From: Antechinus flavipes
Lineage: Eukaryota
Assembly (NCBI RefSeq): GCF_016432865.1
Contig: NC_067400.1
Location: 587,078,001 to 587,142,000, forward strand
DNA length: 64,000 nucleotides
Direction: 5' to 3'
In this document: positions 1-64,000 of the stretch, piece by piece
Position numbering within the stretch: position 1 is the first letter of the stretch
Layout: each line of letters starts with the position of its first letter
Program-made: the position numbers and the translations under genes
Notes under the pieces: generated by a model
Database searches by the model: none
The model's input: the letters and a program-made list of their open reading frames with translations, nothing else
What the model was told of the DNA's origin: nothing

Positions 1-483
1 AGTTTTTGTTTCCACAAAAATAGCTGCTATAAATATATTTTATACACATTTTTTTGTGTACTTTGATCTTTCTTTCTTTGATCTCTTTAGGGTATAGACC
101 TAGTAGTGATATTTCTGGGTTAAAGGGTATGCACAGTTTAATAACTTTTGGGGTATCATTACAAATTACTTTTCAAAATAGTTGGGCCAATGCATAGTTC
201 CATGAATAGTGCGTTAATGTACTTATCTTCCTAACACTCCCCAATATTTGTCATTTTTCCTTTTTTATCAACTTTGCCAATATAATTTAAAACCTCAGAA
301 TTGTTTAAATTTGTATTTTTCTAATTAATGATTGAGTACATTAAAAAATATAGGTTTTTATAGCTTGATTTCTTCCTCTGAAATTTGCCTGTTTACATTT
401 TTTGACTATTTGTCAATTGGGAAAATAACTCCCTTTCTTATAAGCTTGAATCAGTTCCCTATATATCTTAAAAATGAGACCTA
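1..483 (-). mobile_element. Old L1 fragment (antisense), left part of a host element split by younger insertions
   Basis: AT-rich antisense L1 ORF2/3' phrases (gggtatagacctagtagtg, gggtatgcacagttt, aaatgagacc). The same element appears to resume at about 5451-5534 and 6121-6600. Confidence 0.7.
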
Positions 484-2765
484 AAGGAGATTTCCAGAAG
501 CCAAGATGTCAGAGTAAACAGTAAATTGCTGTAACTCTCCCACATTCACCTCCAAACAACCATAAAATAGCACCTTAAAAGAAGTCCTAGAACAGCAGAA
601 TCAGCAAAAAGATGGCGTGAAACAATCTTTTAGGCCAAGAAACTTGGAAGATTAGCAGGAAAAACCTGTCTCAGGTGAAAGGAGAATGCAGTTCCCGACA
701 GGAAATATCTCAGCAAGCTAGCAACAAGCTGTACCTCAGCAAACCAGTGGGATATCCTGGGCTCCAGGGCAGTGGAGCAGGTAAACCCCTATACCAAGGT
801 CCCTCATGTGACCCAGCACAGCCAGGGTAATGGATGGACTCCAGCTCAAAAAGTTGCCCGGTGCTTTAGCACAGACTGGATAAACAAGAACCCCTAGTAG
901 CCACACTTTCATGGGCTTTAGTACAGCCCCATGGTACCCCACTGGTCTCAGCCCATTTCAGACATACCAGCATCAGGGCCCTGGCTCAGCACTAGGTAAA
1001 CTACCTGACCCCCACAGTCTCTACAAGCATTAATCTCTTCTCACTACCCCTCCAATGGAATACCAGACATGAGGGGCTCAGTAAAGCATCAAGTCAACAG
1101 CCAGGGTCTACAACCCCTGGCACAAGAAACTTGAAACAGTGCCCCATCCACACAAGGAGTAGACTTCAAATTTAAAAGAAAGAAAAAAGGCTAAAAAAAG
1201 TAAACCACCCTCCCCCAAACCAAAACAAAACAAAAAATAATTTGACCAAAGAAAGTTATGGTGACAAGGAAGATCATGACACAAACTCAGAAGAGGACAA
1301 CGATATCAAAATGTCTAAGGGCAAAGTCCCCCCAAAAAGGGGAAATGGTCTCAAGCCCAGAAAGAACTCATGAAAGAGCTTCAAAATGAGCTTAAAAATC
1401 ATAATGGAGAGATAGAAGGGAAAATGAAGGAGTGATGTAAGAAAATTATGAAAAAAAGAGCCAATCACTTGGAAAAAGAAAATAACTGCCTATAAAGTAG
1501 AATTGGCCAGATGGAAAAGGAAATATAAAAATCCATTGAAGAAAACAACTTAAAAAGTATAATTGGGAAAATGGAAAAGGATTTATAGAAGCTAACAGGA
1601 AAACAATTCCTTAAAAGTTAGAATTGGTCAAGTGGAAAACTAATGACAGTATAAGACAACAAGAATCAATCAAATAAGTTAAAAAGAATGAAAAAAGAGA
1701 AGAAAACGTAAAATAGTTCATTGATAAAAACAACTACCCCAGATACAGGTGCAGGAGAGACAATATTAGAATTAGTGGACTATCTGAAAACCATTATCAT
1801 ATGGAGGACCTGAATAGCATCTTTCAAGAAATTATCAAGGAAAACTTCCTCATATCCCAGAACCAGAGGGCAGGATAGGCATTGAATGAATCCACCAATC
1901 ACCTAAAGAAAAAGATCCCCAAATAAAAACTCCAAAGAACATTAGAGTCAAATTACAGAACCATCAGGTCAAAGAAAAATACTGCAGGTGGCCAGAAGGA
2001 AATTAATTTATTGGATTTAGCAGTTGCAACATCAAAAGATTGGAGATCATGGAACATGATATTCCAGGAAGCAAAGAATCGAGGACTACAACTAATAATC
2101 ATATACCCAGCAAAATTAAGAATAATGTATCAAAGAAAAACATGGTCATTCAATGGAACAGAAGAATTTCAAGCTTTCATAAGAAGACCAGAATTGAACA
2201 AAAAAATATGATCTTCAATATTGACTCAAGAGAAGCCTCAAAAGGAAAAAAGTGGAAAGAAAACAAAGGAATTCAGTGGAATGGAACTGTTTACTTCCCT
2301 ATGTGGGAAGATGGTATTTGTAATTCTTTAAAATTGTGTCATTAATAGTAGAGCTACAAGGAATATACATAGACAGAAGGCAAGGGTATAAGGTAAATTT
2401 GATAAGAAAAATACACAATTAGTAATTGTAACTGAATGTGAATGGGATAAACTCTCCCATAAATAGAAGCAGATAGCAGAGTGGATCAAAAATCAGAATT
2501 CTATAACATATTGTTTATCAGAAACCTAGTTGAAACACAGAGACACACAGAGTAAAGTAAGGACTTGGAGCAGAATCTATTATATTTCTCCTGAAGTAAA
2601 AAAATAAAGCAGGGGAAATGATCATGATCCAGATAAAACAAAAGCAAAACCAGACCTAATTAAAAGAGATAAGGAAGGAAACTATGTTTTGCTAAAAGGT
2701 ACTATAGACAATGAAGTAATATTAATACTAAAAAAATATGCACCAAGTGGCATAGCATCCAAATT

Positions 2766-2945
2766 ATTTTTTTTTAAAATTTTATTTTCCTTAATATTTA
2801 CAAGATATATGCACGGGTAATTTTTCAGCATTGACAATTGCAAAACCTTTATTCCAATATTTCCCCTCCTTCCCCTCATCCCCTCCCCCAGAAGGCAGGT
2901 TGACCAATACATGTTAAATATGTTAAAGTATAAGTTAAATACAAT
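2766..2945 (-). mobile_element. 5'-truncated L1 3' end inserted antisense inside the larger L1
   Basis: Poly(T) followed by the marsupial L1 tail in reverse; perfect 14-bp TSD atagcatccaaatt at 2752-2765 and 2946-2959. Confidence 0.9.
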
Positions 2946-3410
2946 ATAGCATCCAAATTCTTAAAGGAAACGTTAAGTTAATTACAAGAAGAATATAGAG
3001 AGCAAAACTATACTAATGGAAGACCTCAACTCTCTCTTCTCAGAATTTGATAGATCCAACCAAAAAATAAACAGGGAAGAAACTAAGGAAGTGAATAGAA
3101 TATTAGAAAGATTAGATATGACAGACCTTTGGAGAAGACTGGGAACAGAATAGAATAAACCTTTTTTCCAGTAGCACATGGTACCTACCCAAAAAATTGA
3201 TCATGTGTTAGGGTACAAAACCTCAAAATCAAATATAGAAAGGCAAAAATATTAAATGTATTCTTTTTTTGGATCATACTGCAATAAAAATTACATTAAA
3301 AAAAGGGCAGTGGAAAGACAGATTAAAAATTTATTGGAAGATTTATGACAGAGAGAGCCATGTGCACCTAGAAAGAACATTGTCAGGACTGATTGTGGAT
3401 CATAACATAA

Positions 3411-3858
3411 TATTTTTTTAATTCAAGTTTTTTATTTACAAAACATATGTATGAGTAATTTTTCAACACTGACTCTTGCAAAACCTTGTGTTCCAAATTT
3501 TGTCCTCTTTCCCCCCACCCCCTCCCCTAGATAGTAGGTAATCCAATACATGTTAAATATGTTAAAATATGTTAAATCCAATATAGGTATACATATTTAC
3601 ACAATTATCTTGCTGCACAAGAAAAATCAGATCAAAAAGAAAAAAACTGAGAAAGAAAACAAAACACAAGTTAATAACAGAGAGAGTGAAAATGTTGTGT
3701 TGTGGACCATACCCAGTTCCCACAGTCTTCTCGCTGGGTGCAGATGGCTCTCTTCAACACAAAGTTATTGAAACTGATCTGAATCATTTCATTGTTGGAA
3801 AGAGCCATGTCCATCAGAATTGATCATTGTATAATCTTATTGTTGCCGTGTATACAAG
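3411..3858 (-). mobile_element. L1 3' UTR fragment, antisense, at the ORF2 deletion point
   Basis: Poly(T), then reverse L1 tail (caaaaccttgtgttccaaattt, aatccaatacatgttaaatatg); no TSD seen. Confidence 0.85.
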
Positions 3859-4829
3859 ACACAGTAGCAAATGACCATAGTATACTAGTGTTTGATAAAC
3901 CCAAAGACTCCAGCTTTTGGGAAAAGAATTCCTTATATGAAAAATGACTGGGCACAAACTCGGTATAGACCAACATATACATCATATACAAACATAAGGT
4001 CAAAATGGGTACATGATTTAGACATAAAGAGTGACATTATAAGCAAATTAGAAGAACAGGGAATAATCTATGTGTAGATCTATGAAGAAGGAAAAAACTC
4101 ATGACCAAACAAGAGATAAAAATAATTATGAAATGTAAAATAGATAGTTTTGATTATATTAAATTTAAAAAGTTTTTGCACAAAGTCAAAGCAGCCAAAA
4201 TTAGAAGGGAAGCAGAAAGCTGGAAAACAATTTTTACAGCAAGCATCTATGATAAAGGCCTCATTTCTCATATAAGTAGAGAACTGAATTAAATTTAAAA
4301 GAATACAAGATACTGCCCAATTGATAAATGGTCAAAGGTTATGAACAGGCAGTTTAGATGAAGAAATAAAAGCTACCTATTGGTATATGAACAAATGCTC
4401 TAAATCACGTTTGATAAGAAAAATACAACATCAAAACAACTCTGAGGTACCATGTCAAACTTATCAGATTGGCTAATATGAGAAAAAAAGAAAATGATAA
4501 ATGTTGGAGAGGATGTGGGAAAATTGGGATACTCATGCACTGTTGGTGGAGTTGTAAACTGATTCAACCATTTGGGAGAGCAATTTGGAACTATGCCAAA
4601 AAGGCAATTAAAATGTCCATACCTTTGATCTAGCAGTACTACTATTAGGTCTGTATCTCAAAGAGATCATAAAAAGGGGAAAGGACCCATATATAAAAAA
4701 TATTTATGGCAGCTCTTTTTGTCATAGTAGAAAACTGGAAATTGGGGGGATGCCCACTAACTGGGGAATGTAATGTATTGTAGTAAGAAAAATGATGCAG
4801 TGTTATTGTTGTCTAAGAAATGATGAACA

Positions 4830-4990
4830 GGGCCAGCTAGATGGAGCAGTGGATAGAGCACCACCCCTGAAGTCAGGAGAACCTGAGTTCCAGTCTGGTG
4901 TCAGAAACTTAACACTCCCTGGCTGTGTGACCCTGGGCAAGTCACTTAATTGCCTTAGCAAAAAAAGAAAGAAAAAAGACTTTAAAAAAG
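4830..4990 (+). mobile_element. WSINE1-like tRNA-derived SINE
   Basis: gggccagctagatggagcagtggatagagcaccacccctgaagtcaggagaacctgagttc (A/B-box head), then gtgtgaccctgggcaagtcactt and an A-rich tail; TSD atgatgaaca at 4820-4829 and 4991-5000. Confidence 0.85.
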
Positions 4991-5534
4991 ATGATGAACA
5001 GACAATTTTCAGAAAACATGGAGAGATTTAGATGAACTGATGCTGAGTGAAGTAAGCAGCAGAAAACTGTACACAATATCAGTAACATCGCATGATGATC
5101 AGCTTTTCTCAGCAGCACAATGACCCAAGATGAAGAATTTATAAAGGAAATGCTGTCCATGTCCAGATAAAGAACTGATGGACTCTGAATGTAGATCAAA
5201 GCATACTTTTCCACTTACTTCATTCTTTTTTGGTATTTTTTCTTTTGATCTATTTCTTCTTTCACAAGTGTAACTAATATGTTTTACATGATAGCACATG
5301 TCTAACCTATATTAAATTGCCTACCATTTTTAGGAAGAAGGGAGGGGAGAAAGAGAGGGAGAAAAAATGTGGAACTAAAAATCTTGTAAAAATGAATGCT
5401 GGAAATTGTCTTGACATGTAATTGAATAAATGTATAAAATACCATTAAAAAAAAATCAAATCTATTTGAGGGAAATGCGCTGCCAAGATTTTTTCCTATC
5501 ATTTAGCTGATTCTTTTCTAATTTTAGTTACAAT

Positions 5535-6120
5535 TTGGAACTCTGCCTAAAGAACTGTTAAACTGTGCGTACCCTGTGACCCAGCAGTGCCTCTCAGAAT
5601 GCCTGGGTCATAAAGGAGGGAATTATAAAAGAGAGAAAAGGACTCACGTGTGCAAAAATGTTTGTAGTCGCTCTTTTTGTGGCAAAGAACTGGAAACTGA
5701 GCAGATGTCCATCAGTTGGAAATGGGTGAACAAGTTCTGGTATATTTTATCGTTCTATAAAAAATGATGAACAAGCTGATTTTAAAAAGGCCTGGAAAGA
5801 TTTACATAAACTAATGCTGAGTGAAACAAGCAGAACCAGGAACACACGGTACACAGTAACAGCAAAAATGTGTGATGATCAACTATGAAAGGCTTGATTC
5901 TTCTCAGTGGTTCAATGATCCAAGGCAATCCCAATAGACTTTGGACAGAAAATTCCATCCGCATCCAGAAAAGGAACTAGGGAAATTAAATGTAAATCAG
6001 CACATGCTATGTTCGCTTCTTTTTTCTGTTTTTTTTTTCCTCCTGTGGTTTTTCCTTTTTCTGATTTTTCTCTCCCAACATGATTCATAAAACAATGTGT
6101 ATTAATAAAATAAGATAAGA
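5535..6120 (+). mobile_element. 5'-truncated L1 3' end
   Basis: L1 ORF2 end and 3' UTR with aataaaaataa tail; 16-bp TSD with one mismatch, taattttagttacaat (5519-5534) / taattttagctacaat (6121-6136). Confidence 0.88.
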
Positions 6121-6600
6121 TAATTTTAGCTACAATGAGTTTGTGGAGAAAAAAGAATTTAATTTTATGTAGTCACGATTGTATATCTTGCCTTATGTTA
6201 TCCTTTATTTGGTCATGAACTCTTTCCCTTTCCATGAATCTGATAGATATTTTCTTTCTTACCCCTCTAATTTGTTTAAGACGTTGCCCTGTTTGAATCA
6301 TGTACTCATTTAAGCATACCTCAGTTTACCTTGTGAGATGCTGATTTCTATCTAGTTTCTATCAATCTGATTTTCAGTTTTCCCATCAGTGTTTTGGTCA
6401 AATACTGGTTTGTACTCCAATAGATGAGATCTTTGAGGTTATCAATTACTAGATTACTGTGTTCTTTCACTTTTGTATAGTGTGTAACTCATCTGTTCCA
6501 TTGTTGGATCTAGTTCTTAACCGGCAACAAATTGTTTTGATGATTATTGCTTTGTGGAACAGTTTTAGACCTGTTATTTTAGATGTTACTGAGAAAGATA
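6121..6600 (-). mobile_element. Continuation of the old antisense L1
   Basis: Antisense L1 ORF2 phrases (ttggtcatgaactctttccc, atcaattactagattactgtg); right boundary approximate. Confidence 0.6.
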
Positions 6601-7929
6601 CTGGGAGTCCCTCCCCACCCCAAGAAAATTTTACAATCTAAATGCTTGAAATTTCTCTGACTTTTTGCTCTGAAAAGTTCAAAGCACTTTTTTTTTTTGT
6701 ATGTTCCATAATAAATTCTCAGTTTGTCCAGGGGGTAGGTGGTGAATAGATCCTATTGTCTTCAATTTTCCCAATAAGGTGAGGGAGAAACTCAAGTTTA
6801 TATATAAAATTCATGTCAAAAGCTTATATGACTCTATGTCTCTAGGGCCCGAGGTCTTGGATGCTGTCTGTCTAAACTGCATCCCCCTCTCTCATCAGAG
6901 TGCCACGGAATTCTCCCAGGTGGTAAGTTCCCAGATAAAATAGCTAAGGATTCCTGAAGAGGAAGGGCCTTGGGGGGGACAGAATCTCAGAGCTGAACTC
7001 CAGGCCTCTGGCTCATTGAGGATCCCAGGATAGACCCTATTTCCTCCTCCTTTGAAGAAAAGGCCAGGGTGGGAGATTACTCAGGATGGCCAAAGGCAGG
7101 CTGTTTTTCATTACTGTCCTGCCCCTCTGTGGGCCAGGCAGACCTTGCTAGTCCCAAGAGAGTGGAAGAGGAATTTATTTGTCCTAGCTACTGGATTAAA
7201 CCCAAGAGCCCCATCTCACCTGAGAAAATTGAAAATGTCAGAGCTGGGTGGGGGGAAATGCTCGTTTCTTAGCTGCTTTCAATAACAGAAGGAGGAAGAC
7301 AAGGTCTTTAATGAAGTTTTTGTTTTCCTGGAGCAAGTACATTGGAGGTCAACTGACCTTTCTCAAAATTTTTTCCTTTGTTTTTTCTCTTTTCCTTCAG
7401 AAAGTATTTGCTATGGGCCAGAGGAGAGTTTGGGGAAAACCTCCTCACAGGAAACCAGACCTCCTAGGTCCCTTTCCTCTCTCTGCTCCTCTGCTTGCTT
7501 TACCAATCAGGAAAATCCAGGTCTCAAAACTCACTTCCTCGGGGAAACCTTCTTGGACAGAGCAAAGGATTTCTAAGAATCTTTCCTTCTCCCTTCAGTT
7601 TGGCCATGGAATTCCTGTGGCTACTTCCCAGAGTCCCCTTCTTTACACCAGCTCTATTTTACTCAGCTCCTTCCCCCCCTCTCCTTCCTTTAGATGCTGT
7701 ATAGACACCTATGGGGACTGGGGGAAGAGCACCTGGAAAGAGCTAACTAACAAACTCTTGTCATTTAACAAGCATATAAGGAAGGGCCACTGGAGATTTA
7801 TGAGAGGCAAGAACACAGTTCCTGCCCACAGAGAGCTTACGCTCTCACAGGGGAGGCCACATTGAATAGTCTGTACATACCCTATAATGCAAAGGTGATC
7901 TGAGCAGGAAAGGGTAGTATTTGTGTTGT

Positions 7930-8520
7930 GGGGAAAGGATGCCTGTAAATATATGAATGCTATGGAATATTATTGTTCTGTAAGAAACAACAGCAGGAGG
8001 ATTTCAGAAAGGCCTGGAGAGATTCACAGGAACTGATGCTGAGTGAAATGAGCAGAATCAGGAGATCATTGTACACGGCAACAAGATTATATGATGATCA
8101 ATTCTGAAGGACGTGATTCTTTTCAACAATCAGATGATTCAGACCCAGTTCAATGATCTTGTGATGAAGAGAGCCACCTACACTCAGAGACAGGACTGTG
8201 GGAACTGAGGGTGGACCACAATGTAGCATTCTCACTCTTTTTGTTGTTGTTCACTTGCATTTTGTTTTGCTTCTCTTTCTTTTTTTACTGGTTTGATTTG
8301 ATTTTTCTTGTGTGACATGATAATTGTATAGATATGTATGCATATATTGGATTTAACATATATTTCTACTATGTTTAACATATATTGGACAATTTGCCAT
8401 CTAGGGGAGGGGAAGGGAGGGGAATTGGAACCCAAGGTTTTGCATGGGCTAATGTTGAAGAGTGGTCCACGTGTATGTTTTGAAAAAAAAAAAACAAAGC
8501 TTTTAATTAAAAAAAATTGG
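7930..8520 (+). mobile_element. L1 3' end (dasyurid-type tail)
   Basis: ttgttctgtaagaaa...gaactgatgctgagtgaaatgagcagaa...ggatttaacatatattt...aaagcttttaattaaaaaaaa. Confidence 0.9.
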
Positions 8521-8844
8521 AAAGGTAAGAAAAGGCCAAACCTGGGTTTCAGGAAAATCCACTCTGGCAGCTGAATGGAGGATGGATTGAAGTGGAGAGA
8601 GACTTGAGTCAGGTAAATAGTCCAGGTGTGAGGTGATGAGAGTCCACACCTCGGTGATGACAGTGTCAGAGGAAAGAAGGAGGTATATGGGAAAGTTTGT
8701 AAGAGTAGAAACAGCAAGGCTTGGCAATATATTGGATGTCAGTTGGGCGTGAGAGTAGAGCTGAAGACACCAATGGGTGACTGGGAAGATAGGGTAACTT
8801 CAGTGTTGGGCAGAGGGAGAATCTTGTGGGGATGAATATATATT

Positions 8845-9134
8845 TATCTATCCATATCTATCTCTATCTATCATCTATCTATCCATCTATCTATTTACAG
8901 CATCTATCTACCTATATTATTTATCTATCAACATCATCTATCTATCTCATCTATCTCTATCTAATCATCTATCATCAATCTATTCATCGATCTGTTTACA
9001 TTATGTATCTATCTATCTCATCTCTCTAGCTACATTATCTATTAATCATTTATATCGCCTGTCTCTCTATCTAATCATCTATCACCTATCGATCTATCTA
9101 TATCATCTATCTATCCATTTATCTCTATCATCCC

Positions 9135-9186
<52 letters not shown>
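8845..9186. repeat. Compound (ATCT)n microsatellite, degenerate on the left and pure on the right
   Basis: Repeated tatc/atct units, with a pure run at about 9137-9186. Confidence 0.95.
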
Positions 9187-11269
9187 GGGAGGGAGTTCTG
9201 TTTGGGATATTATGTCTGAGATCCCAGCAGGTAGTTGGTGATTCAAGACTAAAGCTCGGAGAAGTTAGGGATAGAGATATAGATCTGGGACCCACCTTCA
9301 TAGAAATGATCATTGAACCCATGAGAGCTAATGAGATGACCAAAACAGAACACTTTATTTTTCACTTTAATAGCAACTGTCTCACAGGATTGTGGTGATG
9401 AAGAAGTGATAACATTTGTACAGCACTTAGCATAGTATCTGGCACATAGTAAGTGTCATATATACATACATACATATATATGTAGCATCAGTAGCATATA
9501 TATATGCTAGTGATGATGATGATGGTGATGATTCTTTCCCTTTCATGTCCCTGTTTGCATGCTGTCTGCCCCCTTAGATCGTAAGGTTCTTGAAGGCCAG
9601 AACTATTTTTTGCCTCATTTTGCTCCTTCAGCACTTAGCATAGTGCCTGGCCCTTAATAAATTACATTACAAAATGATGACCCCTAAGTTTTCGGCTCTT
9701 TGATCTATGACCTTTTTCCTTTGAGCCTATATTTGAGCCTATAACATTCCAAACCTCCAAAGATCATTGTGAAAACTCTTAAGTGTTGGAGAAAAGTGAG
9801 TGGATTATTAACCATTTACAGCTGGGGTTAAAATCTTCATAGGAACTTGCCCTCATTTCTTGTGAAAGTATTTGTCTCTTTCCTTAGGATGCTTGGGATA
9901 GTCTGGTATTCCTGGTCTCCCTTTCTCTGCCTGCGCCCTCATTTCTTCCGCCTTACTCTCCCTCCTTACGACAAAAAGGAAACTCGAACCCAGAAGCACC
10001 AGACCCGGATTCCAGCTTTGCCACTGGCTTTTTGTGTGACGTTGATAATTCCTTTCCCCTCCTTGTGCATCACTTTCTTCCCCTGTAAAACAATAGCATC
10101 TTTAAGATCAGAATTAGTCAAATTCTATTTTAAAGATGAACCAACAGAAGACCAGAGAGGGGAGCACAGGTACCCAAGTGACAGAAACAAGATTCCTTTG
10201 GGTCCAGAGGAACCATCCGATGGAGACTTTTTCCTACTTCCTCCTAACCCTCATTTTCTGCCTCTTCTTCCCCCTCAGAAATGGCTCAGCCCACTGGGAG
10301 TTCTTTCCTTGGACCTCCGGCGCCGTCAGCCCCACATTTCCAGCAATGCCGTCGGGCCGAGCAGGGGATGCGGTGATTCTCCTGTGGCTTCTTCTCCTTG
10401 GGAAAGCCCCACACCATTTACTGCAGTTCACCCACTTGCCGCTGAGATATTAATGTACTTCAGGGGTCAGTGGAGCTCAACTACCAAAGCTGTTAATAGG
10501 CCAAAGCAATTCCAATTTCATGCCTACATGGGCTTTCCTCCATTAAGGGAAGAAGAGAGAAGAAATCACATTTTATTTCTTTTGTGAAGTAGGCTGGCTT
10601 CTGGAGGCCGCAGCAGTCCTGTCACCGGGCAGCAGAGGGGGCTCGCAGCTCGCAGACAGAGCCCCAACCTGATGCTGGGGAAGGAGGAAGTAGGAGGCAC
10701 CGGGAGGGTTGCCCTGTGGAGTTGTCACAGAATCCTCGAGCCTCTGAGTTGGCAAGGTCCTTGAAGGACATCCTCATTCAGAGCACCTGAATTTAAGTGT
10801 CAGCTCCGCTCTTTACCCGGGTGAACATAAATATGTCACTTTATTTCTCTAGGCCTTCATTTTCCCATCTGTAAAATGGGTTTAGGTGATTTTTATGATG
10901 TTTTCCAATTCTAAATCTAAGCTCAGTCAAGCAGCAACATGGTATAAAAAGAAAAACCTGACTTCCAGTCGTGCTTCTGATTTCCTACTGACTAAGTGAC
11001 CTTGGGCAAGTAATTTACCCTCACGGTGGTCCAAGCAACTTCCTAGGACAATATATTGCAGAGCAGTCCATCCGGGAAAGTCCCTTCTCTGGGGAAGTAT
11101 AATGACAATTAAAATCACAAAGCCAACTCAATACATTTTGGGTCTGATCCATCTTGTGGGAACAGGGTTGAGTCACAGTGTAAAATTGTAGTCCATTGGC
11201 TTTGGACCCAGAATTCAAATCCTATCTCTGATGCTTAAAAATCTGTGTGAATTTGGGCAAGACATGTTT

Positions 11270-11410
11270 AACCTATATTGGATTACTTGCTATCTAGGGG
11301 AGCAAGGAGGGAGAAAAATTTGGAACACAAGGTGTTACAAAGGTGAATGCTGAAAACTATCTTTGCATGTATTTCGAAGATAAAAAAGCTATTATTATAA
11401 AAAAATTAAA
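11270..11410 (+). mobile_element. Short L1 3' tail
   Basis: catgtttaacctatattggattacttgctatctagggg...ggaacacaagg...aaaaagctattattataaaaaa. Confidence 0.85.
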
Positions 11411-11654
11411 AAAGAATTTGAGACTCTTTGTCTCCTTGGTTCTCAGTTTCCTCATCTGTAACATGAAGAGGTTGGCCTCTGAACTTTATTCCAGATCTAG
11501 ATCTATGATCCAGAGTCACTCAACCTCTCTGGACCTTAGTTTTCTCATCTATAACAGGAGGATAATACTTGCACTTTCTGAACGGGAGAAATCTCCTTTG
11601 TAGCCATTTATGAGAAATCATCATCATCACTGGTAGCTACCATTTATACAGGTC

Positions 11655-12040
11655 CTCAAGATTTTCACTGAACTTGGTTAAAAAGTTCCTCCTGACATCC
11701 ATCCTAAATTTATATTTCTATATCTTCTACCCACTGTTCCTAGCTCTGCTCTGGGGCCAAGCAGAAGTCAGATTCTTTTTATACTTGTCAGCCTTTCAAA
11801 TATTTAAAGACAGTTCTCGCTTCTCTCCTTCTTCCCCTCAAGTCTCTTCTTCATCCCAGAATGCTTTAATTCTTTCACTCATCTTCATGCAGGTCTCAAG
11901 GCCCTTCATTATCATGGTCATCCTCCTCTGGGGGCTCTCTAGCTTATTCGTGACCTTCCACACGTGCTACCCAGAACCGAACAGCATATTCCAGGTGGAT
12001 CCAAGTGCAGCAGAGGACAATGGATTTATTTCATGCTGAT
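11655..12040 (-). mobile_element. CR1/L3 fragment, antisense
   Basis: Reverse CR1 ORF2 3' phrases (aaaaagttcctcctgacatcc, aaatatttaaagacag, catcctcctctgg, cagcatattccagg). Confidence 0.7.
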
Positions 12041-13199
12041 GTTGAGTTTTTCACTCCTGCTGAGTCATATAAAAGAACTTTTAGGCTTTCTAGGGACCTT
12101 AAATCCAACTTGATCCATAAATTAAAAATGTCATCTCTGTATAAGGCTACAGTCAAACGGCTCAGCACGGTTGATTGGATCATGACCTAGAAGCTGGATT
12201 ATACAGTTCATCTGGATGGACCGGTCATCTGGCAAGCAAGTCAGTGGGTTGGGCCGCTGGAAACCATGAGTGAGGATTATGGGGACCATAAGACCTTGTA
12301 GTTCATCTAAACTGACCCTTTCATTTTACAGAGAAGGAAACTAAAGTTCTGAGAGGAGATCAATCTTGTTCAAGGATATGCAGACAGTAAGTGACTGGTT
12401 TGGGAATCATTACCAGGAATTTTAATTTAAAATCTGATTGCTAAATCATAGATATAAAATTGGGAGACACCTTAGAGTATATCTAATCCAACTTTCTCAT
12501 TTTATAGTTGGAGAAACTGAGGTAGAAAGAAATTTGCCCAAAGATAATAAGTGACAGAGATGAGATTTAAAACATGGTCATCTCATGTCATTTCCACTAA
12601 ATTACATTTCCTCTCAAATGAGTGAACACACACTTATTAAATGCCTAATATGTTCTGGACCATCGCCAATGGCATTGACATACAGAGATAAAAGAGACAG
12701 TTCTTTCCTTTAGTCAGTTGACTAACAAGCATTAATTAACTGCTTGCTGTGTGCCAGGTACCGTGCAAAACACTGAACATATAAAGAATGACAAATGCTC
12801 TTTCTACCTTTACATCTGAATAGAGGAGACAATACATTAGTAACCAGATAGCCACACTGCAGAGCAAATAGAAGGTGATCTAAAAAAGGAAGGGCCGGGC
12901 AGCTGGGAAGACTGGGGAAGATTTCCTGCCCCTTTGCCACACTGGCACATGGGAATGGTCAAATTGTGGGCCTGTATGGGTAACCTTGTTCCGGGTAACC
13001 CAGATGATCTGGGGTTTACCTAGAGGGGTGGAATAGAGAAGGTCTCAAAGCAATAGGTGCTGAGGGAGAGCAGGTGGAATCCCTGGTTCCTGATGCTGAC
13101 AGGGTGGCTGATGCTTCCCGACCCAGCCGGGGTGTACCTATCTCAGTCTGGGAAGGGAGGATCTGACGCATGGGTTCACTGCCTGAATGAGGACATTCT

Positions 13200-13435
13200 T
13201 CTAAAAATATAAGCATTTGTATTTTGTTTTCTCTCTCATTTTTTTCCTTTTTGATCTGGTTTTTCTTGTGGAAATATGTATAGAAGAATTGCACATGTTT
13301 AACATAATCACTTGACATCTAGGGGAAGGGTTGGGGAAAGGGAGGGAAAAATTAGAACACAAGGTTTTGTAAGGGTGCATGTTGAAAATTATCCGTGTAT
13401 ATATTTTGAAAATAAAAAGCTTTAATTAAAAAACC
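13200..13435 (+). mobile_element. L1 3' tail
   Basis: gatctggtttttcttgtg...gaacacaaggttttgtaaggg...aaataaaaagctttaattaaaaaa. Confidence 0.85.
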
Positions 13436-13664
13436 CCAGAAAACCTTATAAGCACTGACTTTTAGAGCAGGGAGTCCAGAATGGCCTCTTCTTGTCTTTT
13501 GGACTTACTTCTCCTTCCTCCCACCCTCAAGAGACGCCAGCAGCATCCACAGCCATGAGAAGAGACTCCAAATTCAGAAGGCCTGAGATCAGTCCCCCCA
13601 TTTCCACTTAGAAACCATGAAACTTTGAATTGTCATGATCTTTCTAGGCTTCGACTTTCTTTTT

Positions 13665-14290
13665 AAAAAATGTTTTATTGACATCTTTTTGTTTTTACAT
13701 CACCTTCATTTCCAAAGCCCTCCCCCTCCCCTACTGAACAAGACATTCCTTGTAACAATGAATAAAAAATGGAGGGATGGGGAAGCAGTTCAGCAAAACT
13801 AACAAATCAACAAATCAACCAAATCTGGCAGTGCATGCAGTATAACCCACCCATTGTCCCCCACCTTTGTTAAAAAAGAAATGGAGGATGTCCCTTTTCT
13901 CATCCCTCCTCTCAGGGCCAACCATGGCCAACATTGTTCTTTTCATGTACATTACTATAGTTGTTGTGTTGATTATTTCTAATTCTCCCTCATCTTTCCA
14001 CATTTCTCTGAATTTTTCATAGTATTTCTTACAGTGCGATGGTATTTTACCGACCACAACTTGATTGGCCATTCCCTATTGGAGGGATATCTACTTTGTT
14101 TCCCATTCTTGGCTACCACAAAAAGCCATTTCTTTAAATATTGTGGCACACGTGGCGGGTCTTTCTTTCTGTTTTTGACTTCTTTGGAGTATAGACCCAA
14201 TTGTGGGCTCTCCGGGTCAAAATATATCTACTTTAAAGTTTCTCTTTTAGTCTAATTCCTTCCAAAGTAGTTGGACGATTTAAATTTTCT
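13665..14290 (-). mobile_element. Older L1 3' region, antisense
   Basis: ttttattgacatctttttg...ccattccctattggagggatatctactttgtttcccattcttggctaccacaaaaag. Confidence 0.75.
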
Positions 14291-14719
14291 TGTATGTAAA
14301 AAGAAATAGATGGGCTGAATGATCTCTAAAATCCCAGACTCCATGACTCGGTGAGTTTCAGTTTCCTCATCTGTAAAATGGGGATCCTAATGCTTACATA
14401 CTTACCTGTTAAAGAGAGGGCTTTTGCAAATCTTAAACTGCTAGAGTGAGAGCCGCTTTCCTTTTTATCCAGCCTCCCTAGGTCTCCCCGGTCTCATGTC
14501 CCTCTCCTCCCCAGCTTGGTCTCTTTATCGGAGTCAGCTCCCTTCTCTGTAGGGTTTCTTGTACAAACCTTCCCGCTAGCCTCCGTGCCTTGGTTTCCCC
14601 TGGGTCACCCACATAGAAGGTCTTCTTCCCTCCTGCTTTTGGAGCATCCACAGTGAAGGGCTTCCCTCTCTCCGAAAAGGCTCCCTGACCGTTATTTCCA
14701 TGGACTTTGCGTGGTTGGC

Positions 14720-15420
14720 CAGTCAGTCAGTCAGTCAGTGAGTATTTATTAAGCACTTACTGTGTGCCAGGCACTGCGCTGGGTGCCCAGGAAGCAAAGA
14801 AAGACAAAAACAACCGTCTCTGCCCTCTGAGGAGCTCACATTCTAATAGGGGAGATGCCGCGGCAATAGCCAGGCCCGGAAAGATCTACACCAGTCGGGG
14901 GGTATTCCGTGAGGGGAAGGCACTAGAGAAGGAGGGATTCCAGCTGTGTCCTGAAGGAAGCCGGGGCGGGGGAGGGGGGGCCCGGAGCCCGGGATGAGGA
15001 GGGGAGAAGAGTCTAGTCATGAGAGACAGCCGACATGAAGGCCTAGAGGTAGGAGATAAAGGTCCTGGGTGAGGAAAAGTAAGAATGGGAGCGGGCTGTA
15101 CAGTGTGCAGAAAGCGGAAAGAAAGGAGACAGGAAAGGGAGGGAGGAGCTTTCAGTGTCATTCTAGAGCTACCGGGAAGCCATTGCAGGTGACCGGAGGT
15201 GACGTAGTTGGAGCGTTAGGAAAATCGCTTTGGCAGCCAAGGGGGAGACGGGCCAGTGCGGGAGAGACTGAGGCAGGGGGACCCAGAAGAGTGTCCGGGA
15301 GAGAGGGGTGAAGGCCTGAGTCAGGGGGACGGGTCCAAGCCCGGCTACGGTGGTCTTTGCCTTCATGGAGTTCACGATGTGGGAAACTCTGAGAAAATCT
15401 GGACTTAGGAATAGTGCCGG
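14720..15420 (-). mobile_element. L2 3' fragment, unusually CpG-rich
   Basis: Starts with the reverse L2 terminus agtcagtcagtgagtatttattaagcacttactgtgtgccaggcactg, followed by gaggagctcacattctaatagggga and ggagagactgaggcaggg; about 30 CpG counted by eye. Confidence 0.75.
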
Positions 15421-16129
15421 GCCTTCGGAACGCATCGGTCCAGTCTTTTTATTTTATAGAGGAGGCAGTTGTGTACAGAGTGTGGAAGGGACTCGTCCGC
15501 TGTGAGCCGGGCAATAAGATGGCATAGCATGGGGAGGGTGAATTTGGGGTTCCAATCCGTCCTGTGACGCTTCATTTAGCCTCGTTTCCAGGGCATACAA
15601 TTACAACAGCCAGCTTTTACACAGAACTTTGAGATGTGCCCAATGCTTCATATAGAATAACAAGCCTATGAGGTAGGCGCTATCATTACTCCCATTGTCA
15701 AGGTGAGAAAACTGAGGCTGAGAGAGGTTTAATTACACCCCAGCGCCTCACGGCTAGTATATGACTGAAGCGGAATTCAAATTTAGCTCTTTGAGTCTAA
15801 TTCAACAGGCTAACTGCTTCTCGGAACCTCAGTTTCTTCATCTGTGAATGGGGTTTCCAAATACTTATTAGCCTCACAGGTGTGTTATGGGAAAGCGTTC
15901 CTTAAACCTTTAAGCGGCAGAGTCCGGATTCAACCCCAGATGCCAATGGCAGAAACTCAAATTTACTCTTAGTCGGATGCAATGAGATCGGGACTTTTTC
16001 CCTGAGAGCAAGCGCCGGAGCCGTTCTTTCTGGCCGGCCTGCTCACGCCCCTTCCGCCGTAGTCCCGGGCCCCCTCCGGGCGTCCAGGAGTGACCCCACG
16101 AATGAAAACAAAGCGCCGAGCCGCTGACC

Positions 16130-16303
16130 AGTAGGGGAAAATGGTTTCGTTTCTTTTAATTAAACTGACCGAGGAAGCCAAGACACAGACAGAGAGAGAC
16201 CGAGAACAAGACTTGGAAATCGTTTTAGAAAAGAAATGAAACCCGGCCGGTGGACGGAGATGGGGCTGGCGGATGGAGCCACCGGGAGGAGGGGGCCGGA
16301 ACT
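16130..16303 (-). other. IGSF21: Short IGSF21 3' UTR
   Basis: Follows the TGA and leads to an ATTAAA signal; the exact cleavage site is inferred (about 15-30 nt past the signal). Confidence 0.7.
16155..16160 (-). terminator. IGSF21: Polyadenylation signal ATTAAA of IGSF21
   Basis: Plus-strand TTTAAT at 16155-16160, read on the minus strand as cagtttaATTAAAaga; it lies about 145 nt after the stop. Confidence 0.7.
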
Positions 16304-16377
16304 TCACGTCAACTCGAGGATCGCTGTGAGGGCGAGCGCCCAGGTCAGCCTGGCACCGGCGGGGCTCGGGGCGGAAC
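16304..16377 (-). CDS. IGSF21: IGSF21 terminal coding exon (exon 10 equivalent), GPI-anchor signal and stop codon
   Basis: ccgcag|GTTCCGCC...GAGTTGACGTGA; 74 nt. Translates (G)SAPSPAGARLTWALALTAILELT*, versus recalled human [23 protein letters not shown]. Confidence 0.96.
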
Positions 16378-16571
16378 CTGCGGAGACACGGAGGCCGCGG
16401 GGTTAGCGGGGGGCGCCGAGGCGGCTGGTTGGGGCTGGCCCCGCCCGCGCGGGTGGCTGCGGCTTCAGGGGACCTCGGGGGTCGTCAGGTGCAGTCCTCT
16501 CAGCCCCGAGAGGGGAGCGACTTCCCAAAGAGCGCCCCGGTGCAGAGGAAGAGCTAACGAAGGCTTCACGA

Positions 16572-17430
16572 GCCTCTCTCTGTCTTCCCTTTCACTCTCT
16601 CCTCTCTCTCTCTTCCCCTCCCTTCTCTATCTTCCTTTCTCCCTTCCCTCTCCCCCATCTCTTTCCCTCTCTGTCCTCTCATTTCCACTCTCCTCTCTTC
16701 CCTCCTTTTCTCTCTCCCTCTCTCCCCCTCCCTTCTCTCTTTATCTTCCTTCCTCCCTTCCCTCTCCCCCATCTCTTTCCCTCTGTGTCCCTCTCTTTTC
16801 TCTCTCTCTCCTTCTCTTCTCCCTCCCTCCCTCTTTTCTCTCTTACCTCATTCTCCTTCCCTTCTTTTCTCTCTCCTCTCTCCTACTTCCTTCTTTCTCT
16901 GTCTTCCTTTTTCTCTTCTCTTTTCCCATCACTTCCCGTTGCCCTCTCGCTCTCCCTCCTCTTCTCTCTTACTTCTTTCTCTTTCCCTTTTCTATCTCTC
17001 TCACTTCCTTCTCTTGTCTTCCTTTCTCCCTTCCCTCTTCCCCTTTCTACTTCCCCATTTCCCTGTTTTCCCTCCTCCCTCCATTTTCTCTTTCTCTTCT
17101 CCTTTCCTTTCCTTTTCTCCATCCCTTCTTTCTCCACTCTTTCCCCTCCCTCTCTCTACTTCTCCTCTATCTCCATATCCCTTATTATCTTTCTCCCCTC
17201 TCTCCTCCCTCCCTCTTCTTTCCTTTTCTCCTCTTTCCACTCATCTTTTTCTTTCTTTTCTTCTCATCTCTTCTCTTTCCTTGTTCCCTCTTTCCTTTTA
17301 TCTCCCTCCCTCTGTCACTCTCTTTCTCCCTTTCATTCCCTTTCCTATCTTCTTCCCTTTCCCTCTATTCCTCTTTCTCTATTTCATTCTCTATGTCTCT
17401 TATCTTTCGGTATCTCTCTCTCTCTCTCCA
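16572..17430. repeat. Polypyrimidine low-complexity tract (about 860 bp), copy 1
   Basis: Almost only C and T; produces the spurious S/L/P/F ORFs. Confidence 0.95.
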
Positions 17431-19812
17431 TTCACTGGAAAGAGCACATCTCTGAAGTTGGAGGACCTTGTTCAGATCCCACTTTTGACATTTCAAATTA
17501 TGTGACCTTGGGCAACACCTCTGAGCCTAAGTTTCCTTATCAGTCAAATGAGGGATTGGGACTAACCAGCCTCCCTGTGACTATAGATCAAAGATCCTAT
17601 GATTTTAAATCTAATACACTTTCCTTCACATTCTACCGCCTGACATCGTTTAATTTCATTTAATTTGCAGCCAAACAAATAGAGTTGGGACAGTGTGTTT
17701 TTCTGAACTGTTTAGTCTTTCCTCCCCTCCTTCAGTGTGGATAATTGGGGCAGGTCTGTATATAAAGAGCTATCAAGAGTCACCTCATTCAATGTGTGAA
17801 ACAACCTAGAAGGAATTAAAGACATTTGATTAAAATTTAATTAGGGATGGCATTCGAGGCTGTTTGATTTGCTCTTGGACTCAGGCTATAAAAAGAAAAA
17901 AAAATTTCCCCCTAGAGAGCACCTTTCATCTGCACTCTCCAAACACCTCATTTCACTAGAAGTGGAGATGAGAGGAAACAGGACAGGGGCATGAGAAGGC
18001 CCTTAGTCTCCTGCTGCATACAAACCTAGTTGATTCAAAGGACAGATCTCAAACTCATATGTCCCATACTCTTCAGTAGCTCCCTATTGCTTGTTGAGGA
18101 AGGTGAAAATTTTTTTTGCATGTTCAAAAGCCATACTGCTTTCTGACACCAAACCACTTTCCATTCCTTCCCTTGCTTCCCTCCCTTTCTTTTCTTTTCT
18201 TCTCTCTCTCTCTCTCCCCCTCCCTTCTCTATCTTCCTTCCTCCCTTCCTCTCCCCCATCTCTTTCCCTCTCTGTCCTCTCATTTCCACTCTCCTCTCTT
18301 CCCTCCTTTTCTCTCTCCTCTCTTCCCCTCCCTTCTCTCTTTATCTTCCTTCCTCCCTTCCCTCTCCCCCATCTCTTTCCCTCTGTGTCCCTCTCTTTTC
18401 TCTCTCTCTCCTTCTCTTCTCCCTCCCTCCCTCTTTTCTCTCTTACCTCATTCTCCTTCCCTTCTTTTCTCTCTCCTCTCTCCTACTTCCTTCTTTCTCT
18501 GTCTTCCTTTTTCTCTTCTCTTTTCCCATCACTTCCCGTTGCCCTCTCGCTCTCCCTCCTCTTCTCTCTTACTTCTTTCTCTTCCCCTTTTCTATCTCTC
18601 TCACTTCCTTCTCTTGTCTTCCTTTCTCCCTTCCCTCTTCCCCTTTCTACTTCCCCATTTCCCTGTTTTCCCTCCTCCCTCCATTTTCTCTTTCTCTTCT
18701 CCTTTCCTTTCCTTTTCTCCATCCCTTCTTTCTCCACTCTTTCCCCTCCCTCTCTCTACTTCTCCTCTATCTCCATATCCCTTATTATCTTTCTCCCCTC
18801 TCTCCTCCCTCCCTCTTCTTTCCTTTTCTCCTCTTTCCACTCATCTTTTTCTTTTCTTTTCTTCTCATCTCTTCTCTTTCCTTGTTCCCTCTTTCCTTTT
18901 ATCTCCCTCCCTCTGTCACTCTCTTTCTCCCTTTCATTCCCTTTCCTATCTTCTTCCCTTTCCCTCTATTCCTCTTTCTCTATTTCATTCTCTATGTCTC
19001 TTATCTTTCGGTATCTCTCTCTCTCTCTCCATTCACTGGAAAGAGCACATCTCTGAAGTTGGAGGACCTTGTTCAGATCCCACTTTTGACATTTCAAATT
19101 ATGTGACCTTGGGCAACACCTCTGAGCCTAAGTTTCCTTATCAGTCAAATGAGGGATTGGGACTAACCAGCCTCCCTGTGACTATAGATCAAAGATCCTA
19201 TGATTTTAAATCTAATACACTTTCCTTCACATTCTACCGCCTGACATCGTTTAATTTCATTTAATTTGCAGCCAAACAAATAGAGTTGGGACAGTGTGTT
19301 TTTCTGAACTGTTTAGTCTTTCCTCCCCTCCTTCAGTGTGGATAATTGGGGCAGGTCTGTATATAAAGAGCTATCAAGAGTCACCTCATTCAATGTGTGA
19401 AACAACCTAGAAGGAATTAAAGACATTTGATTAAAATTTAATTAGGGATGGCATTCGAGGCTGTTTGATTTGCTCTTGGACTCAGGCTATAAAAAGAAAA
19501 AAAAATTTCCCCCTAGAGAGCACCTTTCATCTGCACTCTCCAAACACCTCATTTCACTAGAAGTGGAGATGAGAGGAAACAGGACAGGGGCATGAGAAGG
19601 CCCTTAGTCTCCTGCTGCATACAAACCTAGTTGATTCAAAGGACATATCTCAAACTCATATGTCCCATACTCTTCAGTAGCTCCCTATTGCTTGTTGAGG
19701 AAGGTGAAAATTTTTTTTGCATGTTCAAAAGCCATACTGCTTTCTGACACCAAACCACTTTCCATTCCTTCCCTTGCTTCCCTCCCTTTCTTTTCTTTTC
19801 TTCTCTCTCTCT
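16610..19812. repeat. Direct tandem duplication, unit about 1601 bp (about 16610-18210 and 18211-19812)
   Basis: ttcactggaa at 17431 and 19032. The unique portion looks identical by eye except G18045 versus T19646; a few more differences lie in the CT tract. Confidence 0.95.
18160..19031. repeat. Polypyrimidine low-complexity tract, copy 2
   Basis: Same text as copy 1 at an offset of about 1601. Confidence 0.95.
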
Positions 19813-21274
19813 CTGTCTCTCTTTCCCCCTCCCTCCCTCCTTTCCATCCTTCCAATATCATATAGCTAGTAAATATCTGAGGTTGGGTCTGAACTCAGGC
19901 CTCCCCAAACTACTTTTCCATATTTATCTACATCCTTCAATGTTGTGGTCAAACTCCCCCTCTCCCAAACAGGGCCCTGTGATCTCTCTCCAGGTCTTTG
20001 TTTCTCATTTGGTTCTCCCTCTTTACCTTTTTAATTGTATTGTCTAACTTGCCCAAGGTCACATAGGTGCTAAAGAGTAGAACCTGTCTCTATCTGAATC
20101 TGTAATTGCAGTCATATACATATGCATAAGCAGTGGTGTGGGTACAGGACTTAAACCTTAAACTTGTGACCCCTTTTTGCCCAAGAATTTTTTACATAGC
20201 TCCAGGTACATAGGTATGTAAAATAGGTATACAAATTAAATATTTGCTGATAGTAAATCATAGTTTCATGACCTTCACATTCAGTTACAAGACCCCGTAT
20301 GAGGTTGTGGCCCACATAGTGGATAGTGGATGGACAGGACTTTACTTGGAGTCAATAAGACTTGAAATGGAATCTCCAGTCAGATATTCTTTGGGTGTGT
20401 GAATCCCTTAATCTCTTTTAATTTCAGTTTTCCCACCTGTAAAATAGGGACAATGTCTTCTAAGGTGTTTGGAGAATCAGTGAGTTAATAAATGAAAGGG
20501 ACTTTGCAAACTCTATGTAAATGCTAACTAGTGTTGTTATTAGTCCGTGTATTCAGTTCCCTTTGCTTCATGGCCCACCTCTTGGGACAGTTCTTCCAGG
20601 CTCTCTATCAGAGTTTTCCTCTCTCTGGGACTGCGCAAAAGAGTGATGGATTGGGAAACAGAAGGTCTATGTTTAACCTTGGGTTTTGCTGCTCATGTGA
20701 ACCTGGGGAAGTCACTCCTTGTTCTCCTCCAAAATGGAAATGGTGGATGAGATGCTTTCCAAATTCCTTTCAAGCTCTTTATGTGTTTGGATAAGTTTTG
20801 GTCTTTCTCTCTGTGTTCAGTGCCCAGCAGGGCCTGGGGGGCTGGAGAAGCAGCCAGATGAACGTGCCAGCTCCTAAAACCAAAGGGGATCTTGGTTGGG
20901 GCAAATGCCTCCAGTGCTTTTTTATTGCTTATATCATCATAATTAATTAATAATTACTATAAATATTAGTTATATTGCTTATGGTTGTTATTTCTGTGTC
21001 ACCACAAATAAGTTGGTTGCTGTGTGGGCAGTTGAGATGTGGTGGAAATAGTCCCCGGGGTGGAGTTAGGAGACAAAAATTTGAGTCCTGGCTTTGATAC
21101 TAAGAAGCAGTGTGAAAATGAATCATTTCTTTGGCCTGGATACCAAGAAGCAGAGGGGAAATAAGTTATTTCTCCTTTCTGGACCTCAGTCTTATCAGCT
21201 GTCAAATGTGGATGGAGAATTATACTAAATGATTTATTCAACTAAAATGCCATGTTTTAACATTTTATATTCGA

Positions 21275-22340
21275 AGGTCCTTCCAAGTTCTGACCTGTGT
21301 TCTAAGGGCCCTCCCAGCTCTGACCTTCTGGGTTCTAAGGGCCCTCCCAGCTCTGACATCCCAGGTTCTAAGGGTCCTCCCAGCTCTGACCTTCTGGGTT
21401 CTAAGGGCCCTCCCAGCTCTGACATCCCAGGTTCTAAGGGTCCTCCCAGCTCTGACCTTCTGGGTTCTAAGGGTCCTCCCAGCTCTGACCTTCCGGGTTC
21501 TAAGGGCCCTCCCAGCTCTGACCTCCTGGGTTCTAAGGGTCCTCCCAGCTCTGACATCCTGGGTTCTAAGGGCCCTCCCAGCTCTGACATTCCGGGTTCT
21601 AAGGGTCCTCCCAGCTCTGACATCCTGTGTTTTAGAGGTTTTCCCAGCTCTGACATCCTGGGTTCTAAGGGCCCTCCCAGCTCTGACCTTCTGTGTTCTA
21701 AGGACCCTCCCAGCTCTGACCTTCTGTGTTCTAAGGGCCCTCCCAGCTCTGACATCCTGGGTTCTAAGGGCCCTTCCAGCTCTGACCTTCTGTGTTCTAA
21801 GGGCCCTTCCAGCTCTGAACTTCTGGGTTCTAAGGGCCCTCCCAGCTCTGACATCCTGGGTTCTAAGGGCCCTCCCAGTTCTGACATCCTGGGTTCTAAG
21901 GGCCCTTCCAGCTCTGTCCTCCTGGGTTCTAAGGGCCCTTCCAGCTCTGACCTCCTGGGTTCTAAGGGCCCTTCCAGCTCTATCCTCCTGGGTTCTAAGA
22001 GCCCTTTCAATCATGACATCTTATGTTTTAATATACCTCCCAGATCTGTGGCTCTGTGTTCTAACATTCTTTCCAATTCTATTATTTTGTGTTTTAGGAG
22101 CCCTCCCAACTTTGCTATTCTATGTTCTAAGGCTTCTGTTAGTCATGTTCTATCATTCTATGTTCTAAGATGCTCCTCAGTTCTGACATTCTATACTCTT
22201 AATTTCCCTTCTAGTCCTGCCATTCTACCTTCTTATATTCTATGTTTAAGGTCCCTCACAATGGAGCTGTTCTATGTCCTGAGGACCTTTCAAGCTCTGA
22301 CTTTCTGCTCCAACATTCTTTGTTCTGAGATCCTTTCCAC
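21275..22340 (-). repeat. 33-bp minisatellite array 1 (about 21 homogeneous units plus a diverged tail)
   Basis: Unit ttctaagggccctcccagctctgacctcctggg; diverged 33-periodic copies continue from about 22000 to 22340. Confidence 0.95.
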
Positions 22341-22389
22341 CTCCTACATCCTCTGTGAGACTCTGCAGAGAGACTCCAGTGGAATCTAG

Positions 22390-22760
22390 TCGCCGGCTGC
22401 TCGGAGCTTCTGCTCCCCCAGGCTCTCGGGTTTTCTCCTGAGCCTGCTGTTCGGGGCTGGCCTGCCCGTCTCTGAGGGTGCCTGGGACCATGGACACGGA
22501 CCCCGTGGTCGGAGCGCCTCACGGTGCGAGTCCCACACAAGGACGCAGGTGGGAGCCGAGTGAGCCGGGGCGGCTGTTTGTGGAGGCGCCCAGGTGCGAG
22601 TCCCCAGCGCTGGGAGACTGTTTGGGTGCGGACTCTCCCCCTGCGGGAACAATGATTCGGGGCACGGCAGCAGGTGCGCCCAGCCTGCCTGTCTAGCCAG
22701 AGAGAGAGTCCTCACTGGGTCCTAATGCTCTCCTGCCCAAGCGGCTCTGGCCGGTGGAAC
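22390..22760. promoter_or_regulatory. Small intronic CpG island (IGSF21 last intron)
   Basis: Dense CpG; contains AACAAT (Sox-like) and CAGGTG (E-box) motifs; function inferred only. Confidence 0.5.
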
Positions 22761-23983
22761 GAGGGACAAAAGGAGCCGGGCAGAAGCTGTGTTCTAATGG
22801 CTTGGTTCTGAGCCTCCAGTCATCTTCTGCAAGGAGGTCCCGGGAGGGAGGGGAGATGGGACTGACCCCAGGGGGATTTCTCCTGGCTGGATCAGTGGGA
22901 ACAAGCTCAGCCTCATGTGAAGGAAATGCTGGAAGGACTTGAGGTGACCAGAGAGCAGAAGGGGCTGCTTGGGCGGGGTTGTGGACCCCCTCCCAGGAGG
23001 ACTTCCCCAGCAGCTGGCCCGGGGGTGCTCGAGGGGACTCATGTTCAGTTGAGTTGGGCTACCTGGCTGCCATGATCTCTTCTACCTCCAGTCATAGGAT
23101 GGTAACTTTAGGGCTGGAAGGGGCTTTGGGGGCCTTCTATCCAGCCCCTCCCTTTGAGTGATGTGCAGAAATTGCTCATCACATTCTTGCTTCTGGAGTT
23201 AGCACTAGTCTTTGGCGTTGTTAGGTGGGCTTTGATTTCTCCCAGGGAGGGTCAGTCAATCTAGTAGTGCTCAGAAAATGATGGGATCATTATTGCCTTA
23301 TGGAAAGGCCTGGGCTGACAGGCAAGAGATGCAGCTTTGAGATCTAGATCAGCTCTAATGTGCTGGGTTCCATTTTCTCAATCATTGGGGCAGCATTTGG
23401 ACCCAAGTTTCCTCACTTCCAGGGTAGGATTCCCATTGCAACAAGATGCCTTAAAATTGATCAGTGGCAAAAATGATGTCAGTGAGACAAGCCTGGCCGT
23501 AAAAATAATTAGGATAATAATGGCAACACGACGATACCTAGAATATTGCTATGGTGCTTTAAGGTTTGATCCTTCTATCAGTTCTAGGAAATAGGGGCCA
23601 TTATCATCCCTCTCCCTTTTACAGATGGGGAAACTGAAGCAAACAGAAAACTGCTAATAGGTATCTGAGATAGGATTTGAACTCAGGTCTTCCTGGCTCT
23701 CAAGACCAAGTACTCTATTTTTTGGATATCTGTATCTTGATTGAGGACTTTGGACATGGGGGAGGGGAGAATCATCTCTCTGCCAACCTCATGTCTTAAC
23801 TATTGTAACTTTCAGATTTTTGTTTGAAATGGGGCTAAGTAGAGAAAAATCCCCCATGTGAGAAATAGGGCTGGGCTTTGGGAGCCAGGGGAGCAGATGT
23901 GGCCACTTCCTTCCAAGGATCCATCACCCATCCAGGACATCCAACTCAATTTCCAGTTGGGAGGCCTAGAAGGAGAAACTTAC

Positions 23984-24022
23984 CATTGGAGTCCTCTGTT
24001 CCTCTGGGAATATTTGGGTTTT
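23984..24022 (-). CDS. IGSF21: IGSF21 39-nt coding mini-exon (exon 9 equivalent)
   Basis: ctgcag|AAAACCCAAATATTCCCAGAGGAACAGAGGACTCCAATG|gtaagt. Translates (E)NPNIPRGTEDSN(G), identical to the recalled human peptide. Confidence 0.96.
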
Positions 24023-25796
24023 CTGCAGGGAACAAAAAAAGGAGAAGAGCATTAAGGGTCTGAGCAAAGTTCTGTGGCATAGGATGAAGCCTGAAAGATG
24101 GAAATGGGGGAAACTTTTGGAGTCAGAGATTCAGAGGTTGTTTTGTAGCATGTACTAAACCACGGCTTGGTAGACATCCCACCTTAGATGTGTACTTATA
24201 CTTCTTGGGGCCTCAGTTTTCTCATTGGTAAATGAGGGAGGTTGTAATGAGTAATCTTGAAGGTCTCTTGTGGTACTAAATCTGTGATTCTTTCATCTTG
24301 TTCTATCACACTGACTTTGGGGAGAGCTAAAGTGAATACTCAAAGGCCATTCTCTCAGGAGATTGAATAAGAATTTGAAAGATATTTAGCACAATGCCTG
24401 CCATGTAGTAGATGCTGCATAAATGCTCGTATATAACCTTCCTACAATACTACCTTCAAATTATCCACTTTCAAAGTCCTGTGCAAATGAAAGATTGTTA
24501 TTTTCACTAAATTTCTAAAATAATGACAATAATAATAGTAATAACCAACATTTTAATAACTCTCTAAAGTTTGCAAACACTTTATTATTTTATCTTAATA
24601 CGCCTGGGAGGTAGATGTTATTTTTATCCCTATTTTGCAGATGAGCAAACTGAGACATACAGAGGTTGAATCACTCAGAGGAACCTCACTACATTAACCC
24701 AGTTGTGGACTGGGTTTTCTTAATTCTCTAAGAACAACAAGAACGATCTCACGATCTCCCTCTGTTCTGGCATTCGCTCCCCCTTGTTGTCAGACAATTC
24801 TTTTTTGTGTCTAATCCAATTCGTTCATGTAGCACTCATCAAGGTTATTTCTTGGGGTTTAGTCCCTTCCAACTTCAAATTTGTGATTTTCCTATGGGGC
24901 AGAAGAACCCAATGCTGTTCTGATTACCACCTAGGACTGCTTTGGGGTGTGGATACAACCACAGCGGTCTTTTAATCCCTAGGTAAAGAAAGGGATCCCT
25001 CTTCTATGATCTTCATGGAGTCAGACAAGATGGTCTAGTTTAATATTTCGCAGTTGAGAGAGAGGAAATTACTTATCCAAAGCTGCACTGATAGTAAATA
25101 ATAGACAACATTTAAACTCGGGTCTTCTGCCTCCAAATAAAATCCTCACATCCTACTTCCTCTGCCCCAGTTGGCCTTCAGATCCAAAGAGCACCCTTCC
25201 TGAACCCTTACCTAGGGGTCCGTCCTTTTAGATTAAGATCTAGAGCCGGAAGAAGCCAGACATAGAGCTGGAAGTGGCTTTAGAATTTGTCTAGTTCAAT
25301 ACCTCATCTTACAAATGGGGAAACTGAGGCCCAGAGAGGCTAAGTTAAACGTAAGGTTATATTCTACAATTTACAAGGTAAACCTTATAAATCCAAGATT
25401 ATCTAAGCTAATAAGTCATATGGTCAGGATTCAAATCCAGGGCCCTTTCTGCTCTGTTTCTTCAAGGCCAGTAGATTGGGCAGGTAAGAGTTTGGTGGGT
25501 AAGTGCTGAAGTCAGGAAAACCTGAATTAAAATCTTGCCTCAGACAGCAATGGGATAACCCTTGAATCAAAACCACTTAGTTGCCATATGTTTCAGTTTC
25601 CTCATTTGTAAAATAGGGAATAATTATTATTCTCTTATAGGTCACTATATATTTACATATAATTGTGATTATTACCTTAATCCAGGGTTATTGTGAAGAT
25701 CACAAGTGTGTAAAGTGTAAAGTGTTTTGTAAAATTTAAACAATATAAACTCTAGCTATTATCATTCATCACTAGTTATTATTAGCATCATGATTA

Positions 25797-26381
<585 letters not shown>

Positions 26382-28624
26382 CTAGGGCAGGGAGAGAAGC
26401 AGAGTCAGAATCTTCTCCTTGGGCTGGCTGTCTTTCTCACACCTCCTTTTGTCATCCTTTGTCTATTTATCACTAATTTATCACTATTTATCCCTGCCTG
26501 AGGTCATTGAACATTAGAGCTGGAAGGAGCCTTAGAATATGCAATGTCAGAACTCGTATATCACTTAGCCTCTGCGGGCCTCAGTTTCCCCATTTGTAAA
26601 CTGAGGTCTTGAGCTAGTAGAGACTCTAGAATATAAAAGTGAGAGGGTGGCAGGCTCAAACCTAGACTCTCAGAGCCAAAGGATTTACCAATTGGGTTCA
26701 TCTTCTCTCCCTACAATAGAAAATAAGCTCCCTGAGAGCAGGGGCAGTTTCTTTTAATAATTGTTCCACAAGTGTGTCTTAGCTGGCTTGCGTGGGTTCC
26801 TGAGAGCTGACTGCCAAGTTTTTACTGACCATTTACACCACAGAAATCGGCAAGGGCCGTATATCAGGGGGCCTTGATTTCTTGTTCATTGATTATCTAG
26901 ACTTAAGAAAGGGCTGGAGAGAAAATTAAAATGCCCAGTGAAACTCAACAAATAGGTCTTAAGTACTTTTTGGAAGAGCTGGTTGTTAAACATTTCCTAG
27001 CTCACCCCTGATCCCAGCACTTGGTGTATATTTGTTGCATGTTGTCTCCCACATCAGATTGTTAGCTGCCTTTTGTGTTTTTATTTGTGCCCAGTGCTTA
27101 GCACAGTGCCTGGAACAAGGTAAGGACTTCATCAATGGAAGGACACGTGAATGAAGGAGGGAATAGACTTGGAATGTTGGCGCTGGGAGCTCAGAGGTCA
27201 CCCTTCTGGCTTTTTCATTTTTCAGATGAAGGAAATAAGGCAATTCACCCACGATCACAGAGCTAATTCAGAGCTGGGACGAGGAGGTGGATTTTATGGA
27301 GACCCTACTTTCCATTCCACCCTCAAATTGGGGACAAATGGTGAAGGGCACTAAGTGCCAGTTAAAAAAGGGATGGGAAGCCACTAGGGGGGTTTGCAAG
27401 GCAATGATGTGATCGGACTGTGCAAGAAAGAGCGATTTTGTCAAATGTGCGAGGTAGTCTGGGGGAGGGACAGGAGCCTGGGTTTGGAGGGTTTCACTAG
27501 TCCTGCTAAAGGGCCATGAAGGGTTCTGAGCCCCACGAAGGGGAGAGGAGAATTCAGAGGCTTCTTACCCTGCTAGTCCCCCTTGTCCCACCTAGATGTG
27601 GGTGTCAATAAGAATGAATCTGGGGGAGAAGTCACAGGCCTGCCCAGGATTAAGGGATATCTGGGGCTTCTCCTCAGCCTGCTATGGTGCCCGCTAGTGG
27701 ACCTGCCAGTTAGCTCCTGGCAGCAGAGCCCACTGATTGGGAGAGAGATGGGCCACGGGACAGAGGGAGCTGTCCCCTCGCCCTACCCTTTCCCTATGCT
27801 TGCATTAATACCAACAGGTCCCATTCCCCTTAACTCCCCCGAGGGGCCAGGATTGGGTGTTTAAGGTGCAGAGGGGATGAGAGAACAGCAGAGAAAAGGA
27901 TGTACAAGATGAGATTTTAGCTTGGTGGCCACAGCATGGAGGAGACCCAGACAGATCCCCACGCCGGGTCTTCAGTTCCCATTGTGCCAGGCGGAATCCC
28001 ACCACCATGGCCCACACTGAAGGAGCCCTTCAAGGGCAGAGAACCTGGCTTTAAATCTTGGCTGATACTTAGGCGTGGGGGAAATTCGGACAGGTCACTT
28101 TCACTCCGAGTCTTGGTTTCCTTTTCTGTAAAAAAGAGACTCAGACCATGTGACTTGCCAGGCCCCTTCCTGTCCAGCTTCAAATCCTGTGGTGCTGAGA
28201 TTCCACTTAGTGCCAAAATGTGCCCCAAGTCCACTTCCTAGGAGGGGACACGCTGCTCTGGGACCTCCCCATTGGGGAGGGATGGGCCATGGGTGGGCCT
28301 GGCCCAGGAAAGGACTCTAGCAACCAGACCCCAACCTGAGGCAGGAGGGCAGCCGCTGCTCCGGGGGTTGGGAGGGACTCTGCCCTCGCTGTGCTCCTGC
28401 CAGCCTGCCCACAGCTCGGCTCCCGAGCCAGTCTTATTACCCCGGCAACAGTACCCCGTGTCTGAGCCGCTCCCCCGTCACTGGGACCAGCTGCTGTGTG
28501 TCAGGATCCCTGAGGAGGCTGGGAGGAAAAATGGTTGGCTTTTCAGTGAGTGGGAGCTTCAGATGGGCTGGGCTGCAGGAAAGGGGAGGGGGTTATGAGT
28601 CCCAAAGTATCCCAGAACATCAGT

Positions 28625-28915
28625 GCTTCAGGATCTTAGAACATACACAGATAGAAGGCTTCAAGAATATGTAGTGTCAGAGCCGGGAGGGACCTTAGGA
28701 CACAGAAGGACAGAGTTGGGATAGAGCACAGGATGTCAGAGGTAGGAGAGACCTTAGAATACAGGATATCAGAGCTGGGAAGATCTTTAGAACACAGAGA
28801 ATGTCAGAGCTGGGAGGATCTTAGAATGTCAGGGCTAGGAGGGCATTTATAACCCAGGATGTCAGAGCTGGGAAGGTCTTTAGAACACAGAGAATGTCAG
28901 AGCTTAGAATACATA
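28625..28915 (+). repeat. 33-bp minisatellite array 2 (diverged, about 9 units)
   Basis: Units such as agaacacagagaatgtcagagctgggaggatctt and agaatacaggatatcagagctgggaagatcttt. Confidence 0.85.
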
Positions 28916-30134
28916 ATGCTACAATAGGTGAAGAGTCAGTATATAAAGTGTCAGATCTTAGACTAGATCTTAAAACCTATCCAACATCAATGGTCCATTT
29001 AAAAGAAGGCCCTGAACCTTAGGAAGATTGTCTGAACTTCCCAAAAGTCACATAGTGAAGAGCAGAAAGAAGGTCAGACCCCAGTTCAGTTCTGCTTGTC
29101 CCATAAGATTCACATCTGCAAATCCATCCTAGGAAACAGCAATAACTTTCTCCTCCATGCCCACCTTTCCCCGTTCATTCCCACCTGCCACCACAAATCC
29201 ACACACAATGTAGACATGTCTTCTGCCTCCAATTGCCTTCCCTCCTCCCTGGACAGAATCTCAGATGTCTTGCTCATGATTTTAATTAATTGTCTCTGTT
29301 TTCATTCTCTCTAAATTAAATTGGCCATGCGCTGGAGGCTACCACACTCTTCTTCCACTTCCCTCTCCCCTTCCTGGGTCTGGTTAGTGGAACTTCCCTT
29401 CAGGATAGGCGGACTCCAGGGTACAAAGGAATAGTGGGAAGTCAGACCTGGCTTCCTCCACTGAACCCCAGGCCCCAGGACTTTTGGAAAACAGTGCATC
29501 TGCACTGGCCCTCTTTTATAAATGAGAATGTCTGACAAGGGCATGGATTCCCGTGTACAGAAGGAGCAGAATGTGAGGAAGAGGAGGAGGAAGACGGAGA
29601 GGAGAAAAAGAGAAGGAAATTGTGTCCAAGAGAATGTACGACAGGGACCACTGGAGTGATGCTACGTGGGCAAGAGCGTGATCCAGTGAGACTAAACGCA
29701 GACAGTATGCTCTAGTGGAAGGAGCTCCTCCTGGCAGTCAGTGATTTACTGGGTGCTGTTAAGCAAACGGCTTTCCCTCTCTAGACTTCAGCTTCCTAAT
29801 CTATAAAATGAGAGATGAGCTGTATTCTTTCTAAGGTTCCTTAACTTTTAACATTCTGTGTTCTATGGTTCTCAATAGTTCATCAATCAATAAGCATTCA
29901 TAAAGCACTTGCTGTATGCAAGACACTGTGCTAAGGACACAAATTCTTGTCTTCAAGGAGTTTCCATTCTGTAGGTGGAGGAGCAAAGGAAGGGGAGAAG
30001 ACATCTATAAATCAGAGTATACAAAATAAATATAGGATGGGTGGGAGGTAGCATTAAAAGGAAAATATGGAACTAGCAGCAGGGGAACCAGGAAAAGTCT
30101 CCTCCAGGAGATGGATCTTGAACCAAGTCTTAAA

Positions 30135-30450
30135 GGCTCTGACATCCTGTATTCTAAGGGCCCTCCCAGCTCTGACCTCCTGGGTTCTAAGGGCCCTCCC
30201 AGCTCTGACCTCCTGGGTTCTAAGGGCCCTCCCAGCTCTGACCTCCTGGGTTCTAAGGGCCCTCCCAGCTCTGACATCCTGGGTTCTGAGGGCCCTTCTA
30301 GCCCTGACATTCAGTATTCTAAGCTCCTTCTAGTCTGACATTCTAGGTTTCATGGTCCTTTTAAGTTCTGACATTCTATATTTTAAGGTATATTCCATCT
30401 TTGATATTGTATGTTCTAAAACCTATTTTAGAACTAACATTCTGTGATCT
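30135..30450 (-). repeat. 33-bp minisatellite array 3 (about 5 young and 4 old units)
   Basis: Young units at 30140-30310 decay into AT-rich copies ending in aacattctgtgatct. Confidence 0.92.
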
Positions 30451-30997
30451 GTAGAGGGGGATGTCATCCAGCTCATTCTCAGATATTATGCTGGTTGTAG
30501 GATTTGCCAGGCCATTTGTTCAGGCTGTGCTGAGGAAGCTCCCTGGGGGCGGGAAGGAGGCCAGACTGGGGTGGGCAAAATTTTAAGCTGCTTCCTGTGC
30601 TTAGATACTGTTGGTTCCTTGGGAGCTTTTGAAAGAACCCCAGCTTTCTGGGCTGTGACTCCTGCATTGTAGTCTCTGCTCTACTGGTTTGGACCAGTCT
30701 GGTCCAGAAGTTGAAGGTGTTGGGATGTGCATGTGTGTATGTAAATGTGTGTGTACCTGGATGTGTGTATATTAGGGGGTTTGCAGTGTCCCCCGAGAAA
30801 GGAAGGCACTTGGCAGGGAAGAGAGGCAAAGAGTAGGAATGGACTGTGGCTCCCAGTTTTTCAGCCAGGAGAGTTTTCCTATGTGGATAGTTTGCAACTG
30901 TTTGATGGTTCTCATTTTGGAGCTTCTGCCATGTTCATTGGACTCCAGATTTCAAGCTGGAAGGGACCTTAGAATCCATTTAGTCTATACCCTGAGC

Positions 30998-31221
30998 AAC
31001 TAGGTGGTGTGCCTGGAGTCAGGAAGATCTGAATTCAGATATGGCTTCAGACACTTAGTAGTTGTGTGACTGTAGTAGGCAAGTCATTTCACCTGTCTGC
31101 CTCAGTTTCCTCATCTGTAAAGTGAGCTGGAGAAGGAAATGGCAAGCCACTCCAGTATCTTAGCCAAGAAAATCCCAAATGGGGTCAGGAAGAGTCAGAA
31201 AGGACTGAATGTGACTGAACA
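30998..31221 (+). mobile_element. MAR1-type CORE-SINE
   Basis: tRNA-like head, CORE (ctgcctcagtttcctcatctgtaaa) and RTE-derived tail (ggagaaggaaatggcaagccactccagtatc). Similar copies at about 32575-32700 (minus), 33355-33600, 54605-54835 and 59210-59350. Confidence 0.8.
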
Positions 31222-32531
31222 GGAATCCACACCCACTATTTTAGTAATGAGGAAACTGAGGCCCCCAAATGCTAAGTGATTTGCTCCATGTCATGCAGTT
31301 TCAGAGGCTTGATGGAATCAGCATAATAATGAGAGTACAAGGAGGAAACCAGCAGACTTTCTTAGACAATATTCCCCAGTAGGCCACATCAGGTGACTGA
31401 AAGGTAAAGAGAATACAAGATCCCATTGTGCTCATTATTTGTTGAATGATTAAAAAAAAAAAAAGGTTTTGATTTGGCAAAGCAAAATGCCTTTAGACAT
31501 TCTCCTCCAGGGAAGAGACAGACCCAAGAGATGAATAATGATAGGCCTTAGAGAAACCTCTAGAGCTAAGCATTATGGACCGGTTAGTCCAGTGGTCAGA
31601 ACTTACAGGTTATAAAGTGAGGCTCATGGATTTGGATTGTATCCCCTAGGAGTCTTGAGGGTTTCTCCACCTCACCCCAAGCCATCTGTCTCCACAAATA
31701 TTTGATGATTGCTTGGGGATGGGAGAGGAATGGGGGTGGCTCTGTGTGTGGCAGGAGAGACCAGGCAAGAGACTACTAATTAATAATGTCCCATTTTTCA
31801 AGCTCTTTAAGGTTTACAAAGCTCTTCCCTCACAACAGCCCTGGGAGGAGAAGATCTCCATTTTACTTCCAGCTTTATTATCTCTGCAAACAGGAGCATC
31901 TGGAGGACTTCAGCACTAGAGGGAATCCCAATTCTATTCAGACCCGATGCTGGCCAGCCTACCAGAGAATGACAAGCACGTAGCTTTCTGCTTTATGCCT
32001 CGATTGATATTAGTAATCAGAGGGTCGTCAAACAAAGTGATCTCTGCTGTTACATCTTCCAAGAAAGCCTGCATGATTCTGACATATTTGTGGGAGGAGA
32101 GGCCTGAAGGCAGCATTTTGTTTTTAGTGAATCAAAAACTTGGGAGTTTTTTTCCTCCTAGTTAATAAACAATAGGCAGAGTGAAGTCTTGTATTCCCTG
32201 CCCCTTTAAGTCAACTGTCATAGGATCTTAGATCTAGAAAGGATCTCAGAGTTCACTGAGTTCAATTCCATCATTTTCCAGAGGGAAAACTGAGGCCTAC
32301 AGAGATGAAGGGATTTGTCTAGGGTTATCCAGGTAACAAATGTCTGAGGGCAGATTCGCATCTAGTTCTTCTTGATCCCAAGGTCTAGCATCTTTTAAAG
32401 GCCATATTACCTCCGAGTTTCCTTGACTTCCTTCAAGATTTATCTCCAATCTCACCTTCTGTACAAGTCCATTCCTGATTCCTCCAGCTACTGGGGTCTT
32501 TCCCTTTGGGATGATTACCTCCTTTCTATAT

Positions 32532-32564
<33 letters not shown>

Positions 32565-35245
32565 ACATACACATACATACACATACTGACCCCATTTGGG
32601 ATTTTATTGGCTAAGATACTGGAGGGGTTTGCCATTTCCTTCTCCAGCTCACTTTACAGATGAGGAAACTGAGGCAGACAGGGTGAAGTGATTTGCCTAC
32701 TACAGGGAAGGTCATTTTTCAGTTGCTTCTAAGACACTGAAGTGCTTTGCATTTCCTTCTCCAAATCATTTGAAGATGAAGAAACTGAGGCAAAGAAGGC
32801 TGTGACTTGCTTAAGTTCAGACAGATTGTGTCTGAGACTGGATTTGAACTCAAGACTTCTTGACTTTCGGCTTGGCATTCTATTCACTATGCTATTTAGC
32901 TTCCCTCTTTATCCAGAATGTACTGGTTATTTATTTGTTGTTCTCTTCCTTAGAATGTGAGCTCTTTTCGATCAAGAAGAATATTTTAGCCTTTCTTTAA
33001 TCTCCATTAATCTTTAATCTGCCTTTCTTTAATCCCAGGGCTGTTGTGAGAGAAGAGCTTTGCAAGAGCTTTGTGTTGAGCACAATTCCTGGCATCTGCA
33101 TAGATTAAGCATTAATAAATGTCTGTTGATTAACCATTTGAGAAGTTAGACTCTGTCTTTCTTATATCCTTATCCTTGCACAGTGTGCTGAATCCGTCAG
33201 CTCTGGAATATGGCAGAGCTTCCAAAGCAAGATCTATAATAATTTAAGAGAGTTCAGCCCATCCACACAGGAAAAACCAAGTAGATGAAGAAGGCCCATT
33301 GCTCCCAACTATGATAAGAATTAGATTGATCAGGGTATATATTTTGAATAAAGATGGGGCAGGTAGGTGGTGCTGTAGAGCATAGGGTGTTGGACAGAAT
33401 CAGGAAAATTCATCTTCATGAGTTCAAATCTAGGTTCAGATACTTTTTAGTTGTGTGACCTTGGGAAAATCACTTAACCCAGTTTGACTTAGTTTCCCCC
33501 ACTGTAAAATGAGCTGGAGAAAGAAATGGCAAACAACTCTAGTATTTTTGCCAAGAAAGCCCCAACTGGAGTCATGAAGACTCTGAAATTACTGAATGCA
33601 ACAGATTTAGATGGAGACAACTGAAGGATAATAAACTATTCTCAGATTTGAATACAAGGAGGAGAATGTGGTTTGCATTGGTAAATTGGGCCATGCTTTT
33701 AATGTTTCAAATTTCTCCTGGAAACAAAGGTTTAGCTTAATTTTATTTTTCAATAAATCAACAAACATTTGTTAAGCACCTACTGTATGTCAAGAAGTGC
33801 TATTTGCTGTGGATACAAGAAAGAGGCCCAGCTTTTGAAGATCTAGAGTAGTCAGGCACCTCATCTATAAAATAGCAACAATCTTTGTGCTAGCGAAGCT
33901 CAGACTTCATACTGGGAGGAGGAGGGGAAGGGATGGAACTATGCTAAATCTTTGGTGGAAAGACTCTTATCCTTGGAATGAGGAGAGTCGGTTTGGAAAC
34001 TGCCTCCTATATTCACGAGCTTTATTTAGGCCATCTAATCTCAATGAGCCCCAATTTCCTCATCTGTTAAAATGAAGTTCCCAGTATGTGTGGTGCTTAC
34101 CATATACAGTTGTTAAGAATCAAAGGAGGCTGTATGGGGAGGGCACTTTGCCAACATGAAAGTGCTATGTAAATGCCATTATTATCATCATTATGATGAT
34201 TACAGAATATATTACTTAGAACTTCATTCTGTATTTGAGATGGGGGTTATTATTATTATTTGTCTTTTTCCCGATCATTGATTTCACCAATAAATTTATC
34301 AGTTGATATTTTGAGTGCCTACTGGATGCCACACATTATGCTAAATCTCAGTGTGGAAACTCCCTTCACTGATACAGATGGGGACACCAAGTGGTTATGT
34401 GTCTTTCCCATAGTCACGAAGCTAGCGTGAGTCACAGGAAGGTCTAGGACCCAGGTCTTCCTGACTCTAAGAAGAGCTGTTATTGTCATCATTACATGAG
34501 AGCTGTATGGTGCTGTTCTATAGAATATTTCCTCCTGTGAAGGATTTCCACAGAATTAACAAGATTAGACACATGGCAGATAGGGACGAGCTGCAATGGA
34601 AGCAGCACTGTTTCTGGAATCAAAGGACCTGGATTCGAATTCTGCCTCTGACTATTAGTGTGACTCAAGAGAAGAATTTTCTTGGGACTCAGTTTACTCA
34701 TCTATAAAGCAAGGAGGCTGGTTATAGCCATGCTCAAAGTGACCAAGAATGTCATCAGTATGAAGGGAAAAAAAGACCAGACACATGGTGAGAGGGAGGG
34801 AGCCTAGGTAAACAGGGAGAGGGTTCCATGGTGTTCCCAGGGAAGGTTCCTGGCACACTGGAAGGGACCCCAGGGGGGAACCTAGAGGAAGTCACCTGAG
34901 GAGCTTGCAGGGAATGTCCCAATGACATCATAGATCCTCCAGTACTGGGCAGTGAGAGGGGTCAGGTAGCTTCCAATACTGAGGAAAGCTTGGTGGGATC
35001 AGACTCAGAGGAGTTCTGGGCTCAAGTATAATGTCTGACCCTTTCCTGGGCCTCAGTTTTCTCAGCTATAAAATGGGGGAATAATCCTAGTCTTTCATAC
35101 TTTCCTGGTTTGTTGTGATGGAAAGCACTTTGTACACATCTCACTTGTCTATGTGAGTTCTGATTAAATTCTTGACTTCTTAGGGCTAATCCCTTCCCTT
35201 CCCTCTCCCTCCCCCCCCCCCCGTTCTCCCCTCTCCGTCCTTATG

Positions 35246-35248
<3 letters not shown>

Positions 35249-35292
<44 letters not shown>
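35249..35292. repeat. (AC)22 microsatellite
   Basis: Perfect AC run. Confidence 0.98.
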
Positions 35293-35296
<4 letters not shown>

Positions 35297-35501
35297 CTTG
35301 GGCCTTTGACCTGGGTGCTCCAGGAGGCCTGATGTACCTTCTGATCAAAGTTCTGGGTACAGGAAGGAGGTAAGGCTTGGCAGCCTCTTTTGCTCTTTCC
35401 AATCAGAGGGGCAAAGCAGCCCCGCTCAGCCTGGGGGTGCTCCCTAGCCCCTCCTCCAGGGAGTGACCCTTCCCCGGCTGGCTGAGACCCTGGATGTGGG
35501 G

Positions 35502-35515
35502 CCAGCAGGGGGCAG
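35502..35515 (+). promoter_or_regulatory. CTCF core motif
   Basis: CCAGCAGGGGGCAG matches CCASYAGRKGGCRS at all 14 positions, preceded by GG, in a GC-rich non-repeat context; binding is inferred. Confidence 0.6.
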
Positions 35516-35959
35516 CCGGGGCCTGCAGACCCTTCCCATCTCCGGGTTGGGCTCTGAGCAGCTGCTGCCAGCCGCCTTAGCAGCAGATGGCTCAGCCGGC
35601 TCCCTCCCTCCCTCCCGAGCTTTCTCATCAAGATGTCGCCTCCGCAGCCTGATCCAGCTGCCGTCACCGCCTCATCAAGTCCATCAGCAGCTCTTGGAGC
35701 CTCAGCCCTGGCAGCTTCCCTTCCCTCACTTCTCACCCCCTTCCATCCCCCACAAGTCTCTGACAGCTTCGGAAAGAAGATTTCCTAACAGGGTGCAGTG
35801 GAGGGCACCTGGGGACTGGGGGTGCGGGGAGACTTGGCTGCCTCTCCCGGCTCTGCTCCTTCTGCTTGGATGACCTGTCCCTCCACTTCTCTGGGCCTCA
35901 GATTCCCCACCTGTATGGGTGGGGTGACTAGATTATCTCCAAATTTCTTTTAAAACTAA

Positions 35960-36470
35960 CATTCCATGTTCTAAGGGCCCTCCCAGCTCTGACCTCCTGG
36001 GTTCTAAGGGCCCTCCCAGCTCTGACCTCCTAGGTTCTAAGGGCCCTCCCAGCTCTGACCTCCTGGGTTCTAAGGGCCCTCCCAGCTCTGACCTCCTGGG
36101 TTCTAAGAGCCCTCCCAGCTCTGACATCCCGGGTTCTAAGGGCCCTCCCAGCTCTGACATCCCGGGTTCTAAGGGCCCTCCCAGCTCTGACATCCCAGGT
36201 TCTAAGGGCCTCCCAGCTCTGAGATCCTGAGTTCTAGGGACCCACCCAGCTCTGACCTCCTGGGTTCTAAGGGCCCTCCCAGCTCTGACATCCTGGGTTC
36301 TAAGGGCCCTCCCAGCTCTGACATCCTGGCTTCTAGGGATCCACCCAGCTCTGACCTCCCGGGTTCTAAGGGCCCTCCCAGCTCTGACCTCCCGGGTTCT
36401 AAGGGCCCTCCCAGCTCTGACCTCCCGGGTTCTAAGGGCCCTCCCAGCTCTGACATCCTGGGTTCTAAAG
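35960..36470 (-). repeat. 33-bp minisatellite array 4 (about 15 units)
   Basis: Same unit as array 1, directly following a MIR-type body at about 35889-35950. Confidence 0.95.
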
Positions 36471-37299
36471 TCTCTCCTCACAATAATTATGAACTAGGTA
36501 ATTAAAGCATGTTTTCCATCTTTGTGTCTTTCTATTTCCCCTTTTTGGGAAACCACTTGCCCAAGGCTCTCCTCTCTAGCCAGACCATTTCTTTTCTCAG
36601 GGAATATTCTGCTTTCCCTCCCTCTTCTTCATCATAGTCCACCCTCAGTCACTGACCCCTCACTGTCCTATCCATACAATTCCCTGGGATCTAGAATTGG
36701 AAAGAGGCTTTGGAAGTCACTTTGCAGATGAGGAAACTGAGCCTCAGGTTAAATGACCTGTTCAGACTTGTGGCCAGTCTCTGTGAGTCAGGACTCAAAC
36801 TCAGGTCTTCAGAACTTTAAATCTGCCATACTCTGATTAAGTTTCCTGACAATAAGAGAAGGATCTTTCTATCACAATATGTTGTTTCTCCCATTTCCTG
36901 CTTTGCCTCCATCTCTAGCTTAAGTGGGCGTGGCAAGGACACAACCAGCCAGGATGAGCAGTGGAAAAGGGCCAGAGATACCTAAGAAGTGCCCACAAAG
37001 GATGCTGGGATTTTTGAGGAGGAGAGTCGCTTTCAGCTGGATCTGAAACAGGACAGGTAGGACTTCACGGACTAGGCTTCCTGAGGAAGATGGGGTTCCC
37101 CAACACTGGCACGAAGGCGAGATGAGCACTAACCAGGAATGCCATGGAGGAGACTCCTCCATAATTGGAAATGAGATGCTTTGTCTCTTTGAGGTTCAGT
37201 GATGTTACAGAGGAACTGACCACTGCCCCGGACCTTTACACAGATGGGAAGGACGTTCTAATTAGAGGACACTGCAACAGCCAGAGCTGAGATATCTGG

Positions 37300-40200
37300 G
37301 TCCCAAAGACAGGAAAAGAAGCCATGGAACTCATGGGGATGGGAGACAGCCAAGAGGAATGTCCTGAAGAGGAATGAGGTCCTTCAAATATGCTCGCAGC
37401 TGCTTGACCTCTGGGACATGAATCCACTGGTACCAAAAGAAGTGAGACTGTCCTTCAGGTTCAGGGGAAGAAGAAGGGAGTAGTGGGGGGTGGGTGGCTT
37501 CCAGCTGAATGGGACTGAGGGAGTTTTCCCCAGAAGAGGCCTGCTGCTTTCCTGGGGGCAGGTGACCAGGATCCAAGGCTTATTAAAGCAGCTAACTACC
37601 CTCCTGCTGGAAATTCATTGATGCTGCTGGAAGAAATCTAGAAAGCATTGCTAAAGATTCTGAAGTCTTGGATAAGATACTGGATATTTTTGGGGCAAAG
37701 ACGGTGTTTTCTTTTGATAGAAGGAAAATTATTTAGAGGAGAAAGGCAGATCTGAGAATCAATCATTCAGTCTTTATTAAGCACCTACTATGTTCCAAGC
37801 ACCAAACCAAGCACTAGCAACACAAAAAGAAGCCAAAGACAACCCCCACTTGGGAGCAGATAATTAAGATGATGGTGTCTGAGAATGGGATTTGAATAGA
37901 TGGACTACAACTTCAAATATAGGAATGAAAAGCTCCTCACCAAGGACAGAGTCCATCTAACAAAAGTTTTTATGAACATGTTTGCCTGGAGTCTCAAAAA
38001 TCTGATCAAAAGGTCTTTAAACTGAAACAATCTGGGAGAAGTTGGTATCTGGAAGGATGATGCTTCCTATATACATCTAACAAACCAGGTATCACAGAGA
38101 AAAACTCCAATGTAGGAATAAAACAAGAGTAAAGATGCTCCCAAATTCATAAGAGACATAATCCAGAAGTTAACATTTAAATCCATGTCCTCAGATGTCA
38201 ATTGAGAAGTGTATCAGCTAGGAATACTAGAGAGCCTAAGGGGACAAAACTAAATTCATGAGTATCACTGATATGTCACATGGGATTCTTGGATGGACTA
38301 TGGTTCTGAACTTAGAAATAAGGTATATCCTTCCTCTGAAATTTAAACAAGAAGGATCATGCCAAGAGGAATAGAATAGAGTTGTTTATTAGAAGGAAAA
38401 ACTCACATGTGGTTAAACAAAACCATTTTGGAGAGAGTATTTTTGGGGGAAACCAATGGCTACAGGGACAAAAGTGATATTGTTGAAGAAATGTCTCCTG
38501 TTGTTGAACAAAAAGGAGCGATGGGTGAGGAGGTCATTTGACAGCTCATAACCCTGACCCTGACACATGATCTAATTGTGAAGGGAGACTTTAGTTCCTC
38601 AGATATCCACTAGAGCTGTCTCTCTTTGCCAGAAGCTGATCATCCATCTTTTAGAAAGATGGAACAATGGAATTATCTATTTGATTATCACCAATAAGGA
38701 TGTTACTTGCTGGATGAAAATCTTGGGGAGCATTCCCCAATTTCCCAAATTCATCTCAGAATTTGTAGTAGAGGGTGAAGGGAAGTTGACTATAATCTGA
38801 TATGCATCCTACATTTTAGGAGAGCAGATTTCAAACGGTTCAGAGAAAACATAGAATCCCCTGACTTAAAATTTTATGAGGTAAAGTCAGCTCAGGAAGG
38901 ATGGGACTTACTTGAGAGTGAAGTTTTGAAGACACAAAGAGAAACAATTCAGTTGAGGAGGAAAATGTGGATTGCCTTTAAAAAAGAGAAACGTAGGTGC
39001 ATTGGGAACACATCAATCAGCTTAGATTTTTAAAAAAGAGACATCCAGAAGATGGAAGTAAAAACAGGTAGCACATTTTTAATACAAAAGGGTGCCAGGG
39101 TCTTTTAAGAACTGCAGCAAGAGTACTAATGCTTAAGATGAGCTGAGGCTGGTGATGACAACAACAATAACAAAAAGATTTGTCTGTTCTATTGGGGAAA
39201 AGAGGAGGATTAAAGAAGGAATAAGATCACTGGTGAGGTTGGAAGGGGGTGGTGAGAACAGACATCAGAGAAGTCAGAGCTGCTCAGTTCTGATTTAACT
39301 TTAGATTTTTTTGCTGAGAAGAATGATTTTTGACCTGGAGAGGATGGTCAACAGGGAGCTGAGTTGAAGTCCCAAATAAGTGAGAAGATAGTAAGAGAGT
39401 CCCAGGCTGCCCTTGGTCCAGACATACAAGATCCTCAGGTATCGAAAGAAGTGGCACATATGTTTGCTGAGCCGCTGTCAAGGATGTTTGAAAGACCTTG
39501 GAGAAAGAAAGAAACATTGCAGGGTTGGAGATGTACAAATATTGTCCCAGTTTTTTTAAAGGGAAAAGAATAGAGTCTAACAACTATGCGGGGTGGGGAT
39601 AGTTATTGACTTTGATTCCTGGCAGATTTCTGTTATCAAAGAGCTGGCTGATGAATCTCTAGAAAAAGAAGCAGCAATGACAAAGAGCAAGTGAGCATAA
39701 CCAAAAACAAGTGCATGCTAAACTCATGTATTTTTTGACCCAGTTATTAGAATATTGTGGACATGATTTGTCTAGATTTTAGCAAAACATCTGACAAAGT
39801 CTCCCATATTATTCTTACAGAGAAGATGGAGCGATGTAGACTACATGGTAATAGAGTTTAGATTCTGAACTGATTGAAAAGTTACTCAGTAGGAGTTAAG
39901 TAGGGAAAGTGGTCTCTACTGAAATACCCCAGGGATCTGTTCTTAGTCTGGAATCTGTGCTTGGTCATTTTTTTTATCATTGATTTGGATAAAATCATAG
40001 AGCTAGAAAGAGATTAGAAGTCATAATTAGCTAATTTCTCATTTTAAAGTCAAGGAAATGAGTTGCTCAGGATCACAGAGGTAGAAAACATCAGAATTAC
40101 GGCTCAAACTGAGGTCTTCCGGCTCCAAAAATCTAGCACTTTTCTCAGTGTTTATAAATGCAAATAAAATTTGCAGATGATCCAAAGTCAGGAGGGATAG

Positions 40201-41510
40201 CTAGCACTCTGGATGACTGTCAGGATCAAAAAAGATCTTGACAGGCTAGAATGTTGGGCTGAATCTAATAAGATGAAATTTAATAGAGTAAAGCTTTGTA
40301 TTTGTATTTTTAAAAAATCAGCTTTATGAGTAAAAGATGGGCCAAATGTTGTTCAGAAAAGCTGGTATGAAAAAGACCTGGTGTTTTAGTGGCCTGCAAG
40401 ATCAATAGTAAACCACAGTTTAATGTGGCAGCCAAGGAGGTTTAGGCCAACTCAAGCCTTTATTAAAAGGGGCAGTTAATAATCACTATGTGTGCTAAGC
40501 ACTCTACAAATATTATCTCACTTGGTCCTCACAACAACCCTGGAAGGTAGGTGTTATTATAATCCCCATTTTACAGTTGAGGAAACTGAGGCAGACAAAA
40601 GTTAAGTGATTTGTCCAGGATCACATAGCTACTTGATTAGAACTCAGGATTTCCTGCCTCTAGGTCCAGCACTCTATCCATTGTACTACTTAGCTGCTTC
40701 TAGCTGCACAGGGTGTAAGACTGGAAAGGTGAGAGTTCTGACTGTGTCTTGGTTAGATCATAGTTGGAGGACTGTGTTCAGCTACAGAAGTCACATTTTA
40801 GGAGGGGCATTTGATATCAAAGACTTCATCGAGGTGTCAGCTAGAATGCTGGGCTAAATCTAATAAGATGGAATTGAATAGGGTAAAGCTTCGTATTTGG
40901 ATTTAAAAAATCAACTTTATGAGTACAAGATGGGCCAAATGTTGTTACAAAAAAGCTGATGTGAAAAAGACCTGGTGTTTTAGTGTAGTAGTTATCCACT
41001 ACAACATGCATGGGAAGCATCCAGGGAGGGCAATGGCATAATGAAGGGTCCTGAGTTCCTAACTTATGAATCATTTGAAGGAACTAGGAATGGTTAGCTT
41101 AGAGAAGATTCAAAGGAGGAGGGAAATAAAGTAGGGGGTGGGGAAGGGAGAAATCATTGTCTTTAAATTTTTGAAGGCGTCTTAGGTGGAAGAAGGATTT
41201 GGATCGGCTCAGAAGACAAAACCAGGAGTGGAAGGTGGGAGTTATCAAGGGATAATTCCAAAGTTGTCCTTAAGGAAGAACTTTCTAACATAGTTATTCT
41301 AATGTGGAATGATTTTCTCTCAGGAGGCAACGATCCTTTAGGAAAGGTTTTCCCATTCACCTTCAAGTCAGGACATCACCTTCCTGATGTCATTGGTCCC
41401 CTTGGAAATGAAGGAGAAACAATAATCCAAGGGCTGGAGAATGATCAGGTAGGGGTTGGACTAGTTAGCCTCCGAGGTCCTTCTCAATTCTGAGAGCCTA
41501 TAGCCTGTGA
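37300..41510 (+). mobile_element. Long decayed CR1/L3 LINE with ORF1 esterase, endonuclease, RT and 3' end; interrupted by L2/MIR
   Basis: DGVHL-like gacagagtccatcta (about 37950). Endonuclease-like text at 38140-38400. tctagattttagcaaaacatctgacaaagt, a relic of LDFSKAFDKV (39771-39800). aaatttgcagatgat, KFADD (about 40167). 3' end ggggttggactag...gaggtccttctcaattctgaga (about 41455-41495). Left boundary uncertain. Confidence 0.8.
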
Positions 41511-43779
41511 CATCATTCTGCCTTTCCACAGAAACCACAAAACTGGACTCGTTCAGAGACAATTTGGCCCCTTTCTGCATCTCACCAGCCCAGCCTCGGC
41601 AGGTGGGCACTTTGAGAAAGATACTCTCCAAATCCTTCCTTCAAAACTCAACTCACGTCTTCTGCCTTCTGAGAAGTTTTCCTGGATCTCCACCATCAGT
41701 CCTGTTTTTCTGCAGTCTTTGAGCATGTTGAATTACATCTCCCCTCCCTTGCCTATTCAATATAAGCTCCTTGAGGGCAGGGACTGCTTTCTAAGCATCA
41801 AATATGGTGCCTACCTAGGGACTGAACCCCTATGATTTCATTGATATAGGATTTCATCCTGAAGAAACTCCCTCTATTAATGAATGACAGCCAGTACTTG
41901 CTTTGTACTTTTAAATCTTCTCTACTGAGAAGTTAAGTGACTTGCCCAGGAGCACATAGTCAGTATGTATCACTGACAAGACTCGAACGCAAGTCTGTCT
42001 GACTCCTGGGTCAGCTCTTTAGCCAGAACATGTAGTCTCTCTGTCTTACACGTAGTAGGGGATTACTTAATAGTATTTGTTGAATTGAATGGATTAGCTA
42101 TGATGGAATGAATTAATAAGCAACAGACCTTTACTGAGCTTCTGCTCCCTTTACCAGTTATACTTTGCAGCACACTCTTACATATTTTATGTCATTTGAG
42201 CCTCTTGGCATCTATGTGAAAGAAGTGGATCAAGAACTATGTTTCTTATTTACAAATAAGGAACCTGAGGTTCCCAATAAGGAGAAGTGTCTTGCCTGGA
42301 ATCACACAGGTCACTGCTGGGACTCTAACGCACAGCTTTTGCTTCTAGGATCACAAGAATGTAAATTTAGGGCTGAAAAGGATTGAAAGATAAATTTCAT
42401 CCAACTGCCCCATTTTTAACTCAAGAAACACATTGAGTGATTTGCCCAAAGTCTCGTGGCTAGAAAACGGTCAAGCTAAAAATTTGTTTCAGGCCCTGCA
42501 CCTCTAAGTTCAGACTTCTTTCTACTGCTCCATGGCTCTCAGCTTAAAACAATATCTCCCTTTCCCACCAATATTCCTGGGGTGACATCCCCAAGTGTGG
42601 AGCCTGTTTATAGTTACCTTTTTCTTTCCCCAAGCCCTTGGAAAGGGAAAGCAAGGAGGGATTGTTAGCATGGGCACCTAGAATAAGAACTAGCAGGGTC
42701 AGCTACTCAAAGAAAGAAAGGTCCGACGGGAAGCCAGAGGTGAAGCATTGGCAAAGGCCAGCGGTTTAGAACCTGAGTTCAGAGCTGTTGGGGGAAGGCA
42801 CTTTGAAGCTCTACTCACCACAAATCCCTCTGAAGTACCTGTCTGCCATCTCTCTCTTTTCTCTTTTTGAGGAAACAGATAGGAAAGGAACTGATTCTGT
42901 AGATAGCAAATGTCTCACAAAAAGGGAAATAGACTTTCCTTTATCCTTGGACCCAGAGCTGAGGAAATGCTTCATTAGGCAGAAGTAGCAGCTGGCTGGT
43001 TTTCTGTTCGAGTAATTGGAGGCATAAAAGAAAGGAGAAAGAATCAGAGCGATGGAAGGAGCAGAGAGATAAGTGGGACTAGCCGATGGAGCAGGCTGTG
43101 CTATTGGTACAGGAAGGAGCCCTGGATTTAGACTTGGGAGAGCTAGGTAGGATTCACAGCTCCGTCATTGATGATCTACCTCGGTGTGTTTGTCTCGGGT
43201 TCTGTCAAATGAGTACTGGGTTGAACCCCTTAGTTCAATCCTCTTAACCTCTTTTTGTGTCCTGGATTTCTCGGGCAGGCTGATGAAGCCTATTTCAGAA
43301 TAGTGGTTTTAAATGTATAAAATAAAATGATACAAAGGAAGCTCATTATATGAAATATAGTTGTAAAGATATTAGAAAGAACAAGTTGTCTCTGAGAACC
43401 TCCTAACTAAATGACCCTTCAGATACTTTCTAGTCTTGAAATTCTGTGTCCTCAGGTTTCTTCTAGCTCTGATGATGGTCCTAGGATGAGAGGACACAGC
43501 TAGAGGGGCAATGGCTAGGATCCTGCAGGGACAACATATATTTATGATTTAATGAAACCCAAATAGGAAGCAGTATAATATTTAGGGGGTAGGGTTTGGA
43601 GTAAAAGAATCTGGGTTCAAATCCTATTTTTGCCCTTTATTACTTCTGTGACTTTGAGCAATCTCTTCTTCTTAGTTTACTCACCCATAAAATGAAGAGA
43701 ATGGACTACATGGCTCCTGAACATCTTCTCTCTAAAGCTATGATGTTGCCCCTGGGACAGGGGGCTAGAGGAGCATTTT

Positions 43780-44570
43780 CCTGGAAGAAGGGGAGCTTTT
43801 GGCTCTTTTTGTGGAGGATGAGAACTGGAAATTGCAGGGATGCCTACTAACTGGGGAGTGGCAGGACAAATTGTAGTTATGAATGTAATGGCACTATTGT
43901 GCCATGAGAAATAATGAGCCAGTGGGTTTCAGAAAAAACCTGGAAAGACTTACATGAACTGCTACAGAGTGAAGAGAGCAGAACCAGGAGATGCACACAG
44001 TAACAGCATATTGTGGGATGATCAGCAGTGATTGGCTTAGTTTTTCTCAGTAATGCAATAATAAAAGACAATTCCAAAAGACTTATGATGGAAAATACTA
44101 TCCCCATCTATAGGAAGAATAGTGGACATGTGCATATGCTCACACAGTGCACATGTATGAACACAGAGTCATGCTCACACATGTATATGTACACAGGTGT
44201 ATGTGCACACTGTATGAACATATGCACGTGCACATGTGCATGTATCTGTCTCTATATGTATATCTCCTTTGATACTCACAACTCTGTTGTGGGAGTCTAA
44301 ATGCAGATCAAAGCACTCTATTTTCATTTTGTTGTTTTTTTCCCTTGTGATTTCCCCTTATGCTCTGATTCTTCTTTTACAACATGACTAATGTGAAAAT
44401 ATGTTTAATATAACAGTACATGTATAACCTATATCAGATTGTTTGCTGTCTTGGGGAGAGGAAAGGGAGGGAGAGATAAAAAATTCTGGAATTCAAAATC
44501 TTATAAAAGTGAATATTGAAAACTATCTTTACATGTAATTGGAAAAAATACTATTAAATAAAAAAATGAG
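43780..44570 (+). mobile_element. L1 3' end containing an alternating purine-pyrimidine expansion
   Basis: gcagctcttttt-type L1 text through attaaataaaaaaa; interrupted at about 44129-44290 by cacatgtatg-type repeats. Confidence 0.85.
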
Positions 44571-44659
44571 ATAATGAAAAAGAATGGAAACATTTTTGAA
44601 AAACAAAAATGTTATCTTTACCTTTCACACTTAAGATATGGCCATTGACCTAACCACAC

Positions 44660-45410
44660 ATATTACTGAATCACAGAATCATGAAATTTGAGTTGGAAAG
44701 GATCTCAGCAGCCATCTAGGTCAACCCATTCTTGAAAGGAATCCCATTATAACTGGGACTACTACAGGTAGTCTATTCCACTTTCAGACAGTTCTGATGA
44801 TCAGAAGCCTTTTCCTGACATCCACCTTCTTTCAATCTATCTTCTAGGCATTGCTCCTGGTTCTGTTTCCGGGGGCCATACCAAACATGTGCTAAGCCCA
44901 CTTCTACCTGGTAGCTCTACAGCTATGTCCTGCTCACATTGCCTCCCCTCCACCTAAACAACCCCAGTTCCTTCAAACCCTCCTCATGGGACATAGACTC
45001 AAAGCCTTTCACCATCCTTTCCCTCCTCTGGCTGCTCTCCATCTTATCAATATCCTTCCTCAAGGATGAGGATCAATGATGGAACACCATGATCTGACAA
45101 TGATACCAGGGTTATTGCTTTCTTATTCCTGGAAACTTAATCTCTTCTTAATATGGTCCAAGATCATGTTAGCATTTTTTGACTCACTCCTATTGAGTTG
45201 GTAATCCACTTAGGCCCCCCGATCTTTTTTCTGTATAATCTCCACCATCCTGGTTTTTTCCAATATATATATTTTGATTCAAGTAGAAGATTTCACATTT
45301 ATCCCTATTAAGATTGAATTGCATGTTATTCATTTCAGGCCAATGCTCTGGACTTGCCCAGATCTTGCCCCTCTCATCCCATGTGTTTGTTACTGTTCTT
45401 ATTATCATCA
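44660..45410 (-). mobile_element. CR1/L3 3' fragment, antisense
   Basis: Begins with the reverse CR1 terminus gaatcacagaatcatgaaatttgagttggaaagg; continues ctaaacaaccccagttccttcaa and agatttcacatttatccctatt. Confidence 0.8.
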
Positions 45411-46708
45411 GCCAGTCAGTTAAGCCTCTAAGTAAAGGTCTAAAAGCTGAGGTCTGAGAGAGGGAGTTTTTATAGGGGATGAAACTCCAGCCAAAGATGA
45501 AGAGGAAACCATCGCCTTTGAGGACAAGATTGTCTTTATGTGATCATATCTGCCTCCAGAGTGTGATTTTGCGGTATCTCCCTACCCCTAATTCCTTAAA
45601 CTTATCCATTATATTGCCAAAAATATTACCATTAGAGACCCAAAGGAGTCTTCCTTATTGTAATGGCAACACTGCATGGATTATGTTAAAAGTGTCGTTC
45701 GATTGTTGACCTCAAAGTTTCTTCCTCAGAAAGATGGGGAGTCATCCTTTTACTCCCTCCAGCACTGATCACTGAGGATTTATGGATGAAGAGACCCGAG
45801 TGACCTCAGCAGTCATCCAGTCATGAAGGAAACTGAGGCGCAAAGATATCGAGGAACTTGTCCAAGATCATAAATACAGAATATTATTTGAATGCAGATC
45901 CCTTAATGTTAGATCTTTTCTTTGAACTCATCTGTTTACACTTCATTTCACAATCATTTCACAGATGAAGAAACTGAGGTTCAGGGAACGACATGCCCTG
46001 AGTCATGCAACTAGTGTTTGCTTGAATTTGAACAGTTCCTCCGCCTCAAAGTCTAGTGCTCCTTCACTCTCACAACAATCATGAGCAAAGGCTTCGTAAG
46101 TCTCACTGCTCTGTAGAAATATGATCTTTTATTCTGATTAGGTGATAAAATGTAAATTAAGTTATCAAGACTCGTTTCGAATGCTTCCTCCTTCTGAAAG
46201 CCCTTCTTGTTCCTCACTGACAGCCTCCTCTTCTTCCTCTGAGTGGGACACACAGAATGACGTGTACATTCTCATGGCACGTTCCTGAGGCAGCTGGGTT
46301 TCAAAGGTAGACCCAGATTCAGGAAGGCTTCAGTTCAAATAGGGCCTGAGATGCTTAGACATGGCAAGTCATTTAGCCTCCATCTAACTTATTCCTCTTC
46401 TATAATACGGGGATAATCATAGAACCTAAATCCCCGAGTTGTTGTGGGGATCAAGTTTTATATGCATGTGTGTGTGTGTATGTAGACACAGGTCATACGG
46501 CACGTGCATCTACATATATGTTACTTGGCAAGCTTACAGAGGACGGTGAACATGTCTAACTCGTTCATGTTTCTGCCTCAGTTACTCCCTTTCCTGAATT
46601 TGCTGCCCATCCCAGGCTTTGTACAAAACCTCAATCAGGTTTGTTGATTTGAATTGCTGAATTGAATTCCATTAATTAGAATGTTCCTTAAGCCACAGCT
46701 AAGAGCAG

Positions 46709-46710
<2 letters not shown>

Positions 46711-46755
<45 letters not shown>
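46711..46755. repeat. (GT)22 microsatellite
   Basis: Perfect GT run. Confidence 0.98.
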
Positions 46756-46758
<3 letters not shown>

Positions 46759-46944
46759 ATTACAACAGGAAAAGGGGTAGATACTGTTTCCTGGGCGTCT
46801 CCAGGTACCAGTGTCAGGACTAGATCTTGCCCTTTTGAAGATTTATCCCCTTTCTTAGAATATTTCTGTTCCACTCCCAGAGTATTCCATAAAACCAAGA
46901 AAAGTCAGAAAATTAATTAGCATTTGGAAGGAGAACTCACAGTG

Positions 46945-47748
46945 CCAGAGTCAGAAGGGAATTTAGAACACTGAATGTCAATGTTTGGAGGGCCCTTAGA
47001 ACCCAGGAGATCAGAGCCGGGAGGGCCCTTAGAACCCAGGAGGTCAGGGCTGGGAGGGCCCTTAGAACCCAGGAGGTCAGGGCTGGGAGGGCCCTTAGAA
47101 CCCGGGAGGTCAGAGCTGGGAGGGCCCTTAGAACCTGGAATGTCAGAGCTGGGAGGGCCCTTAGAACCCAGGAGGTCAGAGCTGGGAGGGCCCTTAGAAC
47201 CCAGGAGGTCAGGGCTGGGAGGGCCCTTAGAACCCAGGATGTCAGAGCTGGGAGGGCCCTTAGAACCTGGAATGTCAGAGCTGGGAGGGCCCTTAGAACC
47301 CAGGAGGTCAGGGCTGGGAGGGCCCTTAGAACCCGGGATGTCAGGGCTGGGAGGGCCCTTAGAACCCAGGAGGTCAGGGCTGGGAGGGCCCTTAGAACCC
47401 AGGATGTCAGAGCTGGGAGGGCCCTTAGAACCCAGGAGGTCAGAGCTGGGAGGGTCCTTAGAACCCAGGATGTCAGAGCTGGGAGGGCCCTTAGAACCCA
47501 GGATGTCAGAGCTGGGAGGGCCCTTAGAACCCAGGAGGTCAGAGCTGGGAGGGTCCTTAGAACCCAGGAGGTCAGAGCTGGGAGGGCCCTTAGAACCCGG
47601 GATGTCAGGGCTGGGAGGGCCCTTAGAACCCGGGATGTCAGAGCTGGGAGGGCCCTTAGAACCAGGAGGTCAGAGCTGGGAGGGCCCTTAGAACCCGGGA
47701 TGTCAGAGCTGGGAGGGCCCTTAGAACCCGGGATGTCAGAGCTGGAAA
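46945..47748 (+). repeat. 33-bp minisatellite array 5 (about 24 highly homogeneous units)
   Basis: Unit agaacccaggaggtcagagctgggagggccctt with few variants. Confidence 0.96.
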
Positions 47749-47749
47749 G

Positions 47750-48800
<1,051 letters not shown>

Positions 48801-49324
48801 TATCCTGGTTCTCCACCATCTCCTGACTCTCTTTGGGCTTTTGTTCCAAACAAACCATGTGGCCCAGGTCAAAGGCAGCCCAGTGCTACTGAATTCCCCT
48901 TTGGGGTTATTCACATCGTGTCCCAGTCTTGGCCCAGAAAGCCAGGAGGAAGCCGGGACTTGGCCCAGTGAATCTGCTTGTCAAATCTGCATATCAAATA
49001 CTATCTCGAAGCGCTGGGGGAGGGGAGGGTGTGACTAATTAAAGGACTCCCCGAGTGCGTCTGCTTCTAATGGGAGGAGTTGTCTTCCAATTCATCTGTT
49101 GCATGAAACCTGATTTTCTATCTGGAGGTTGTTTAATAGGAGATGTACAATTATAGCTGCAGACGAACCATTTTTAAATCATTTTAAAATATTTCTCTCG
49201 CTTCTTTCTTTAGGTTGGGAGCTTTCGTTCTAATAGCAGCCTAGGCTGGGGCCCGTGACATTTCCATCTAGTTGGGGGCTTCCTCCTCCAGGTCGGGGGC
49301 TGTGTCTTGCCTTAGGCTTGGAGC

Positions 49325-51195
49325 TTCTGGAGGCCAGGGACTCCTGTGCCATGTTGGGGGGCTGGCTCCCTGAGAGGGAACTCTTATCTTCTCCCTCAAA
49401 ATAAAGGTCCCCGAGGGCAGGAACTCCTGCGCCATGTGGGGGGGGCTGGCTCCCTGAGAGCACGAACTCTATCTTCTCCCTCAAAATAAAAGTCCCCGAG
49501 GGCAGGAACTCCTGCGCCATGTTGGGGGGCTGGCTCCCTGAGAGCACGAACTCTATCTTCTCCCTCAAAATAAAAGTCCCCAAGGGCAGGAACTCCTGCG
49601 CCATGTTGGGGGGCTGGCTCCGTGAGAGCACGAACTCTATCTTCTCCCTCAAAATAAAAGTCCCCGAGGGCAGGAACTCCTGCGCCATGTGGGGGGGCTG
49701 GCTCCGTGAGAGCACGAACTCTATCTTCTCCCTCAAAATAAAAGTCCCCAAGGGCAGGGACTCCTGCGTCATGTTGGGGGGCTGGCTCCGTGAGAGCATG
49801 AACTCTATCTTCTCCCTCAAAATAAAAGTCCCCAAGGGCAGGGACTCCTGCGTCATGTTGGGGGGCTGGCTCCCTGAGAGCACGAACTCTATCTTCTCCC
49901 TCAAAATAAAAGTCCCCAAGGGCAGGAACTCCTGCGCCATGTTGGGGGGCTGGCTCCCTGAGAGCGGGAACTCTATCTTCTCCCTCAAAATAAAAGTCCT
50001 TGGAGGGCAGGAATTCCTGCGCCATGTTGGGGGGCTGGCTCCTGAGAGCACGAACTCTATCTTCTCCCTCAAAATAAAAGTCCCCAAGGGCAGGAACTCC
50101 TGCGCCATGTGGGGGGGCTGGCTCCCTGAGAGCACGAACTCTATCTTCTCCCTCAAAATAAAAGTCCCCAAGGGCAGGAACTCCTGCGCCATGTTGGGGG
50201 GCTGGCTCCGTGAGAGCGGGAACTCTATCTTCTCCCTCAAAATAAAAGTCCCCAAGGGCAGGAACTCCTGCGCCATGTTGGGGGGCTGGCTCCCTGAGAG
50301 CGGGAACTCTTATCTTCTCCCTCAAAATAAAAGTCCCCAAGGGCAGGAACTCCTGCGCCATGTGGGGGGACTGGCTCCGTGAGAGTGGGAACTCTATCTT
50401 CTCCCTCAAAATAAAAGTCCCCGAGGGCAGGGACTCCTGCGCCATGTTGGGAGGCTGGCTCCGTGAGAGCACGAACTCTTATCTTCTCCCTCAAATTAAA
50501 AGTCCTTGGAGGGCAGGAATTCCTGCGCCATGTGGGGGGACTGGCTCCGTGAGAGCACGAACTCTATCTTCTCCCTCAAAATAAAAGTCCTTGGAGGGCA
50601 GGAACTCCTGCGCTATGTGGGGGGGCTGGCTCCGTGAGAGCACGAACTCTATCTTCTCCCTCAAAATAAAAGTCCCCGACGGCAGGAACTCCTGCGTCAT
50701 GTTGGGGGGCTGGCTCTCTGAGAGCGGGAACTCTTATCTTCTCCCTCAAAATAAAAGTCCCCAAGGGCAGGAACTCCTGCGCCATGTGGGGGGACTGGCT
50801 CCGTGAGAGTGGGAACTCTATCTTCTCCCTCAAAATAAAAGTCCCCGAGGGCAGGGACTCCTGCGCCATGTTGGGAGGCTGGCTCCGTGAGAGCACGAAC
50901 TCTTATCTTCTCCCTCAAATTAAAAGTCCCCGACGGCAGGAACTCCTGCGCCATGTGGGGGGACTGGCTCCGTGAGAGCACGAACTCTATCTTCTCCCTC
51001 AAAATAAAAGTCCTTGGAGGGCAGGAACTCCTGCGCTATGTGGGGGGGCTGGCTCCGTGAGAGCACGAACTCTATCTTCTCCCTCAAAATAAAAGTCCCC
51101 GACGGCAGGAACTCCTGCGTCATGTGGGGGGGCTGGCTCCGTGAGAGCGGGAATTCTATCTTCTCCCTCAAAATAAAAGTCCCCGAGGACAGGAA
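49325..51195. repeat. 84-bp minisatellite, about 22 copies, CpG-containing
   Basis: gagagcacgaac at 49456 and 49540 (period 84). Unit gagagcacgaactctatcttctccctcaaaataaaagtccccaagggcaggaactcctgcgccatgttggggggctggctccct. Confidence 0.97.
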
Positions 51196-53963
51196 CTTGA
51201 GAGTTACAGGACCTGGGTTCAAATCTTACTTCATAAACTTATGACCTGTGTGACCTTAAAGGGTCCTCAAACTTTTTAACTAGGGGGCCAGTTCCCTGTC
51301 CCCCAGACTGTTGGAGGCCGGACTCTAGTAAAAACAGAAACTTTGTTCTGTGGGCCTTTAAAGAAAGAAACTTCCTAGCCCTGGGTGAGGGGAATAATTG
51401 TCCTCGGCTGCTGCATCTGGCCCGAGGCCGTAGTGTGAGGACCCCTTTCCTAGGGCTTCAGGTTCTTTATCTATAAAAGGAGGTTGGACTAGCTGGTTTT
51501 TGAGCTCCTTTAAATTCTAAATCTAGGCTCTCTTGTGCCGCCCAAGATCCCTGTAATTTTGATTCTCCCTTATCTAGTTGGAGACGGGCTTTCTGGGACC
51601 GGGGACTAATTGTGTCTTTCCCTATTAGACTGGGAGTTTCCCAGAGGCGTCCATGTTACAGGCAAGGCTGCTTTTTGGGGGCACGGATCACACCTCCTCC
51701 CAAACCTGCCTCATTACGCTTAGCCAGGATTCCAGAGAAAGCCAAAGTGCCCCCATCAGAGGCGGGGTCCCACCTGAGAGGGGGTCTTGGAACACACCGG
51801 CGGCTTCTGACTTTATACAGGGGATGGGAGCCACTGAGAATGTGGAGATAGAATAAGTAGCCGGGAGAGGAAATTAGAAGAATATTGGAAGAAGAAATGG
51901 GAGAAAATTGTATGTGTGTGTGTGTGAGCCTGAAATCTGAACAGGTGTGCTTGTGTGGGAGGGAAGAGGTGCGCAGTCTGAAGAAAGAAAATTGTCCTCT
52001 AGCTTTCTCTTCTAATGGGGAATTCAAGTTTTGAGCTGCGGAATTTAATTCAATTTGTTGTTTTTATATTTTGGTACATGCGCTCAGAGGCCTGTGGGAA
52101 ACGGGTGTCTCTTTAATAAATCGTATAAATAAATCGATGGGAGCTGAGGAGGGAGGCGGTGTACATGTGGGAAGCATCACTGAGGGAGGCTGGGTCCCAG
52201 GAGAGTGAAAATAGGGGAGGAAAAAGAGGAAGAGAGAGACAATGGGAGGAGAGGAGACAGAATTAGTGAGGGGGAGGGGGGTGTTGCTGGGGGAGGGGGT
52301 GGAATCCAATTCAGGAGAGGCCAATCTGTCAGGGTTTAAAGCCTCCAAAAATGAATGTCGCTTGCACATAAAGGCCTGCTTTGGGTTTTTTGAAAAGTGC
52401 TTCAAAAGCCGGATTGTAATTTATATCAAAGGATTCCTCAGAGCTTCCAACATCCCAGGCAGATGCAAGAAGCTGGCAGAATATGGGGGGCTGAGAAGCA
52501 TTTTCTAAAAAGGGGGAATATTTGATTGTATGAAACCTTAGAGGCCTGAAAGGTTTCAAGGGCCCGAGGCAGCGTTGGCAGTGGCAGTGGGAATGGGGGG
52601 GAAGGGACATCAGAATCCTACCAGCAGCTTCCTGGAGGGCCCCTCCCAGGATACCCTCGGAGAACGGCAGGCAGCACCTGTCGATGGCCCTTTGTCGCTG
52701 GCTGTGTTAGCGGTGAGCATGTGGGAGCAAGTAGGAGTAATAGAGTGGGGGGAGTGGGAGTAGGTGTTCGGAACATTCTTTTGTACCCCAGTCTTCTCTG
52801 GGGTCTAGGAGGTCACATGGAGCCTTTTATCCTGTTCTTTCTATTGTGCCCATTGTATCTGGGGAGGAAATGTGGGTTTCCAGTGGAGTTGGTGCAGAAT
52901 CACATTGATCTTTAAATCAAGAGGATTTGTGGCTTTTGTGGCAGAGCCCACCAGCCAGGTCCTTTGGGAATCCCCAGAGAATTAAGAGGTGGACAAGACT
53001 CTAAGGTCTGCCATCTTTCATTTCATGGAAGAAAGGGGTGTCCGAGCTTGTACACGCTTCCAAAGGTACTAAGTAGTAAAATGTGAAATTTAAAGGCAGG
53101 TCATAATTCTAGAACTGGAAGAGATTTTGGAGGCAATCTAATGCAACCTCCAGATTTTACAGATGAAGAAACTCAGGTCTGGGGAAATGATCTAAAGTCA
53201 CTTGGGCAGTAAGTATCAGAGACGAGCCTTGAGTATAGGTCATTATTCCAAATCCAGAGCCCTTTCCATAATGCTTTGCTGTTTTTTTTTTTTTTTTTTC
53301 TGTGTAGTTAGAAGGAATGAGGCACATGGAGAAAGTCTGGAGTCAAATTTCTCCCTGATTCCTGCTTGCCTCTCCACGCTGTTCCCTTCTCCTAAATCAC
53401 TCCAGGTTAGCCCTTCCAACCACCCATTCTCTCAACCACACTCAAATTGTCCCTTAAAATAGCCATGACAATAAAATTGGGAAAATTATTAAGGTTTCAA
53501 GGATATTAGGGTGGCCCTAAAAGAAAACTGCCAGTTAGATTTTATTCATTCTCCCTTTTCTTTGTTTTTCTGAGCCTCAGGATCGGGGAGGAGAACATGT
53601 TCTTTTAGCTCTGGGAGACTAGATGAGAAGGAAAGATGGGGTGGGTCATTGTGGGCAGGTAAGACCAAAAATATTGTGGTGGCTCATAAAAACATGGGCT
53701 GAAGAATTGGAGGGGACTTTAGAAATGTTCCAGTCTCACTTGTTTGTTTTGTTGATGAGAAAATCAAGTCTCAAAGAAGGTGTGTGATATTTTCCAAGGC
53801 CATGCAGGTAGAGAGCGGCTGATCTGTCCTTCAAACTCGGCTCCTCAGACTCCTGGAGATAATTCTGGCCTGGTTTGGCAGCTAGGTTCTCCCTCATGGT
53901 CATCCTCATCTCCCAGCTGAACCTTCATTTGGAATGCTGAGGAAATGGGATGTCCAAACGTTA

Positions 53964-54167
<204 letters not shown>

Positions 54168-55004
54168 TCAATTTCAGGGCTTCGATTTCACTTCCAATCA
54201 GCGAGTCAGCCTGGTCTGTCCGGTTCTCCCTCATAGCCCCTCCACAAAGCCCCCAGTGAGCGTCAGGAATGAGCACCCCTCCCGGGTCTCACATAACACT
54301 TTACTTTGTAAATGAACTTTCCATGAAATGTTAAATGTTCCAGGATGTCAGAGCTGGACATTGGAGAGGTCTGTGGTTGTCTATGACATCACAGTGTGAC
54401 CTGGCTCCAGAGGGTGGCCACGCAGACTTAAGGGAATTGGAACCCAAGGGGACTCACTTGGAGGTGAGGTAGGCAATCCCTCTCATCTCCGGGAGTTTAG
54501 ATCCTTCCCCTCTGGGTAAGAGGAACCCACATTTTTCCTTTGCATTACAATTCACCTAAGTCTAAGCAGCCATTCTTTGTGCCATTAGGAAAAAAATCAT
54601 TGATTTAGGGCAGATCAGCTAGATGGGAGCACCAGACTGAGTTAGGAAGATCTGAGTTCAAATCCAATCCCATTCACCCACTAACTGTGTGACCCTGAGC
54701 AAGTTACAATAACCCTGATTGTCTCAGTTTCCCAGCTGGAGAAGGAAATATCAAACCATTCCAGTATTTTTGCCAAGAAAATCTCAAAAAGGGGTCATGG
54801 TGAGTCAGTAAAACTGGAATGGCTAAACAATGACAACAAGATTTAGGACTGGAACCTCAGTAGCCCTCTGCTTTTACAGATGAAAAACCTGAGGCTGAGT
54901 GAGGATAAATTACTTGTCTTACATCACACAGGTTTTAAATGACACAGGCAGGATCTGAATCCCGATCTGGATTCCAGAGTCAGCCCTATTCCCTCAGCAT
55001 TGTT

Positions 55005-56170
55005 CTAATCCATGTTTATTTCTTATCTTCCTCCTAAGGCTGGGACCACCTGGAATCCATGTTTATTTCTTTTCTTACTAAGGCTGGGACCACCTGGAAT
55101 CCATGTTTATTTCTTGTTTCCTTATTGAGGCAGGGACCACCTGGAATCCATGTTTATTTCTTTTCTTACTAAGGTTGGGACCACCTGGAATCCATGCTTA
55201 TTTCTTTTCTTACTAAGGCTGGGACCACCTGGAATCCATGCTTATTTCTTTTCTTACTAAGGCTGGGACCACCTGGAATCCATGCTTATTTCTTTTCTCC
55301 TTACTAAGGTGGGACCACCTGGAATCCATGCTTATTTCTTTTCTCCTTACTAAGGTGGGACCACCTGGAATCCATGTTTATTTCTTTTCTTACTAAGGCT
55401 GGGACTACCTTGAATCCATGTTTATTTCTTTTCTTACTAAGGCTGGGACTACCTTGAATCCATGTTTATTTCTTTTCTTACTAAGGCTGGGACTACCTTG
55501 AATCCATGTTTATTTCTTGTTTCCTTATTGAGGCAGGGACCACCTGGAATCCATGTTTATTTCTTTTCTTACTAAGGCTGGGACCACCTGGAATCCATGC
55601 TTATTTCTTTTCTCCTTACTAAGGTGGGACCACCTGGAATCCATGTTTATTTCTTTTCTTACTAAGGCTGGGACTACCTTGAATCCATGTTTATTTCTTT
55701 TCTTACTAAGGCTGGGACTACCTTGAATCCATGTTTATTTCTTTTCTTACTAAGGCTGGGACTACCTTGAATCCATGTTTATTTCTTTTCTTACTAAGGC
55801 TGGGACTACCTTGAATCCATGTTTATTTCTTGTTTCCTTATTGAGGCAGGGACCACCTGGAATCCATGTTTATTTCTTTTCTTACTAAGACTGGGACCAC
55901 CTGGAATCCATGTTTATTTCTTTTCTTACTAAGGCGGGGACCATCTGGAATCCATGTTTATTTCTTTTCTCCTTACTAAGGCTGGGACCACCTTGAATCT
56001 ATGTTTATTTCTTGTTTCCTTACTAAGGCAGGGACCACCTTGAATCCATGCTTATTTCTTTTCTCCTTACTAAGGTTGGGACCACCTTGAATCCATGTTT
56101 ATTTTTTTTCTCCTTACTAAGGTTGGGACCACCTTGAATCCATATTTATTTCTTATCTTCCTCCTAAGGC
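55005..56170. repeat. 44-bp minisatellite (44-48 bp variants), about 26 copies
   Basis: tactaagg at 55211 and 55255 (period 44). Unit aatccatgtttatttcttttcttactaaggctgggaccacctgg. Confidence 0.97.
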
Positions 56171-59100
56171 AGGAACCAGTTTATTGCCCAAATCTATTTA
56201 CAAAAGATAGCACTGGGCTCCATAAAGTAGATAAGATGCTTTTGGGAAGAAAGTTTGTTGAATGAATCATCAAGGCAATCAACATTCAGTAAACATTGAT
56301 TAAGAAAAGAATCCTTGTACTCCAGTTGTTACTATGACCTTATTTTCAGTGAGCATTTATTAAGTGCTTTCTGTGTACACAATGTTCTGCCACAGGTTTC
56401 CTCATCGTTGTGCAGAGGAGATTGTGGGTTTTTGAAGGCTAGGTGGAGCTGGGGATGATACAAACTGTGGGAAATTAAATCAAGCTAGGAGGACTTCCAG
56501 TATGAGCCTAGGCTGGGATGTCTGTTAAGTTCAGAGAAACACATCTGGAGACTTGTTGGAGACAAATGTTTCTTCCCATAGCAGCTCAGCATCTCAGCAA
56601 GACAGCAGTTCTTTCCAACAGCAGGCCTATTTCTGTTTCTTTGAAATATCTACCCATTGCTCCTGATTCCTTGGGCCCAAGGGAAAACAAGGTGAATCCT
56701 TTATCTTCAGTGGACAGCTGTCCAGAAAATTGAGGAGTGCTATCATCTCTCTTTGGGGAATGAGAACTTCTGTTTCCTTAACTATAACAAAGGGGAGGGA
56801 TGGCCTAGGTACGCTGAGTTGGCTTGAGATTACTTCTAACTCTAATTTATGACCCTACAGTTCCTTCCCCATCTTGGTTGATTGTGTCAATGGGATGACG
56901 ATAATGGAAACAGGAGGAAGATCTGGGAAATAAATGTGGGGAGGGGCTCTGAACTAGGATGCTTTATATTCTTCCACCGTGGAGAATCATTGACTCTACT
57001 TCACCTGTTGAAATCCTACATAATCAAACCTGAATCTAGGCATAGCTCCTGGTAATATTGACAGAGATGCTCACAGAGCAAGCAGGGTGCTAGGTGTCCA
57101 TTCCACTGTAAGTCAATGATGATGATAAAATTCACTAGCATTTCTATAATAATTTAAGGTTTGCAAAGTGTTCATATATTATATAGTTTGATCCTTGATC
57201 CTAATAATACCTCTTAGAGAAAGGTGCTATTATTATTTCCATTTTACAGATCAGACAACTAAGACCTGAATAAAAGACTGAATAAATGACTTGCCTAGGG
57301 GATTGTAGAATGATTCCTTCCTGGCCACATTCAGAAACTGCCAATATTAGTAAGAGGAAATTTTTTATCCTTATCCGATGTTTTTAACCCCAAATGGAGA
57401 AAGATGAGACTCATAGCCTTTCTAAACTGGAATAAAAGGGTCTGAAGTCCTGGCATCCCAACAATGACAGGCTGCCAATGACTACCCTTATTAGGAGAGA
57501 CAGAAAAAATCCTACATGGAAGCTCTAGTTTGGCTTATATCTTTCTCTAGTTAAGGAGAAAGTTCTACATTACAATCTCTCTGTGTGACAGGAATTCAGA
57601 GAAGGGAGCGATAACTACGTGATAAGAGTCATACTCTACTTATCTTCGGATCCCTTCCCTGGTGATTTTGCCCATCAGGAGGCAATATAGGCAAGAAGTA
57701 GGATGAAAGCCAAAAAAAAAAAAGCCTTTAAGAAAATGAAGCAAATATCATGAGTTTCAGAATGAAATGCCATGTATTTTACAGTCATTTAATAAACATT
57801 AAGTGTTTACTGTTTGCCAGACACTGTATTAAGTATTGCGGATTCAATGAAAGGCAAAAGGCAATCTCTTTTCAAGAAGTTAACAGTCTACCAAGAGAGA
57901 CCATATGAATGAATAAAGCATTTATTAAGTGCCTGCTGTATGCTGGGCATTTAAAACTGGTGATACAAAAAAAGGCAAAATTCTATTTTCAAGGAACTTA
58001 CCTTCTAATGGGAGAGACAACATGAATAAATAATTAATGAATAAAGCATTTATCAAGTGCCTGCTGTATGCTGGGCATTGTGCTTAGGGTTGGTGGCAAA
58101 ATCTTCAAGGACCTCATAATCTAATGGGGAAGACAGCAGAAATGGAGGGGGAAAAGCATTTATTGAGTGCCTATTGCATGCCAGGTACTTTGCTAACAGT
58201 TGGGAATTCAAAGAAAGGTAAAAGATGATCCCTCCCTTCAAAAAGCTCACAATCTAATGTAGGAAGACAGCACATAAAAAGAAGATGAAAAGGGGAAGTA
58301 GGGAAGAAGGGGAGGGAGAATTCCTGGGTGGGGGGCATGATAAAGTCCTGCAGCCAGGCGGGAAGTGATGAGATGTCTACCCTATTCACCCTTCTTAAAT
58401 GGAGATCTGGGAGGGACTTTCTAATATCCAACCCACACCTTCTTAATCTGAGGGAGGGAGGGAAGGGACCCAGGGACAAGGGGTTCTTAGAAGTGAAAGT
58501 ATCCAAGTTGATTTGATCTTGCAGTCAGATGAGTTTGCACAATGCAGAAATCTTTGTAGCCCTCACTCCTGGCTTTTCTTCTTTTATTCTCTACCCAGTT
58601 TTGACAAGTTTGCAGGTCACTATGGATAGAGAACAGCCCAGCGAGCCTGTAGGTTCTCTGTTTAAGTTCCACCATTGATACACACTGGCTAAGTTATTTA
58701 ACCTCTCGGTGATCTAGAAAACTCTCTAAAACTCTAAATTTAGAGCTTTAATGGGAGGGCAACAATGGGATAAAAGGGGATAACTGGAAGACTGGTGCAG
58801 GGACTACTGCTCTGGGAAGCCTCCACAATTCCAATTCTCTTACTGCTGGAGAGTTATTGAATCTCCATCACCTGTTGAATTTCTGCTTAATTGAAGCTTA
58901 AATATAGACAAAGACCCTCGGATTCAGAGTAAGGATTCATCTCTTTACATGTGAGTTCCCTAAACCAAGGAAGTCAAGTGTTTGTCTGCCAGCTCCAGAG
59001 ACAAGAGGTCCTAAGTGAAACAGGATGGTGGTGAGGTTGGTGGGAAACAGTACATCAGGATGGAAGTGGAAAAGGACTTCTGAGACATCAGAGCAAATAC

Positions 59101-59459
59101 GGGAAAGCTCACGCCTTTATTCAATAGGGGAGCTCCTGCAGCCCTCCTCCCATCAACACTGATAAGAATGGCCGGCGGGAACAGCTCCAGAATGATCCCA
59201 TTCACCCCACTAGTTGTGGGATCCTCGGCAAGTCACTTTACTCTATTTGCCTCAGTTTCCTCATCTGTCAAATGAGCTGGAGAAGGAAATAGAAAACCCT
59301 TCCAGTGACTTTGCCAAGGAAACCCCCAAAAGTTGGTTGTGACTGAACAACTTCCTGACTCCAGGTCGGGTATTCTGTACACTCTGGTGTCAACCCTTAG
59401 AACCTCAGTTTCCTTAGCTGTAAAATGGGGGATAAATGATAGCCCTGGCGTTTATCTCA

Positions 59460-60030
59460 CAGGGTTACTCTGAAATGCAGACGAGAAGTGTTACGTACAT
59501 CTTGGCTATTATCACGCTCCAGTTTCTCTTCCCGCTCCGATGTTCCAATGGCCTTTTCAGTTTTAAAAGTCTCTGAGGCTGCAACATATGTTCCCTCATT
59601 TCGCCGCACGTCTATATGATCGTATCCATGTTCCCGCACACGTAAATCCGTGTTTGGGACATCAGCAGCCAAGTCACGCGCGCCGCCCACACAGACCTGA
59701 TCGGAGCCGTTCTGTCCCTCATTAGATTTCCGAGCAGGTGTTAGCAATATGTACAGTTAATCAAGCCCGTCAGACAATAAGTGTTTTCAATTGTATGGAC
59801 TGTGACACAATCCCTGCTGCTAATATCACTCTGCTCGGCGCAGCCCCCCCCACTTCTCCTCCCTTTCCATATAACTTAAACCTGGGACTCAGAATCTCAG
59901 ACAACCGACTGTTGTTTTAGCATTTACCCGCCGTCTCAGCTAGAGAGCCCCACACAGACGCGATCTGGGATCGGGCCCCAGCTAAGGAGGCAGCGAACGC
60001 CCCGGAGAGTTACATCCCCGGTTAACTTGT
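59460..60030. promoter_or_regulatory. CpG-rich non-repeat block, candidate conserved developmental enhancer
   Basis: Many CpGs, no recognisable transposon text, clustered CAGGTG, TTAATC/TAAT and ACAAT motifs; conservation not tested. Confidence 0.45.
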
Positions 60031-60059
60031 TATCACATGTCCTCATCTTCCAGGAGTTG

Positions 60060-60565
60060 TAGAATATCAGATCTGAGAAAGAGAAACCTTAGAATCCAGA
60101 GTGTCAGAGCTGGCAGGGCCCTTAGAACCCAGGAAGTCAAAGCTGGGAAAGAGAACCCTTAGAACCCAGAGTGTCAGAGCTGGGAGGGCCCTTAGAACCC
60201 AGGATGTCAGAGCCGGGAGGGCCCTTAGAACCCAGAATATTAGAGCTGGGAGGGCCCTTAGAACCCAGGAGGTCAGAGCCAAGAGGGCCCTTAGAACCCA
60301 GGAGGTCAGAGCTGGGAGGGCCCTTAGAACCCAGGAGGTCAGAGCCAAGAGGGCCCTTAGAACCCAGGAGGTCAGAGCCGGGAGGGCCCTTAAAACACAA
60401 AATGTCAGCTGGGAGAGAACTTAGAACCCAAGATGTTAGAACTGGGAGGGACTTTGAACAGAGAAAATCAGAATTGGAAAGGTCCTTAGCACACAGAATG
60501 GCAGAGTAGGGAAGGACTTCAGAGCAGTTATTAGACATAGGAAGGACCTTAGAACACAGAATAAT
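60060..60565 (+). repeat. 33-bp minisatellite array 6 (about 14 units)
   Basis: Same unit; diverged copies at the right end lead into a MIR-type body at about 60575-60635. Confidence 0.93.
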
Positions 60566-62384
60566 GGAAGTGCAAAATATCTAAGAAATAATTTAATCCA
60601 ACTCCCTCATTTTTCAGGTGAGAAAACTGAGATGCTAACTGAGAGGGCCTTCAGTATTCCTGTCTGTTGCTGATTGGTGAAAGCTTGCTTAATCATTAGT
60701 GTGTACAATGGGAAGACAAACTTGTTTGAATAACCCTGTAAAGAGAATTCAGCTAGGAAAAAGAATTTATTCTGACCTGTATGATGGAAACAAATCCAAA
60801 TGACCTTTGCAGGATCTGTTATTTTGGTCTCCCCATCCCTCTGTCTCTTTGGGAGCTCACTACACTCAACAGCCAGAATTGTTAGGAAATGCAGGGTCCC
60901 CACAGTTTTATGTATGACATATTTTGTCTATAGCTGGAAAAATCCTTTTTCTGGGGTATCTCTGTGGAGCTTACATTTCCTCTAGTCCCCCAAGTACATC
61001 TTTCTGCCCAAGGGCTCGGGCCCTCAGCATGTCTGCTCTCATTAATCACGTTGCTTCAGTCAATGAGGTGAGGTTTCTCTTGTGGGGAGGGGAGAGAAGT
61101 ACCCAGTTTGAGGGTGGGTGGGTAGGATTAAAAACTAGTTGCAAATTACATTATTTGCAAAAATCCATTCTTTCCTCTTGGCGTGCCGGGTCTATTGACT
61201 ATTCCTTTTTCAATCCTGCTCTATTCATTAGACCCATGTCCAGCCCCACTCCACCTCCCACCTCCCACCCAACCAGTTCATACAAGTGTCCATGAATAGA
61301 AATGTTCCTTTTTAAATCTTTCTTTACTTTTCTCGGTGCCCATTTCTTATCCCATAATTTAATGGCCTCTCCTTCATCCTTTTCCATCAACGTCCCTTCT
61401 GCTCTATCACGACATTGGTTGAAACCCAGATCTCTTGGAAATCCCTCATTTCACCTACCTAACAATGGGGTATCATCTTTGTCCCTCTGCCCTGGGCATT
61501 CATCACTGAATGTCATACTAGCTCTAAGTGATTTGGGCAGTCTTGGGGTCATTTGCTAGGCTCTAAGCACTTAGAAGACAGGACTACCACATTAAGTCAC
61601 CTAGAACCCAAGAAGAAATCAGAGAACATAGAATTGTCAGAATCAGATAGTTTCCTCGAGCATCAGTTTTCCCATTTGTGAAATAGGAATAATAATAGGT
61701 TCTACTGCACAAGTTACTGTAAGGATCAAATGAGAAAAAATAAATTCTTTGCAAACCTCAGGGCACATGTCAATTATTATTATTATTATTATCTTTTTTG
61801 ATAGGATTCAAGTAAAAATAGTCCTAGAAGAAATTGTTTCCTCCTTTTGTTATTATTAATAATTAGTAATTCACTATTCATAATTATTGATTTAATATTA
61901 CTATAATAAATAGAATTGGAATGGATCTTTGAAGAGAAAACATTACAATATAGATTGTTCCAAGTGGAAGAGAGCTTAGGAAGAATGGTAAAGCTGCAAG
62001 GGACCTTTGAATGTAGAATATTTGAATTGGAAGGAGCTTTAGATCATTGAATGCCAAGTCAGAAAATTCTTAAGTACCTAGATTTTTAGAGGAAGAAGGG
62101 TTCTTAGGACAGAGAATAGCACCAGTAGTCCCCTGGAACCAGCTTGAACTGGAAAACTGATTAATAAATTCTCAGAAAAAGCATTGACATGGGAATTGCC
62201 AAGTGCTACAAAACAGGGTTGAGTTTATTGTTTTGTTGATTGTCTAGGCTTAGGAAGTGATGGAGACAATTTCAGTAATGCAGATTAAATATAAAAGATG
62301 TAAAAGTCTATTGAGGGTACAGCTATTTTTCTCCAGGAGAGCTGGTTGTTCAACAATTTTAAGCAATCTCTGAATAATTGTAAA

Positions 62385-63372
62385 GAGCTTTAGAACCTAG
62401 AATGCTAGAAGTGGAAGGAATTTTAGAACAGGAAATGTCAGAATCCTAGGACATAGAATTTCAGAACTGGAAATGCCTTTAAAATATGAAATGTCAGAGC
62501 TTGGATGGCTCCTAGAACAGAGTATGGCAGAACTGGGAGGGCCCTTAGAACCCAGGATGTCAGAGCTGGGAGGACCCTTAGAACACAGGAGGTCAGAACT
62601 GGGAGGGCCCTTAGAACACAGGAGGTCAGAGCTGGGAGGGCCCTTAGAACCCGGGATGTCAGAGCTGGGAGGACCCTTAGAACCCGGGATGTCAGAGCTG
62701 GGAGGACCCTTAGAACCCAGGATGTCAGAGCTGGGAGGGCCCTTAGAACCCAGGAGGTTGGAGCCGGGAGGGCCCTTAGAACCCAGGAGGTTGTAGCTGA
62801 GAGGGCCCTTAGAACCCAGGAGATCAGAGCTGGGAGAGCCCTTAGAACCCAGGAAGTCAGAGCTGGGAAGGCCCTTAGAACCTAGGATATCAGTGCTGGG
62901 AAGGCCCTTAGAACCCAGGATGTCAGAGCTGGGAGGGCCCTTAGAACCCAGGAGGTTGTAGCTGGGAGGGCCCTTAGAACCTAGGATATCAGAGCTGGGA
63001 GAGCCCTTAGAACCCAGGAGGTCAGAGCTGGGAAGGCCCTTAGAACCTAGGATATCAGTGCTGGGAAGGCCCTTAGAACCCAGGATGTCAGAGCTGGGAG
63101 GGCCCTTAGAACCCAGGAGGTTGTAGCTGGGAGGGCCCTTAGAACCCAGGAGATCAGAGCTGGGAGAGCCCTTAGAACCCAGGAGGTCAGAGCTGGGAGG
63201 GCCCTTAGAACCCAGGATGTCAGAGCTGGGAGGGCCTTAGAACCCAGGAGGTCAGAGCTGGGAGGGCCCTTAGAACTCAGGGTGTCAGAGCTGGGAGGGC
63301 CTTAGAACCCAGGAGGTCAGTGCTGGGAAGGCCTTTAGAACCCAGGAGGTCAGAGCTGGGAGGGCCCTCAGA
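62385..63372 (+). repeat. 33-bp minisatellite array 7 (about 26 young units plus an old flank, traces from about 61900)
   Basis: Same unit; followed by MIR-type text (gaactttagagattaaaatagcctgattcacttattttatagatgggg). Confidence 0.95.
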
Positions 63373-64000
63373 ATGAGTGCTGCAATTGGGCTGAAAGGAA
63401 CTTTAGAGATTAAAATAGCCTGATTCACTTATTTTATAGATGGGGAACAGCCTCTAGGCCGTTGGATGGACATGTCCCGTAGCTAAGAAATGCAATAGGG
63501 TGGATGTCATCCCCTCTCCCTTCTGTCTCCTTTTCCGATGATCTCACTAAATCACTCCCAATCCTTGCTGCCAGGCTAGTGTCCTGGTCCCAGAAGGACA
63601 CATCTGGGCAGAACGTGACCCGGGCCACGAGTGCTGGCCCTCAGCTTGCCCATCAGTCAGAGCTGGCAGGGGCTGACCTAGAGGCCACCAGCTCCACCTG
63701 CTTCTTGTACAGCTGGGACGCTGAGCCCCGGAGGGCACTCTGTGCCTCATAGAACGTCCCAGGAGCCCCTGAGCAGTTGATGACCACTCACAGAAGGATG
63801 ATCGTAATGATGAAAACTTTTTTACACAGTCCCAGAGTGTTTGCATTCCTCTTTCCAGGCAGCTGACTTTGGAAGACTCATTTTATTTATCTTATTTATA
63901 AGGCTCTTATTTTTCTTTTTGTCTCCCCACCTTTAGTACAGGGCCTGCTCCGGACTGGGCAGCTCTCTCACGGATGGAGAGCACTGAGAGTTTTACTGTG

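Follow-up and report, generated by a model that had tools for sequence, protein, structure and literature searches.

A SINE-derived minisatellite family in concerted evolution in the introns of IGSF21

The window, i.e. the whole 64-kb stretch of Antechinus flavipes DNA that was analysed, contains seven tandem arrays of period 33 (A1-A7), which comprise ~110 units in total, occur in both orientations, and are all intronic in IGSF21, spanning 42 kb (in the devil, the IGSF21 gene range is 383 kb). The array limits were set by TRF and then by wrap-around alignment to the 33-bp unit, which added decayed edge units. Seven dispersed arrays were found where a preliminary description of this DNA had placed them, and TRF reported no other period-33 array in the window. 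Self-BLAST of the array flanks revealed no homology from one array to another, so the loci are independent of one another and did not arise by segmental duplication. Nothing suggests a functional role for them. The features discussed below are as follows ("old" refers to ancestral-type units and "young" to units of the array cores; E-values are from the profile search described below):

21160-21269, + strand: MIR3-type body 5' of A1, with CORE end, linker and decayed first tail unit (E 4.9e-8)
21270-22233, + strand: array A1, ~29 units (TRF, wrap-around alignment, unit table)
25251-25459, - strand: solitary MIR3-type copy with one unamplified tail unit (control)
28601-28904, - strand: array A2, ~9 degenerate units
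28905-29061, - strand: MIR-type body 5' of A2, marginal profile match at 29061-29012 (E 0.021)
29687-29869, + strand: solitary MIR3-type copy with a single tail unit and octamers, tail complete, 266 bp upstream of A3
30136-30450, + strand: array A3, 4 near-perfect young units, 1 hybrid, then ~5 old-type units
32219-32424, - strand: solitary MIR3-type copy with one unamplified tail unit (control)
35865-35967, + strand: MIR3-type body 5' of A4, with linker and decayed resident first tail unit (E 1.1e-6)
35968-36477, + strand: array A4, 15 young units and a partial old-type unit at the end
46932-47781, - strand: array A5, ~22 young units
47782-47856, - strand: possible GC-shifted MIR-type body 5' of A5, marginal (E 0.055)
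60087-60559, - strand: array A6, 5 old-type units (5' edge), then ~9 young units
60560-60634, - strand: MIR3-type body and linker 5' of A6 (E 6.3e-7)
62390-63373, - strand: array A7, ~26 young units, 5-6 old units at the 3' edge
63374-63447, - strand: MIR3-type body 5' of A7, with linker and decayed resident first tail unit (E 0.006)

A1 (TRF: 21294-22005, 21.6 copies) opens at the 5' edge with a single old unit and closes at the 3' edge with 7-8 decayed old-type units; the GC-rich core between them (21301-21993) counts ~21 units and starts with a 66-bp higher-order pattern. A2 (28722-28904, 5.7 copies, 70% matches) is an older, decaying member of the family, whose own consensus shows G-to-A and C-to-T differences from the young unit. 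A3 (30136-30389, 5-7 copies) starts in the middle of a unit and abuts unrelated sequence at its 5' end, and A4 was delimited by TRF as 35968-36468 (15.2 copies). A5 (46987-47745, 23.0 copies), which starts ~315 bp downstream of the large IGSF21 exon, is bordered by a hybrid unit on the 5' side and by 2-3 old units on the 3' side, and carries a private variant, C at unit position 19. The young units of A6 (60087-60450, 11.0 copies) carry a private TTG variant and a 66-bp pattern, and A7 (62493-63373, 26.8 copies) contains a higher-order repeat of five units (165 bp).

A CORE-SINE profile (consensus: ...GTGTGACCTTGGGCAAGTCACTTAACCTCTCTGGGCCTCAGTTTCCTCATCTGTAAAATGGGG), trained on 44 copies from elsewhere in the window after masking of the arrays and their flanks, was run on both strands against 200 nt on the 5' and 3' sides of the arrays. 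On the sense strand it identified a co-oriented body 5' of six of the seven arrays (three strong matches, one clear, two marginal), with the matches similarly placed and ending ~35-60 nt ahead of the array; 5' of A2, where the profile match is marginal, the body agrees with the CORE region by eye. No adjacent CORE-SINE body was detected by the profile in the 200-nt 5' flank of A3. The 3' flanks gave no match on either strand at E up to 10, and the antisense strand of the 5' flanks gave only weak matches (best E 0.28). The CORE-SINE background is dense, with equal scores in 7-12% of strand-specific 200-nt tiles (training copies counted); against it the binomial P-value is 0.01 if the three strong matches are counted, 0.003 with the fourth added and 1.7e-5 with six of the seven arrays. 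Next to the arrays, the bodies can be made out only across the 3' half of CORE, and they are only ~51% identical to one another. Body, linker and first unit run on into the array in A1, A4, A6 and A7, more weakly in A2 and A5, and not in A3. The co-oriented MIR-type bodies reported earlier agree in position with the profile matches at six arrays but not at A3, and the GC-shifted body suggested for A5 at 47790-47860 has a match in place, albeit a marginal one.

The consensus of the ancestral-type (edge) unit ends in ATTCTGTG, i.e. in the CR1 octamer ATTCTRTG (PMC5729268), followed by the octamer-like TTCTAAGG, so that what the arrays repeat is the recognition region at the end of a CR1/L3-dependent SINE. 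Within the window, solitary tails of MIR3 type align to the unit with scores of 36-51, compared with a maximum of 31 for 10 simulated sequences, and the linker-plus-tail architecture of three solitary copies recurs in the array-bearing ones. These similarities identify the unit as a MIR3-type CORE-SINE tail, of the CR1/L3 type and not the L2-type tail of MIR, as had been proposed when the monomer was first described as a MIR3/CR1 terminus with its octamer. The element is probably MIR3 (THER-2), judging from the copies in the window and from the MIR3 consensus. The solitary copy upstream of A3 contains a direct repeat (29829-29869), formed by TTCTAAGG and TTCTATGG 32 nt apart; the internal microhomology invoked earlier for slippage is present.

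The unit table reveals the same two-layered anatomy in every array, namely a homogeneous core bordered by decayed units. The edge units are AT-richer (GC 0.42 vs 0.61 in the cores) and have decayed to a similar degree as the SINE bodies (76% identity to the old consensus for the edge units, 59-76% identity to the CORE consensus for the bodies). The core unit, TCTAAGGGCCCTCCCAGCTCTGAC(C/A)TCCTGGGT, has an identical consensus in six arrays, and the two commonest unit types are present in 5-6 arrays. Units differ between arrays by 1.5-4.0 per 33 nt on average, which equals the differences within arrays, so that the net core divergence between arrays is at most ~0.4 per 33 nt (<= ~1%), with no fall with distance inside the window. 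Compared with the ancestral tail, the cores have 4-6 AT-to-GC changes in common, although 18 AT sites were available for such a change; these include three transversions, each to the identical base across arrays, and 12 other AT sites are unchanged in all arrays. The cores have G, C, C, C and G at unit positions 8, 13, 25, 27 and 31, respectively. In edge units and in solitary and resident tails, position 8 is mostly T and never G (bar one poorly aligned resident tail) and position 13 is mostly T; edge units have A, T and T at positions 25, 27 and 31. The derived GC-rich unit was absent from the resident and solitary tails examined in the window.

Each core is nested in phase inside old-type units, and the register is kept across every junction between old and young units. 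In A1, A3, A5 and A7, the unit at the 3' boundary is a hybrid, with a young 5' half and an old 3' half joined inside the shared CCAGCTCTGAC block, as expected for homologous exchange. Some variants (position 25 as A or C, 29 as C, 29-30 as CA, 9 as T) recur in several arrays. No multi-unit variant map common to arrays was found among the seven, and the longest exact stretch common to two arrays (85 nt) can be explained by consensus units. The combination of minimal divergence between cores with bodies that are only half identical is not explained by an independent runaway of each array and implies a common recent origin of the cores. The identical derived consensus and the in-phase nesting require copying between loci or a shared source. 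The private variants and the 66-bp and 165-bp higher-order repeats indicate later growth in place. The data show the anatomy, the polarity of the changes, that the cores have a common origin, and that the junctions preserve the phase. The IGSF21 arrays are a SINE-derived minisatellite family in concerted evolution, not seven independent accidents.

As the history of this family we propose two phases and a spread by homology-dependent copying, a reading to which we assign a probability of roughly 0.55. In the old phase, MIR3-type CORE-SINEs would have been inserted in the present IGSF21 introns with a CR1-type tail composed of the 8 nt TTCTAAGG, 17 nt, and the octamer ATTCTRTG. The tail may then have been duplicated into short arrays of 2 to ~8 units via the two octamer-like direct repeats 33 nt apart. 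This duplication could date from the insertion itself, if the reverse transcriptase realigned, or from shortly afterwards, with slippage or unequal exchange as the mechanism. In the second, much younger phase, the single derived unit would have arisen by the 4-6 AT-to-GC changes, which are consistent with GC-biased conversion, and would have entered other existing tail arrays by homology-dependent copying, with the old tails serving as landing pads. Non-allelic gene conversion and synthesis-dependent repair templated by another array are the candidate processes. The seeded core of near-perfect repeats could then grow locally by unequal exchange or slippage, giving rise to private variants and higher-order repeats. 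We infer the mechanism of copying, its range (local or genome-wide) and the first duplication of the old units. The window, the only one analysed, captures no inter-array copying event directly. The lack of a SINE body adjacent to A3 counts against the two-phase history, as do the lack of multi-unit variant maps common to arrays and a net divergence that is independent of distance inside the window. More tentatively, ancient SINE tails could act as homology landing pads in general, on which one evolved GC-rich array spreads without transposition, by ectopic repair synthesis, among neighbouring MIR3 tail arrays or even genome-wide, its perfect repeats expanding once implanted; we consider this possible, but rather less than an even bet.

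The preliminary description had regarded each array as a runaway of its own MIR3 tail, seeded by reiterative reverse transcription at insertion or by slippage; taken in full, this model involves no exchange between loci. The arrays do sit at MIR3-type tails, octamer-like direct repeats 32-33 nt apart exist in a solitary copy, the multi-unit edges of old type have diverged as far as the bodies, and the terminal octamer microsatellite is where CR1-type reverse transcriptases prime (PMC5729268, PMC4316615). Such a scenario is nevertheless very improbable, since neutral concerted evolution in isolated arrays would fix different changes in each of them, whereas six loci have the identical derived consensus, with the same subset of AT sites changed; this unit is absent from solitary and resident tails, and the cores remain within ~1% net divergence beside bodies that have drifted to ~51% identity. 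Reiteration by the reverse transcriptase or slippage can explain at most the old edge units; of the recurring SINE-tail amplification suggested earlier, the co-oriented position at old CORE-SINE tails stands, but the cores share a derived unit. Parallel evolution, array by array, by GC-biased conversion together with selection among units for an expansion-prone structure (a CCCAG-N10-CTGGG stem and an AGGGCCCT palindrome) or for a protein-binding motif would fit the fact that every core change is AT-to-GC, that three changes build a 5-bp stem and that one builds an 8-bp palindrome. Young trimers are predicted to fold (as ssDNA) at -19 to -21 kcal/mol, compared with -1.6 to -4.6 for the old edge, but the z-scores against dinucleotide shuffles are just -1.3 to -2.0, which indicates that this stability reflects mostly GC content. 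Moreover, the variants at positions 25, 29, 29-30 and 9, neutral under this model, are also common to several arrays, and the 12 other AT sites are unchanged in all of them, so that we give parallel evolution little credence.

Dispersal of a young array by a mobile or extrachromosomal route would make the family a satellite spread genome-wide with no more than a preference for MIR3 tails. It could involve a CR1/L3-dependent element that bears an array and whose 5'-truncated retrocopy primed on tail-like target sites, or reintegration of circular DNA. This would account for the identity of the unit at independent loci in both orientations, and CR1-type priming relies on microhomology to the octamer (PMC5729268). 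We consider it unlikely, as no poly(A), recognisable target-site duplications or young SINE/LINE body accompany any core, the register is preserved at both core junctions (which random integration would rarely achieve), and seven arrays inside 42 kb suggest proximity-dependent spread. Furthermore, MIR3 (THER-2) is listed with the ancient interspersed repeats of mammals, and in the devil the SINE with the most recent activity is the L1-driven WSINE1 (PMC3403934). The identical consensus unit in six arrays might also be taken as a sign of copies of a single segment or of misplacement of one array in the assembly, but flanks without homology, diverged SINE bodies specific to each array, private variants, and each array's own higher-order pattern and old edge units make an artefact or segmental duplication hardly credible.

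How minisatellites begin and how one tandem repeat reaches many euchromatic sites are open questions; in one survey, the postulated mechanisms accounted for only ~6% of TE-derived human tandem repeats (PMC3389668). Here, both layers survive next to each other at seven loci: ancestral multi-unit SINE tails, which display octamer direct repeats that could seed duplication, and in-phase young cores of a single origin. If the landing-pad reading is true, it would provide a concrete and testable route for the dispersal of tandem repeats through euchromatin, and the IGSF21 arrays would be the first documented mammalian example of a SINE-derived satellite family.

Classical GC-rich minisatellites, which evolve by biased gene conversion, have units of 10-100 bp and arrays of 0.3-1 kb; like the IGSF21 arrays, they are GC-rich and show interspersed variant units and decayed edges. 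The preliminary description left open whether the phenomenon had been described before, but its kind is already known from squamate SINE-derived satellites (sSats; Vassetzky et al. 2023, PMC10702118) and from TE-derived human minisatellites (PMC3389668). The direct-repeat model of minisatellite initiation (Ahmed and Liang 2012, PMC3389668, citing Haber and Louis) resembles our case in that duplication of a unit between two short direct repeats (here TTCTAAGG and TTCTRTG(G), spaced by 32-33 nt) is followed by slow expansion in place, with particular TE regions acting as hotspots; unlike in that survey, where initiation and expansion occur at single TE insertions, the IGSF21 unit is a derived sequence common across loci. 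The CR1-type 3' end comprises a reverse-transcriptase-binding hairpin and an (ATTCTRTG)n microsatellite (PMC5729268, PMC4316615), i.e. an 8-bp repeat at the very end, whereas the period found here is 33 bp and includes the octamer together with the upstream tail; reiteration by the now extinct L3/CR1 enzyme may lie behind this period. The closest known kind is the sSats, which occupy many loci genome-wide with a subtelomeric preference, have a terminal unit that runs on to the end of the SINE, and are homogeneous within and between loci (PMC10702118). The IGSF21 arrays likewise consist of tandem units derived from part of a SINE, with a terminal unit that continues into it, and form dispersed short loci, seven in the window, with units homogeneous within and between loci, one variant coming to dominate the long ones. 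They differ from the sSats in their source, the CR1/L3-type tail of MIR3, in a unit of only 33 bp, and in the nesting of young cores within far older arrays of ancestral units.

TRF analysis identified exactly seven arrays with a period of 33 bp in the window, each with 5 to 27 copies and 70–94% matches, at the positions named in the preliminary description. Their spans were determined by wrap-around alignment to the unit, which reaches decayed edge units beyond the TRF limits; the alignment was run locus by locus (which recovers A6), as very high-scoring arrays shadow their neighbours in such scans.

Spans of the seven 33-bp arrays by wrap-around alignment (window coordinates)
21270-22233, plus strand, array A1
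28601-28904, minus strand, array A2
30136-30450, plus strand, array A3
35968-36477, plus strand, array A4
46932-47781, minus strand, array A5
60087-60559, minus strand, array A6
62390-63373, minus strand, array A7

In a self-BLAST of the window, the flanks of one array showed no homology to those of another; the arrays are therefore independent loci, and segmental duplication or a single misplaced array is ruled out. An exact scan of metagenome contigs with a 25-nt piece of the GC-rich unit gave 0 matches, and protein word searches with the ORF that crosses A5 and with A1's decayed 3' edge returned no match.

Exon-by-exon tblastn comparison matched database IGSF21 proteins to minus-strand exons in the window, which were placed singly rather than as a joined spliced model.

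IGSF21 exon matches by tblastn (window coordinates)
54140-53994, minus strand, exon match
48834-48097, minus strand, large exon, inside an island of GC 0.6–0.7
26336-26250, minus strand, exon match
26072-25878, minus strand, exon match
24077-23925, minus strand, exon match
16411-16307, minus strand, last exon match

Because these exons lie on the minus strand at ~54.1 to 16.4 kb, the window falls inside IGSF21, whose range in the devil is 383 kb, and all seven arrays are intronic. A5 starts ~315 bp downstream of the large exon; the IGSF21 exon is ~95% conserved. Two other tandem repeats were also noted near IGSF21 exons. An 84-bp tandem array (49330-51197; 22 copies, 92% matches, GC-rich, with a 169-bp higher-order period) is located ~500 bp upstream of the large exon in the gene sense, and a CT-rich, low-complexity tandem duplication of 1.65 kb (16602-19853; copies 16602-18249 and 18204-19853, 98.7% identical) adjoins the last exon match.

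The unit-by-unit table reveals that all arrays are two-layered, with a homogeneous GC-rich core (the "young" unit) inside and decayed, AT-richer ("old") edge units on one or both sides, and that the period stays in register throughout every array. The core unit is TCTAAGGGCCCTCCCAGCTCTGAC[C/A]TCCTGGGT, with GC 0.61, while the edge units (GC 0.42) yield the ancestral-type unit TCTAAGGTCCCT(C/T)CCAGCTCTGACATTCT(G/A)TGT. In its last eight bases the latter reads ATTCTRTG, known as the terminal microsatellite in elements of the CR1 type (PMC5729268, PMC4316615), and the following unit opens with the octamer-like TTCTAAGG. Unit positions 8, 25, 27 and 31, and in part 13 and 30, distinguish the core consensus from the edge consensus, all changes being AT-to-GC. 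In single tail units of solitary SINE copies and in the first tail units resident beside the arrays, position 8 is T or C (G occurs only in one poorly aligned resident tail) and position 13 is mostly T. Furthermore, at positions 8 and 31 of the edge units T is far commoner than A, which decay of G would not give. The absence of G at position 8 from the well-aligned tails and the excess of T over A at the edges thus show that the GC-rich unit is the derived state. Identity to their own consensus is 76% for the edge units, and identity of the adjacent SINE bodies to the CORE consensus is 59–76%, which makes the short arrays of ancestral units about the same age as the SINEs themselves.

Inspection by eye of the sequence 5' of A1, A4, A6 and A7 (in the unit sense) identified the end of a CORE region, …CTCAGTTTCC-CATCTGTAAAATG…, followed by a short linker, …GACTAGAT-ATC, and a decayed first tail unit continuous with the array. 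A CORE-SINE profile was trained on copies from the rest of the window, the arrays and their 200-nt flanks being masked against circularity, and has the classical CORE sequence as its consensus. This profile matched the sense strand of the 5' flanks of A1, A6 and A4 with E-values of 5e-8 to 1e-6 and, more weakly, those of A7 (E 0.006), A2 (E 0.021) and A5 (E 0.055). The matches end at a similar place, ~35–60 nt before the array. No match was found in the 5' flank of A3 or, at E up to 10, in the 3' flank of any array, and the antisense strand of the 5' flanks gave weak matches only (best E 0.28). CORE-SINEs are dense in the window, and equally good scores are reached by 7% to 12% of strand-specific 200-nt tiles; against this background the binomial P-value is 0.01 for three, 0.003 for four and 1.7e-5 for six of the seven arrays. 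MIR3/THER-2 constitutes 2.7% of the devil genome (678,295 copies; PMC3403934), a density at which 64 kb would normally contain about a dozen. Three solitary copies of the MIR3 type share the same architecture of body, linker and tail.

Solitary MIR3-type copies with a single tail unit (window coordinates)
29687-29869, same body-linker-tail architecture
25251-25459, same body-linker-tail architecture
32219-32424, same body-linker-tail architecture

The first of these is separated from A3 by 266 bp. Isolated tail-like matches score 36–51 against the unit, compared with at most 31 in simulated sequence. The 5'-flank matches, the like architecture of the solitary tails and the octamer end together support the proposed origin of the arrays from SINE tails. 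The short direct repeats expected within the tail were found as well: in the solitary copy at 29829, TTCTAAGG and TTCTATGG lie 32 nt apart, a pair that supplies the short direct repeat required by the classical model of minisatellite initiation (PMC3389668).

Three further elements deserve mention here. A decayed MIR-type element on the minus strand (26497-26676) carries ~1.5–2 old-type tail units without a young core and may illustrate a multi-unit tail that has stayed unexpanded. A lone stretch of 19 nt matches the young-type unit perfectly (TCCAGCTCTGACATCCTGG; 54340-54358, minus strand); it has neither array nor SINE body, scores 38 against the simulation maximum of 31 and may represent a collapsed array or chance. 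Finally, a 44-bp tandem array (55007-56159, and 54868-54987; 25.5 copies, 91% matches) starts ~20 bp past the head of a CORE-SINE in antisense orientation and is thus a second SINE-adjacent minisatellite, with a unit unrelated to the 33-bp one.

Comparison of the cores indicates that they did not arise separately. The consensus unit is exactly identical in six arrays, and the two commonest unit types are present in five or six. Mean differences between arrays (1.5–4.0 per 33 nt) equal the within-array level, which leaves a net divergence between cores of at most ~0.4 per unit, or roughly 1%, whereas the adjacent bodies are only ~51% identical to one another. Several arrays also have putatively neutral variants in common (A or C at position 25, C at 29, CA at 29–30, T at 9). 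A2 is a degenerate member; G-to-A and C-to-T changes separate its own consensus from the young unit. Had the arrays evolved in concert while isolated from each other, different changes would have become fixed in each, at close to the neutral rate; nor can chance account for the independent fixation, at six loci, of changes at the same 4–6 of the 18 AT sites, including three transversions to an identical base. The identical consensus, the low net divergence and the shared neutral variants, set against the diverged bodies, therefore show that the cores have one origin, and the earlier suggestion of seven separate runaway events, each from its own SINE tail, fails for the bulk of the arrays. Each array nevertheless has a history of its own: C19 is private to A5, TTG at 14–16 to A6, and ACA at 20–22 within a 165-bp repeat to A7, while A1 exhibits a 66-bp alternation. 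These private variants and higher-order patterns show that local expansion came after the shared seeding.

How the young unit reached the different tails is suggested by the junctions between the layers. Register is kept at all of them, and the 3' boundary unit of A1, A3, A5 and A7 is a hybrid with a young 5' half and an old 3' half, joined in the CCAGCTCTGAC block common to both unit types. Such in-register hybrids would be the expected trace of homologous exchange and would be rare under random integration. This weighs against dispersal of the unit by a mobile element or circular DNA, as do the flanks of the cores, where we found neither poly(A) tracts nor evident target-site duplications, and no SINE or LINE body of young age. 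MIR3 is counted as an ancient repeat in the devil, whose most recently active SINE, WSINE1, is driven by L1 (PMC3403934). We consider the mobile route unlikely. Convergent evolution of the same unit in each array could draw on the fact that in every young unit (30153-30251 and the other cores) the derived changes form a CCCAG-N10-CTGGG stem and the AGGGCCCT palindrome, and that young trimers fold, as single strands, at about -20 kcal/mol compared with -2 to -5 for old units. However, z-scores against shuffled sequences are only -1.3 to -2.0, and the arrays share neutral variants too, which makes convergence a very improbable explanation. Expansion driven by hairpins was likewise rejected, as these z-scores are not significant and the stability does not significantly exceed that due to GC content.

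Given the in-register hybrids, the lack of mobile-element hallmarks beside the cores and the age of MIR3, we favour, with a probability of roughly 0.55, a four-step model. Ancient multi-unit tails would have arisen first; one unit would then have evolved under GC-biased conversion; this derived unit would have been copied into other tail arrays by non-allelic conversion or repair synthesis; and the implanted perfect repeats would have grown locally.

The original observation stands and the derivation from SINE tails is supported; as the mechanism, independent runaways give way to a family of SINE-derived minisatellites that evolve in concert. In squamates, SINE-derived satellites have been described in which the terminal unit continues into the SINE and which are homogeneous both within and between loci (PMC10702118); the authors of that study had not met such satellites in mammalian SINEs. 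In human, minisatellites derived from transposable elements are common (PMC3389668).
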